A stretch of 64,000 nt of DNA from Podarcis melisellensis (taxonomy: Eukaryota). The position numbers and the translations under genes were made by a program. The notes beneath the pieces were generated by a model. The model ran no database searches and was not told the origin of the DNA. It worked only from the letters and a program-made list of their open reading frames with translations. Shown here piece after piece: positions 1-64,000 of this stretch (its first letter is position 1; every line of letters begins with the position of its first letter). Location of the stretch: the NCBI GenBank assembly GCA_964234715.1, contig OZ174291.1; one strand, written 5' to 3'.

Positions 1-551
1 ACCAGCCAATTCTACACTGATTCATGATCAGAGGCAGTGATGCTTCTGAACACCAGTTGGTAGAAACCACAGAAAGGGAGAGTGCTTCTATGCTCAGTTT
101 CGGTTTCCCGGTTTCCTATAGGCATATGGTTGGCCTCTGTGAAAAGAAGATGCTGAATTAGATGCATCACTAGCCTGACTCTCCTCTTGTTCTTATCATC
201 TTTGGATTACATCCTGTACGCAGGTTGGGGAAGTGTTTCCTTTCCTCTGTCCAGAATCTATTGGCCATGAATCTCAGTTGGCCTACCAATATCTTCTATA
301 GTGCTGAGAGATCATTACTAGCACAAATTTTGGGGAAATATGAGACAGGGGGCTGATATACACATACAGAACCTGAAGACGACAAAGCTTCATATCTCAC
401 ATGTGAGTCCAGAAATGCTATTGTTTAGTTTGCGGAACACCCTATACTCATCTATTGAAAAGTGGAACTTATTTGGGTTCTTTCTATTTTCTGGAAGTGA
501 ACAGGACTGGGATGAAGAAATCGAGGAAATGTTTCCTCTGAGCTTCCAGTT

Positions 552-687
552 CAGGCATAGGCAACCTCGGCCCTCCAGATGTTTTGGGACTACAACTACC
601 ATGATCCCTAGCTAACAGGACCAGTGGTCAGGGATGATGGGAATTGTAGTCCCAAGTCATCTGGAGGGCCGAGGTTGCCTATGCCTG
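552..687. mobile_element. hAT-type MITE (palindromic)
   Basis: Long terminal inverted repeats CAGGCATAGGCAACCTCGGCCCTCCAGATG.../...CATCTGGAGGGCCGAGGTTGCCTATGCCTG; 8-bp TSD TTCCAGTT/TTTCAGTT. Confidence 0.8.
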
Positions 688-1410
688 TTTCAGTTCATTG
701 CTGTTTTTCAATTCCTCAAATTAAAGGCACATTTCTCGGTTATTTAATATTTGCATTGGAAAAAGTCCTGCTGAATCAAGTCAAAGGTCCATTATAGTCC
801 AGCATCTGTGGCCAAGATGTTCTTGGGGAGTCAAAATATAGATCCTAAAAGCAGCAGCTCCCAACCCCTACATATGATTCCCAAAACTAGTATTCAGAGG
901 CATACTGCCTCTTTTCCCCCACAAAGATTTTTTTTCAAAGTTTCCTCAATACAATAAAATAGCATCTAGAAGAAATAGAATCAAAACAGAGCATTTGACT
1001 GCAGTATTCTGTTATCTCAATGCATGTCCGTGGAAAAACACTGCAGGGCCAGAGCCAATACCCTCACAGGTGCCTTCCCCTGTACCTCAGTGCTTTAGCA
1101 GTGCATAATGTGCTATTTCATAGCAAGTGGGAGACTGTGAAATGCAAGACCTCAAGCCAGGGTGTTGGCCTTTTAAGAATCTGAAGTCTCCACTAGGGGG
1201 CAGAGCCTAGAGGAGGTAGTCTCTAGGCAGAGGCTTGACAGAACTCAGACTGCTCTCTGACTCTGTTGGAGCAACTTACTCACTTGGAGCTACCTGACAT
1301 CCAAGGAAGCTGCCTTTTGGAAGATTCACGACAGATAAAGGAAAGCACATCTTCATACACTGAGTAGTTAAACTATGGGACTCACTCCTGCAAGAGGCAG
1401 TGATCACCAT

Positions 1411-2139
1411 TGTGATAGGAATGTTGAGGTCTTAGATATATGTTAAATGTTCATAAGTGTGCCAACCAAGCACATACATAGATCAGCACAGGAAGACCGA
1501 CCTGGAACCATTTTGATTCCCAAACTGTCCCAAACTGACCAAATGTTTTCTCTGCAAGGTCAAAGGAAAATGGAAAAGCCTCCCCAGTGTCTTTTCCTTC
1601 ACAAATCCTGTCTTAAGGGTATGTCTGTGTTTGAATAGGGTGTGAGCCTGTGACCTGGCCCAGGAACTAAGTATTTATCATTACAAAAGACTGGCCAGGC
1701 TACCCAGGAAATCCAATCAAATAACCTGCCAGACAGGAGATAAACAACAACAGGAGAAAAACAACATTCAAATTTCTGTTTTAAGACTGCCTTTTCTGTG
1801 ATGCAGGTGTGATGTATCTGAGGGGTGGTATTAGGTTACACCCCTTCTGTGATGTATGTATGATGTTTCTGGGGGTGGTCTTGATCTACAGGGTGACAAT
1901 TTCAAAAGTCTTTATAAGGCCTTGCATGCCATTTTTCTGGGTTCCTCCTCCTCTCCTGCGGGTGAGGAGAGCACCCTGTTGCAACAGATCAATAAAGATC
2001 AAACTTACTAGCTGCTTTGCTTCTCAATATTCTCTGGTTGGCCTCTGTTATTCTCTCCTACCAATAGGGAACCTATGTAAGGACTCTATATGGGCTCTCT
2101 ATACCCCATAAGGGAAAAGGGTAATTTTTGTTTACAACA
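1411..2139 (+). mobile_element. Solo LTR, probably ERV-type
   Basis: TG...CA ends, internal TATA (~1911) and AATAAA (~1992), 4-bp TSD CCAT/CCAC; interrupts an old LINE 3'-end-like repeat. Confidence 0.65.
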
Positions 2140-2329
2140 CCACCAACTTGGGTAGCTTTAAAAGAGAAATGGAGGGGGGAATCATGGGGGATAAAGCTAT
2201 CAGTGGATACTGGACACAATGGCTATACTCTGCCTTCATAGTTGGAGGTAGTAATGTCTTTGAATATGAGTTGCTGTAAGCCACAGGAAGGCACAGGGTT
2301 CTTGTGCTTGAGTCCAGCTTGAGGGTTCC

Positions 2330-2641
2330 TGTTATGTACTGAGCTGAATCCTAGAACCATAGGATCCAGAATGCAGCAGTCTGATTGGTCCGCAGGAGCC
2401 ACCCAATCGAGCTCCAGGTGGAAGTGAATCAGCAGGAGCAGGAGCAGCCAATCAGGCCTCTGGAGGAGGTGAATCCACAACCTGATTGGCCTACAGGAGC
2501 AGCCCGGAATTAGCCAGTCACACGTGGCCCATTGTGTGAATCATGTATATATAGCTAGACATTTTGGGGAAAGTTTTATTCATTGCTACTATAAGCTGAA
2601 TAAAGAGCATGAAATTCACACTCGACTCCGAGTATATTTCA
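2330..2641 (+). mobile_element. Short solo LTR (Gypsy-like)
   Basis: TGTTATG...TTTCA ends, perfect 5-bp TSD GTTCC (2325-2329/2642-2646), internal CCAAT-like boxes, TATATA and AATAAA. Confidence 0.75.
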
Positions 2642-4014
2642 GTTCCCCATAGGGATCTGGCTGGACACTGTGAGAAACAGGATTCCAGACTAGATGGGTC
2701 ATTGGCTTGATCTAGCAGGGCTTTTCATATATGTTCCTGGGACTTCTGACCTGCCTGGTTTCCTTGATCTACAATAAAGAATTTAAAGTATGCACATTTT
2801 CGTCCATTTCAGCCTCTGTGTATTCCTTAAAGACATCGTAAGAGTAGTTAGACTGTTCCAATGCTTCCAACATTAGTTTGTTCTCTGACCATGTTCCTGA
2901 TATCTAGGTGTTTAGTTAGTAATATGAGAGGGACTCGGTGTGCATAGTACTTTATGTACATAGGCAGTGCTTTTTTTCTTCCTAATAAAAATTCTTTAGG
3001 GGGTACTCTCATTTTGACTCCAGAAAAATCACCATTATATAGTTCAAATCGGGAAAATAAATACAGTAAATGGACAAAAGCACAAAGATTCACAAGATGT
3101 TTAGGGGTATGCGTCCCCCTGCGTCCTCGTCCCCCCCGAAAAAGCACTATGCATAGGGACTTGTGTAGAGGAACCTGCCTGTTACCAAATGCTATTCAGA
3201 CCTTTGTAAATTAAAATTGGCATCTTGGAAACATACCAACAGCTGGTGCACTTGGCAAAACAGGAATAGCATTTATTTATTTTTAAATAAAACATGGGCA
3301 TATTTACTTATGTTAGGTTATTATAGCCTTGTTCAGCTAACAAAGATAATCGGATTAGAACAGGGTGGGACTGCTTTATATTCTCTCAGAGGAAAACTGG
3401 AACACTCTCATATACTTGCAGTGCTCCAAATCCTCAGTGCCCATGCATGCACATATATTTATATGTACATGAGCACTTGTCTAAAGTCAATAAATATCAA
3501 TTTCCATCCCAGAGGTTTAACTTGATGGATAGCAACCACAAAGGCCATATCCTATTCTGGATAACACCCCACTCCTAAACAGGGAATACACCATAACTCA
3601 GTGGTAGAACATCTGTTTTACAGGTAGAAGGTATCAGATCCCCTGCCTTAAACCATGAAGAGACACCACCAGTCGGTGCAGATAGTATTGAGCTATGTAG
3701 ACCATTCCTCTCCTGCTCAAGAAAGCATCTTTATGCCATATGTTTGTTTTATCACTGCCAGCTTGATGTCACGCTATCATTCCTTTGTCATACTCTTATA
3801 AGTGCTTTCAGCTCTGATTTCAAAATAACCAGGGCACCAAGCCAATGAAGCATTAATCACCCACAATTAATAAATGCCTTGTTGATGAGAGATATGGATT
3901 AAGCAGGGGAATACTGATTGGAAAGGAGGAATACAAAAGGATGTCATCACTACATTAGGAATCAGCTGGTGTTTAGAGATGCCTCACTTCCCCTGGGATG
4001 GGTCGATGGCACTG

Positions 4015-4087
4015 TATAAAACAGGAGAGGGTTCTTCACTCCTTCACTGGAACTTGTTCTTCTAAGGAACTACCACTGCTGAACAAG
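4015..4087 (+). promoter_or_regulatory. TATA box and non-coding exon 1 of the 5218-5421 gene
   Basis: TATAAAA at 4015, GTTCTTCACT initiator-like motif shared with downstream paralogous promoters, donor AAG|GTAAGG at 4088; acceptor TTTACAG ends 5194. Confidence 0.75.
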
Positions 4088-5217
4088 GTAAGGAGTTTAT
4101 TATTATTCATGCAAGATGTGGTAGGGTATGAGAGTTGGATATTTGCACTTCCCCCTCCAAATTCAGCAATTATTCTGTGTTGGGATGGACAGAATTTCAA
4201 ACTATCCATTAGAGATAGGCATGGAGACCCCCTTCTAAAACAACATTGGAACCATGTTCTTCCATATACTTGCTCCTTGGTGACCCATCCCAAAGAATCT
4301 GACAGAAAAAAAAAACAGAATTGCTTTATTGGTTCTTTACGCTTGTATCCTACCTTTCCCCCAGGGATCTTAAGGGAGTGTAGATGGTTCACACAAGAGC
4401 TCTGTAGAGATTTAGGGTGAAAGAGAGTGATAGGCCAAGGGCTGACCCCCCCTACCCAGTGAACTTCATGATGACCAAGTGGTAATTTGAACCATGGGTT
4501 CCTGTGTCCTAGTCCAACACTTTAACCACTAAGCTACAATGGCTGTAGATGCTGTCTTCAATGCCAGACCAGTGTAGCAAATATGGAGTGGGAGGACAAT
4601 AGCAACAGGTGTTGAATAGGTTTGAGGTGTTCATCAATGTCAATCTTTGCCAAGTCTTAAGGTGGGGAGGTAGTCTGGATGTGTCCAAGTTTTCTCAGTC
4701 TTTGGGAAGGAGGGGATTGTCTACCAACTGGCAGAAAGAAGCTCACCTGCATCTCATGCAGAGGTTTCTCCCAGCTCAAACTGAAGATGTCAGGAATTGA
4801 AACTGGGACCTTCTGCATGCAAAACAGCCGCTGTGCCACTGAACTATGACTGTTCTCCAAGACATAGAACTGGTATTGAAGGGTGTTGAAGAATCATTCA
4901 GAGACTGGTGGATCACACAGAGCACTAGCAGGATCCTGATGAGTCTAATTCCAGTCTATGTATCAAGTCTACGTGCAGCCCATCACCCTGATTGCATGGC
5001 CCCTAGATTCATGACACAAACCTGACTGTTTTTTGCAATCCCAGTCAAGCAGCAAAGACGTGACATCTCATGAGCTCATGATGGGTCATGATAGGAGACC
5101 TACTGGTGGCCAGAATAGAAGCCTGATCTAAACGATATGTTTTGAAAAGTGTTGTGTGGTTCCTCCTCCAACCATCTCTCTGTCTCCTTTACAGGTTCAC
5201 CCTTCTACTCTTTAAAA

Positions 5218-5421
5218 ATGAGTTGCTGCTGTTGTAGAGGTCGTGGCTGCTGCTGTTGCAACCAACGTAGGCCAAGAGTGGTCTACTATGTCAGGAGGCA
5301 GGTCCCCATTTCATCCAGCTGTTGTGGCCGCCGATATTCTTACGTCCCTTCACGAATTTGCTGCTCTCGTGGATCTCAGCTCCCCATCCAGCAGTGCTGC
5401 CCACCAGGGAAGAGATGCTAA
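5218..5421 (+). CDS. 67-aa Cys/Arg-rich EDC (SEDC-type) protein with CCCC motifs (possibly EDCM-like)
   Basis: MSCCCCRGRGCCCC...RVVYYVRR...QQCCPPGKRC; ATG 23 nt after a pyrimidine-rich AG acceptor; 15 Cys, 12 Arg, no acidic residue; Q/K/C-rich C-terminus typical of EDC proteins; ATTAAA at ~5710. Confidence 0.85.
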   Translation: MSCCCCRGRGCCCCNQRRPRVVYYVRRQVPISSSCCGRRYSYVPSRICCSRGSQLPIQQCCPPGKRC

Positions 5422-6124
5422 ATAAATCTTTGCCGGCATTGAGAAACGCTTGAAATCTCCATCTCGACAGCCGGGTGGAGAAACCCCATCATGGAGAACC
5501 CCGATTTGAAAACCTGTTTGTTCACCTCTTGCAATCGCATGTTGCTGAGTTAAATGCTTGAAACCTTCCTCACCACCATGATCACATCCTCTGCTCAAAT
5601 GAACAATTTCCATTTGCTTTATTCCTTGGAACGAATTCCTGAATTAGTTCCTAACAATTGAATGAGAGGGGATACCATGCTTTTGAGCCACATGGTGTGC
5701 AAAGCAAACATTAAAAAAAAAATTGTGAAATTAAATAAGTTCTCATTGTCTTAATACTTCACCCCCACATCATCACCTCTTGTCTGCAAACTACATCTCA
5801 GGCCCTTTTAACAATCCAGACAATCCAGGATTTCCCAGGGACAATCCTAGATTTACAGAAGCCGTCCCAGTTTCTGATTTGATCCTGGAATGTCCCACTT
5901 TTCCTTTGGACGTCCCTATTTTCTTTGGGGAAAGGTTGGAGGGTATGGAGTTATGCAACCCCTGAGCCAAGGAGATAAGTAGCTATACAGCCTTTAGAAG
6001 GCATCTGAAGGCAGTCCTATATAGGGAAATTTTAAAGTTTAATGTTTTATTATGTTTTTACATATGTTGGAAACCACCCAGTCAAATGGGTGATGTATTA
6101 CTATTACTATTACTATTACTATTA

Positions 6125-6353
6125 TAGTGGTAGATCTGGTTACGTACTTAATTTGTTCCGGAGGTCCGTTCTTAACCTGAAACTGTTATTAACCTGAGGT
6201 ACCATTTTAGCTAATGGGGCCTCCTGCTGCTGCTGCTCTGCCACCGCTGCGCGATTTCTGTTCTCATCCTGAAACAAAGTTCTTAACCTGAGGTACTATT
6301 TCTGGGTTAGCGGAGTCTGTAACCTGAAGCGCATGTAACCCGAGGTACCACTG
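6125..6353. mobile_element. Tc1/mariner (Tigger-like) MITE
   Basis: (C/T)AGTGGTA...TACCACTG ends with TA flanks; same family as 13345-13580. Confidence 0.7.
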
Positions 6354-6887
6354 TACTATTATTAAGGCTGTCCCTATTTTCATTGGGAAAATGTTGGAGG
6401 GCATGAACAATCAATCCCTTTCACCAGGGAATTCTAGGGATTGTAGCTCTGTGAGGGGAATGCTCAGCATCCTTAACAAACTATAGTTCACGGGTGTCAG
6501 ATAGGCCAGACTTCAAGGGAATACGAACTCCCTCCCTCACGACTGGATGCCAGAAACAGGAATCAAGAGGTCTTACCAAGGTATTTATTTAAGAATCACA
6601 GAGACATGGAAAGTGCAACCACTCGAAAGATGGCGTTGCTCCAACTGGGCTGCTCCCCACTCCCTTCTTAACAACAGCACTTCTTCTTACGGTGGCTGCC
6701 AGGGGTCAATTGTCCCTGACTCTTTTGCTCTTGCACTTTCAATGCAGGGCCAGATTTAGGTTTGATGAGGCCCTAAGCTACTGAAGGTAGTGGGGCCCTT
6801 TATATGTCCAGCTGTCCTTTGTCAACAACAGATTGTCACTATTTTTTTGTATTGAATATGGTAATTTATGGACCTATAGGTATCTAA

Positions 6888-7244
6888 GGGACGCGGGTGG
6901 CGCTGTGGGTAAAACCTCAGTGCCTAGGACTTGCCGATCGCATGGTCGGCGGTTCGAATCCCCATGGCGGGGTGCGCTCCCATCGTTCGGTCCCAGCGCC
7001 TGCCAACCTAGCAGTTTGAAAGCACCTCCGGGTGCAAGGAGATAAATAGGGACAGCTTACCAGCGGGAAGGTAAACGGCGTTCTGTGTGCTGCGCTGGCT
7101 CGTCAGATGCAGCTGGCCACGCTGGCCACGTGACCCAGAAGTGTCTGCGGACAGCGCTGGCTCCCGGCCTATAGAGTGAGATGAGCGCACAACCCTAGAG
7201 TCTGGCAAGACTGGCCCAAACGGGCAGGGGTACCTTTACCTTTT
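6888..7244 (+). mobile_element. Sauria SINE
   Basis: GGGACGCGGGTGGCGCTGTGG tRNA-like head, GGTTCGAATCCC B-box, (ACCTTT)n tail, 13-bp TSD TATAGGTATCTAA. Confidence 0.9.
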
Positions 7245-8014
7245 TATAGGTATCTAAAACCATTTGCACATGTTGCCATGCAACCAGTCCATGCAGAATG
7301 TAGGCACCCTATATATAGAAATGAGCAAACCTGAGATATTTGAGGGAGCAGGCTAGCAGGCGAGGCCCACGACTTACACCGTAGGAGCCAACACAACACA
7401 GTTTGCCTATGCCTGGGTTATAGTTTTAAATTGTAAAATATTACTTTGGATGTATAGTGCAGATGGGACCTAAAAGTCACCTGCCAGGTCTTTCAGCTTC
7501 TATATGTAAACTTGGGGTTGGTGGATGCCATTTTGTCCATCACAAGGCACAGAGGTAAACAATGGAGCATGTTCCCATAGGCCATCAACATGGATGGCTT
7601 TAAAAGAGGATTAGAAAGATTCACGGAGGATAAGGCTATCTCCATGGTCGAAGGCAACAATGCTTATGAATGCCAGAGAGTGCTCCTGTGCTTGATACCT
7701 TGTGGGCTCCATTTTGAGGCATCTGGGTGGCCATTTTGAGAGGAAGATTCCCCCAAAGGAAGGAAGAACTGTAACACAGTGGTAGAACAGCTCTTTTGCA
7801 TGCAGAAGGACACAGGTTCAGTCCCCAGAGTGCGGCCGCCAGTCAGTGTGCATCTTATAATGAAATGCCTCCGTACAAAATGGCTTGAGAATTGGAATTG
7901 TCAGTATTTTCTTCTTCTTAAATAACTGAAGGATGGGGGGATATTGAGGCAGATTTGAACCAGTAATCATTTGAATCTACTTTTCCTCAGCCCACAAGGT
8001 AAACCATCAGCCTT

Positions 8015-8169
8015 NNNNNNNNNNNNNNNNNNNNNNNNNNNNNNNNNNNNNNNNNNNNNNNNNNNNNNNNNNNNNNNNNNNNNNNNNNNNNNNNNNNNNN
8101 NNNNNNNNNNNNNNNNNNNNNNNNNNNNNNNNNNNNNNNNNNNNNNNNNNNNNNNNNNNNNNNNNNNNN
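8015..8169. other. Assembly gap (N run)
   Basis: 155 Ns. Confidence 1.
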
Positions 8170-8824
8170 TAGGGAAAATAATTGCCCCATCCTTGAAGGG
8201 GAATTTATGTGAGGTTCAGGGTGTTGTCATGAGGTAATTTTGAGGGGAATATCTGGGAAAGAATAAGAACAAATGCTTGGGCTAAGAAATTGCCAATAAG
8301 GAATTGGTGCATTAGATTTCCACTGAGGGAAAAGAGAAGTGGAGTTTACCTCATCAGGCTCTTTGCAGTCAAGTGGCTTCTAGAAGTGAAGGGGAAGGAA
8401 TGTGAGGGCAAAGATACCTCCTTGTATCCCTGGTTGTGCATACAGAAAATCTTAATGAATAAAAAAGGCAGACTCGGGAGTATGGTAGCTTTCATGATTT
8501 TTTAATTTTTATTATTGTCTGCACATGTAGTTGGAGAAAGCATGCATTATAGCTGAGGACCCTAGAACACCAAGAGGAAAATCAAAACACCATCTATGCT
8601 ACATACAATAGGCTCCTTTGCTGATGAGAAGGCTGTTGAAGGAATAATAGGAAACAAAGAAGAAGGAGATTCGAAGTAGTGACTGAAGGAGCCTGGGGAG
8701 AAGCTTCAGGCAATTCATCCTTTGTAATCAAGTAACCCAGCAGCCTTAACAACCAATGCTGTTGGTCACTACTCCGGTTGTTGCATCGACTGCTTCTGGA
8801 CTTCGTTTGACTCTGGACGGTCCT

Positions 8825-9427
8825 TTAGCACTTCTTGGTGCCACAACCTTTAGTGGCACAGCAGGGGGCACAGCATGTCTGGCTGCAGCAGGGAGAGCAG
8901 CAAGATTTGCAACTGCTGCATGGAGAGCAACAAGACTGGCCACAGCAGGACTGGCCACAGCAAGGGGAGCAGCAGGACTGGCCACAGCAGGGGGAGCAGC
9001 AAGACTGGCCACAGCAGGACTGACCACAGCAGGGGGAGCAGCAAGACTGGCCACAGCAGGACTGACCACAGCAAGGGGAGCAGCAGGACTGGCCACAGCA
9101 GGGGGAACAGCAGGACTGGCCACAGCAGGGGGAGCAGCAGGACTGGCCACAGCAGGACTGGCCACAGCAGGGGGAGCAGCAAGACTGGCCACAACAGGAC
9201 TGACCACAGCAGGGGGAGCAGCAGGACTGTCCACAGCAGGACTGTCCACAGCAGGGGGAGCAGCAGGACTGGCCACAGCAGGACTGGCCACAGCAGGGGG
9301 AGCAGCAGGACTGGCCACAGCAGGACTGGCCACAGCAGGGGGAGCAGCAGGACTGGCCACAACAGGGCACAGGGCAGCACAGGACAGCTGTCCCGCAGGA
9401 TGAAGAGCAGCAATCGTTACAGCCCAT
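8825..9427 (-). CDS. 200-aa ultra-high-sulfur repeat protein (EDCRP-like EDC protein)
   Basis: MGCNDCC..., central array of 20x CCGQS and 12x CCSP, ends ...GCGTKKC; 82/200 Cys; acceptor AG at 9449-9450, donor GTAAG at 10147, CATAAAA at ~10211-10217, AATAAA at 8508-8513 (minus). Confidence 0.9.
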
Positions 9428-10147
9428 CTTTTGTGAGTGACGGCAAAGCTGAAAGAGAACCAAAAGGATACATTCTCTCTCGCTCTCTCACCGTCCCTTG
9501 TAGGGGCTGCCGCCTCTGCTCACCCCACTCACCAACCCAGCTGTTAATTTCCCTTCCCTCACATTTGGCCAATTCATCCTCCCTTTACACGAAAACCCCT
9601 CCCCTTAAATCTACCCCCTCTACTACCCCCTCAAAGCTCATCCCAACCCCAACCCTATTTATCTGAAGAAGGAAGAGGCTTCGGAAAGTGGTTTGCCAAA
9701 CCGCTCTCTGAAGCACCTCCCACTCTGCTTTAAACAATGCAGTCTACGCCACAACGTTTTGTTGTATCTAGCTTGTTGTGCAAAGTAGAATATAGGAATG
9801 CAGTAGAGGGATGGAAACATAGGATGCTGTCTTATGCTGAGACAGACCATCATTCCACTGAGCTCAGTATTGTCTGCACTGCCGGATAGCATCTCTCTAG
9901 GGTTTCATAACTGGGGTCAATTCCTATCCCTACTTGGAGATACCGAAGACTGAACCTAGAATCTTCGACATGCAAAGCACATACTCTACCACTGAGCTTC
10001 GGTCCTTCCAGGCAGATAATGGGCTGAGCGGAGAGTTCAGAACTCACTTACACTAGATTATCACATTGTGAAGGAAGGACTCCAATTCTGTCAAAGGTTC
10101 TTCCCACTTCCTTGCTTTTAAAATACAAAAGAATCAGTGGAACTTAC

Positions 10148-10217
10148 CAGTTGTGGTAGACTGTGAAGTCAATGAGGTAATGTGAGTGAAGGACAGAGGG
10201 ATGGGAGTCCTTTTATG
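10148..10217 (-). promoter_or_regulatory. Variant TATA (CATAAAA) and non-coding exon 1 of the 8825-9427 gene
   Basis: Minus strand CATAAAAGG ... CTTCACTCAC ... CTG|GTAAGT, same layout as the other genes. Confidence 0.7.
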
Positions 10218-10567
10218 CAGGTCCACAAGCCCATCCCCAAGGAAGTGAGGCAACTTAAAAGCATGCCCAGTTCTTCCTTGGCCATCCAAGCTCATTGCCA
10301 TCCGCTGCGCCATCATCCGGTCTGTAATCCTTCTTGGGATCTTGTTGTATTTGTGATGAACAAAGTATATTTGGGGCCTATTATTTAACTTAGGTTCAGC
10401 TAATAACACTGTAATTTCCCCATGTGTCTAAGAGGCACTCAAAGGATTAATGTAATAGAAAGAATATTTAGCATTTCACTCAGTGACAACAGACTCTGAT
10501 TCATGAGCCGGAAGGTCTTATCCCACTGGAGATGCATGCGCAAAATGTCATCCCCCTCCCATTAGGA

Positions 10568-10703
10568 CAGTGTTTCCCAACCTTGGGCCTCCAGCTGTTT
10601 TTGGACTACAACTCCCATCATCCCTAGCTAGCGAGACCAGTGGTCAGGGATGATGGGAATTGTAGTTCAAAAACAGCTGGAGGCCCAAGGTTGGGAAACA
10701 CTG
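10568..10703. mobile_element. hAT-type MITE
   Basis: TIRs CAGTGTTTCCCAACCTTGGGCCTCCAGCTG, perfect 8-bp TSD CATTAGGA; internal sequence related to 552-687. Confidence 0.85.
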
Positions 10704-10836
10704 CATTAGGAGATACATGTGACTTTTCAGGTAAGTTATACTTATTGAGGAAATATGACACCCAGCAATGTCAAGTTGCCAGTGTACATGGGGGGACAGT
10801 GACAATATTTAAATAATCCTGATCTATGGTATTGAT

Positions 10837-11190
10837 GGATGCGGGCGGCACTGTGGTCTGAACCACAGAGCTTAGGGCTTGCCGATAAGAAGGTTGGCAG
10901 TTAAAATCCCCGTGATGGGGTGAGCTCCCGTTGCTCGGTCCCTGCTCCTGCCAACCTAGCAGTTCGAAAGCACATCAAAGTTCAAGTAGATAAATAGGTA
11001 CCACTCCAGTGGGAAGGTGAATGGCATTTCCGTGCGCTGCTCTGGTTCACCAGAAGTGGCTTAGTCATGCTGGCCACATGACCCGGAAGCTGTACGCCAG
11101 CTCCCTCGGCCAGCAAAGCAAGATGAGCGCCACAACCCCAGAGTCGTCTGCGACTGGACCTAACGGTCAGGGGGGTCCCTTTACCTTTAC
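10837..11190 (+). mobile_element. Sauria SINE
   Basis: Head GGATGCGGGCGGCACTGTGG, core GTAGATAAATAGGTAC, tail CCTTTACCTTTAC. Confidence 0.85.
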
Positions 11191-12231
11191 TAGATATATC
11201 CATGAAGGATCAGGTTGTCAATTTCTGCTAACATTGATGACTATGTTCTCCTTCCACTGTAAGTATGCCTGTGAAAGCCATTTATTGGGGAACCTAATTG
11301 GATAGAATTGCTGTTCCATTCATATTCTGTTTTGCTTGTCAATTTCCCCAGAGGCCTTTGGTTTACCACCATGAGAAGAAGATGCTGGACTAGATTTATC
11401 CAGCAACGCTTTTCTTGTGTAACTTGCAACTTTGCTTATGGAACTTTCCATGCTTGTAATGTGGGAGATTACTGATTACTGTTTGTCAACCTAGCATAGT
11501 ACTATGAACTGAAACACTTCCTAAAACTCTTAGTCCCATTTCCTGTTCATCTCCAGGACTTGGGCAGGGGAGATTTGGCTGAAATCCAACTAAGTTCTAT
11601 TCAGCATAGACTCAGTGAAATACGTAATTCATTCCCATGAACTTCAGTGTAGGATTAGCAGTGGATACAACCCATAATAAATAACAACATATGTTGTTAG
11701 TCTCCATTTCACATTGGGTCTAGTTAGAATAGTCAGTGGTCAGGGATGCTGGGAACTGGTGTCCAACAGCATCTGGTGAGGGAGTCTCTAATTTGGGTGA
11801 TAACAACCACGATATTCAGCCTCGTTGGTTGTTTTTGTGTGTGTGTGAGCTTCTAATTTACTCCTCAGTCTAGTTCATACTTCTAAGCACATGCTGGTTA
11901 GACCTGAGAATTGCTCTGCTATTAGTATAAGATGTTGTTAATGATATGCTATTAGCCAACCTTTTAATGAAAGGTGTGAATATAGACAAAAAGAGAGGAG
12001 TGGAATGTGCTGTGCTAGAAAGACATCGCCTTTACTTAACCTGAATTTGCCACTGTTGGTGGTGTATCACTTCCTAAGGAAGGTCAAGTTGCAACAAGAA
12101 CCCTCTGTGTCAGGTGGCAGAGAAACAAACCTCCGCAGCAGGTTGCTAGGAATGGACAAGACAAGGAAAAGTCCTTACCATCTGATTTTATCCAAAATTC
12201 ACAGAGAGAGGCTCGGGAATCCATCCTCTTG

Positions 12232-12855
12232 GAATAATAATAATAACCCTGGATGAGTTTCCCCAGCCACTCTGGGCGGCTCCCAATCGAGTGTTAAAAA
12301 CAATACAGCATTAAATATTAAAAACTTCCTTAAACAGGGCTGCCTCCAGATGTCTTTAAAAAATAAGATAGCTATTATTTCCTTCACATCTGAAGGGAGG
12401 GCGTTCCACTACCGAGAAGGCCCTCTGCCTGGTTCCCTGTAACCTCACTTCTCTCAATGAGGGAACCGCCAGAAGGCCTTCGGAGCTGGACCTCAGTGTC
12501 CGAGCTGAACGATGGGGGTGGAGACACTCCTTCAGGTATACAGGACCGAGGCCATTTAGGGCTTTAAAGGTCAGCAACAACACTTTGAATTGTGCTCGGA
12601 AATGTACTGGGAGCCAATGCAGATCTCTCAGGACTGGTGTTATGTGGTCCTGGCAGCCACTCCCAGTCACCAGTCTAGCTGCCGCATTCTGGATTAATTG
12701 CAGTTTCCAGGTCATCTTCACAGCCCCACGTAGAACTCATTGCAGTAGCCCAAGCAGGAGATAATCAGAGCATGCACCACTCTGGCGAGACAGTCCGCAG
12801 GCAGGTAGGGTCTCAGCCTGCGTACCAGGTGGAGCTGGTAGACAACCTCCCTGGA
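12232..12855 (-). mobile_element. L2 LINE 3' fragment inside an LTR-like repeat (~12109-13218)
   Basis: ORF 12356-12721 has L2 ORF2 C-terminal motifs LQLIQNAAARLVTG and HITPVLRDLHWLPV..R..FK; (TTA)n tail. Confidence 0.85.
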
Positions 12856-13344
12856 CATTGTCCTGAGGAAAACCCCACACCTCTTTTCTCCTACTTCCCC
12901 ATTCATCAACAGCACCCTCCCACACTTTATGGTTGACACTTAGGGCCATCTGTCTCCAAGCTCTTTGCTCTCCTACTTTCAAGGCCCACAAGGTTCTGGG
13001 AGATGGTGGAATGCTTTCTACTGATAACGTGTCAGCCAGCTGCTGCTCTGGCTCTGCCTCCTCCTCCTCTACCATTATTTCCCAAATTCCCCCCTCATCT
13101 TCCTCTGAGCTGTGGCCTCCCTCAAACCCCTGTTGTAATTCTGAAGTGTCTTCTTCTCTGGAAGGGTCAGGCTGGGGGCGAAGGTCTCCACCATTCCTCC
13201 CCTGCTCAGTCGTTGACACAGAACAAAATAAAAGTTTTGATGGATCAGATTAAGGTGGGGAGGGGATCTATCTAGTTCAGCAGCTGGTGTCTCACAGTGT
13301 CCAAACAGATGTTTCCTGGAACCCCTCCCCCCAAAAAAGGAATA

Positions 13345-13580
13345 CAATGGTTCCTCGGAACTTACTTCGTTCCAGAGGTCCGTTCCTAACCTGAAACTGT
13401 TCTTAACCTGAAGCACCACTTTAGCTTATGGAGCCTCCTGCTACTGCCGCGCCGCCGGAGCACAATTTCTGTTCTCATCCTGAAGCAAAGTTCTTAACCC
13501 AAGGTACTATTTCTGGGTTAGTGGAGTCTGTAACCTGAAGCATCTGTAACCTGAAGCGTATGTAACCTGAGGTACCACTG
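13345..13580. mobile_element. Tc1/mariner (Tigger-like) MITE
   Basis: CA(A/G)TGGT...ACCACTG ends, TA flanks; absent from paralogous segment at ~45145. Confidence 0.75.
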
Positions 13581-15342
13581 TACTCCTGAGGGGTGTTGTG
13601 TGTGAGTGTGCAAAGGAATGTCATTATCCTTTTTATTGGTGCCATGAGAAACAATTCAAATGAATAAGAGTGTATTTGCAAGCTTTTATTTAGTCCACAA
13701 ACATTACCTAATTCCACTATTTATGGAAACATTGTGTTTCTGTTTAAATGTATTGAAGTCATTTGCATAATCAACTGCATTAGTTTTGGCCATAGCAGAC
13801 AGAAGAACGGAATAGCAGAAGCTGAACTGCAGAAGAACGGAAACAATGACTGTGACTAACAAGAATGTGACAGATACCTCTGCCTCCATACATCACTAGA
13901 TACAACCTAGTAGCAGTATTAATATTATATTTTTTAGCAGTGATGAATATATTTATTAAGAGAGAGCAAGCACATGAGCAGAAAAATCCAATGCCAGATG
14001 TTCTGAGGAGGCTGAGGAATCAATAAAGTTTCAGTTCTGAAATAAATTCATAGGGTTGGGATTGGGAATTGGGCCACCAGGGTATTGTAGGATTTCAACT
14101 CCCATCAGACCTTGCCAGAATGACCAGCAATAAAGGATGGTGGGAATTGTAGTCCAGAAACATCTGGAGGGGCCACACATTCCTCATCTGTGCCTAAGGT
14201 CCTGGACTGACCGTGCAACTCATGTTGTCTATCCATCCCTATGAGTGCCATTTTGGCTAGGGGGTGAGAATTACAAGGTTAACTACAAAGGAACAGCTCT
14301 AATGAAGGGTGTGCGCACACTCAAGGATGATGTTGTAGTGGAAGCCAATGCCGTGTTTTAATGGAGACATGAGCATTGTTGATTAATAGCTCACTACTAG
14401 GGGAAGCAGTCGCAGAGCTGCATACGAAGGTCCACCACCTGGTAGTTAGTCACTCACTCACAGGACACGAAATTTTATCCCATTCTTACCAGATACTACA
14501 TGGCATCTTTTTCGCAAATAGTTGAGATTGTAGTGGATCAAAGGATTATCCCAGATTGATTTTGCGATGGACCTGGAGAGTTATTGTCCCAAGAACAGGC
14601 ATGTTGGGGGCCTAATCCAGCTGTGGCTGGCCCTTTGGTTTGCCCTCATGGCCCTTCACTTCATCAAATCTGGCCCTCTTTGAAAAAAGTTTGGACACCA
14701 CTGCCCAAGAAGTTCTATCAAATGTTCTTATTTTTCCAAGTGTCTCCAAAAAGGTAAAGGTAAAGGACCCCTGACAGTTAAGTCCAGTCGTAGACGACTC
14801 TGGGGTTGTGCAAATTGCTGTGCAAAAAAATCTAGAATATCCTCCTACGTATGTGTGTCATACGTGTGCCCTTCCAATGAGATATGTCCCCCTTCCCAAT
14901 ATTGTATGAGAGATGGAGATGTGCTCCTCAAGAATTCAGCTTCTGATCCTTACTGGCCCAGCAGCCCTTCAGCTGGAGATGCTGGCCAAGCAGATGACTT
15001 ATTCAGGATCTATGACACATTCTCCATCTCAAGGCAAAGGAACACAAGAACACTCTTCTGTGCTTTAGAATCTTTATTAACTTTTATATGAACATATTTC
15101 TCCCCCACAGAGGAGTTATTCAAAGAGATGAAAAGAGAATGACCCCCAGGACCACCATGATGATAAAGAGAAGACAACTGGCATGCCTCCTTGAAGGAAA
15201 ACAAAGCAAAGTAAGAAGGAGATGAGAAGAATCCAGGGTTGTAGAAGGAGGCAGGAATAAACTTAAGGCACAGGAACAGATGAATCCAAGGAGTCCACCA
15301 GCATGGAGGAGGCAGCAGCTCTCAACACTTCACTGAACTTCT

Positions 15343-15552
15343 TCAGCAGCAGCCTTGCTTAGGATAGCAGCAACAGGAACCACAGCCGCAAGATCCACAG
15401 CCACAGGAACCACAGCCGCAAGAGTTGCAGGAGCAGGGGGAAGAGCAGCAGCAGCAAGGAGTGCAGCAACAGTTAGGACTGCAGCAGCAGCAGGGGCAGC
15501 AGCAGCACTTGCAGCAGCAGGGAGAGCAGCAACAATTGGAGCAGCAGGACAT
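15343..15552 (-). CDS. Ultra-Cys-rich EDC protein, subfamily A copy 1 (EDPCCC-like), 69 aa
   Basis: [15 protein letters not shown]...CCCYPKQGCC, 36/69 Cys; acceptor 15579-15580, donor 16203-16204, TATATAAA 16277-16284, AATAAA 15073-15078. Confidence 0.9.
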   Translation of the reverse strand: MSCCSNCCCSPCCCKCCCCPCCCCSPNCCCTPCCCCSSPCSCNSCGCGSCGCGSCGCGSCCCYPKQGCC

Positions 15553-16204
15553 CTTAGCGGTGGAGAGGGAAGGCGGAGCTGAAAGGATTCAAGGGATTTC
15601 TCATTAAGCAAACACAACACAATATTAAGTACACCTTAGATGTACAAACATTAAAGCTTAAGACCAACATGAAACATATGTTTAAAGTTTGCTACACATT
15701 GCATCAAGGAAAGGAATGCATAAACTGGCCTCTTCTGAGTCTTTGTTGGGAACTCACTGGAAGTCAGAGGATGCTCTCTGAGCCCCCAACATCCTATTAA
15801 GAAACAGATGGCATGCTTGGCAGAAAAAAAGACTATCTTAGATCCTGGGCAACACAATATTAGGCAAACGTTTTAGTCCTACAATGCTGAAAGAATTCAG
15901 GCCTAAAGGCAAGATCCCAACTTCTCTTTGAATGAATAAAAACATGTGTTGTAAAAAATGGCATTTGCAAGAGACCTTCAATCCCTTGCCCCCAAGAGAA
16001 AAGTAGGCTTTGAGTTAGAATTAACATCAATTACGCTTTTCTCCATGCACACATCCTCATGTGGCAGGAGGCCAGGATTGGTCACCAAGAATAAGAAATA
16101 TAGTGAACCAGTTTCATTGCAAAACCGGAGCTGTTAGATTACATCCTAAAGACCTGAAGCTCTCCTGAAATCTAGGAAACCAAAAGAATGAAGACAGAAC
16201 ATAC

Positions 16205-17459
16205 CTTTTTCAGCAATAAGATTTGGTGTGGATGTTGGATCCAGTGAGTGAGTGAGGAACTCTTGAATGGTGGGCCTTTATATACCCCTCTGTGAATCCT
16301 CCTGCAAACAGTTATGCACCAACCAGTGATTACGAGGTCTTCATTAAAAGTCCTCTACCACACAATCATCAGGTGCATGATTCTTGACTCTGTCCACATC
16401 CGTCCATTTTAAAGGCAGGTGATTAAAGTTAAAGGCAGGTGATTAAAGTAATTCCCAGTTCTGTCCAAAGGGGGCACTTATGGAATTGCTTCAAATCAAT
16501 TATGTTCAGATGAACAGGCATCATATGTGTTTCTCTCTGAGATCTGATGCCATAGGGTATTAGTTTTTAGATTGTTGACCCATGGACACAATCTTTAGGC
16601 CATTCTTTCTTAGTACGTCATGCAACATGTACTCAAGGCAGGCCCATTAAAGTTCATAGACATGGCTGACTTTGCTTTATTCATTTTAGTGCTTCTACTC
16701 TAAGTAGAACTTCTGGATAGAAGCCAATTACTTTTGCACAGCTCAGATGTCTAGTGCAAATTACGCTGTGTTATTCTTTCTGTGTGACAGAATCCTGGAA
16801 GACAGTCATCGGAGGCAGCCCAAATGTATTGCAGTAGTCTAGCATTTAATTTTTGCTGTAGTAAACATTTGTGAAAGCCACATATTAAATCAAAAAATAT
16901 GGGACTGCTATTGTTCACCCTCCTGGTCAGCTAACCAAACAGCCACAATATGGTGGCAAATGCTATTCCTGTTTGCTCATTGCTGATAAATATGTGTTAT
17001 GATCATCAAATAACAAGTCCCATGGATCCAAACGTCAGATCCTTTGAGCTTGGGGCGGGAAGTAGAGTCAGAAGATCCGATGGTATTTCCTGGTAAAAGA
17101 AGGTGTTGGATCACGATGAGAAACTCCCACGGCACCCATTCATCTCAGCATAATTGTTTTTAAAAACAGTCCCATAACTGCACCTTTAATCAGGGCTGAG
17201 AATTACAGTGTTTCCAGAATACAGTTTTAATCATATACTTTTAAAAAGGGGGGGGGGGTTGTGAATACAGTCAGAGGTCATGCCCCAGATGACGGTGTGG
17301 GGCAGCATCAAGGTTTAATGCAGACCATTTAATTCTTCAGTTGTGCATCATGGATTATGAAAGGGTTGACAGAGGTATATAAAAAGGTCCACCTTCTTGG
17401 AATACTTCATCAACACACTGGATCCAATATCCACACAGCACCTCCTATACTGAACAAAG
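16205..17459. promoter_or_regulatory. Divergent promoter region of pair 1 with both non-coding first exons
   Basis: TATATAAA 16277-16284 (-) and 17376-17383 (+); donors at 16204 (-) and 17460 (+). Confidence 0.8.
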
Positions 17460-18371
17460 GTAAGCTCATTTCCAATATTTATGCATTCTTCCTATTTACT
17501 GCAGGGGAGCTGAAGGTTTGAGGGAGGCCAGTGACTCTGGTCTTGTGAAATGCATCTGAATCAAATGAACAGAGGGGCCAAGAGTCTCCCAATTTGGATT
17601 CTGTTAGCATTTCAGATTTCAGCATTTCAACCGGCATATTTTAATACATAGATCCATGCTGTTTTAAATAACAGACTCCTTGCGGGTTCTTTGGGTTTTA
17701 CTTGAACTAATCATCTAATTATCTCTTCAACAAATCTGTGTGATGGATGCTACATTTTCATAAGTTGTATTTTTGAGGACTGACCAGTTCCCCTGCCTCT
17801 GGGCTGTTGAATGGAGTCCTTATTACAGTAATGACTTCCCTAGAGATATAAATTTCTTCTCGTATCAACTGAGGAGGAATATTCCTCCCATAATATATTT
17901 CAAGTATACATCTAAAATTACTGATACCTACAACATAAAAAAGTGACACAGGGAAATAACCAGGGAACATGTCACATGTATTGAGCTGTGAGAGAATCAA
18001 GATTGTTTGTAGGGCCAATTGCTTTTGTAATGGGGGGACAAATCTGAGTTTCCTTTCACATAAAGGGGAAAATGGCCCAGGATTTAGTGTGAAGTTAAAA
18101 TCAATATTGAATTCTTGGTTGGATAGAATGCTCCATTTCAACACTCAACAGGCAGTCATTTCTCCCATGTTTTATATGACACCCAAATCTTTATGTAATG
18201 TAGGCGAATAATTTCAGCTCCATTATGAGCAGGAGAAAGTGTATGTGAAATATATAGTGCTTAAAGCAAAACACAAGTAAAATATGTCTTTAACACATCA
18301 GACGATGTGGCGCTTAGTTAACTGGTGATCCCTTGATTTCCTGCAGCTCAAGCTTCCTTCTCTTCCTCAAG

Positions 18372-18584
18372 ATGTCCTGCTGTTGCCAGTGTGGCTGCTC
18401 CCCTTGCTGCTGCAAGCAGTGCTGCTCTTCCCCTTGCTGCGGCTGTGGCTGTTGCAAGCAGTGTTGCTGCTCCCCTTGTTGTTGCAAGCAGTGTTGCTGC
18501 TCTTCCCCCTGCTGTGGTTCCGGGTGCTGTGGATCTTCCTGCTGTGGCTGCAAATGCTGCTATCCTAAGCAATGCAAATGCTGA
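18372..18584 (+). CDS. Ultra-Cys-rich EDC protein, subfamily B copy 1, 70 aa
   Basis: [16 protein letters not shown]...[12 protein letters not shown], 35/70 Cys; acceptor AG 18345-18346; AATAAA 18929-18934. Confidence 0.9.
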
Positions 18585-19413
18585 AGAACCCCAAGGAAAG
18601 CTCTCAATGTTTACAGGGAATCTACAATTGATAGTCCATTGAATAATCCCACCACCATGAGTACTGACTTCAAGGGCTGCTGCTTGATTCCTGACATTCA
18701 GACTCTCTCTGGAATGTCCTTCTTCATCCTCAAGTTGTGTCTTCCTCTCCTCTTCTTGTTCTGTACTCTTTGACTCGCCTGGATGTTCTCCTAGGAACCA
18801 TCTCTAACAAGGCATTTCCCATGGTGCCATCATGGCACTCTCTATGTGTGTGACTCTTTCTTTTTTCTTTCTCTTCTACATTTCTAATTCTTCTTTTATT
18901 GTACAATCTACCTGCTTGCATGGCAACTAATAAAATGGCAAACCGTCTCCTAAAGTCTTGTTTTATCTTCGCCTTAAATTGAATTGAGCGGAGGCTCAAT
19001 GTCTGTGAGCAGCCCCTGCTTGGATGTACATCATAGCCCACCACAATCGATGGCACTGAATGATCGGGGAGTGGGTTTGGGGAAAATGCACTGCTGCTTC
19101 AGTTATTGAAGGGCTACTCCAAGATGATGCAGGTAGATGATTCTGGGGTAGGTGGACCAACCATGTCATTGGACCATTCACATATATGGTATAGAAGCAA
19201 TAGCAGAGCAACTGCTTTGTAAGCAGAATGCCCAAGGTTCAACCACTGACATCTCCAGTTAGAAAATATTGAGCAGCAGTGTTGCCCACTTTCAATCTCT
19301 GCTTGCATGCTTCCTGAAGACATCTGAATGGAGTCACCATAGCACATTGCTGGGTACTGGAATAGTTGGTCATTTCTCCTGGATTTGGAGGGGTCTTCTT
19401 CTGTCCTTATGAC

Positions 19414-19920
19414 TATCAGGCATCAGATGACGCAAACCCCCATGGTAGGTCGCCAGGAACCGATAAGAAAAGGAAAGTCCTTAGCAATGCTTTTTATTCA
19501 ATATTCACAGAGAGAGAGGCTTAGAAATGGAGCATCTTGGAGTAATGGTGTTGCTCCGAGTGTTCCCCACATCCTCTGTCTCTCCCACTTCCTCATGAGC
19601 CATCGCTATGGATGCTGCAAAGTGCCTTTTACCTTTGAGCTCTTTGTGATCCTACTTTCAAGGCCCGCTGTGTTCTGGGGGGTGGGTGGGTCCTGGAACG
19701 CTTTCTAAATACACTGTGTCCATCAGCTGGCGCCCTCCTGGTGCTTCCTCTTCCTTCTTCTCCTCTCTCATTATTTCCCAACTTTCCCCCTCATCTGCCT
19801 CTGAGCTGTGATCACCCTCAAACCAAGCCCTGTTGTAATTCTGATCTGTCGCCGCCTTCTCTGTAAGGGTTAGGCAGGGGAGGCCATCTCCACCATTCCT
19901 CCTCTGCTCAGTCCTTGACA
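19414..19920 (-). mobile_element. Solo LTR (Gypsy-like)
   Basis: T(A)TCA...TGACA ends, 5-bp TSD ATGAC; empty site in the inverted paralog at ~54415. Confidence 0.75.
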
Positions 19921-20093
19921 ATGACTGTGTTCCAGGTCATTTAAGAACATACAAACATGGGGTTGGACGTGGTGACCCTTGGCTCCCTTCCAACTCTAAG
20001 ATTTTATGATTCTAAGAAGAGCTTGCTCAGTCAGATCAATGGCCGGTCTAGTCCAGCATCCTGTCCCCACAATGGCAAGACAGATGCCTATAG

Positions 20094-20326
20094 CAGGCAT
20101 GTCCAACAGGTAGATCATAATCTACCAGTAGATCACTGGATATCTGTGGTAGATCACTGGTAGATCACTGGCTCCCCCAAAAGACTCTGAACAACTGTGG
20201 CTCCCCTAAAAAAAGCTCAACATTTTACCTCCTCCCTTAAAAAACTCAACAACTTTGACCTAAACTCCACTGCCACTTTTTAACTCTGTGTGTAGATCAC
20301 AGTCTCTTGGGAGCTGGCCACCCCTG
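20094..20326. mobile_element. hAT-type non-autonomous element
   Basis: CAGG...CCTG ends, 8-bp TSD GCCTATAG/GCCTATGG, internal GTAGATCAC repeats; also present in the inverted paralog ~54025-54245. Confidence 0.7.
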
Positions 20327-21780
20327 GCCTATGGCACACAATCAGAACACAAACACAAGAGCACTGTGGCTTCCAGCAACTGGTATTAAGAACCATTACT
20401 GCCTAAAACTAACCGCCATTGTGGTTAGTAGCTCTGGAAAGTTCCACCTCCATGAATTTGTCTAATCCTGCTTTAAAGCCATCTAGGTTGGTGGTCAACA
20501 CGGCCTCCCGTGGGAGCACCTTTCATTGTTTTAACTATGCATTGCATGAAGACCTTCTTCTTCTCTGGGATCTTCCAGCAATCAGCTTTTAGACAATGAA
20601 AGGTAAAACACATGAAAACACACATGATCTTACACTACCCCAACTGATGGGAGGCTGGGAATTTACCTGGTAGGCTGAGGATAAGTAGATTCAAATGGCT
20701 TCTACTTCAAATCAGCCTCAATATCCTTACATCCTTCAAAAAAGGTACTCTTAAAATCCCAATATTCTACCCATTTTGCATGGAGGCATTTCATTATAAG
20801 ATGGACACTGACTGGCATCAGCTCTCCGGAGATGAACTTAGACCTTTCTGCATGCAAAATAGCTGCTCTACCACAGAGCTTTGATCCTTCCTTCCTAAAT
20901 GCCCTTTGGGGTTTCCTCCCAATTCTATGATTCTATTATTCTATGTATTTCTGGTGGCAGGTTCTCCAGCCCATCATCAAAACACTACAACTGCCATGGG
21001 GGACTTTGTCCAAAGCACTTCGTTATATCAATGTACAATAATTCCTCAGCAGCCCCATGATCCACCAAACTCGTAAATCTATCCAAAAAAGAATTGTGAT
21101 TCACCTGGCAGGAAGACTTTTTTTTGAGAAATTGATGTTGAGTCTTAGTAATCACAGCATCCTTTTCTATGTGCTCATAGGTCGACTGTTTAATTAACTT
21201 TGCTATAATCTTTCCTGGTATTGATGTCAAGCTGACCAGTCTGTAGCTACGTGAGTCTTCTCCCCACATACAAACTGTTTGAAGATGGGAACAGCATCAG
21301 CCCTTGTCCAGTCTGCAGGGATCTCACATTTCCTCCATGGATTCTCAAAAATTCTGGACAGAGGCTCTGTGGTTATATCTGTGGTTATATTCTATTATTC
21401 TATGAATTTCTGGTGGCAGGTTCTCCATCTCCATCCCATCATCAAAACACTACAACTGCCATGGGGGACTTTATCCAAAGCCTTAGCTAAATCAAGGTAC
21501 ACTATTTCTGCAGCAGCCCCGTCATCCACCAAGCTAATCTATCAAAAAAAGAATTGAGATTCATCTGGTATGAACAATATTTTGAGAAATCCATGTTGAG
21601 TCTTAGTAATCGCAACATCCTTTTCTATGTGCTCATAGGCCAACTGTTTAATTATCCATGCTATAATCTTTCCTGGTATTGATGTCAAACTGACCAGTCT
21701 GTAGCTACGTGGATCTTCTCCCCACATACAAACTGTTTGAAGATGGGAACAGCATCGGCCCTTGTCCAGTCTGCAGGGAC

Positions 21781-22279
21781 TTGATTGATTGATTTATTAC
21801 GGCCATTGACCCATATCTAAAAACAATACATCAAAATTTATCCATAATCAATACAATTTAAACAGTTCCAAGTTAAAACACCCCTATAAAACCAATTTTA
21901 CTTCCATTAAGTAAACTATACAGAATAAGCTCCCTCTATGTCAACCGCAATTCAAATCCCTCAGATTTGGGGGGATATGCGTCTTAGTTCTGGCACTTAT
22001 TGATGGTTCTTAAGTTTGGCTAAGCTGTCAGAGTCATACAGTGATCCATTTCTCCTCTTATGAAATAAGACATTAATCAGGTATCTAGCGACTGCAAGGG
22101 ATCTACTTGAGTCTTCGTCGTTTAATAAGTATATTATTTGGGCTTCCTGAGGTCTGTCAGCAATTCTCGATAAATATGGGGCCAGAAACTTGGACCGTGA
22201 AGCTGAATGTAAAGGACAACAGAAGATTATATGATATAACGATTCTATAGATCCACTTTTACAGTCAGAGAGAAGTGAC
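21781..22279 (-). mobile_element. 5'-truncated LINE 3' end (RTE-X/L2-superfamily-like) with (TCAA)n tail
   Basis: Stop-free frame 22269->21997 translating SDCKSGSIESLYHIIFCCPLHSASR... (C-terminal Cys/His motif of non-LTR ORF2); AATAAA then (TCAA)3; whole insert bounded by 14-bp TSD CAGTCTGCAGGGAC. Confidence 0.7.
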
Positions 22280-22313
22280 TCTTGGCCTTTTGGCTAAGAT
22301 CAAGTGTAGTATC
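22280..22313 (+). pseudogene. U2 snRNA 5' fragment (retrocopy)
   Basis: TCTTGGCCTTTTGGCTAAGATCAAGTGTAGTATC matches vertebrate U2 5' region including the GTAGTA branch-site recognition sequence, one CpG-type change. Confidence 0.9.
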
Positions 22314-22648
22314 AGTCTGCAGGGACCTCATGTTTCCTCCATGGATTCTCAAAAATTATGGACAGAGGCTCTGTGGTTATATCTGTAAGCTCCTTTAGTA
22401 CGCTTGGGTGCACCTCATCAGGCCTTGCCAATTTGAATCCATTTAAAGTAGCTAGGTGTTCCTTTGCCACCTATTTTCCTATCTGAGGCTGCAGTTCCTT
22501 CCTTGCACCTTTTATCCTGTTGTCACCAGGTTAGGTTCTGCTTTAATAATAAGTGAAGAGAGGGACAATGTAGGGGTTCAGCAGTTTCACCTCTTTTGCA
22601 AGACCGAGGTCATTCGAAGCTTTTGCTTGCCTGACCTTCATCCTGCAA

Positions 22649-23453
22649 AGACTCTCCTCCTGGAAGAGAGGGGAGTGGTTGTGGGCGGGAACCCGAGCTC
22701 CACCTTTAGCAGGGGGCGTTAGCCCCCTGCCTTCCACTCACCTGGCTGGCGCCCACGCCCATCGGCAGGCACCCAACCAGGTGTCTCTGAGGGGGCGTGT
22801 ATGGCAGCCTATATGCTGCAGCGCCAGCCCCTCCTCGGCCTCACTCTTCATCATCCCGTCGCGAGTCACCCACCCTCCACTCCCTTTTAGCTCAGGGTCT
22901 TACTTTTCCTTGGTCTTGCTATGGACCTTAGGTTGGTCGCCCAGGTTGTCCAGGGGGCCTGGTAGGAATTTTTCCATTTGGCATTAGGCTTTTTGGTTTT
23001 TTCGCCTACCTCGTAGCAATCGTCACAACTTTTGTGGTATTGGTGGGTAGGTTAGGAATTGGAATAATGTGTTGTGGTGTTGAAGAGCTAGGTGTGGCCA
23101 TCGCCTATGCCTTCAATTTTTGGGTATTCCGTTAAAGGAATCTGGCGGTCGTGTATTCAGTCCGATGCCTGCTTGGCGGGAGGCCATGGCACGACTCTCG
23201 GTGACATCAGGGGACAGCCTATAGTTGGATTAGCATCAACAGGCTCAACCTACTGGTGAATAAACCCCCCTTGTTTCTGACTCACCCCTTTTTGAGGGGG
23301 TGGAGTCAGTCAGCTGACGTAATCCAATGCCTAAGCCAATACCTTTTTCACTTGCTGTAATCAATAAAGTTGTGGCCTTTTCTTGCCCATTAACCTAATA
23401 TTACGTGTCCTTGTGTATTCATTCCACTTTGGGGGAATCGGGTCCTCGAACCA
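22649..23453 (+). mobile_element. GC/CpG-rich ~805-bp insertion, probable DIRS/Ngaro-type terminal repeat
   Basis: Absent from paralog (~52535-52545); inserted at a CAA trinucleotide present at both ends; no TG..CA ends; CAATAAAGTTGTGGCC near 3' end. Confidence 0.5.
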
Positions 23454-24292
23454 CAACTGTTGGAAGGAAGGTGTATACCCTTCCTTCATGATTTCTCATT
23501 TCCTCCATTTAGCAGATATGCCCTTCTGAAATTTCATCTATAAGCCACTGATTTCTTTAGAGGACTCCAACTTTTCTTTCTTGTTGGAATAGTCTGCAAT
23601 TGTATGGAACTTGTTGGTATTCTCTGTCTTTGTGCCTTCAATATTTTGCCTTTAAGAAACTCCCATCCCTCTTGGACTCCCTTCTCTTTGAGTTTTTCTG
23701 ACCATGGGATCTCACCCATTTTCAAATACATCCAGATTTCCCATGCCTCTGTATCATGAAACCCAAGAAGATATGATCAGTTCCTTCCCAGGTCCCCAGT
23801 ACTTCTAATTCAATGATGAATTCCTGCCAGTTGGTAAGGACCAGGTCCAATATAGATAATCTATATGCTGCTTCCTTCACCTTCTGGGCAATGAAATGAT
23901 TAGTGAAGGAAAGTGAGGAATTTGTTGGGAATTATATTCTTGGGAGTGTGACAGATTCAACAGTTATCCAGAAGTCTCCTCTCACCCCAATTTAAGGGAA
24001 AGATACACCAAACTATAAGAGATGCTTTATCATTTTATTTGTTGCCATGAGAGCAGGTAGATTCTACAATAGCAGAATGTTCAGAAATGTAGCAGAGATA
24101 GAAAAGAGCGAGAAAAGAGAGTCACACACATTTCAAATGTCTTCCTTGTTAGAGAATGGCTGAGTGAATCAGGAAGATGAGTGCAAGCAGTCAACCAGCA
24201 GCCTTGACACCAGAGCTCCTGATGGTGGGATTGTTCATTGGACTGTATGCTGTAGACTCCCTGTTTGCATTCAGAGCTCCCCTTGGGGTTCT

Positions 24293-24520
24293 TCAGCATT
24301 TGCAGCCACAGCAGGAAGACCCACAGCACCCGGAACCACAGGAGGGGGAACAGCAGCAGCAGGGGGAGCAGCAACAGCTGGGGGAACAGCAGCAGCAAGG
24401 GGAGCAGCAACACTGTTTGCAACAACAGGGGGAGCAGCAACACTGCTTGCAGCAACAGGGGGAACAGCAGCACTGCTTGCAGCAACAAGGAGAGCAGCAA
24501 CACTTGCAACAGCAGGACAT
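24293..24520 (-). CDS. Ultra-Cys-rich EDC protein, subfamily B copy 2, 75 aa (short C-terminus)
   Basis: 3x [10 protein letters not shown], 42/75 Cys, ends GCKC; acceptor 24542-24543, donor 25034-25035; TATA altered (TATGTAAG). Confidence 0.85.
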   Translation of the reverse strand: MSCCCKCCCSPCCCKQCCCSPCCCKQCCCSPCCCKQCCCSPCCCCSPSCCCSPCCCCSPSCGSGCCGSSCCGCKC

Positions 24521-25035
24521 CTTGAGGAAGAGAAGGTTGAGCTGCAGGAAATCAAGGGATCACCAGTTAACTAAGCACCACATTGTTTGATGTGTTGAAG
24601 ACACATTTTACTGGTGCTTTGCGTTAAGAGCTGCCTATTTCACATCCTTTCCTCCTTCTTGTGACACAGCTGAAATAATTTCCCTATATTCAACTAAGAT
24701 TTGCTTGCTGTATAAAGCATGGGAGAAACATCTGCCTGATGAATGCTGACATGGACCAATTTGTCCAACCAAGAATTCAATAGTGATTCTGCCTTCCTTG
24801 TAAATCCAGGACCAGTTATAGAAAACACTTTAGCATTATGAAATAAAATATGCCAGTTGAGATGCTGAAATCTGGAACACTAAAAAAATCCAGTTTTGAG
24901 ACTGATAGCTTCTGTGCGCGTTCCGTTCAGAATGATTTTGCAAGAGCAGAGCCACTGGAGAACCTGCTCAGAATTTTCGTTTCCCTGCAATGAAGACAAC
25001 AAGAAGAATGAATAAATATTTGGAAACAAGCTTAC

Positions 25036-26342
25036 CTTTGTTGACTATAGGAATTGGTGTGTGGATATTGGATCCAGAGAGTGAATGAAGAACTCCAGGA
25101 TTGTGGTCCTTACATATGGCTCTGTGAACCCTTCGACAATCCATGAGGCACTAATCATGAATGAGAAGTTCTACATTAAACCTTGACGTTGGCCTCCACC
25201 ACACATTATTAGCTGGTGCGTGATCTGTGACTGTATTCACAACCCCTATTATTTATCTATATAAATACAGAAAAAATTAAAACTGCATTCTGCAAGCACT
25301 GTAATTCTCAGGCCAGATGAAGGGGCAGTTATGGGATTTGTTTTAAAACAATTATGCTATGATGAACGGAAATAATGAGAGCTTCTCATTGAGATCCTGC
25401 ACTGTTGTTGTGTTTTTAGCCAGGAAAAATTCTCCAGATCTTCTGACTGTACTTCCTGCCTCAAGCTCAAAGCACCTGACGATTGTATTCCCACGTCTTG
25501 GAATTTGATCCTCATAACACATATTTATCAGCAATTAACAGAAGTCAATAGCATGTGCCATCTTTTATTTTTTATTTTTTTTAAAAGGAGCTGAGCAGGA
25601 CAGTGAATGATAGAAGTTGCACATGTTTTTATTTAATATGTAGCTTTAACAAATGTTCATTACAGTAAAAAATAATTGCTAGACGAACACTTGGGCTCCA
25701 CAGCCTAATTTTCACCTGACATCTGAACCATGCAAAAGCAATTGGCTTGCATCCAGCTGAGTTCTACTTAGAGTAGGCAAACCTAAGTTAGCCATTTCTA
25801 TGGACTTTAATGGGCCTGCTCTGAGGGTGACTAGCAGTGGTTTCAATCCAGTGTCCTTAAAATATCTATCATCCTAAATCATTGTCTTATTAACATCACT
25901 TTATACATGCTGCAGGTTGTACTAAGGAAGAATGGCCTACATGTTGTGTCCACAGCTAAACAACCTGAAAACTAAAATCCTTAGGCATAAGATCTTTCAG
26001 AGAAGCCCATATGATGCCTGTTCATCCAAACATATTTGATTTCAAGTAATACCATAAGTGCCCCCTTTGGACAGAAGGGAGAATTAGAGTGTTACTACTG
26101 CAGAATAGCCTTAATCACCTGACTTCAGGAAGGAAGAATGTGGACACAGTCAAGGATCACGCAGCAGATGATTGTGTGGTAGAGGCCCATATTAAGGTTT
26201 AATGAAGACCTTGTCATCATTGTGTGGTTCATAATTGCTTGCGGAAGGCTTCACAGAGGTGTATATAAAGGCCCCCCATTCAGGAGTTCTTCACTCACTC
26301 ACTGGATCCAACATCCACACCGATTCTGACAACTGAAAAAAG
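25036..26342. promoter_or_regulatory. Divergent promoter region of pair 2 with both first exons
   Basis: TATA-position 25110-25117 (-), TATATAAA 26262-26269 (+), donors 25035 (-) and 26343 (+). Confidence 0.8.
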
Positions 26343-27174
26343 GTAAGTTCACTCCAATTATCTCTTCATTTTTTCAGTTCCAGGAAAGGTACGGTCTTGA
26401 GGATGTAGTCTAGCAGCTCTGGTTTTTCAATGCAACTTGCTCACTATTTATCTTACTCTTGGTGACAAATCTTGGCCTCCTGCCACATGGGGAGTTGTGC
26501 ATGGACAAAAGCTTGATTTCTTAGATTCTAATTCAAATTCAGAATTTACTTCTCTCTTGGAAATGAGGGATTCAAGATCTCAAAACGGTCTCCTGGATAC
26601 AAAACATGTCTTAACTCATTCACAGAGAAGCTAGGATCTTGCCTTCAAGCCTCAATTCTCTCAGAATTTTAGGACTAAAAATTTGCCTACTATCATCTTG
26701 CACCGGATCTAAAATGGAGGGCGGGACAGGGGTTTTCCTGACCAATCACACATTTCATATTGATCTACAACTCTAATGGTTGAATATAATTCATCTGTCA
26801 AACATGTTTGTTCACGAGGAAACCAGCATGGCCTGTGGCTCCCGATGGAGAAGGAGGTGGTTCCTGAAGAATCTGTTGTGCAATTCCTGAAATGGCACAG
26901 CACACCTGACACCTGAGCAAGAATCAAGGATAAATGCGCTAGATAAGCAGAAGGGTAGAGATGCATAGCCAAGACAACAGTGCATCCCATTTTGCTAACC
27001 AAAATGTCCTTTTAGGATCACTCAGAGGGAAACATGATGTGAAAATAATGTCTTTTCTGGTCACCTGAATGCAGAGCCTCTGTCTACAGTGTTTTAATAT
27101 GCCTGAGGATGTTGTTTGCTTAATGGGAAATCCCTTGAATCCTTTCAGCTCCGCCTTCCCTCTCCACCGCTAAG

Positions 27175-27387
27175 ATGTCCTGCTGCTCCAATTGTTGCTG
27201 CTCTCCCTGCTGCTGCAAGTGCTGCTGCTGCCCCTGCTGCTGCTCCTGCTGTCCTAGCTGTTGCTGTGTTCCTTGCTGCTGCTGCTCTTCCCCCTGCTGC
27301 TGCAACTCTTGCGGCTGTGGTTCCTGTGGTTGTGGCTGTTGTGGCTGTGGTTCCTGTTGCTGCTATCCTAAGCAAGGCTGCTGCTGA
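27175..27387 (+). CDS. Ultra-Cys-rich EDC protein, subfamily A copy 2, 70 aa
   Basis: MSCCSN...YPKQGCC, 39/70 Cys; acceptor AG 27147-27148; AATAAA ~27640. Confidence 0.9.
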   Translation: MSCCSNCCCSPCCCKCCCCPCCCSCCPSCCCVPCCCCSSPCCCNSCGCGSCGCGCCGCGSCCCYPKQGCC

Positions 27388-28572
27388 AGAAGTTCAGTGA
27401 AGGGTTGAGAGCTGCTGCCTCCTCCATGCTGGTGGACTCCTTGGATTCATCTCTTCCTGTGCCTTAAGTTTATTCCTGCCTCCTTCTACAACCCTGGATG
27501 CTTCTCATCTCCTTCTTACTTTGCTTTGTTTTCCTTCAAGGAGGCATGCCAGTTGTCTTCTCTTTATCACCTTAGTTGTCTAGGGAGTCACTCCTTGAAT
27601 AACTCGTCTGTGAAAAGAAAACCTTTCCCGGTGGCAATTAATAAAAAATCTAAAGCATGGTACATAGCCTTGTTGTGTTCCTTTGCCTTGAGATGCATAA
27701 AACGGCATAGATCCCCAAACAGGTGATCTGCTTTGCATTCAGGATCACTGACTGAGCTCCTCGGGAGCATATCTCCATCTCACATACAATATTGGAAAGG
27801 GGGCCATATCTCATTGGGAGAGCACATGCACGGCACCCTGTCAGGGCTGTTTCAGCTGCGGTTCAGCACTGAGACTCAGAGAGGATCAGTAAAGTTAATT
27901 CTCAATTCGAGATATAAAACACAAACAAGAGATCTCCACTGGCAGGACTAGCCTGATGAAAGTTGCCAGAACTGAGGATCTGAGCCTCCCAAGTCTCTTC
28001 CCCAGCTAGCTGCCTTCCTAACCATCACAAATGCATTTGAGGAGAGGTTCTCTGCACCTTTCGGTATGCTGCATGTAACACCCTCCTCATTCATGTAGAC
28101 AGGGGAGGAGGAGAGGGGAAAATAGTGGAACTGGCAGGTTGCTATGGATCTGTCAGAGCCTCAGCCCCTCCTCTTTCTCAGCTGCCTTACTCTAACGTAA
28201 AACTGTGGCTTGCTCAGCCTCCAGCCTGTCTGTCCCCCTTCTTTCTCTGAACTGTCCTGTATCCCACCATCATTGTCCTGGCTCAGAGGCTTCCACCTCT
28301 GATGTTCCCCTGGTGGTGGTGTGGTGGTGGGTGTTTCCCACTGGCTGTAGCCTTGCACCATTCCTCCTCATCTAGCCAGGCCCTGATACACATGTAACAT
28401 CCGAGGATTACAAGCTGTTATCTCTTCTTGAGCAAATGGATGTAAGGAGGATGGGGAGAAGCGATTCCCTTTGTGGTGGTGTTTGCATGAGGCTCTCTCG
28501 TGCAAACCTCATTGATTGGATGCCTATGAAAGGGAAGAGATTATACTCTGAAGTGCATCATTTTGAGTGCTA

Positions 28573-29147
28573 CAGAACCGCCTCTCCTGGTACGCCCCAC
28601 AGAGGACCTTAAGGTCCATGAATAATCATAGTTTAGAGGTCCCGGGCCCTAAGGAAGTCAGATTATTCTCCACCAGGGCCAGGGCCTTCTCAGTGATGGC
28701 TCCGACCTGGTGGAACGCTATGTCCCATGAGACTAGGGCTCTGCAGGATTTAACCTCCTTCCGCAGGGCCTGTATGACAGAGCTACAGTGTCCAGCTGGC
28801 TTTCAATTTGAACTTAGCCTGACCTTTTATTCCCCTTCCTTCCCTCCCCTCCCCTTTTTCCACTCTGGGATCCCACAGCTAATTCTCCCCTGGTCCCCCC
28901 ACTGGCCCAAATCGGACTAATTTAGCCAGCCAGCCCTGGTGATCATCTAATGTTTATTGGATGGATTTCCCCCCTAAATTGATTTTTGAATTCTGAATTT
29001 ATTGTTATTCCCGTTTTATATTGTATTTTATGCTGCTTTTTGTTGCATCAATTAAGTGTTTTAAATTTGTTGTTAGCCGCCCTGAGCCCTGTTTTATGAA
29101 CCGGGAAGGGCGGGGTATAAATAAAAATCTATTATCATTATTATTTA
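28573..29147 (+). mobile_element. L2 LINE 3' fragment
   Basis: Y.P.R.LRS...RAFSV.APTWWN motif in ORF 28567-28920, GCCGCCCTGAG...GGGCGGGGTATAAAT 3' end, (TTA)n tail; empty site at ~46600. Confidence 0.85.
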
Positions 29148-29509
29148 TTACTTGTGGATCCAAGGCTAATGTATTTTGATAACATTGAAGATAGCAACTG
29201 ATCTGACCACCCCTCCTCCTCCAAGATCTCCTCTCTTAGCTCATGGATTTCTTCACCCATATATATGAATTCTGCATCCCACTAGGAAGTGAACTATACT
29301 CTAAGTTCATCAACACTGCGGTCCTAAATGAATCCATACTTCAGTGGGATATCCTAGCTTTCTTTGCAGCAATCACGAGACCCTTGGCAAAAGACGAGCT
29401 TTTGATAGACCTCCTTGGGACCTTAACTCACTCTGTCCATCACAGCTGTGAGTCTAGGATTGTCCTTTGATTCACTAATATATCAATTTTTTGCATAAGT
29501 GCTGTCATA

Positions 29510-29772
29510 ACCTTGTTGTCTAGTATGAGAAACAAGATTCAATATGACATTCTCTGAGTGAGTGAAGAACTACCAGGTGGGGGACCTTCTTATGCAGCTC
29601 TGCGACTGCTCCCCCTAGTAGTGAGCCATTACTCAATAATGCTCATGTCTCCATTAAAAAACGGCATTGGCTTCCACTACAACACCATCTGGTGTATGAG
29701 CCTTGACTGTGCACACACCCTTCATTAGAGCTGCTTCTTTGTAGCTCACCTTGTAATTCTCACCCCCTAGCC
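29510..29772 (-). pseudogene. Orphan promoter/exon-1 relic of a third paralog type
   Basis: Reverse complement of 45975-46237; CATAAGAA at the TATA position, GTTCTTCACTCACTCA, AAG|GT; no coding exon found downstream. Confidence 0.55.
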
Positions 29773-30240
29773 ACTGATTTCTTTAGATCCCTCCAACTTT
29801 TCTTTCTTGTTGGTATTGTTTGCATTTGTGCCTTCCATATTTCAGCTTTAGGCAACTCCCATCCCTCCTGGACTATCTTCTCTTTGAGTTTTTTCTGACC
29901 ATGGGATCTCACTCAGCAGTTACTTAAGCTTTTTGAAATCAGCACTCTTAAATCCAGAGTAGATATCCAAATAGATCCAGATTTCACTTGTCTCTGTATC
30001 ATGAAACCCAAGAGGACATGACCACTTCCTCCGAAGGTCCCCAGTACTTCTAATTCAGTGATGAATTCCTGCCAATTGGTAAGGACCAGGTCCAACATAG
30101 ATGATCCCCTTATTACTTCTTTCTCCTTCTGGGCAATGAAATGATCAGCGAAGCAACAGAGAAATTTGTTGCAAATTATATTCTTGGGAGTGTGTGAGTT
30201 TCAACAGGTATCCAAAAGCCTCCTCTCATCCTAATTTAGG
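29773..30240 (-). mobile_element. Degenerate CR1 fragment
   Basis: LDLVLTN...LG..GSGH (endonuclease C-terminal motif); paralogous pieces at ~39000-39240, 52000-53340, 59500-60590. Confidence 0.75.
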
Positions 30241-30542
30241 TAAAAGATTCACCGAACTATAAGAGATGCTTTTCCATTTTATTTGTTGCCGTGAAAGCAG
30301 GTAGATTCTACAGCAGCAGAAGGTTTACAAATGTAGCAGAGATAGAAAAGAGATAGAAAAGAGAAAGAGTTGCTGCCTTCCTTGTTAGAGATGGCTCCTG
30401 GGCTAATGACCGAGTGAATCAGGAAGATGAGTGCAAGGAGTCAACCAGCAGCCTTGAAGCCAGAGCTCCTGGTGGTGGAATTATTCCTTGTGCTGTATGC
30501 TGGAGACTCCCTGTTTGCATTCAGAGCTTCCCTTGGGGTTCT

Positions 30543-30830
30543 TCAGCATTTGCAGCCACAGCAGGAAGACCCACAGCACCCGGAACCACAGGAGGGGGAA
30601 CAGCAGCAGCAGGGGGAGCAGCAACAGCTGGGGGAACAGCAGCAGCAAGGGGAGCAGCAACACTGTTTGCAACAACAGGGGGAGCAGCAACACTGCTTGC
30701 AGCAACAGGGGGAGCAGCAACACTGCTTGCAGCAACAGGGGGAGCAGCAACACTGCTTGCAGCAACAGGGGGAACAGCAGCACTGCTTGCAGCAGCAAGG
30801 AGAGCAGCCACACTTGCAACAGCAGGACAT
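30543..30830 (-). CDS. Ultra-Cys-rich EDC protein, subfamily B copy 3, 95 aa (short C-terminus)
   Basis: 5x [10 protein letters not shown], 53/95 Cys; donor 31344-31345, TATATAAG ~31420-31427. Confidence 0.9.
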   Translation of the reverse strand: MSCCCKCGCSPCCCKQCCCSPCCCKQCCCSPCCCKQCCCSPCCCKQCCCSPCCCKQCCCSPCCCCSPSCCCSPCCCCSPSCGSGCCGSSCCGCKC

Positions 30831-31345
30831 CTTGAGGAAGAGAAGGTTGAGCTGCAGGAAATCAAGGGATCACCAGTTAACTAAGCGCCATATTGTTTGA
30901 TGTGTTGAAGACACATTTTACCGGTGCTTTGCGTTAAGAGCTGCCTATTTCACATCCTTTCCTCCTTCTTGTGACACAGCTGAAATAATTTCCCTATATT
31001 CAACTAAGATTTGCTTGCTGTATAAAGCATGGGAGAAACATCTGCCTGATGAATGCTGACATGGACCAATTTGTCCAACCAAGAATTCAATAGTGATTCT
31101 GCCTTCCTTGTAAATCCAGGACCAGTTATAGAAAACACTTTAGCATTATGAAAAAAAATATGCCAGTTGAGATGCTGAAATCTGGAACACTAAAAAAATC
31201 CAGTTTTGAGACTGATAGCTCCTGTGCGCGTTCCGTTCAGAATGATTTTGCAAGAGCAGAGCCACTGGAGTACCTGCTCAGAATTCTCATTTCCCTGCAA
31301 TGAAGAAAACAAGAAGAATGATTAAATATTTGGAAACAAGCTTAC

Positions 31346-32652
31346 CTTTGTTGACTATAGGAATTGGTGTGTGGATATTGGATCCAGAGAGTGAATGAAG
31401 AACTCCAGGATTGTGGTCCTTATATATGGCTCTGTGAACCCTTCGACAATCCATGAGGCACTAATCATGAATGAGAACCTCTACATTAAACCTTGACGTT
31501 GGCCTCCACCACACATTATTAGCTGGTGCGTGATCTGTGACTGTATTCACAACCCCTATTATTTATCTATATAAATACAGAAAAAATTAAAACTGCATTC
31601 TGCAAGCACTGTAATTCTCAGGCCAGATGAAGGGGCAGTTATGGGATTTGTTTTAAAACAATTATGCTATGATGAACGGAAATAATGAGAGCTTCTCATT
31701 GAGATCCTGCACTGTTGTTGTGTTTTTAGCCAGGAAAAATTCTCCAGATCTTCTGACTGTACTTCCTGCCTCAAGCTCAAAGCACCTGACAATTGTATTC
31801 CCACGTCTTGGAATTTGATCCTCATAACACATATTTATCAGCAATGAACAGAAGTCAATAGCATGTGCCATCTTTTATTTTTTATTTTTTTTTAAAGGAG
31901 CTGAGCAGGACAGTGAATGATAGAAGTTGCACATGTTTTTATTTAATATGTAGCTTTAACAAATGTTCATTACAGTAAAAAATAATTGCTAGACGAACAC
32001 TTGGGCTCCACAGCCTAATTTTCACCTGACATCTGAACCATGCAAAAGCAATTGGCTTGCATCCAGCTGAGTTCTACTTAGAGTAGGCAAACCTAAGTTA
32101 GCCATTTCTATGGACTTTAATGGGCCTGCTCTGAGGGTGACTAGCAGTGGTTTCAATCCAGTGTCCTTAAAATATCTATCATCCTAAATCATTGTCTTAT
32201 TAACATCACTTTATACATGCTGCAGGTTGTACTAAGGAAGAATGGCCTACATGTTGTGTCCACAGCTAAACAACCTGAAAACTAAAATCCTTAGGCACCA
32301 GATCTTTCAGAGAAGCCCATATGATGCCTGTTCATCCAAACATATTTGATTTCAAGTAATACCATAAGTGCCCCCTTTGGACAGAAGGGAGAATTAGAGT
32401 GTTACTACTGCAGAATAGCCTTAATCACCTGACTTCAGGAAGGAAGAATGTGGACACAGTCAAGGATCACGCAGCAGATGATTGTGTGGTAGAGGCCCAT
32501 ATTAAGGTTTAATGAAGACCTTGTCATCATTGCGTGGTTCATAATTGCTTGCGGAAGGCTTCACAGAGGTGTATATAAAGGCCCCCCATTCAGGAGTTCT
32601 TCACTCACTCACTGGATCCAACATCCACACCGATTCTGACAACTGAAAAAAG
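31346..32652. promoter_or_regulatory. Divergent promoter region of pair 3 with both first exons
   Basis: TATA 31420-31427 (-), TATATAAA 32572-32579 (+), donors 31345 (-), 32653 (+). Confidence 0.8.
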
Positions 32653-33483
32653 GTAAGTTCACTCCAATTATCTCTTCATTTTTTCAGTTCCAGGAAAGGT
32701 ATGGTCTTGAGGATGTAGTCTAGCAGCTCTGGTTTTTCAATTCAACTTGCTCACTATTTATCTTACTCTTGGTGACAAATCTTGGCCTCCTGCCACATGG
32801 GGAGGTGTGCATGGACAAAAGCATGATTTCTTAGATTCTAATTCAAATTCAGAATTTACTTCTCTCTTGGAAATGAGGGATTCAAGATCTCAAAACGCTC
32901 TCCTGGATACAAAACATGTCTTTACTCATTCACAGAGAAGCTAGGATCTTGCCTTCAACCCTCAATTCTCTCAGCATTTTAGGATTAGAAATTTGCCTAC
33001 TATCATCTTGCACAGGATCTAAAATGGGGGGCGGGACAGGGTTTTTTTCTGACCAATCACACATTTCATATTGATCTACAACTCTAATGGTTGAATATAA
33101 TTCATCTGTCAAACATGTGTGTTCATGAGGAAAGCAACACGGCCTGCGGCTCCCGATGGAGAAGGAGGTGGTTCCTGAACAATCTGTTGTGCAATTCCTG
33201 AAATGGCACAGCACACCTGAACGGAGCAAGAATCAAGGATAAATGTGCTAGATAAGCAGAAGGGTAGAGATGCATAGGCAAGACAATACTGCATTCCATT
33301 TTGCTAACCAAAATTTACTTTTAGGATCACTCAGACGGAAACATGATGTGAAAATTATGTCTTTTCTGGTCTCCTGAATGCAGAGCATCTGTCTACAGTG
33401 TTTTAATATGCCTGAGGATGTTGTTTGCTTAATGGGAAATCCCTTGAATCCTTTCAGCTCCGCCTTCCCTCTCCACCGCTAAG

Positions 33484-33696
33484 ATGTCCTGCTGCTCCAA
33501 TTGTTGCTGCTCTCCCTGCTGCTGCAAGTGCTGCTGCTGCCCCTGCTGCTGCTGCTGCTGTCCTTGCTGTTGCTGCACTCCTTGCTGCTGCTGCTCTTCC
33601 CCCTGCTGCTGCAACTCTTGCGGCTGTGGTTCCTGTGGTTGTGGCTGTTGTGGCTGTGGTTCCTGTTGCTGCTATCCTAAGCAAGGCTGCTGCTGA
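33484..33696 (+). CDS. Ultra-Cys-rich EDC protein, subfamily A copy 3, 70 aa
   Basis: 41/70 Cys with a CCCCCC run; intact splice sites and AATAAA ~33959. Confidence 0.9.
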   Translation: MSCCSNCCCSPCCCKCCCCPCCCCCCPCCCCTPCCCCSSPCCCNSCGCGSCGCGCCGCGSCCCYPKQGCC

Positions 33697-34671
33697 AGTT
33701 CAGTGAAGGGTTGAGAGCTGCTGCCTCCACCGTGCTGGTGGACTCCTTGGATTCATCTGTTCCTTTTGTCTTAAGTTTATTCCTGCCTCCTTCTACAACC
33801 CTGGATTCTTCTCCTCTCCTTCTTACTTTGCTTTGTTTTCCTTCAAGGAGGCATGCCCATTGTCTTCTCTTTATCACCTTGGTTTTCCAGGGAGTCACTC
33901 TCCTTTCATCTCTTTGAATAACTCGTCTGTGAAAAGAAAATCTTTCCCGGTGGCAATTAATAAAAATTAAAAAGCATGGTACATAGCTATGTTGTTTTCA
34001 TTTGCCCTGAGATGCAGAATGTGGCAAAGATCCCCAAACAGGTGATCTGCTTTGCATTCTGTAAGTATCTCCAGCTGAGGAGATCCCAGCCTAGACAGGA
34101 TCACTGGCTGAGTTCCTGGGGAGCATATCTCCACCTCAGGTACAATATTGGAAAGGGGACCGTATCTCATTGGGAGAGCACATGCATGGCACCCTGTCAG
34201 GGCTGGTTCAGCTGCAGTTCAGCACCACTAAAGTGGCATATTCATGACTAAGTAGCAATGGAGATGTCTTTCAAGCACAGCACATCCAATTATCTCCTTT
34301 GGCTATATCCACACCTTTCATTAAAATGACAAGTGAGTTGGAAAGAAGACAAAGTCCTCACCAGAGAAGAATAGCAACCAAGCTGATGGAATGCAGTAAG
34401 ATGGCAAAGCTGACTGGAAAACCCAGAAACCAAGAGGATAAAAGCTTTATAAAAGAATGGGGGAAATGTCTAAGTTATTTAGGAGACCAATGTAAACAGA
34501 TGGAAACAAGAGCAGGATTCTGTCTCACTGGTAGTGTAAAAGAATATTAAGGACAATATGGTTTGATATAAAAATTGGAGTATGGATGCAGTTGTAGGCG
34601 CTCAAAACAAGACTCCATGGAGGGATGTCTTGAAATTTAGAGAATCTCCTTATACAGAGATGTTCTTATTA

Positions 34672-35028
34672 AAGTAAAGGTAAAGGAACCCCTGACCATT
34701 AGGTCCAGTCGTGACCAGCTCTGGGGTTGCAGCGCTCATCTCACTTTATTGGCCGAGGGAGCCGGCGTACAGCTTCCGGGTCATGTGGCCAGCATGCCTA
34801 AGCTGCTTCTGGAGAACCAGAGCAGCACACGGAAACACCGTTTACCTTCCCACTGGAGTGGTACCTATTTATCTACTTGCACTTTGACGTGCTTTTGAAC
34901 TGCTAGGTTGGCAGGAGCAGGGACCGAGCAACAGGAGCTCACCCTGTCGTGGGGATTCGAACCGCCGACCTTCTGATCGGCAAGTCCTAGGCTCTGTGGT
35001 TTAACCCACAGCGCCACCTGTGTCCTGC
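34672..35028 (-). mobile_element. Sauria SINE
   Basis: (AAAGGT)n tail on plus strand, 12-bp TSD ATGTTCTTATTA; empty site at ~63050. Confidence 0.9.
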
Positions 35029-35063
35029 ATGTTCTTATTAGTTTGTGTTTATTTGTACTTTGG

Positions 35064-35610
35064 TGTGATGGCCTGGGAATCCACTTCAGAGGCTGAACCG
35101 GAGGAATCCCAGCCTGCACAGGAGTCCCCACCTCCAGGGCCGGCTGAACTGGGGCAGGGCCTTGATTCTGAAGTGCCTGCACCTGTGCTGGATCCTCAGG
35201 AGCAGGCACCAGGTGAATCCACTCTTGCTCCAGAGGTGGTTGAGTCTCCCCCTGGGCCCAGTATCCCTTCAGCCTCTCCTGAACTGCAGGGCAGAGAGGC
35301 GAAGGGAACTGGTTTCTCCCAGGAGGAGTGCTCGCCTTAAGGCCAGGAGAGGTGGGTCCCCTGGGGGCCGGGACCGCCCCTGGCCTCAGAGAAGATAAAG
35401 GCCAGTCAGCCCGGTCCCGGGTTGCGGGAGCAACGTCGTTGTTGAGTACCTGTTCCTGCCCGGACCCGGACCTGACCCTCCAGTGTTCCTGTCCCTGCCC
35501 GGCTTCCTGCTTCGGACCTCACCCCGCTCCTTGTGAACTGTTTCCAGGCTAGTGACCCAGGACCGGACTTTGACTACGCCAACGATAACCTTCCCCCCGG
35601 GACCAGCACA
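35064..35610. mobile_element. GC-rich solo LTR
   Basis: TGTG...CACA ends, perfect 5-bp TSD TTTGG; empty site at ~63025. Confidence 0.8.
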
Positions 35611-36861
35611 TTTGGTTTTATAAACCAATAAAAATGATTTATATATAAAAAAGTATAACAGCAATTAATGCAAGAGGAATGTGTATTAAAAAAATCTGAC
35701 TCAGCCTCACCCTACTAAAAGATGAGCAGAATATTAAGGTCCGATAGTGTAGGTGAATGAAAAAAATATTTGCCTAAAAGCAAATAGTGATGGTGACAGG
35801 GATGCCTCCTTGGGGAGAGCATTTCACATAGGGAGAGCCGCCACTGGGAAGGCCTATTCTTATGTCTCCACCCTCCACAGCTAGCTCAGGGTGGGGGTAC
35901 ATGGAGAAGGCCGTCAGGTGATGGACGCAGGGTCTGGTTTCAGTCATGCGGGCAGAGGCACTCCTTGAGATACTTGAGTCCTTTATTGCATGGTTGCCAG
36001 GAGCACATTTCTGGAGCAGGGCAGCTATAAATCACACAGCGTAAGTAAAGTTAACTCTTTATTGGACGAAACAAGGAAGTTGTGGTTGGTTCACAGCAGA
36101 TCTCGTGATTCCTTGTAGATCTGCCACCTCTCCATTTGGCAGGTATGCTTTCTGGAATGAGCCAGCTCAAAGTGAGGGTGTTGTGAGCAGGGCTATCTAA
36201 CCCCCCCCCCAACCATTCCTCCAAGACAGCGGCAGGACTTGGCCAGGAAGGGGGAGAGATCTCTAGTTGTTGCAAATCACAAGCCGAACAGTAAACCTGC
36301 CACCACCTCCTTTCCTGGACCACCCTTGAATGGGGTTCAAGGAGTCACTTTACCGTGACGCAGACAGAAATTCAACAGGTAGAAGTCCAAACGGTAAGGC
36401 ACCAGTTTAGCTTGCCCTAGCAAGGCACAGAGTACAAAAGACAAAAAACCCTTTCCCAAGTTTATTGAAAAAGCCACTCAAAAAGTTGCACATTTCTTAG
36501 GTTACAATTTTTTTAAAAAAACATTGTAAAATATAACTAGCTAAAACCATACTCACACAGCAACAATAGTTCAAAGCAGAGGGAGTAGTCAAGTGTCCTT
36601 TCACTGGTCAAACACTCCCAGGCAAAGTACCAGGGCAAGATATTCTGCCCTTTGCATCTGAATTCCCAAATCCTTTATCCTTGAAAACCCATGTGGAGGA
36701 TAGGTTAGGGACCAATCATTTCTTTAGGTTAATTACCAATGGCTGTATGATGAGACTATATCTCCTGATTGCCAGGAGACCAGCACAGCTGAACTTTGTT
36801 TAGACTCAGAGACATTAAGATCAAAAGGCTCTTCCTCCATTCCCAGGCCTCTCTTACACAT

Positions 36862-37217
36862 AGGTAAAGGTAAAGGGACCCCTGACCATTAGGTCCAGTC
36901 GTGACTGACTCTGTGGTTGCGGCGCTCATCTCGCTTTATTGGCTGAGGGAGCCAGCGTACAGCTTCCGGGCCATGTGGCCAGCATGACTAAGCCGCTTCT
37001 GGCGAACCAGAGCAGCGCACGGAAACGCCGTTTACCTTCTTGCTGGAGTGGTACCTATTTATCTACTTGCGCTTTGACATGGTTTTGAACTGCTAGGTTG
37101 GCAGGAGCAGGGACCAAGCAACGGGAGCTCACCCCGTCATGGGGATTTGAACCGCCGACCTTCTAAGCGGCAAGTCCTAGGCTCTGTGGTTTAACCCATA
37201 GCGCCACTCCGTGTCCC
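36862..37217 (-). mobile_element. Sauria SINE
   Basis: AGGTAAAGGTAAAGGGACCCCTGACC tail, ...GCGCCACTCCGTGTCCC head; approximate TSD CTCTTA(C/T)AC. Confidence 0.9.
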
Positions 37218-37499
37218 CTCTTATACGTACCAGGATCCTAAATTGTAAATTACTTGATATCCTCCTGTGCCTATTTTACAACCCAATCCACACTCAGGCC
37301 CCCAGCTGTGCCAGGGTCTGCAAATCAGATAATACGTCATCCTGCCTAGAGTCAAGTGGTAATTGACTCACACTTCTAGAGACAGGGAGTTTTACGTTTA
37401 GAGAGACAAAACACCCATTCCATAGAAGGCCACAATTCTATCTCTCCCACCATGCCTCACTGCTGCGTGAACCAGCGTTTGACATACTAAGATTTCCCA

Positions 37500-39000
37500 A
37501 CTTCACCCCAGAGGGTTTGCAGCCAAATGCAGAAAGCAGCCAGGAACAGGGAGGCTTTGATGTTAGGCAGGCAGAGGAGAGCCGGCAGCTGCAGAAATCG
37601 GCTCTTCCTGACCTTGATGGGCGAGCTGATAAGACAGTAGCTGAGAGCAGCCTAGAACATGGCCAAAGCGCGCTGGAAGCTCAAATGGGCACGGACAGAC
37701 AAGGAGACAGTTGATCGTAAAAGGAAGCGGCTGGCACTAATCCAATCTCTCCAAGGAGTCGGCGAGTGGGAGGGCTTCTAGATAGGAAGCAAAACAAAGG
37801 ACACAAGGGGCGTTGTTTCAATATATTATTTAGATACCGGAAGAAGGGCCATCATGTGTAATGACGCTGGAGGCTTTGTTAGAGCCATCCAGAGCTATCT
37901 GTTGGTTTTTGCAATAAACCCTCCTTTTTAATTATCTACCCTCACTGTGTTCTCAAGCTGGGAACCTGGACTCGTGACAGAATGACCCTTCTCTAAGTTC
38001 TTTGCATTAGTTGGCAAAGGAAGGAGCCGATAACAGAAGAACAACAACAGCTCCCCATGGCCGTGTCGGTGGGTGCAATCGAAAGACAGAACCCGCCTGC
38101 AGATCCTTATCAGGTCCTTTGGCAGCAAAATCAGGAGTTGAAGCTGCCGCTAACCAGGTTGGAAGGAGTGTGAGGGGGGCAGTCCAGGCAGCTGATGGAG
38201 GTATATGGAAGGCAGACGTCCAAGAGCCTCATAACTCCCCCCCCCCCCGATTTTCAGGAAAGCCTTCAGAGATGTGGCCTTCAAAACAGCCTGCTTGTAT
38301 TTCCTAAGCCTCCAAGGGCCTGAATTCCATGATGGTAAGGACAGGGTGTCATTCCTCATTAGCCTAGTAGAAGAAGAAGAAGAGGAGTTTGGATTTGATA
38401 TCCCGCTTTATCACTACCTGAAGGAGTCTCAAAGCGGCTAACATTCTCCTTTCCCTTCCTCCCCCACAAGAAACACTCTGTGAGGTGAGTGGGGCTGAGA
38501 GACTTCAAAGAAGTGTGACTAGCCCAAGGTCACCCAGTAGCTGCATGTGGAGGAGCAGAGACGCAAACCCGGTTCACCAGATTACGAGTCCACCGCTCTT
38601 AACCACTACACCACACTGGCTCTCAGTAGAGGCAGGGGCTCAGCACTTTGTGACTCCCTGAGGTTAAGCAATGATGAAGTACTTGCCAATTAGGATGCTT
38701 TCATAAAAATGATGGGCAGTATTTATCTAGATCCTTTACCGGAAGAGGCACTTGCCCAGAAGCTCATGAGCCTCAAACAGGGAAACCAGACTGTGCCAGC
38801 GTTTGGGGTGGATTTTCAGATGTACATCCAGCAAGAGGGATGGGAGAGAAAATCCCTGGTTGCATTATACAAGGAGGGTCTGAATGAGCAGATTATGGAT
38901 GAACTGGCTGGGATTCCCCTACAGACTACGCTGCAGGGTGATGGGGAAGCCTCCTTGCAGCTAGGACAGAGATTGCAGGAACATGCCAGGGTATGCTGAG
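37500..39000 (+). mobile_element. Ty3/Gypsy retrotransposon relic (LTR 3' part ending TGACA ~37978, then gag remnant)
   Basis: ORF 38709-38999 has the retrotransposon-gag signature L.QG..TV..F...F......W....L...Y..GL...I.DEL; upstream PPRFSGKP; interrupted by a SINE. Confidence 0.7.
38370..38624 (-). mobile_element. tRNA-derived squamate SINE with (CTT)n tail
   Basis: Minus-strand head GAGAGCCAGTGTGGTGTAGTGGTTAAGAGCGGTGGACT, (GAA)n on plus strand, TSD AGTAGA; partial inverted copy ~61110-61283. Confidence 0.75.
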
Positions 39001-39548
39001 GACAGGCAAGAGGACATGATCACTTCCTTCCAAGGTCCCCAGTACTTCCAATTCAAAGACCAATTCCTGCCTATTAGTGAGGATCAGGTCCAATGTAGAT
39101 GATCTCCTAGCTGCTTCCTTCACCTTATGGGCAATGAAATGATCAGCGAAGCAAATGAATTTGTTGGGGATTATATTCTTGGGAGTGTGTGAATTTCAAC
39201 AGTTATGCAAAAGCCTCCTCTCAGCCCAATTTAAGGGAAAGATACACCAAAATATAAGAGATGCTTTATCATTTTATTTGTTGCCATGCAAGCAGGTAGA
39301 TTCTACGACAGCAGAAGGTTTAGAAATGTAGCAGCGAGAGAAAAGAGAAAGAGTCAAACAAAATGAGAGTGTCATGAAGGCACCATTTCAAATGCCTTGC
39401 TAGAGATGGCTCCTAGGAGAATAGCTGGACGATGAGTGCAAGGAGTCAACCAGTAGCCCTTGAAGTCAGTACTCATGGTGGTAGAATTATTCCTTGGTCT
39501 GTATGCTGTAGACTCCCTGTTTGCATTCAGAGCTTCCCTTGGGGTTCT

Positions 39549-39776
39549 TCAGCATTTGCATTGCTTAGGATAGCAGCATTTGCAACCACAGCAGGAAGAC
39601 CCGCAGCACCCGGAACCACAGCAGGGGGAAGAGCAGCAGCAGGGGGAAGAGCAGCATTGCTTGCAACAACAGGGGGAGCAGCAACACTGCTTGCAACAGC
39701 CGCAGCCGCAGCAGGGGGTACAGCAGCACTGCTTGCAGCAACAAGGGGAGCAGCCACACTGGCAACAGCAGGACAT
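39549..39776 (-). CDS. Ultra-Cys-rich EDC protein, subfamily B copy 4, 75 aa
   Basis: MSCCCQCGC...CCYPKQCKC, 38/75 Cys; donor 40944-40945, TATAAAA 41020-41026. Confidence 0.9.
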
Positions 39777-40073
39777 CTTGAGGGAGAGAAGGAAGCTTGA
39801 GCTGCAGGAAATCAAGGGATCACCAGTTAACTAAGTGCTACATCATCAGATGTTTTGAAGACACATTTTACTGGTGCTTTGCATTAAGAGCTGCCTATTT
39901 CCTCCTACTCGTGACACAGCTGAAATAATTTCCCTATGTATATGGCAAAGATTCGCTTGTTCTATAAAGCATTGGGGAAACATCTGCCTGCTGTATACTT
40001 GAAATATATCATGGGTGAAATATTCCACCTCAGTTGATATGAGAAGAAGTTTACATCTTTAGGGAAGATATTA

Positions 40074-40303
40074 CAGTGGTACCCTGGTTTACAACCTTAA
40101 TTCGTTCCGGACGTCCGGTTGTAAACTAAAACAGGTTGTAACCCAAGTCATGCTTTCGCCATTGGGGCCTCCCCCCTCCAAAATGTGGTTGTAATTAAAA
40201 AAAAGGGTTGTAATCCAAAAAAGGGACACACACTTCCGGGTTTTATATGGTTGTAATCCAAAACAGTTGTAATCCAAAACGGTTGCAAACCAAGGTACCA
40301 CTG
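40074..40303. mobile_element. Tc1/mariner-type MITE in intron of B4
   Basis: CAGTGGTACC...GGTACCACTG TIRs, TA TSD. Confidence 0.8.
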
Positions 40304-40497
40304 TACTGCCATAAGGAGTCCATTCAACAGCCCAGAGGCAGGGAAAATGGTCAGTCTGCAATAGCACAACTTATGAAAATGCAGCGTCCATCACACAGAT
40401 ATGGTGAAGAGATAATTACATGATCCCATCAGGTAAACCCCAAAGAACCTACAAGGAGTCTGTTATTCAAACCACTTTTCACCTTTGCATTAAAGTA

Positions 40498-40761
40498 CAG
40501 TGGTGCCTCGCAAGACGAAATTAATTCGTTCCGCGAGTCTTTTTGTCTTGCGATGTCTTTCGTCTTGCGAAGCACAGTCCGTCCCAACTGCGCCTCTTCA
40601 AGCGGCTTTAGGAAAAAAGTGAACAAACTCGCAAGACATTTTCGTCTTGCGAATCAAGCCCATAGGGAAATTCGTCTTGCGAAGCGATGCAAAAACCGAA
40701 AAACCCTTTCATCTTGCACATTTTTCGTTTTGCGAGGCATTCGTCTTGCGGGGCACCACTG
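40498..40761. mobile_element. Tc1/mariner-type MITE in intron of B4
   Basis: CAGTGGTGCCTCGCAAGACGAA...TTCGTCTTGCGGGGCACCACTG TIRs, TA TSD, CpG-rich (young). Confidence 0.85.
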
Positions 40762-40945
40762 TATGGCAGTTGAGATGTTGAAATCTGAAACACTAACATA
40801 ATCCCATTTTGAGACAGTTGACTACTCTGTCCATTTGATTCAGATGCATTTCACAAGACCAGAGCTGGAGTACCTGCTCAGAATATTCGTTTCCCTGCAA
40901 TGAAGGAAACAAGAAGAATGAATAAATATTTGGAGACAAGCTTAC

Positions 40946-42041
40946 CTTTGTTGACTATAGGAAGTGGTGTGTGGATGTTGGATCCAGAGAGTGAATGAAG
41001 AACTCCAGGATTGTGGTCCTTTTATATGGCTCTGTGAACCCTTCCGCAAGCCATAAGGCTCTACTCATGAATGAGAAGCTCTACATTAAACCTTGACATT
41101 GGCCTCCACCACACATTATTAGCTGGTGCGTGATCTGTGACTGTATTCACAACCCCTATTATTTATCTATATAAATACAGAAAAAATTAAAACTGCATTC
41201 TGGAAACACTGTAATTCTCAGCCTGGATTAAAGGGTGAATGGTAGCAGTTGCCCATGTTATTATTTAATATGTAGCTTTAACAAATGTTCATTACAGTAC
41301 AAAATTAATTGCTAGACGAATGCAAAACATTTGGGCTATATCTAATGACTGTTTTCCAGCTTTCAATCACCCAGAAAGAACATGACAGCCTAATTTGTAC
41401 CAGACATCTGAGCTGTGTAAAAGCAATTGGCTTGTATTCAGGTGAGTTCTACTTAGAGAAGGCCCACTGAAATTAACAAACCTAAGTTAGCCATTTCTAT
41501 GGAGTTTAATGGGCTTGCTCGGAATATGACTTGCAGTGGCTGCTACCCAGTGACCTTAAAACAACTATAATTTTAAATCATTGTTTAATTAATGTCACTT
41601 TATACATTCTATGAGGTTGTACTAAGAAAGAATGGCCTAAATGTTGTGTCCACAGGTAAAGAGTCTGAAAACTAAATCCCTTAGGCACCAGATCTTTCAC
41701 AGAAGCCCATATGATGCCTGTTCTTCTGAACATATTTGATTTCAAGCAATCCCATAAGTGCCCCCTTTGGACAGAAGGGAGAATTAGAGTGTTGCTACTG
41801 CAGAATAGCCTTCATCACCTGACTTTTAAAAGGAAGGATGTGGACACAGTCAAGGATCACGCACCAGATGATTGTGTGGTAGAGGCCCATATTAAGGTTT
41901 AATGAAGACCTTGTCATCATTGTGTGGTTCATAATTGCTTGCGGAAGGGTTCACAGAGGTGTATATAAAGGCCCCCATTCAGGAGTTCTTCACTCATTCA
42001 CTGGATCCAACATCCACACCAAATCTGACAACTGAAAAAAG
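40946..42041. promoter_or_regulatory. Divergent promoter region of pair 4 with both first exons
   Basis: TATAAAA 41020-41026 (-), TATATAAA 41962-41969 (+), donors 40945 (-), 42042 (+). Confidence 0.8.
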
Positions 42042-42932
42042 GTATGTTCTGTCCCACTATCTCTTCATTTTTTTGGTTCCAGGAGAGGTATGGTCTTGAG
42101 GATGTAGTCTAGCAGCTCTGGTTTTTCAATGCAACTTGCTCACTATTTATCTTACTCTTGGTGACAAATCTTGGTCTCCTGCCACATGGGGAGGTGTGCA
42201 TGGAGAAAAGCGTGATTTCTTAGATGCTAATTCAAATTCAAAATTTACTTCTCTCTTGGGCATGTAGAATGCAAGATCTCAAACAGGTCTTCTGGGTACA
42301 CCATTCCTTATAGAACATGGCAGGGGGTTGGACTCGATGACCCTTGTGGTCTCTTCCAACTCTATGATTCTATGTCTTTATACATTCATAAAGAAGCTAA
42401 GATCTTGCCTTCAGGCCTCAGGTTTGTCAGAATTTTAGGACTAGAATGTTTGCCTACTATTGTCTTGCACAGGATCTAAAATAGGTTTGGGGTTTTTCTG
42501 ACCAAGGACACATTTCAAATTGATCTACAGCTATAATGGTTAAATGTAATTCACCTGTCAGAAATGTATGTTTTGAGGAAACCAGCAGGGCCTGTGGCTC
42601 CCGATGGAGAAGGAGGTGGTTCCTGAACAGTCTGTTGTGCAATTCCTGAAATGGCACAGCACACCTGAACGGAGCAAGAATCAAGGATAAACGTGCTAGA
42701 TAAGCAGAAGGGTACTGATGCATAGCCAAGACAATACTGCATCCCATTTTGCTAACGAAACTGTAGTTTTAGGATCACTCAGAGGGAAACATGATGTGAA
42801 AATCATGTCTTTTCTAGTCACCTGAATGCAGAGCATCTGTCTACAGTGTTTTAATATGCATGAGGACGTTGTGTTTACTTAATGGGGAATCCCTTCTTTC
42901 TTTCAGCTCCGCCTTCCCTCTCCACCGCTAAG

Positions 42933-43166
42933 ATGTCCTGCTGCTCCAATTGTTGCTGCTCTCCCAGCTGCTGCCCCTGCTGCTGTTGCTGCACTCCCAG
43001 CTGTTGCTGCACTCCTTGCTGCTGCTGCACTCCCAGCTGTTGCTGCACTCCCAGCTGTTGCTGCACTCCTTGCTGCTGCTCTTCCCCCTGCTGCTGCAAC
43101 TCTTGTGGCTGTGGTTCCTGTGGCTGTGGTTCCTGTTGCTGCTATCCTAAGCAAGGCTGTTGCTGA
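42933..43166 (+). CDS. Ultra-Cys-rich EDC protein, subfamily A copy 4 (divergent, CCCTPS repeats), 77 aa
   Basis: 40/77 Cys; acceptor AG 42905-42906; AATAAA ~43433. Confidence 0.9.
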   Translation: MSCCSNCCCSPSCCPCCCCCTPSCCCTPCCCCTPSCCCTPSCCCTPCCCSSPCCCNSCGCGSCGCGSCCCYPKQGCC

Positions 43167-45184
43167 GGAATTTTCAGTGAAGTGTTGTGAGCTGCTGCCT
43201 CCTCCATGCTGGCGGAGTCCTTGGATTAATCTGTTCCTGTGCCTTAAGTGTATTCCTGCCTCCTTCTTCAACCCTTCATTCTTCTCATCTCCTTCTTACT
43301 TTGCTTTGTTTTCCTTCAAGGAGGCATGCCAGTTGCCTTCTCTTTATCATCATGGTGGTCCTGGGTGCCATTCTCTTTTCATCTCTTTGAATAACTCCAC
43401 TGTGGAGAAAATAATCTATGTATACAGCAGTTAATAAAAATTCTAAAGCATAGTACAGAGTCTTGTGTTCCTTTGCCTTGAGATGGGGAATGTGTCATAG
43501 ATCACTGCATAAGTCATCTGCTTTGCAAACATCTCCTGATGAAGGGCTGCTGGACTAGAAAGAATCAGAAGCTGAGCTCTTGAGGAGGACATCTCCATCT
43601 CACATACAATATTGGGAAATGGGCCATAGTTCATTGGAAGGGCCCATGTATGACACATATAACATCCCAGGTTCACTAGCTGTTATCTCTCCTTGAATAA
43701 ATGGATGTAGGAAAACCCAGTAGCAACAAGACCCATTGTCTGAGATCTGGTGTTGGAACACTAAAATCTGATTTAATTGATGTATAGTAGGGATTTCCTG
43801 ATAGGCACAATCTGCAGGAGGCTCTCTCTTGCAAATCATTCTTTAGTGGTGCCTCACTTCATAGGGAACTTCATGGTGAGTTGAAGCAAGAGCCCTTTGT
43901 CTCAGAGCCCTGGAAGAAAAATGCTAGATCAGACAAAAATGGGGATCCTTAGATCTAACCTATGGTAATAGTAGTGTGAGGGACATGGCTGAATCGAACA
44001 CCTGGGAAGAGTCTGACTGTGGAGATGAAGGAATGCCACAGTCGGACTCTCGAGATGAGGCATTGCAGCCACAGACACAGCAGGAGTAGGTTAATTCAGC
44101 CCCCCTTTATCAAGAGTTCCCAGACTCAGATAGAGCAGCAGACTCGGAAAGCTTGCAGTCAGAGGGAGGGGAGGAGATAGATGACATTGAGGAATTTGCT
44201 ATGCAACCGGGAGGTAGGCAATATTTAGAGGGATCTTCGTTTGATAGCGGGGGGGGGAGGGGGAGTTCACCCACCTTCTCCCCAAACCAGAAGAGCTGAA
44301 GGGTTAAAATGCAACAGAAGTACAAGAGAAGAAGGCCTGGACTTTGGCGCCCTTCGTTCTGAGAAAGGGGCGGAGACTCAGAGTGACCAACTCATAGCTA
44401 AGAGCAGCAGGCTTGGAGCCATGCTCTGGATGTTAGTTGTAAATAAACGTGCCATGAACCTGCCAGAGACTCATTAATTCTTATTGGAGCTTGCTTGCCT
44501 GCCTGAGATCATTACAAGTAGTAGCCGTAGCAGCAGTATTAATAAATGTTTACAATGATTTTGTTTATTAAGAAGGAGAGAGTCCATGGCCACAGGAATC
44601 CAATGCCAGATGTTCTGAGCAGGCTGAGGAATCAATAAGCTCTCAGTTCTAATACAACTGGGGATTTGAGACTGGCGATTAGGCCACCAGGATATTGTAG
44701 GATTCCAACTCCCAGCAGCCATTGCCAGAATGGCCAGTGATAAAGGATGGTGGGAATTGTAATCCAGAAACATCTGGAGGGGCCACACATTCCTCATCTG
44801 TGCTTAAGGTCCTGGATTGACCGAGCAACTCATGTGTTGTCCATTCATCCCTATGGGTGCCATTTTGGCTAGGCGGTGAGAATTACAAGGTTAACTACAA
44901 AGAAACAGCTCTAATGAAGGGTGTGTGCACAGTCAACACCAGATGATGTTGTAGTCGTCTTCTTCTCTGGAAGGGTCAGGCTGGGGAGGCAGCCTCCACC
45001 ATTCCTCCCCTGCTCAGCTGCTGACACTCTGTCACAGAACCTTGAAGGACAAAATAAATGTCCTGATGGATCAGACTTAGGTATGGGTGAGTCTATCTAG
45101 TTTAGCAGCTGGTATCCCACAGTGTCCAAACAGATGTTTCCTGTTTTCTGAGGGGTGTTGTGTGTGAGTGTGTAGAAGTGTGCC

Positions 45185-45326
45185 AGTTACAGATAGGTAG
45201 CCGTGTTGGTCTGCCATAGTCAAAACAAAAAAAATTCCTTCAAGTAGCACCTTAAAGACCAACTAAGTTAGTTCTTGGTATGAACTTTCGTGTGCATGCA
45301 CACTTCTTCAGATACACTGAGTGTAT
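45185..45326 (-). mobile_element. Penelope-like terminal-repeat fragment carrying a minimal hammerhead motif
   Basis: Flanked by direct repeat TAGAAGTGTGCC (45173-45184/45327-45338); absent from paralog ~13610; GGTAGCCGTGTTGGTCTG end resembles squamate Penelope repeats. Confidence 0.65.
45278..45315 (-). ncRNA. Minimal type I hammerhead ribozyme motif
   Basis: GTAT-CTGAAGA-A-GTGTG-catg-CACAC-GAAA-GTTC-ATAC: stem I GTAT/ATAC, conserved core, stem II, minimal stem III. Confidence 0.65.
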
Positions 45327-45974
45327 TAGAAGTGTGCCGTTATCCTTTTTATTGATGCCATGAGAAACAATATAAATGAATCAGAGTGTATTTGCAAGCT
45401 TTTGTTTAGTCCACAAACATTACTTAATTTCGTTATTTATTGAAATATTGTGTTTCTGTTTAAATGTATTGAAGTCATTTGCATAATTAACTGCATTAGT
45501 TTTTGGCCATAGCAGAAAGATGAAGAACAGAATAATGGAAGCTGAACTGTGGAAGAATGGAAACAGTGACTGTGACTAACTATTCATGTGGCAAATATCT
45601 GTCTCCATACATCACTAGATACAACCTAGTAGCAGCATTAATAATATATATTTTTAGCAGTGATGGATATATTTATTAAGAGAGAGCAAGCACATGAGCA
45701 GAAAAATCCAATGCCAGATGTTCTGAGCAGGCTGAGGAATCAATAAGCTTTCAGTTCTGAAATAAATTCATAGGGTTGGGATTGGGAATTGGGCCACCAG
45801 GGTATTGTAGGATTCCAGCTCCCATCAGACCTTGCCAGAATGGCCAGCAATAAAGGATGGTGGGAATTGTAGTCCAGAAACATCTGGAGGGGCCACACAT
45901 TCCTCATCTGTGCCTAAGGTCCTGGACTGACCGAGCAACTCATGTTGTCTATCCATCCCTATGAGTGCCATTTT

Positions 45975-46237
45975 GGCTAGGGGGTGAGAATTACAAGGTT
46001 AACTACAAAGAAACAGCTCTAATGAAGGGTGTGCGCACACTCAAGGATCATACACCAGATGATGTTGTAGTGGAAGCCAATGCCGTGTTTTAATGGAGAC
46101 ATGAGCATTCTTGAGTAATGGCTCACTACTAGGGGAAGCAGTCGCAGAGCTGCATAAGAAGGTCCCCCACCTGGTAGTTCTTCACTCACTCAGAGAATGC
46201 CATATTGAATCTTGTTTCTCATACTAGACAACAAGGT
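45975..46237 (+). pseudogene. Orphan promoter/exon-1 relic of a third paralog type
   Basis: Aligns to A promoters (CACA.TCAAGGATCA..CACCAGATGAT, TTTAATG, GTTCTTCACTCACTCA), CATAAGAA at the TATA position, CAAG|GTTAG; truncated copies ~14255-14462 and ~44865-44955. Confidence 0.55.
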
Positions 46238-46873
46238 TAGCTGTATGACATCACTTATGCAAATAATTGAGATATTAGTGAATCAAAGGACAATCCCAGA
46301 CTCACAGCTGTGATGGACAGAGTGAGACAAGGTCCCAAGGAGGTCTATCAAAAGCTCGTCTTTTGCCAAGGGTCTCGTGATTGCTGCAAAGAAAGCTAGG
46401 ATATCCCACTGAGGTATGGATTCATTTAGGACCCCAGTGTTTATGAACTTAGAGTATAGTTCAGTTCCTAGTGGGAGGCAGAATTCATATATATGGTTGA
46501 AGAAATCCATGGGCTAAAAGAGGAGATCTTGGAGGAGGAGGGGTGATCAAATCAGTTGCTATCTTCAATGTTATCAAAATACATTAGCCTGGATCCACAA
46601 GTAGCACTCAAAATGATGCACTTCAAAGTATAATCTCTTTCCTTTCATAGCCATCCAATCAACGAGGTTTGCAGGAGAGAGTCTCATGCAACTACCACCT
46701 ATCAGGAAATCCCTACTACACACCAATTTAATCAGGTTTTTAGTGTTCTGATTTTAGAACTCCTTCCTGCTACACACCAGACAGGTGCCTCTGATGGAGA
46801 TCTGTCCTAGACTTCAGTCAAAGGGAATTGCTTCTCCCCATTCTCATTACATCCATTTGCTCAGGGAGAGATA

Positions 46874-47310
46874 AGATCCACTATCCTGTAATATGACATA
46901 TGGTATGTACAGTTGCCCATGGTTTTTTATATTGATTTTGCTGTAAAAATGTGTGAGATTACGATGTTGTATTTATTTGCATTACCTACAGCCTGTTCTA
47001 CTGATGAAGCCTAGGATGGCGAAACAAGGCTAATATTCCGGAAATCCTTGTCTTAGACTCTGTGAAAGGATTCTGTGGAACTGTAACAACCTTCATGTGG
47101 ATTATTGGACTCTATGAACAGACAGGTGGAATAGACACTTATACATGTATGGGCCTTTTGCATGAACTGACCAGAGAATGAACTGATCCACAGGGTCTTC
47201 TGCTTTTTTTGTTGAACTTTATGAGACTTTCGTTGGAATCTACAATTTGATCCAATGAATAGTATACCTTATTTATTCAAAAGTACAGCTGGTTAGGTCT
47301 TGTGTGTTTA
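46874..47310 (+). mobile_element. ~440-bp non-coding insertion with TSD, containing a hammerhead motif (Penelope/retrozyme-like)
   Basis: TSD TCA(G/A)GGAGAGATA 46861-46873/47311-47323; empty sites at ~28420, ~43685, ~58962. Confidence 0.7.
46997..47057 (+). ncRNA. Type I hammerhead ribozyme motif
   Basis: CTGATGA 47001-47007, stem II GCC/GGC, GAAA 47021-47024, stem III CAAGG/CCTTG, GTC cleavage triplet 47050-47052, short stem I TCTA/TAGA. Confidence 0.65.
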
Positions 47311-48394
47311 TCAAGGAGAGATACTGGCTAGTGATCCTTGGATGTTACATGTGTATCAGGGCCTGGCTAGATAAGGAGGAATGGTGGGAGGCTACAGCCA
47401 GCGGGAAAAGGACCCCCCCACCAGGGGAACATCAGAGGTGGAAGCCTCTGAGCCAGGACAATGATAGTGGGATACAGGACAGTTCAGAGAAAGAAGGGGA
47501 ACAGACAGGCTGGAGGCTGAGCAAGCCACAGTTTTACGTTAGAGTAAGGCAGCTGAGGAGGAGGAGGGGCTCAGGCTGTGACAGATCCACAGCAACCTGC
47601 CAGTTCCACTATTTTCCTCTCTCCTCTCCTGGTCTCCAAGAATGAGGAGGATGTTACATGAGCAGAACGAAAGGCACAGAGAACCTCTCCTCAAATGCGT
47701 TTGTGATGGTTAGGAAGGCAGCTGGCTGGGGAAGAGGCATAGGAGGCTCAGATTATCAGTTCTGGCAACTGTTTCATCAGGCTAGTCCTGCCAGTGGAGA
47801 TCTCTTGTTTGTGTTTCATATCTCGAATTGAGAATTAACTTTACTGATCCTCTCTGAGTCCCAGTGCTGAACCACAGCTGAACCCGCCCTGACAGGGTGC
47901 GATGCATGTGCTCTCCCAATGAGATATGGCCCACTTCCCAATATTGTATGTGAGATAGAAATATGCTCCCCAGGAGCTCAGCCATTGAACTTTTCTAGAC
48001 TGGGAGCTCTTCAGCTGGAGATACTTAGAGAATACAAAGCTGATCACCTATTTGGGGATCTATGCCGTATTCTGCATCTAAAGGCAAAGGAATACAACAA
48101 GGCTATGTACCATGCTTTAGAATTTTTATTAATTGCCACAGGGAAAGGTTTTCTTTTCACAGAGGAGTTATTCAAGGAGATGAAAGGAGAGTGACTCCCT
48201 AGACAACCAAGGTGATAAAGAGAAGACATCTGGCATGTCTCCTTGAAGGAAAACAAAGCAAAGTAAGAAGGAGATGAGAAGAGTCCAGGGTTGTAGAAGG
48301 AGGCAGGAATAAACTTAAGGCACAGGAAGAGATGAATCCAAGGAGTCCACCAGCATGGAGGAGGCAGCAGCTCTCAACCCTTCACTGAACTTCT

Positions 48395-48604
48395 TCAGCA
48401 GCAGCCTTGCTTAGGATAGCAGCAACAGGAACCACAGCCACAACAGCCACAACCACAGGAACCACAGCCGCAAGAGTTGCAGCAGCAGGGGGAAGAGCAG
48501 CAGCAGCAAGGAGTGCAGCAACAGGAAGGACAGCAGCAGCAGCAGGGGCAGCAGCAGCACTTGCAGCAGCAGGGAGAGCAGCAACAATTGGAGCAGCAGG
48601 ACAT
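48395..48604 (-). CDS. Ultra-Cys-rich EDC protein, subfamily A copy 5, 69 aa
   Basis: 39/69 Cys; donor 49454-49455, TATATAAA 49528-49535. Confidence 0.9.
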   Translation of the reverse strand: MSCCSNCCCSPCCCKCCCCPCCCCCPSCCCTPCCCCSSPCCCNSCGCGSCGCGCCGCGSCCCYPKQGCC

Positions 48605-49455
48605 CTTAGCGGTGGAGAGAGAAGGTGGAGCTGAAAGTATTCAAGGGATTTCCCATTAAGCAAGCACAATGTCCTCATCCATATTAAAAACACTGTAGAC
48701 AGATGCTCTGCATTCAGGTGACCAGAAAAGACATGATTTCCACATCATGTTTCCCTCTGAGTGATCCTAAAAGTACATTTTGGTTAGCAATATTCCAACA
48801 TTTCTGCTGGGATGCAGTGTTGTCTTGGCTATGCATCTCTACCCTTCTGCTTATCTAGAGCATTTATCCTTGATTCTTGCTCAGGTCAGGTGTGCTGTGC
48901 CATTTCAGGAATTGCACAACAGATTGTTCAGGAACCACCTCCTTCTCCACTGGGAGCCACAGACCCTGCTGGTTTCCTCATGAACACACATGTTTGAAAG
49001 ATGAATTATATTCAACCATTATAGTTGTAGATCAATATGAAATGTGTGATTGGTCAGAAAAACCCCTGTCCCGCCCCCCATTTTAGATCCTGTGCAAGAC
49101 GATAGTAGGCAAATTTCTAGTCCTAAAATGCTGAGAGAATTGAAGCCTGAAGGCAGGATCCTAGCTTCTCTGAGAATGAGTTAAGGCATGTTTTGTATCC
49201 AGAAGACCTTTTTGAGATCTTGAATTCCTTGTGTCCAAGAGATTCTTGAATTTGAATTAGCATCTAAGAAATCATGCTTTTGTCCACGTACAACTCCCCA
49301 TGTGGCAGGAGGCCAAGATTTGTCACCAAGAGTAAGATAAATAGTGAGCAAGATGAAGTGAAAAACCAGAGCTGTTAGACTACATCCTCAAGACCTCAAG
49401 CTCTCCTGAAATCTAGGGTACCAAAAGAATGAAGAGATAGTGGGACAGAACATAC

Positions 49456-50594
49456 CTTTTTCAGTAATAAGAACTGGTGTGGATGTTGGATCCAGTGAGT
49501 GAGTGAAGAACTCCTGAATGGGGGGCCTTTATATACACCTCTGTGAACCCTTCCGCAAGCAATTATGAATCACGCAATGATGACAAGTTCATCTACCACA
49601 CAATCATCTGGTGCGTGATCCTTGACTGTGTCCACATTCTTCCTTTCTGAAGTCAGGTGATGAAGGCTATTCTGCAGTAGTAACACTCTAATTCTCCCTT
49701 CTGTCCAAAGGGGGCACTTATGGGATTGCTTGAAATCAAATATGTTAGGATGAACAGGCATCAGATGGGCTTCTCTCAAAGATCTTATGCCTGGATTGAA
49801 ACCACTGCTAGTCACACTCAGAGCAGGCCCATTAAAGTCCATAGAAATGGCTAACTTAGGTTTGCCTACTCTAAGTAGAACTCAGCTGGATGCAAGCCAA
49901 TTGCTTTTGTATGGTTCAGATGTCAGGTGAAAATTAGGCTGTGGAGCCCAAGTGTTCGTCTAGCAATTATTTTTTACTGTAATGAACATTTGTTAAAGCT
50001 ACATATTAAATAAAAACATGTGCAACTTCTATCATTCACTGTCCTGCTCAGCTCCTTAAAAAATAAAAATAAATAATAAATGGCACATGCTATTGACATC
50101 TGCTCATTGCTGATAAATATGTGTTATGAGGATCAAATTCCAAGACCTGGGAATACAATCGTCAGGTGCTTTGAGCTTGAGGCAGGAAGTACAGTCAGAA
50201 GATCTGGAGAATTTTTCCTGGCTAAAAACACAACAGTGCAGGGTCTCAATGAGAAGCTCTCATTATTTCCGTTCATCATAGCATAATTGTTTTAAAACAA
50301 ATCCCATAAGTGCCCCTTCATCTGGCCTGAGTTTTTCCAGAATGCAGTTTAAATTTTTTCTGTATTTATATAGATAAATAATAGGGGTTGTGAATACAGT
50401 CACAGATCACGCACCAGCTAATAATGTGTGGTGGAGGCCAACGTCAAGGTTTAATGTAGAGCTTCTCATTCATGAGTAGAGCCTCATGGATTGTGGAAGG
50501 GTTCACAGAGCCATATAAAAGGACCACAATCCTGGAGTTCTTCATTCACTCTCTGGATCCAATATCCACACACCAATTCCTATAGTCAACAAAG
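49456..50594. promoter_or_regulatory. Divergent promoter region of pair 5 with both first exons
   Basis: TATATAAA 49528-49535 (-), TATAAAA 50514-50520 (+), donors 49455 (-), 50595 (+). Confidence 0.8.
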
Positions 50595-51511
50595 GTAAGC
50601 TTGTCTCCAAATATTTATTCATTCTTCTTGTTTCCTTCATTGCAGGGAAACGAATATTCTGAGCAGGTACTCCAGTGGCTCTGGTCTTGCAAAATCATTC
50701 TGAACGGAACGCACACAGTCGATATCAGTCTCAAAACTGGATTTTTTTTAGTGTTTCAGATTTCAGCATCTCAACTGGCATATTTTATTTCATAATGCTA
50801 AAGTGTTTTGTATAACTGACTTTTTATAGGTTCGTTGGCATGGTAAAGGCCAAAGTAGATGGTACCATCGAATTATCTCTTCACCATATCTGTTTCATGG
50901 ATTTGCAATTTTTAGTTCTGAGGACTGACCATTTAAGCCGTCTTTGGGCTGTTAACTGGAGTCCTCAGGGCAACCATGAAGTAGTGATTTCCCTGGAGAT
51001 AATAACTTTTTCACATATCATCTGAAGAATATTTCATGCATTTTAGATACATAGATATATATAATAATTGATGTCAGCAGCATAAAAAATGTAACAGATA
51101 GATATAACCAGCCCGTATGCATCCAGCTAAGGTAGAATCTGGATTTCCTCTAGGCTGTTGTTTATTTTATACTTGAGGAAACCTCTGAGATCCCCTTAAC
51201 ACAGAAAGCAAAATAGTCCTGGATTTACAATGAAGGCCGAATCACTATTGAATTCTTGGTTGGAGAAATTGGTCCATTTCAGCATTCATCAGGCAGATGT
51301 TTCTCCCATGCTTTATACAGCAAGCAAAACTTAGTTGAATATAGGGAAATTATTTCAGCTGTGTCACAAGAAGGAGGAAAGGGTGTGAAATAGGCAGCTC
51401 TTAATGCAAAGCACCAGTAAAATGTGTCTTCAACACATCAAACAATGTGGTGCTTAGTTAACTGGTGATCCCTTGATTTCCTGCAGCTCAAGCTTCCTTC
51501 TCTTCCTCAAG

Positions 51512-51706
51512 ATGTCCTGCTGTTGCAAGTGTTGCTGTTCCCCCTGTTGCTGCAAGCAGTGTTGCTGCTCCCCCTGCTGTTGCTGCAAGAAGTGTTGCTG
51601 CTCCCCCTGTTGCTGCAAGCAGTGTTTCTGCTCCCCTTGCTGCTGCTGTTCCCCCTGCTGTGGTTCCGGGTGCTGTGGGTCTTCCTGCTGTGGCTGCAAA
51701 TGCTGA
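51512..51706 (+). CDS. Ultra-Cys-rich EDC protein, subfamily B copy 5, 64 aa (short C-terminus)
   Basis: [16 protein letters not shown]...GSSCCGCKC; acceptor AG 51485-51486; AATAAA 51961. Confidence 0.9.
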   Translation: MSCCCKCCCSPCCCKQCCCSPCCCCKKCCCSPCCCKQCFCSPCCCCSPCCGSGCCGSSCCGCKC

Positions 51707-51999
51707 AGAACCCCAAGGGGAGCTCTGAATGCAAACAGGGAGTCTACAGCATACAGTCCAATGAACAATCCCACCATCAGGAGCTCTGGCGTCAAGGCTG
51801 CTGGTTGACTGCTTGCACTCATCTTCCTGATTCACTCGGCCATTCTCTAACAAGGAAGACATTTGAAATGTGTGTGACTCTCTTTTCCTCGCTCTTTTCT
51901 ATCTCTGCTACATTTCTGAACCTTCTGCTATTGTAGAATCTACCTGCTCTCATGGCAACAAATAAAATGATAAAGCATCTCTTATAGTTTGGTGTATCT

Positions 52000-53340
52000 T
52001 TCCCTTAAATTGGGGTGAGAGGAGACTTCTGGATAACTGTTGAAACTGTCACACTCCCAAGAATATAATTCCCAACAAATTCCTCACATTTCTTCACTAA
52101 TCATTTCATTGCCCAGAAGGTGAAGGAAGCAGCAAGGAGATTATCTATATTGGAACTGGTCCTTACCAACTGGCAGGAATTCATCATTGAATTAGAAGTA
52201 CTGGGGACCTGGGAAGGAACTGATCATGTCTTCTAGGGTTTCATGATACAGAGACATGGGAAATCTGGATGTATTTGAAAATGGGTGAGATCCAATGGTC
52301 AGAAAAACTCAAAGAGAAGGGAATCCAAGAGGGATGGGAGTTTCTTAAAGGCGAAATATTGAAGGAACAAAGACAGAGAATACCAACAAGTTCCATACAA
52401 TTGCAGACTATTCCAACAAGAAAGAAAAGTTGGAGTCCTCTAAAGAAATCAGTGGCTTATAGATGAAATTTCACAAGGGCATATCTGCTAAATGGAGGAA
52501 ATGAGAAATCATGAAGGAAGGGTATACACCAGTAGCCAACAGTTGCAGGATGACGGTCAGGCAAGCAAAAGTTCCAAATGACTTCAGTCTTGCAAGAGGG
52601 AAAGAAATAATAAAAGAGGTTTCTTCAGCTAAGTTTGAAGCAAGAGGAAGAACAAGCAAGCCATATGTCCTCTGGGTGAAGAGGACAAAAAAAAATGCTA
52701 TTGGGCGAAGGAGGTGAAATTGTTCAACCCCTACATTGTCCCTCTCTTCACTTATTATTAAAGCAGAACCTAACCTGGTGACAACAGGATAAAAGGTGCA
52801 AGGAAGAAACTGCAGCCTCAGGTAGGAAAAGAGGTGGCAAAGGAACACCTAGCTACTTTAAATGGATTCAAATTGGCAAGGCCTGATGAGGTGCGCCCAA
52901 GGGTACCAAAGGAGCTTACAGATATTAACCACAGAGCCTCTGTCCATAATTTTTGAGAATCCATGGAGGAAACATGAGGTGCCTGCAGACTGGACAAGGG
53001 CAGATGCTGTTCCCATCTTCAAACAGTTTGTATGTGGGGAGAAGACTCACGTAGCTACAGACTGGTCAGCTTGACATCAATACCAGGAAAGATTATAGCA
53101 CGGATAATTAAACAGTTGGCCTATGAGCACATAGAAAAGGATGCTGTGATTACTAAGACTCAACATGGATTTCTCAAAATATTGTTCATACCAGATGAAT
53201 CTCAATTCTTTTTTTTGATAGATTTACCAGCTTGGTGGATGACAGGGCTGCTGCAGAAATAGTGTACATTGATTTAGCTAAGGCTTTGGACAAAGTCCCC
53301 CATGGCAGTTGTAGTGTTTTGATGATGGGATGGAGATGGA
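52000..53340 (+). mobile_element. Degenerate CR1 ORF2 fragment
   Basis: PLSIIFENPW...VPADW.RA..VPIFK and YRLVSLTSIPGKII motifs; followed by (ATAGAATC)n CR1-type tail ~53360-53400. Confidence 0.85.
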
Positions 53341-55241
53341 GAACCTGCCACCAGAAATTCATAGAATAATAGAATCATAGAATTGGAGGAATCATAGAAT
53401 TGGGAGGAAACCCCAAAGGGCATTTAGGAAGGAAGGATTGTAGCTCTGTGATAGAGCATCTATTTTGCATGCAGAAAAGTCTAAGTTCATCTCCGGAGAG
53501 CTGATGCCAGTCAGTGTCCATCTTATAATGAAATGCCTTCATGCAAAATGGGTAAATTATTGGAATTTTGAGAGTATTTTGTTTGCTTGTTAAATAATTG
53601 AAGGATGGAGGGATATTGAGGCTGATTTGAACTAGTAGCCATTTGAGTCTACTTATCCTCAGCCTACCAGATAAATTCCCAGCCTCCTATCAGTTGGGGT
53701 AGTGTACGATCATGTGTGTATTTGTGTGTGTTTTACCTTTCATTGTCTAAAAGCTGACTGCTGGAATATCTCAGAGAAGAAGAAGGTCTTCATGCAGTGC
53801 ATAGCTAAAACAATGAAAGGTGCTCCCACGGGAGGCTGTGTTGACCACCAACCTAGATGGCTTTAAAGCAGGAGTTGACATATTCATGGAGGCGGAATTT
53901 CCCAGAGCTATGAACCACAATGGCTGTGCAATGTCTCCAAGTTTTAGGCAGTAATGGTTCTTAATACCAGTTGCTGGAAACCACAGTGCTCTTGTGTTTG
54001 TGTTCTGATTGTGTGCCATAGGCCAGGGGTGGCCAGCTCCCAAGAGACTGTGATCTACACACAGAGTAAAAAAGTGGCAGTGGGGTTGAGGTCAAAGTTG
54101 TTGAGTTTTTTAAGGGAGAAGGTAAAATGTTGAGCTTTTTTTAGGGGAGCCACAGTTGTTCAGAGTCTTTTGGGGGAGCCAGTGATCTACCACAGATATC
54201 CAGTGATCTACTGGTAGATTATGATCTACCTGTTGGACATGCCTGCTATAGGCATCTGGCTCGCCATTGTGAGGACAGGATGCAAGACCAGACAGGCCAT
54301 TGATTAGATTGAGCAAGCTCTTCTTAGAATCATGGAATCTTAGAGTTAGAAGGGAGCCAAGGGTCACCATGTCCAACCCCATGTTTGTATGTTCTTAAAT
54401 TACCTGGAACACAGTCATAAGGACAGAAGTAGACCGCTCCAAATGACCCCTCCAGAAGAATAGACCAACTAGTTTCTTCCACTACCAAACAGTTTCCTAC
54501 AGTGACTCCATTGAGATGTCTTCAGGAAGAATGCAAGCACAGGTTGGAAGTGAGCAACACTGCTGCTCAAGACTTTCCTAACTGCAGATGTCAGTGGTTG
54601 AACCTTACAGAACAGTTGCTCTGCTATTGCTTCTATACCATATATGTGAATGGTCCAATGATATGGTTGGTCCACCTACCCCAGAATCATCTACCTGCAT
54701 CATCTTGGAGTAGTCCTTCAATAACTCAAGCAGCAGTGCATTTTCCCCAACCCCCCTGGATCATTCAATGCCATAGATTGGGGTAGGGTATGGTGTACAT
54801 TGAAAGTAGTGCTGCTCACACACATTGAGCCTCCCCTCAATTCAATTTAAGGTGAAGATAAAAAAAGACTTTAGGAGATTGTTTGCCATTTTATTAGTTG
54901 TCATGCAAGCAGGTACATTGTACAATAAAAGAAGAATTAGAAATGTAGAAGAGAGAGAAAGAGAAAGAGTCACACACATTGAGAGAGTCATGATGACACC
55001 ATGGGAAATGCCTCGTTAGAGATGGCTCCTAGGAGAACATCCAGGTGAGTCAAAGAGTGCAGAACTAAAAGAGGAGAAGAAGACACAACTTGAGGATTAA
55101 ACACATTCCAGAGAGATATATAGTCTGAATGTGAGGAATCAAGCAGTAGCCCTTGCAGTCAGTACTCATGGTGGTGGGATTATTCAATGGACTATCAATT
55201 GTAGATTCCCTGTAAACATTGAGAGCTTCCCTTGGGGTTCT

Positions 55242-55469
55242 TCAACATTTGCCTTGCTTAGGATAGCAGCATTTGCAGCCACAGCAGGAAGAGCCACAGC
55301 ACCCGGAACCACAGCAGGGGGAAGAGCAGCAGCAGGGGGAAGAGCAGCATTGCTTGCAACAACAGGGGGAGGAACAACACTGCTTGCAACAGCTGCAGCC
55401 ACAGCAGGGGGAGCAGCAGCACTGCTTGCAGCAGCAAGGGGAGCAGCCCCACTGGCAACAGCAGGACAT
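55242..55469 (-). CDS. Ultra-Cys-rich EDC protein, subfamily B copy 6, 75 aa
   Basis: MSCCCQWGC...CCYPKQGKC; donor 56326-56327, TATATAAA 56404-56411. Confidence 0.9.
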
Positions 55470-56327
55470 CTTGAGGAAGAGAAGGAAGCTTGAGCTGCAG
55501 GAAATCAAGGGATCACCAGTTAACTAAGTGCTACATCGTCTGATGTGTTAAAGACATATTTTACTTTTCATTAATCACTGCATATTTCACATACCTTTTC
55601 TCCTACTCGTTAGGGAGCTGAAATTATTTGCCTATATTACACAAAGATTTGTGTGTCATATAAAATATGGGAGAAATGTCTGTCTGTTGAGTGCACCTTC
55701 AGACTAAATCCTAGCCATTTCCCACTTTATCTAAAAAGAAACTCAGATTTGTCCCCCCATTACAAAAGCAATTGGCCCTACAAACAATCTTGATTCTCTC
55801 ACAGCTCAATACATGTGACGTGCCCTGGTTATTTGCAGGTGTCACCTTTTTATGTTGTAGGTATCAGTAATTTTGATGTATACTTGAAATATATCATGGG
55901 AGGAATATTCCTCCTCAGTTGATACGAGAAGAAATTTATATCTCTAGGGAAGTCATTACTATAATAAGGACTCCCTTCAGCAGCCCAAAGGCAGGGGAAC
56001 TGGTCAGTCCTCAAAACTACAACTTATGAAAATGTAGCATCCATCACACAGATTTGTTGAAGAGATAAATAGATGATCCGATCAAGTAAAACCCAAAGAA
56101 CCTGCAAGGAGTCTGTTATTTAAAACAGCATGGATCTATGTATTAAAATATGCCGGTTGAGATGCTGAAATCTGAAATGCTAACAGAATCCAAATTGGGA
56201 GAGTGTTGGCCCCTCTGTTCATTTGATTCAGATGCATTTCACAAGACCAGAGTCACTGGCCTCCCTCAAACCTTCAGCTCCCCTGCAATAAATAGGAAGA
56301 ATGCATAAATATTGGAAATGAGCTTAC

Positions 56328-57575
56328 CTTTGTTCAGTATAGGAGGTGCTGTGTGGATATTGGATCCAGTGTGTTGATGAAGTATTCCAAGAATGTGGAT
56401 CTTTTTATATACCTCTGTCAACCCTTCACAATCCATGATGCACAACTGAAGAATTAAATGGTCTGCATTAAACCTTGATGCTGCCCCACACCGTCATCTG
56501 GGGCATGACCTCTGACTGTATTCACAACCCCCCTTTTTAAAAGTATATGATTAAAACTGTATTCTGGAAACACTGTAATTCTCAGCCCTGATTAAAGGGG
56601 CAGTTATGGGACTGTTTTTAAAAACAATTATGCTGAGATGAATGGGTGCCATGGGAGTTTCTCATCGTGATCCAACACCTTCTTTTACCAGGAAATACCG
56701 TCGGATCTTCTGACTCTACCTCCCTCCCCAAGCTCAAAGGATCTGACGTTTGGATCCATGGGACGTTATTTGATCCTCATAACACATATTTATCAGCAAT
56801 GAGCAAACAGGAATAGCATTTCCCATCGTTTTGTGGCTGTTTGGTTAGCTTAGCAGGAGGGTGAACAATAGCAGTCCCATTTTTAAAAATTTTATATGTG
56901 GCTTTCACATATGTTTACTACAGCAAAAAATAAGTGCTAGATTACTGCAGTACATTTGGGTTACCTCTGATGCCTGTCTTCCAGGATTCTGTCACACAGA
57001 AAGCATATCACAGCCTAATTTGCACCAGACATCTGAGCCATGCAAAAGTAATTGGCATGTATCCAGAAGTTCGACTTAGAGTAGTAGCGCTGAAATGAAT
57101 AAACCAAAGTCAGCCATGTCTATGAACTTTAATGGGCCTGCCCTGAGTACATGTTGCATGCTGTACACAGAAAGAATGTCCTAAAGGTTGTGTCCATGGG
57201 TCAACAATCAAAAAGTAACACCCTATTGCATCAGATCTCAGAGAGAAACACATATGATGCCTGTTCATCTGAACATAATTGATTTGAAGCAATTCCATAA
57301 GTGCCCCCTTTGGACAGAACTGGGAATTACAGTGTTGCAACTGCAGAATAACTTTAATCACCTGCCTTTAAAATGGACGGATGTGGACAGAGTCAAGAAT
57401 CATGTACCTGATGATTGTGTGGTAGAGGACTTTTAATAAAGACCTCATCATCATTGAGTCGTGCATAATTGCTTGTGGAAGGATTCACAGAGGTGTATAT
57501 AAAGGCCCACCATTCAGGAGTTCTTCACTCACTCACTGGATCCAACATCCACACCAAATTTTATTGCTGAAAAGG
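56328..57575. promoter_or_regulatory. Divergent promoter region of pair 6 with both first exons
   Basis: TATATAAA 56404-56411 (-) and 57496-57503 (+), donors 56327 (-), 57576 (+). Confidence 0.8.
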
Positions 57576-58253
57576 GTATGTTCTGTCTTCATTCTTTTGG
57601 TTCCTTTGATTTCAGGAGACCTTCAGGTCTTGAGGATGTAGTCTAACAGCTCCAGTTTTGCAATGAAACTGGTTCACTATATTTCTTATTCTTGGTGAAC
57701 AATCTTGTTTTGCTGCCTCATGGGAGTTGTGCATGGAGAAAAGCGTACTAATTAGATGCTAATTCTAATTCAAAACCTTCTTATCTCTTCAGTGCAAGGG
57801 ATTGAAGATCTCATCCAGGTCTCTTGCAAATGCCATTTGTTACAAGACATATCATTATTCATTCAAAGAGAAGTTGGGATGTTGCCTTTAGGCCTGAATA
57901 CTTTCAGCACTGTAGGACTAAAACTTTTGCCTAGTATTGTGTTGCACAAGATCTAAGGTAGTCTTTTTTCTGCCAAGCATGTCATGTATTGCATAATAGG
58001 ATGTTGGCTCAAACAGAATTCTCTCAAGATATCTTAGCCTGACTTCCAGTGAGTTCCCAAGGGAGATTTAGAACAGGCCAGTTTATGCATTCCTTTCCTT
58101 GATGCAATGTGTAGCATTCTTTAATCATACATTTCATGTTGGTCTTAAGCTTTAATGTTTGTACATCTAAGGTGTACTTAATATTGTGTTGTGTTTATTT
58201 AATGAGAAATCCCTTGAATCCTTTCAGCTCCGCCTTCCCTCTCCACCGCTAAG

Positions 58254-58463
58254 ATGTCCTGCTGCTCCAATTGTTGCTGCTCTCCCTCCTGCTGCAAGTG
58301 CTGCTGCTGCCCCTGCTGCTGCTGCTGTCCTTGCTGTTGCTGCACTCCTTGCTGCTGCTGCTCTTCCCCCTGCTGCTGCAACTCTTGCGGCTGTGGTTCC
58401 TGTGGTTGTGGCTGTTGTGGCTGTGGTTCCTGTTGCTGCTATCCTAAGCAAGGCTGCTGCTGA
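58254..58463 (+). CDS. Ultra-Cys-rich EDC protein, subfamily A copy 6, 69 aa
   Basis: 39/69 Cys; acceptor AG ~58226-58227; AATAAA ~58710. Confidence 0.9.
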   Translation: MSCCSNCCCSPSCCKCCCCPCCCCCPCCCCTPCCCCSSPCCCNSCGCGSCGCGCCGCGSCCCYPKQGCC

Positions 58464-59499
58464 AGAAGTTCAGTGAAGGGTTGAGAGCTGCTGCTTCCAC
58501 CGTGCTGGTGGACTCCTTTGATTCATCTCTTCCTGTGCCTTAAGTTCAACCCTTCTTTCTTCTCATCTCCTTCTTACTTTGCTTTGTTTTCCTTCAAGGA
58601 GGCATGCTAGTTGTCTTCTCTTTATCATCATGGTGGTCCTGGGGGTCATTCTCTTTTCATCTCTTTGAATAACTCCTCTATGGGGGAGAAATATGTTCAT
58701 ACAGCAGTTAATAAAGATTCTAAAGCACAGTAGAGTGTTCTTGTGTTCCTTTGCCTTGAGATGGGAAATGCGTCATAGATCCTACATAAGTCATCTGCTT
58801 GGCAAGCATCTCCAGCTGAAGGGCTGTTTGCCTACAAAGGATCAGAAGCTGAGTTCTTGAGGAGCACATCTCCATCTCTCACACATTATTGGGAAGGGGG
58901 CCATATCTCACTGGAAGGGCACATGCATGACACACATAACATCCCAGGTTCACTAGCTATTATCTCTCCTTGAATTAATGGGTCTAGTGAACACAAGGAA
59001 GAGCAAGGTCCTTTGTCTGAGATCTCGGACAGATGCCCATCAAAGGCACCTGTCTGGTATGTAACAGCAGAGAATTCTAAAAATAGGTGCTGCCTCCACA
59101 AAACCTGATTTAATCAGTGTGTGGTAGGGATTTCCTGATAGGTGCTATCTGCAGGAGGCACTGTCTCATAGGAGCCAACTCCTATGAAGCCCCCCCCAAG
59201 AAAATATTTTAGGGGGCTGGGCTCCCCCAAGTTGAGGGGCATTGCCATTCAAATGGTGTGTGTGCATTCATGTGGGTTGGGGCATATCTAGGCCTCCACA
59301 ATATTTTATTCAAGTTGGCATCCCTGATCTTCCTCCTGCAAACCACATTGATTGGATGACTATGAAAGGGAAGAGGTGATAATTTAAACTGCATCCTATT
59401 GAGTTCTACTTGTGGATCCAGCCTAATATATTTTGATAATGTTGATGAAAGCAACTGTTTCGACCACCCCATCTCCTTTAAGATCTCTTCTCAAATTCC

Positions 59500-60590
59500 T
59501 CCATTGCTTCGCTGATCGTTTCATTGCCCAGAAGGTGAAGGAAGGAACCAGACAATCATCCATATTGGAACTGGTCATCACCAATAGGCAGGAATTGATC
59601 TTTGAATTGGAAGTACTGGGGACCTTGGAAGGATCATGCCCTCTTGGGTTTCATGATACACAGACAAGGGAAATCTGGATGTATTTGGAGATGCACTTTG
59701 GCTTTAAGAGGGCTGATTTCAAAAAGCTTAAGTAATTGTTGGGTAAGATCCCATGGTAAGAAAAACTCAAAGAGAAGGGAGTCCAGGAGGGATGGGAGCT
59801 TCTTCAAGGTGAAATCCTGAAGCCAGAAATGCAGACAATACCAAAAAGAAAGAAAAGTTGGAGGCATCTAAAGAAACCAGTGTGGATGTCTAAGTGTAAA
59901 CAGAAGAGCTAGGATTCCAGAAGGGCATGTGTGCTAAATGGAAGAAAGGGGGAATTATAACAGAAGGGTATACACAAGTAGTGAGCAGTTGCAAGATAAA
60001 GGTCACGCAGGCTGAAGCTCAGAATCTTATTAGAGAGTTTAAGAATTATAAAAGAGGCTTCTTTGACTGTGTTTGAAGAAGAGGAAGGAAAAGCAAGTAG
60101 TAGTTCCTGTGCATGGATAAGATGAAGAAAGCTATGGAAAGCAGAACTGCTCAACACCTACGTTGCTCTCCTCCCCACCTAAAATTAAAGCTGTACTTAA
60201 CCTGCAAGCATGATAAATGGAGCAAAGAGGGAGCTGCAGCCTCAGTTAGGAAAAGTGGTGGCAAGGGAACACTACTTGAAATGGATTCAAAATGGCAAGG
60301 CCTGATGAGCTGTGCCCAAGGTACTGAAGGAGCTTGCAGATATAACCGCAAAGCCTTTGTCCATAATTTTTGAGAATTCTTGAAGAGAATATGAGGTCCC
60401 TGCAGCCTGGAGAAGGGCAGATGCTGTTCCCATCTTCAAAAGGGGGGTGGGAGAGGAGGGAAGAAGACCCAGAAAACTACTGACTGGTCAGCTTGAGAGC
60501 AATACCAGGAAAAATCCTAGAAAAGTCCTATTTAACATATAATTAAATAGTCGGACTGTGAACACTTAGGAAAGCATTCTTTGATTAATC
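59500..60590 (+). mobile_element. Degenerate CR1 ORF2 fragment
   Basis: F.AQKVKE.TR....LEL..TN, RADFKKL and CTGGTCAGCTTGA..CAATACCAGGAAA motifs. Confidence 0.75.
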
Positions 60591-60704
60591 GAGTCCTCCT
60601 CACAGAGGGCACGTGTTGTGGTGAGATCATAAGGACTGACCTCACTGTTTCTGTGGCTGGGAGTGATTGGATAGCCACAACAACCTGACTGGTGGTCTCT
60701 CATT

Positions 60705-61110
60705 AACCGTCAAGGTTTAATGTAGAGCTTCTCATTCATGATTCGTGCCTCATGGATTGCGGAAGGGTTCGCTGAGACCTATAAAAGGACCACAATCCTG
60801 GAGTTCTTCATTCCATTCACCCTCTGGATCCAATATCCACACACCAATTCCTATAGTCAACAAAGGTAAGCTTGTTTCCAAACATTTAATCATTCTTCTT
60901 GTTGTCTTCATTGCAGGGAAATGAGAATTCTGAGCAGGTACTCCAGTGGCTCTGGTCTTGCAAAATCATTCTGAACGAAACGTGCACTGGAGCTAACAGT
61001 CTCAAAACTGGATTTTTTTAGTGTTCCAGATTTCAGCATCTCAACTGGCATATTTTATTTCATAAAGCTAAAGTGTTTTCTATAACTGACTTTTTATAGG
61101 TTCGTTGGCA
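60705..61110 (+). pseudogene. Orphan B-type promoter, exon 1 and intron start with no coding exon
   Basis: TATAAAA 60780-60786, intact donor AAG|GTAAG 60866, homology to 50440-50840 stops at ~61110 where a SINE/Gypsy segment begins. Confidence 0.8.
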
Positions 61111-61667
61111 GCTACTGGGTGGCCTTGGGCTAGTCACACTTCTTTGAAGTCTCTCAGCCCCACTCACCTCACAGAGTGTTTGTTGTGGGGAGGAAGGGAA
61201 AGGAGAATGTTAGCCGCTTTGAGACTCCTTCAGGTAGTGATAAAGCGGGATATCAAATCCAAACTCCTCCTCCTCTTCTTCTACTAGGCTAATGAGGAAT
61301 GACACCCTGTCCTTACCATCGTGGAATTCAGCCCCTTGGAGGCTTAGGAAATACAAGCAGGCTATTTTGAAGGCCACATCTCTGAAGGCTTTCCTGAAAA
61401 TCAGGGCGGGGGGTATGAGGCTCTTGGACGTCTGCCTCCCATATACCTCTCTCAGCTGCCTGGACTAGCCCCTCGCACTCCTTCCAACCTGGTTAGTGGC
61501 AGTTTCAACTCCTGATTTTGCTGCCAAAGTACCTGATAAGGATCTGCAGGCGGGTTCTTTCTTTCGATTGCACCCGCCTGCACAGCCGTGGGGAGCTGTA
61601 GTTGTTCTTCCATTATCGGCTCTTTCCACAGCCAACTAAGGCAAAGAACTTAGAGAAGGGTCATTCT

Positions 61668-64000: not shown

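Follow-up and report, generated by a model that had tools for sequence, protein, structure and literature searches.

Head-to-head pairs as the building block of a lizard EDPCCC gene array

Why should a cluster of genes for extremely cysteine-rich proteins be laid out as divergent couples, and is it the couple or the single gene that has been amplified? A sequence-only reading of the window (the whole 64,000-nucleotide stretch analysed here) had described each complete gene of one subfamily, A, as divergently paired with a gene of a second, B, with no A/A or B/B pair and with TATA boxes about 0.93-1.15 kb apart. We name the two protein types SN and QK (subfamilies A/B of that reading). The arrangement is as described: 12 intact ORFs of 64-95 aa lie at the positions reported earlier (Table 1), all six head-to-head pairs join an SN gene to a QK gene, and the TATA boxes were measured to be 934-1144 bp apart, with ATG-to-ATG distances inside pairs of 2.65-3.16 kb. 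The explanation we favor, and consider quite probable, is that this is an EDPCCC array in which an inverted duplication created the pair, the pair was amplified as a unit, selection preserved the QK genes and gene conversion homogenised the SN coding exons.

Gene identity and locus

All 12 genes have a TATA box, a non-coding exon 1 with the conserved motif CTGGATCCAAyATyCACAC, a GT donor, an intron of 0.5-1.1 kb, an AG acceptor 21-26 nt 5' of the ATG and an AATAAA/ATTAAA signal 246-346 nt past the stop. By these signals each is laid out as an SEDC gene (TATA box, short non-coding exon 1, 5'UTR intron, coding sequence wholly in exon 2). This bears out the earlier assignment to the sauropsid SEDC type, as the layout is that described for EDC genes in PMC11431283 and that of python EDPCCC4, whose exon 1/intron structure was confirmed by RNA-seq (PMC5366951 Suppl. 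Fig. S3) and whose TATA-proximal sequence is near-identical to that of the array genes.

The predicted proteins are 46.7-58.6% cysteine (at least 50% in 10 of the 12) and contain 2-7 PCCC motifs each. SN proteins begin with MSCCSNCCCSP, have a single internal K and CGCGS repeats toward the C-terminus, and end in CCCYPKQGCC. QK proteins begin with MSCCCQ/KC, carry internal repeats and 2-5 KQ motifs, and have or lack a CYPKQCKC tail; K/Q content differs consistently between the two types. HMMER-based protein database searches with the array proteins returned nothing, as expected for such composition. From the repeated PCCC motifs, the extreme cysteine content and the similarity to published members, we assign the 12 predicted genes to EDPCCC, that is, to single-coding-exon EDC genes with PCCC motifs.

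This family was named in 2017, when its expression in snake skin was shown (PMC5366951), and 16 copies with more than 50% cysteine were reported from Podarcis muralis in 2024 (PMC11431283). Cysteine content is about 45% in anole and cobra and above 50% in wall lizard, and two EDPCCCs were detected by proteomics in anole toes. The sequence-only reading, which knew of no account of such paired cassettes, was right about the pair, an explicit description of which we did not find in the searched publications that mention EDPCCC, but the family, its extreme cysteine content and its expansion are already published. Term searches of the main text of PMC11431283 turned up nothing on gene conversion tracts, on genes duplicating together, on an inverted origin or on pairing, and in its Figure 1 any array of at least three genes appears as a box. 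What is new, as read from the DNA, is the inverted-copy origin, the duplication of the pair as a unit, the purifying selection on QK and the apparent homogenisation of SN coding exons; the paired, mirror-image building block had not previously been spelled out.

Flank synteny agrees with the suggestion of an EDC-like locus. The gene ahead of the array is EDCS2L-like, as is the one 5' of EDPCCC1 in P. muralis, and gene order, type and strand are collinear with P. muralis EDPCCC1-8 (NC_041327.1, 6.046-6.091 Mb, within its EDC), a comparison made from published coordinates (Table S2) and motifs, not by DNA alignment. The window does not extend to S100A, PGLYRP3 or loricrin. We take the region to be part of the epidermal differentiation complex of a lacertid-like lizard. 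At the window's edge, 63957-64000 agrees with the SN 3'UTR at every position (100% identity) and 63046-64000 matches 33710-34671 at 92%; this 3' end of a seventh SN gene implies that the array continues beyond the window.

Table 1. Features of the array and its flanks (positions counted from the start of the window)
Feature	Position (strand)	TATA	Exon 1 donor	Exon 2 from	CDS	aa	Cys	Poly(A) signal	Remarks
EDCML-like SEDC gene	5218-5421 (+)					67			short, Cys-rich; upstream neighbour
EDCS2L-like SEDC gene	8825-9427 (-)					200	41%		42-nt tandem repeats; upstream neighbour
Pair 1 SN	15073-16284 (-)	16284	16204 (G)	15578	15343-15552	69	52%	15078	
Pair 1 spacer	16285-17375								1092 bp between TATA boxes
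Pair 1 QK	17376-18934 (+)	17376	17460	18347	18372-18584	70	50%	18929	
Pair 2 QK	24034-25118 (-)	25118	25035	24541	24293-24520	75	56%	24039	degenerate TATA (CATATGTAAGG); no CYPKQCKC tail
Pair 2 spacer	25119-26261								1144 bp TATA to TATA
Pair 2 SN	26262-27645 (+)	26262	26343	27149	27175-27387	70	56%	27640	
Pair 3 QK	30278-31428 (-)	31428	31345	30851	30543-30830	95	56%	30283	tail deleted; 30-nt repeat unit, 5.9 copies
Pair 3 spacer	31429-32571								1144 bp
Pair 3 SN	32572-33964 (+)	32572	32653	33458	33484-33696	70	58.6% (41 Cys)	33959	
Pair 4 QK	39273-41028 (-)	41028	40945	39801	39549-39776	75	51%	39278	tail present
Pair 4 spacer	41029-41961								934 bp
Pair 4 SN	41962-43438 (+)	41962	42042	42907	42933-43166	77	52%		CCCTPS expansion; in-frame ATG further upstream (42882) falls within intron
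Pair 5 SN	48125-49535 (-)	49535	49455	48630	48395-48604	69	56.5%	48130	
Pair 5 spacer	49536-50511								977 bp
Pair 5 QK	50512-51966 (+)	50512	50595	51487	51512-51706	64	56%	51961	tail deleted
Pair 6 QK	54890-56411 (-)	56411	56327	55494	55242-55469	75	47%	54895	tail present
Pair 6 spacer	56412-57495								1085 bp
Pair 6 SN	57496-58715 (+)	57496	57576	58228	58254-58463	69	56.5%	58710	
Orphan QK-type fragment	60708-61088 (+)								promoter, exon 1, about 220 nt of intron; no exon 2
Seventh SN-type gene	63046-64000 (-)								3' flank and 3'UTR only; CDS begins just past window end
Duplication junctions	21.8-23.5, 29.8, 47.3 and 52.5-52.9 kb								

Origin and amplification of the pair

Judged by labels alone, the pairing pattern is only slightly unlikely (six heterotypic pairs, P=0.069; strict strand alternation, P=0.0005), and it is DNA homology that decides. 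In 6/6 pairs the promoter-exon 1 regions of the QK and SN genes are colinear (66-77% identity, E-values 9e-15 to 1.6e-43), an inverted homology that takes in 120-250 bp of promoter; by this alignment one gene of each pair is an inverted copy of the other. Entire cassettes, 4.4-4.6 kb long, align with one another at 89-91% identity, in direct or inverted orientation. Furthermore, the SN half, the QK half and the central spacer return an identical ML topology, ((p1,p6),(p4,(p5,(p2,p3)))), whose deeper branches have support of 100. One tree from three parts of the cassette indicates that the pair was duplicated as a unit, with inversions, and the earlier proposal that the divergent pair is what was amplified gains support accordingly.

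Tail-to-tail neighbours are mixed (QK/QK, SN/QK, SN/QK, SN/SN, QK/QK), and the tail-to-tail DNA at the junctions is rich in retroelements (RVT_1 and gag fragments). A U2 snRNA-like pseudogene (22274-22438) lies among the junction debris. The orphan QK-type fragment is 90-93% identical to pairs 2/3, and further partial copies occur at 29555-29726 and 46021-46192.

As read from this homology, an ancestral EDPCCC gene underwent an inverted duplication that carried along some 120-250 bp of its promoter besides exon 1, intron and coding exon, and the resulting head-to-head pair diverged into the SN and QK types. A unit of about 6 kb holding the whole pair was then copied at least five times, directly and inverted, with junctions in the tail-to-tail retroelement-rich DNA. 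The pair would have been kept together because any internal breakpoint parts a gene from its promoter, and not for the sake of a common control element; the stray piece of promoter and exon 1 at 60.7 kb resembles the casualty expected of a breakpoint inside a cassette. Both genes are probably co-expressed, since SN and QK carry paralogous proximal promoters. Published work on the family suggests that terminally differentiating keratinocytes would produce the proteins in hard cornified skin structures, that dense disulfide bonding would lock them into the keratin/corneous beta-protein matrix, and that transglutaminase links at conserved K and Q residues may add to this anchoring. Copy number would presumably serve dosage.

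Control of the pair and competing explanations

The suggestion that the shared spacer co-expresses the two partners fared less well. On this reading the spacer of about 1 kb serves both genes as a genuine bidirectional control region, and A and B stay together under selection, which secures production of the partner proteins by the same cells in a fixed ratio. Divergent pairs are heterotypic in all six cases, inversions included, and the spacer is kept in every copy, its central part holding several blocks of 8-25 nt that are invariant in 6/6 copies and may mark a shared enhancer. The consistent SN/QK difference in K/Q content would suit complementary cross-linking roles. There is also precedent in the silkmoth, where most chorion A and B genes, the late high-cysteine HcA/HcB class among them, are paired and divergent from a common promoter (PMC4639761).

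Nevertheless, we consider a shared control region unlikely. Our reasoning for this is that: (i) SN and QK genes each come with a separate TATA box and a separate copy of the duplicated proximal promoter, which would suffice for co-expression, the two promoters being set apart by an indel-rich 430-640 bp; (ii) classical bidirectional pairs have start sites less than 1 kb apart and a CpG-island, usually TATA-less shared promoter, and start sites here, as estimated from the TATA distances, are about 1.0-1.2 kb apart, at or past the usual limit; (iii) the spacers are AT-rich (GC 0.39-0.41) and contain no CpG island, CpG o/e being at background (0.17-0.24 vs 0.22 for the whole window); (iv) the spacer shows no more conservation than the introns (well-aligned bins 67% invariant vs 62-64%), and only 37% of central spacer columns are common to all six copies; and (v) no canonical AP-1 site is conserved across the six spacers. 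Finally, in the related worm lizard Rhineura floridana all ten EDPCCC genes of the EDC region lie on one strand, as a head-to-tail unit that recurs about every 14 kb, and the table rows consulted carry a 'yes' for RNA-seq evidence. Two types alternate there (EDPCCC4, 6, 8, 10 vs 5, 7, 9), beginning MSCCGSHRCSR... and MANGECQSS..., and are not SN and QK. The alternation indicates that a two-gene unit was amplified there also, and its confinement to one strand that this family can do without head-to-head geometry.

Slightly more doubtful still is the sharper version of the idea, by analogy with chorion, in which the cassette is the vertebrate counterpart of silkmoth HcA/HcB and the spacer a two-way control enforcing matched-dose co-expression of two complementary ultra-cysteine proteins, one with many KQ transglutamination sites and one with few. 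If true, the unit of amplification on which selection acts in lacertid hard skin structures would be the pair and not the individual gene.

A quite different possibility is that most copies are transcriptionally silent or decaying. The array would then have no dosage function and would have arisen neutrally, through segmental duplication in a region rich in repeats. In Table S2 of PMC11431283 all 16 P. muralis EDPCCC genes have 'no' under RNA-seq evidence, one TATA box in the array is degenerate (CATATGTAAGG, pair 2 QK), and partial copies are present (60708-61088, 29555-29726, 46021-46192). We regard this as improbable because 12/12 genes keep undamaged ORFs, splice sites and poly(A) signals, exon 2 5'UTRs are 92-96% invariant, coding exons are conserved far above introns, and relatives are expressed in snake skin, in anole toes and, in the rows cited above, in Rhineura. 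QK dN/dS is 0.04-0.13 at dS 0.23-0.54 (approximate values, the coding alignments being repetitive), which argues for strong purifying selection on the QK coding sequences. For SN, dS is 0-0.11 in comparisons of cassettes that share only about 65% identity in their SN introns; SN coding exons thus appear near-identical across cassettes, most simply by gene conversion, which we infer for SN exon 2 only.

That the alternating inverted copies reflect repeat units mis-joined or mis-oriented in assembly is very improbable: assembly is difficult where units of about 6 kb with 89-95% identity recur in tandem and inverted, and the window has one gap, but this sole N run (8015-8169) falls outside the array and the copies are distinct (5-35% non-coding divergence, differing CDS lengths), which together argue against assembly duplication, and an independent P. 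muralis chromosome assembly has the same EDPCCC1-8 type and strand order, including the inverted SN-/QK+ pair (7/8).

Comparison with known systems

Mammalian ultra-high-sulfur KRTAPs, whose genes are located outside the EDC, and avian EDCRP, which sits in the syntenic EDC region, resemble the array's products in being small, repetitive, cysteine-rich matrix proteins of hard cornified appendages whose genes form multi-copy clusters. To our knowledge, no head-to-head two-type cassette has been described for either. The cysteine content of both is below that of EDPCCCs (PMC11431283).

With silkmoth chorion the array has in common two paralogous families, divergent pairs amplified as pairs, and, probably, gene conversion. 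Chorion pairs share one short common promoter region, about 300 bp, that is experimentally active in both directions; EDPCCC pairs, in contrast, lack a single short common promoter and have two separate duplicated TATA-proximal promoters 0.93-1.14 kb apart. The Bombyx mori families, too, are cysteine-rich and disulfide-cross-linked, with divergent A/B pairs amplified in tandem (PMC4639761), but the likeness is one of analogy only, as proteins, tissue (insect eggshell) and lineage are unrelated.

P. muralis EDPCCC genes comprise the same two types, recognisable by identical motifs at the N-terminus and at the C-terminus (CCCYPKQGCC / CCYPKQCKC); the P. muralis supplement contains exact copies of the N-terminal 11-mers of the two types, 4 and 6 times, and the YPKQ ends are shared, as are cysteine above 50%, PCCC motifs, conserved K/Q and the upstream EDCS2L-like gene. 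The 'no' RNA-seq entries for that species, whose NCBI tracks carry no reads over EDPCCC genes, are possibly due to tissue sampling. CDS lengths and intergenic distances differ between the two arrays, which marks the present one as coming from a different species, haplotype or assembly, and the present genes at 15343 (-) and 24293 (-) have no listed P. muralis counterpart. ATG-to-ATG distances in P. muralis pairs 3/4, 5/6 and 7/8 are 2.8-3.1 kb, vs 2.65-3.16 kb in the present array.

Gene content and identity of the array

The sequence-only reading had described six divergent pairs of ultra-cysteine genes with TATA boxes ~0.93-1.15 kb apart, laid out as single-coding-exon (SEDC) genes within the epidermal differentiation complex (EDC), and this observation was confirmed in all particulars. 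The window is vertebrate DNA, with a single 155-N gap at 8015-8169. A scan for ATG-to-stop ORFs with at least 20% Cys returned 14, of which 12 lie inside the array and have exactly the coordinates claimed. The 12 array proteins consist of 46.7-58.6% Cys, carry two to seven PCCC motifs each and are of two types, SN and QK. Strands alternate strictly along the array, and every head-to-head pair (6/6; pairs or cassettes 1 to 6 along the window) joins an SN gene to a QK gene, with tail-to-tail neighbours being, in order, QK/QK, SN/QK, SN/QK, SN/SN and QK/QK.

Gene models were derived from an alignment of the six head-to-head intervals in one orientation and a motif-anchored feature table. All 12 genes have: (i) a TATA box, which is TATATAAAGGCC in SN genes and TATATAAAAAGG or CATATAAAAGGA in QK genes (degenerate in the QK gene of pair 2); (ii) a non-coding exon 1 of ~80 nt as measured from the TATA box, with CTGGATCCAAyATyCACAC and the 3' end AAAG/GTAwGy (the slash marking the splice junction); (iii) a 5' intron of 494-1144 nt, whose acceptor (TTTCAG/CTCCGCC... 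or TTTCCTGCAG/CTCAA...) lies 21-26 nt 5' of the ATG and (iv) the whole CDS in one exon, with an AATAAA/ATTAAA signal 246-346 nt 3' of the stop. SEDC genes have the same layout in PMC11431283. We place the start of the pair 4 SN CDS at 42933 because the in-frame ATG at 42882 is inside the intron. Distances between the TATA boxes are 1092, 1144, 1144, 934, 977 and 1085 bp for pairs 1-6. In python EDPCCC4, exon 1 and the intron are confirmed by an RNA-seq read, and the TATA-proximal sequence, TATAAAAGGTCCCCCATTC, is nearly that of the array genes, TATAAAGGCCCCCCATTC (PMC5366951 Suppl. Fig. S3).

EDPCCC genes, an SEDC subfamily with PCCC motifs, received their name in 2017, in anole and snakes, lie in the Cys-rich EDC segment between EDPQ1 and EDQL and include one snake member expressed in skin (PMC5366951); a 2024 study of Podarcis muralis listed 16 such genes, with >50% Cys (PMC11431283). 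The N-terminal 11-mers of SN and QK are both found exactly in the supplement of the latter study, and the C-terminal ends match too. The P. muralis series after EDCS2L(-) reads 1 QK+, 2 SN+, 3 QK-, 4 SN+, 5 QK-, 6 SN+, 7 SN- and 8 QK+ (PMC11431283 Table S2). In the window, the EDCS2L-like gene is followed by this same series of types and strands, together with two genes, 15343(-) and 24293(-), that have no counterpart in the published table; the neighbour and the shared order bear out the proposed placement in the EDC. Given that CDS lengths and spacings differ from those of P. muralis, in a comparison that used motif searches, lengths of the CDS and coordinates against published sequences in machine-read PDF text, the window represents the orthologous EDPCCC locus of a different lacertid, haplotype or assembly. 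Database searches came back blank, which given the protein composition is no guide to relatives: word-seeded HMMER searches with one SN and one QK query gave no matches, an exact look-up of ten array proteins in a protein collection found none, and Pfam gave no family match for the Cys-rich array proteins.

The EDCS2L-like gene has ~11 copies of a 42-nt unit and an acceptor, CTCTTTCAG, immediately 5' of its ATG; it resembles P. muralis EDCS2L, and both precede the EDPCCC array at the same position. Further upstream, an ORF with an SEDC-type acceptor resembles P. muralis EDCML, whose published array position is elsewhere, so a paralogue located here may have gone unannotated.

Features of the array and its surroundings, with self-comparison matches
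Feature	Position	Strand or orientation	Remarks
EDCML-like Cys-rich ORF	5218-5421	+	67 aa, MSCCCCRGRG...LPIQQCCPPGKRC
EDCS2L-like SEDC-type gene	8825-9427	-	200 aa, 41% Cys
SN-type genes	15343(-), 27175(+), 33484(+), 42933(+), 48395(-), 58254(+)		MSCCSNCCCSP...CGCGS repeats...CCCYPKQGCC; 69-77 aa
QK-type genes	18372(+), 24293(-), 30543(-), 39549(-), 51512(+), 55242(-)		MSCCCQ/KC..., two to five CCCKQ units, +/- CYPKQCKC tail; 64-95 aa
SN coding exons in putative conversion tract	15343-15578, 27149-27387, 33458-33696, 48395-48630, 58228-58463		
QK tail-deletion stop regions	24293-24300, 30543-30550, 51699-51706		pairs 2, 3, 5
Reverse transcriptase fragment (RVT_1)	20985-21269	-	E=8e-5; degenerate, tail-to-tail, below Pfam gathering score
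U2 snRNA-like pseudogene	22274-22438	+	tail-to-tail junction, cassettes 1/2
Retrotransposon gag fragment	38709-38999	+	E=3e-4; degenerate, tail-to-tail, below Pfam gathering score
Orphan QK promoter, exon 1 and ~220 nt of intron	60708-61088	+	90-93% to pairs 2/3
3' flank and 3'UTR of seventh SN-type gene	63046-64000	-	
~350-bp interspersed repeat	6889-7243, 10844-11191, 34674-35025, 36864-37216	both	
Self-match	14850-19414 vs 58938-54413	inverted	89%, 4.6 kb
Self-match	23610-27869 vs 29806-34225	direct	91%, 4.4 kb, period 6.2 kb
Self-match, pairs 2 and 3 vs pair 5		inverted	88-95%
Self-match, pair 4 vs pairs 2, 3, 5			77-92%

Origin and amplification of the cassette

Within pairs, the SN and QK promoter-exon 1 regions align at 66-77% identity (E-values 9e-15 to 1.6e-43). 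The coding exons of the two types cross-match as well, at 69-74%. The SN/QK pair thus goes back to an ancient inverted duplication of a single gene, promoter included. Mirroring takes in all of the pair but 430-640 bp in the middle of the spacer, the DNA between the two TATA boxes. For the six cassettes, maximum-likelihood trees of each half (SN and QK) and of the central spacer were built separately and gave one topology, ((p1,p6),(p4,(p5,(p2,p3)))), with support of 100 on deeper branches and 60-100 for p2+p3. Both genes and the spacer thus have a common history, in agreement with the earlier proposal of a divergent two-gene cassette as the amplified unit, and the whole pair was duplicated together five times or more. 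The orientation differences of p1 vs p6 and of p5 vs p2/p3 are due to inversions. An assembly artefact was rejected as the source of the alternating inverted copies. The array runs past the window, with a seventh, inverted cassette starting at the edge.

QK genes show dN/dS of 0.04-0.13 at dS 0.23-0.54, a sign that purifying selection on the predicted proteins is strong. For the SN genes of pairs 1, 2, 3, 5 and 6, dS is 0-0.11 while their introns are ~65% identical across the deep split, a combination that points to gene conversion limited to SN exon 2, also between inverted copies. The pair 4 SN gene stands outside this pattern (dS 0.57-0.65, dN/dS ~0.2). Length changes reflect repeat-unit slippage, as in the pair 3 QK gene with 5.9 copies of a 30-nt unit; in pairs 2, 3 and 5, one clade, the QK genes have lost the CYPKQCKC tail to an in-frame deletion of 24 nt that falls between two TGCAAATGC direct repeats.

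Interspersed repeats are present in the tail-to-tail DNA between units. No Rfam match was found anywhere in the window at gathering thresholds; in a permissive Rfam search the U2-like sequence matched RF00004 over the full model length (44.8 bits vs a gathering score of 46), and a hammerhead noted previously at 46.5-47.5 kb was unconfirmed, with no match there at E<=0.1. The orphan QK fragment is without a coding exon and looks like the remnant of a breakpoint within a cassette. Beside it, 61108-62768 matches 37497-38544 inverted (93-96%). Weak matches (68-69%) to the SN promoter/TATA region were seen at 29555-29726 (-) and 46021-46192 (+), ~2.2 kb 3' of SN genes and within flanks that are 95% identical (29149-29773 vs 46603-45974). 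An earlier EDPCCC gene, since degenerated and copied along with the duplication unit, may have left them. The ~350-bp repeat, whose copies are 74-91% identical, is probably a SINE-like element.

The spacer and the proposed shared control

It had also been proposed that the spacer could co-express two partner proteins. Between the two deepest cassette lineages, identity is ~65% in SN introns, 68-76% in QK introns, 76-79% in the central spacer, 68-87% in proximal promoters, 78-92% in the exon 1 region and 92-100% in the exon 2 5'UTR. Of the central spacer columns in the whole-cassette alignment, only 37% occur in every one of the six copies, and 70% of these do not vary; introns have 35-65% such columns, 55-65% of them invariant, and proximal promoters 71-90%, with 70-74% invariant. 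In well-aligned 50-column bins the mean invariant fraction is 0.67 for the spacer vs 0.62-0.64 for introns. Invariant blocks of 8-25 bases exist, most of them no farther than 260 bp from the SN TATA box or 140 bp from its QK counterpart. Spacer GC is 0.39-0.41, and CpG o/e (0.17-0.24) equals the window average, for which reason a classical CpG-island bidirectional promoter was rejected. A scan for AP-1, CRE, GATA, KLF/Sp, C/EBP, AP-2, GRHL, POU and p63 half-sites found none that is conserved across all six spacers; a C/EBP-like and a POU-like match each occur in some spacers only, and no conserved canonical AP-1 site was found.

With spacer conservation close to that of introns, background CpG and no conserved canonical AP-1 site, the spacers bear no sequence mark of a common control element, the invariant blocks notwithstanding, and co-expression through the spacer is unsupported at this level. 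A simpler alternative would be that promoters were duplicated and that copies broken within the pair were lost. The earlier interpretation was half right: the cassette as a unit in the EDC stands, and the shared spacer finds no sequence support.

Precedents in other squamates and the silkmoth

Published work already covers the EDPCCC family, including its extreme cysteine content and the expansion seen in a lacertid. By published coordinates, the P. muralis genes 3/4, 5/6 and 7/8 form head-to-head pairs, as 10/11 probably do, their ATGs 2.2-3.1 kb apart, and the paired arrangement is therefore implicit in the literature; the main text makes no mention of head-to-head, bidirectional, tandem or inverted arrangement, and Figure 1 shows arrays of at least three genes as boxes (PMC11431283). 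New from the present analysis are the cassette's anatomy and history. It delimits promoter and spacer fragments that could serve in reporter assays, and it explains how array annotation may overlook partners, two window genes being without a P. muralis table counterpart. Mirror-image two-gene expansion, by promoter-inclusive inverted duplication, inversions and exon-limited conversion, is a concrete model for how an EDC subfamily grows and stays uniform, with the current understanding of the EDC left standing.

In Rhineura floridana a single strand carries all of EDPCCC1-10, with an alternation of two types (4, 6, 8, 10 vs 5, 7, 9) at a period of ~14 kb; EDCS3L/EDCS5 genes beside them make up a repeated three-gene unit, and the table rows covered give 'yes' for RNA-seq evidence. 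Amplification in multi-gene units is thus common in this region of the squamate EDC, and EDPCCC function does not depend on head-to-head geometry. Anole EDPCCC3 and EDPCCC4, found in toes by proteomics, are quite unlike SN and QK in sequence, and for this reason the SN/QK pair is probably an innovation of the lacertid lineage.

There is also precedent for such pairing in the silkmoth chorion locus, where most A/B genes are paired and divergent from a common promoter region, the late genes HcA/HcB are high in cysteine and gene conversion is frequent (PMC4639761). The lizard cassette and the chorion locus are alike in architecture and in function, a disulfide-hardened material, without homology. 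The chorion A/B common promoter region is ~300 bp; the lizard spacer is several times that length, and the lizard has two separate promoter copies. The parallel is a tidy example of genome architectures converging where extracellular or cornified materials are hardened by disulfides.

Follow-up and report, generated by a model that had tools for sequence, protein, structure and literature searches.

An inverted U2 snRNA fragment joined to a microsatellite-tailed LINE within one target-site duplication in the lizard Podarcis melisellensis

A 546-bp insert in the 64-kb window (the whole stretch of P. melisellensis DNA that was analysed, 64,000 nt) consists of the 3' end of a LINE and, in the opposite orientation, a short piece of U2 snRNA, with one pair of target-site duplications (TSDs) around both parts. 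The observation as a whole was confirmed as a real and clean chimera from a single event. It is best read as the product of one retrotransposition during which U2 snRNA served as template for reverse transcription primed at the second-strand nick, i.e. as twin priming in trans, to which we give a probability of about 0.7. The chimera itself is a dead-on-arrival fragment in an old CR1-like element, a single locus without functional consequence.

Results

Anatomy of the insertion

Exact matches to the 14-mer CAGTCTGCAGGGAC begin at 21767 and 22313 on the + strand, and the 64-kb window contains no others; the duplication described in an earlier note on this DNA (21767-21780 and 22313-22326) is thus confirmed at its stated position. 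All features of the insertion and of its unoccupied counterparts are collected in Table 1. The LINE is 5'-truncated, and its 3' end is intact and joined to the TSD at 21780. On the minus strand, a frame of 93 open codons (22278-22000, including CKSGSIESLYHIIFCCP) leads to a stop codon at 21999-21997; the earlier note, which had counted 90 codons, had also seen the AATAAA (21798-21793) and the (TCAA)n tail, which comprises three units. In the Cys/His knuckle encoded by this copy, the first Cys is replaced by Ser. The U2 piece follows with its 5' end, which is 6 nt short, toward the LINE breakpoint and its 3'-truncated end at the right TSD, whose first base is also U2 nt 40 (1-nt overlap). The single base at 22279 is at the third position of a codon in the LINE frame and may be either the last LINE base or filler. 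A search of the 64-kb window for a second copy of the LINE family found none.

Table 1. Features of the chimeric insertion and of the unoccupied paralogous sites in the window
Feature	Positions	Strand	Evidence or remark
TSD, left copy, 14 bp, CR1-like target DNA	21767..21780		exact 14-mer
LINE tail (TCAA)3, microsatellite-type, adjoining the left TSD	21781..21792	-	read directly
AATAAA directly upstream of the (TCAA)3 tail	21793..21798	-	read directly
LINE 3' UTR including the tail, 216 nt	21781..21996	-	between stop codon and TSD
Last 93 codons and stop of the LINE ORF, CxCx9Hx4CP knuckle	21997..22278	-	translation and homologues
Single base between LINE homology and U2 nt 7	22279		mismatch to U2 nt 6
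U2 snRNA nt 7-40, antisense to the LINE	22280..22313	+	Rfam U2, 33/34 identity
TSD, right copy, 14 bp	22313..22326		exact 14-mer, 14/14 against left copy
Unoccupied paralogous site	52979..52992	-	CR1-like copy, 96% identical to flanks, ~670 bp
Unoccupied site, local ~460-bp tandem duplicate of the host CR1-like element	21309..21322	+	
Unoccupied paralogous site, CR1-like	60396..60409	-	one mismatch

Target DNA and unoccupied paralogues

The flanks of the insert belong to a CR1-like LINE on the minus strand, with ORFs that include SYRLVSLTSIPGK and PDEVHPSVLKEL. When 21780 is joined to 22327, the resulting sequence is found uninterrupted in three CR1-like paralogues within the window, each of which carries the 14-mer only once, with one mismatch and with contiguous flanks. 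An empty site had previously been placed near 52980-52993; it was located one base away, in the paralogue at 52.7-53.4 kb, and there the blastn segments of both flanks join at 52979/52978 without a gap. Two further unoccupied paralogues were detected in addition. As the site is single in all three paralogues, which are paralogous and not orthologous to the occupied locus, the 546-bp insert entered as a unit and with a 14-bp duplication.

Identity of the U2 fragment

The alignment to U2 contains one mismatch, a C-to-T change at a CpG (nt 10), and agrees with the 34 nt of plus-strand U2 reported before. A local scan with the Rfam U2 model (RF00004) gave 44.8 bits (E 1.5e-7) against a gathering score of 46. 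The stretch is to be regarded as a fragment and not as a gene, because only model positions from about 5 to 43 truly align and the remainder of the 'global' alignment is forced. At gathering thresholds, Rfam detected zero RNA genes in the 64-kb window. At relaxed thresholds, with scans of the spans 1-22275 and 22317-64000 and the local scan at the U2 piece, the only snRNA fragments in the window were the U2 piece and a U6 piece at 62100-62150, and both of them are inverted at a LINE breakpoint. The partner of the U6 piece is an L1, unlike that of the U2 piece. The earlier description of a single TSD-bounded event joining an inverted U2 piece to a non-poly(A) LINE, of another family than in the U6 case, holds. 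The truncated end (U2 nt 39/40) is flanked by the branch-point-binding sequence on one side and stem IIa on the other, in a region which, going by the established secondary structure, we take to be single-stranded. Our U2 numbering agrees with that used for U2-targeting LINEs (PMC4640811), in which nt 39 is the T of TCTGTTC.

LINE family and clade

When the 93-aa frame was compared exhaustively with 1.8 billion cluster representatives (phmmer), 12 matches were obtained (E 5.5e-15 to 2e-7); in the long proteins among them (942-1117 aa), which have an AP endonuclease (APE) and a reverse transcriptase (RT), the match occupies the extreme C-terminus. Judged by these homologues, the window frame is real LINE coding sequence. 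A word-index protein search with a 92-aa fragment, encoded from position 22275 downward on the minus strand, gave no match. In the JGI metagenomes the fragment query was also without match, and the relative P0032 as query returned one locus (L001, 24% identical) that is uninformative for the family. The match P0006 belongs to a 90% cluster with 17 members, from Podarcis muralis and P. lilfordi. The cluster members lie on contigs of 12-137 Mb from many Podarcis chromosomes and are also found fused into the MEF2B and KIF6 gene models; being spread over so many chromosomes, the LINE family is dispersed and not confined to U2 genes. Further relatives were detected in Phrynocephalus and, at 42-44% identity, in Anolis carolinensis.

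Full-length relatives occur in Podarcis and Anolis, and three full-length members (P0023, P0030 and P0032; 1090-1117 aa) share an N-terminal Exo_endo_phos_2/Exo_endo_phos domain, RVT_1 and a C-terminal CxCx9Hx4CP..R knuckle, with the end of the ORF about 75 residues further on. Pfam searches of these proteins found no RNase H, zf-RVT or restriction-like endonuclease (RLE), and the best match of their APE was Exo_endo_phos_2. The family profile is colinear with human L1 ORF2p from APE to RT (E 1e-70), the RT being about equally near to R2 (E 1e-55), and the APE matches L1-EN at 1e-10 to 1e-13; no R1-clade endonucleases were present among the 60 of 66 matches listed. Some of the more distant relatives carry RNase H or DUF6451, and among the best 120 relatives no Tx1-type protein was found, except for one automatic name at E 1e-32. 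Judging from this domain content, the LINE is an AP-endonuclease and RT element and not a poly(A)-type L1. The Vingi clade (I group) is characterized by APE and RT without RNase H, with an RT sister to that of Ingi, and by clade layouts Vingi is the best fit for APE, RT and knuckle without RNase H in a reptile. In this comparison of domain layouts (Pfam, PDB sequence and profile searches, ESM Atlas), the LINE appears Vingi-like by elimination, with Tx1 as a less likely alternative. Vingi occurs in reptiles (PMC5753468), and in Anolis it is rare and old (PMC7561263).

The joint between LINE and U2

Local alignment of 20 homologues showed a conserved block, ..ARFNVFPSNV..RFS[N/K]GQ[I/A]S[L/A].C.C.., which is unbroken through the position of the window's breakpoint, and 20/20 homologues continue for hundreds of residues past it. 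Upstream of the joint, this frame is interrupted in the window by two stop codons and resembles none of the homologues. As the homologous ORFs read through the breakpoint, U2 replaces LINE sequence at the joint and is not constitutive; a U2-like stretch in the LINE consensus, an option raised by the earlier note, is therefore effectively ruled out at this point. The codons formed by antisense U2 at the joint, K-G-Q, are in register with the conserved [N/K]-G-Q of the family (K-G-Q in the Podarcis family as well), and a local tblastn of P0023 reaches 22290. Judged by these alignments, the LINE probably had at its breakpoint a sequence similar to antisense U2 nt 11-18, with GGCC as the core, a type of short similarity by which twin priming joins two cDNAs.

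Discussion

Proposed mechanism

In the proposed trans twin priming, the LINE endonuclease would have nicked the + strand of the window after 21780 (nick context GGGAC/CTCAT), within the older CR1-like element, and the 3' end freed at 21780 would have primed cDNA synthesis on the (UCAA)n tail of the LINE RNA, of which about 500 nt would have been copied. A cut in the opposite strand 14 bp away would have left a free minus-strand 3' end (...CAGACTG-3'), which may then have primed reverse transcription in U2 snRNA near nt 40, where a presumably single-stranded segment directly follows the branch-point-binding sequence on its 3' side. Synthesis would have proceeded toward the U2 5' end, leaving the terminal 6 nt uncopied. 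Both cDNAs would have been joined at 22278-22280, possibly aided by the short GGCC-centred similarity between antisense-U2 cDNA and LINE, and gap filling would have produced the 14-bp duplication. A U2 cDNA that starts from the 3' end of the opposite strand places the sense strand of U2 on the + strand and its truncated end at the TSD. The arrangement, with opposite orientations of the two parts and the tail at one TSD, is exactly what twin priming on a second RNA would give. The order of the nicks in this account is tentative, and free U2 snRNA as the template and the role of microhomology are inferred; the in-register G-Q (K-G-Q in antisense U2 and in the Podarcis family) agrees with a short microhomology where LINE and U2 meet. 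The priming end pairs with U2 through the single overlapping nucleotide (C40 of U2, first base of the TSD); if one mismatch is tolerated, 4 of 5 positions pair. Support from annealing is therefore weak. A start at U2 nt 50-53, where 4 nt match the TSD end, with a subsequent slip of 10 nt from one UAUC repeat to the other, also fits the letters; it needs an extra step and was set aside. Template switching of the sense type is ruled out by the opposite orientation of U2 and LINE. The inverted U6 in the window shows that the process operates in the P. melisellensis genome.

Relation to LINEs that target U2 genes

Keno (Tx1 clade, APE) and Utopia (NeSL clade, RLE) target U2 genes and cleave between U2 nt 38 and 39; their insertions are in sense orientation and are followed on the 3' side by U2 starting at nt 39, and the TSDs of reptile Utopia consist of about 20 bp of U2 sequence (PMC4640811). 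They resemble the chimera in linking a LINE with U2, and their cleavage site is only 1-2 nt from the end of the U2 piece in the window (nt 39/40). In contrast, flanks and TSD in the window are CR1-like, U2 is antisense and on the 5' side of the LINE, and no RLE is present. A Keno or Utopia element sitting in a U2 gene was thus rejected on account of flanks, TSD, the wrong orientation of U2 and its position, in line with the earlier note, which had argued against such an element, and with the AP endonuclease of the relatives. Utopia identity was also rejected, since Utopia is defined by its RLE (PMC4640811), and the relatives have an N-terminal AP endonuclease and no RLE, the ~75 residues after the knuckle leaving no room for one. 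The closeness of the U2 end to the Keno/Utopia site is unexplained by priming on free snRNA except as a presumably accessible single-stranded region. We estimate the chance of this coincidence to be of the order of one in five, because inverted small-RNA pieces are typically 33-45 nt long and this region of U2 would be accessible and single-stranded.

Alternative explanations

The same closeness to the 38/39 site would favour a cis event, in which a LINE from a U2-associated lineage (Keno-like or Tx1-Mar-like) had an RNA with a leader of U2 nt 1 to about 40, on which the second-strand nick primed. Some crocodilian Tx1-Mar families do carry U1- or U2-derived 5' heads in sense orientation (PMC4494074). 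APE, RT and a C-terminal Cys/His knuckle also correspond to the general Tx1/L1 layout. Further points for this reading are the colinearity of the profile with human L1 ORF2p, the match of the APE to L1-EN and the lack of an R1-clade endonuclease among the 60 of 66 matches listed. However, the RT is about equally close to R2 and L1, there is no zf-RVT match, the APE is nearest to Exo_endo_phos_2, and the best 120 relatives contain no Tx1-type protein apart from the one automatic name (E 1e-32). Moreover, classical cis twin priming inverts the RNA-adjacent segment and not one about 4 kb off, and priming exactly at the boundary of head and body would be a coincidence in itself. With relatives spread over many chromosomes, and with an inverted U6 on an L1 in the same genome that needs no such head, an origin in cis appears unlikely. 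Far less probable still is a reading in which the resemblance to U2 is fortuitous or the stretch belongs constitutively to the LINE. The K-G-Q of the antisense-U2 frame, in register with the [N/K]-G-Q of the LINE, would speak for it; yet 33/34 bases match U2 nt 7-40 with an Rfam E of 1.5e-7, and upstream of the G-Q two stops and a loss of all similarity stand against 20/20 homologues that continue.

The chimera may also have formed without twin priming, either in two events, with a tailless 3'-truncated U2 retropseudogene and a LINE entering at the same staggered break, or by end joining of U2 cDNA or DNA as filler at the LINE 5' junction. Filler DNA is well established at the 5' junctions of L1. 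The first variant gains some weight from 3'-truncated snRNA retropseudogenes with TSDs, which are common (25/41 analysed U6 copies in Anolis; PMC4476161). Both variants are nevertheless at odds with the structure of the insert: one TSD pair surrounds both parts, with no second duplication or deletion, and two independent hits on one 14-bp stagger would be very unlikely. The truncated U2 end adjoins the TSD exactly, with a 1-nt overlap as priming predicts, and random filler has no reason for the observed polarity. We therefore consider such an origin improbable and prefer trans twin priming.

Meaning for LINE integration

The integration of non-L1 LINEs, i.e. second-strand cleavage, priming and joining, is poorly documented, and nearly all evidence comes from human L1. 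Read as trans twin priming, this copy extends the model beyond L1 to a microsatellite-tailed LINE, which presumably recognises its own 3' end, and in which the top-strand nick would prime on a nuclear RNA that is abundant but unrelated to the LINE. Where 5' pieces of snRNAs lie inverted at LINE breakpoints, they offer a simple and countable marker with which integration can be compared between LINE clades, and between reptiles and mammals. A bolder reading, which we hold as tentative and rather doubtful, is that in this lizard lineage the second-strand nick habitually uses snRNAs as templates, in LINE clades as unrelated as L1 and the family with APE and microsatellite tail. If this were true, inverted snRNA pieces should accompany a considerable fraction of the 5'-truncated insertions, at a rate per insertion far above that in human, and lizard genomes would hold a natural record of how the second strand of non-L1 LINEs is started. 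A sub-case of this reading, a LINE family with a U2 head, would explain the end at nt 39/40.

Comparison with known systems

Inverted, 3'-truncated U1/L1, U2/L1 and U5/L1 chimeras and one U6/L1 chimera have been described in human and ascribed to twin priming, with top-strand priming proposed and seven cases of the twin-priming type counted; the snRNA truncations fall in single-stranded segments that have some complementarity to the target (Doucet et al., 2015; PMC4476161). Like the insert in the window, these chimeras have one TSD, a 5'-truncated LINE with its tail and an opposite 3'-truncated snRNA; a U2 case is among them, and the truncation in the window would likewise fall in a single-stranded segment. 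The differences are the non-L1 partner, (TCAA)n instead of poly(A), the nick at GGGAC/CTCAT instead of TTTT/A, the lizard host, and the 6 nt lacking at the U2 5' end. A recent catalogue of primate L1 only (PMC13174262, 2026) reports an antisense bias for 5' pieces of 5S rRNA (nt 1-45), tRNA (nt 1-37) and U5 at the junctions, for which twin priming is invoked. As in the window, these are short (about 35-45 nt) 5' pieces of abundant small RNAs antisense to the LINE, but the catalogue concerns primate L1, and the RNAs cited from it here do not include U2. The event type is known from human L1, and new here are the non-L1 microsatellite-tailed partner LINE and the lizard host.

Sense U6/LINE chimeras, reportedly described by Buzdin in 2002 and Garcia-Perez in 2007, are said to arise by template switching. 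They resemble the window insert in that an snRNA and a 5'-truncated LINE share one TSD; unlike there, the snRNA has the same orientation as the LINE, is usually full length and results from a template jump of the first strand. In Anolis, sense U6 chimeras with L1, L2 and RTEX are on record (PMC4476161), and the capture of snRNA by non-L1 LINEs of lizards is therefore already known. The crocodilian SINEU and Tx1-Mar families with U1/U2-derived heads (PMC4494074) are, as here, reptilian retroposons with an acquired U2-derived 5' sequence, but their heads are in sense orientation and inherited by whole families, whereas the window holds a single inverted piece on a dead fragment. In domain content (APE and RT, no RNase H), Vingi is similar to the full-length relatives of the LINE in the window.

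Sequence context of the LINE/U2 insertion

The CR1-like element that hosts the LINE/U2 insert carries a local tandem duplication of ~460 bp, and owing to this duplication the insertion site has an empty counterpart ~460 bp further left. A further CR1-like copy matches both insertion flanks; if it does not represent a very young CR1 subfamily, it is a segmental duplicate in inverted orientation and older than the insertion.

Features of the window and a distant metagenome relative
Feature	Location	Strand	Remarks
Tandem duplicate pair, host CR1-like element	20930-21382 vs 21389-21780 + 22327-22386		88-95% identity
CR1-like copy	52705-53375	-	96% identity to both insertion flanks over ~670 bp
U6 piece	62100-62150	+	Rfam U6 model positions 1-49, E 4.7e-4
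TSD copies of U6 case	about 61653-61668 and 62151-62166
Palindromic hairpins, 84 nt (n=5)	578-661, 10594-10677, 14081-14164, 44691-44774, 45801-45884		Rfam mir-5408, below gathering score
L001	JGI metagenome contig Ga0209567_10009169, 4491 bp		match 713-3625

With 24% identity to the lizard LINE ORF, the metagenome locus L001 is a distant relative. The 84-nt hairpins, three of which match the miRNA model on both strands, look like a repeated, MITE-like hairpin element and not like miRNA genes.

Comparison with the U6 chimera and U2-targeting LINEs

In the other snRNA-LINE chimera of the window, a poly(A) LINE has the U6 piece in inverted orientation at its breakpoint. The TSD of this chimera begins with seven bases that recur in the U6 letters ~10 nt upstream from the joint; microhomology was thus on offer, and the joint was placed elsewhere. 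The U2 piece terminates at nt 39/40 (window 22312-22313), 1-2 nt off the cleavage site 38|39 (PMC4640811). This site is common to Keno and Utopia, both U2-targeting LINEs; the nearness of the two positions may be coincidental.
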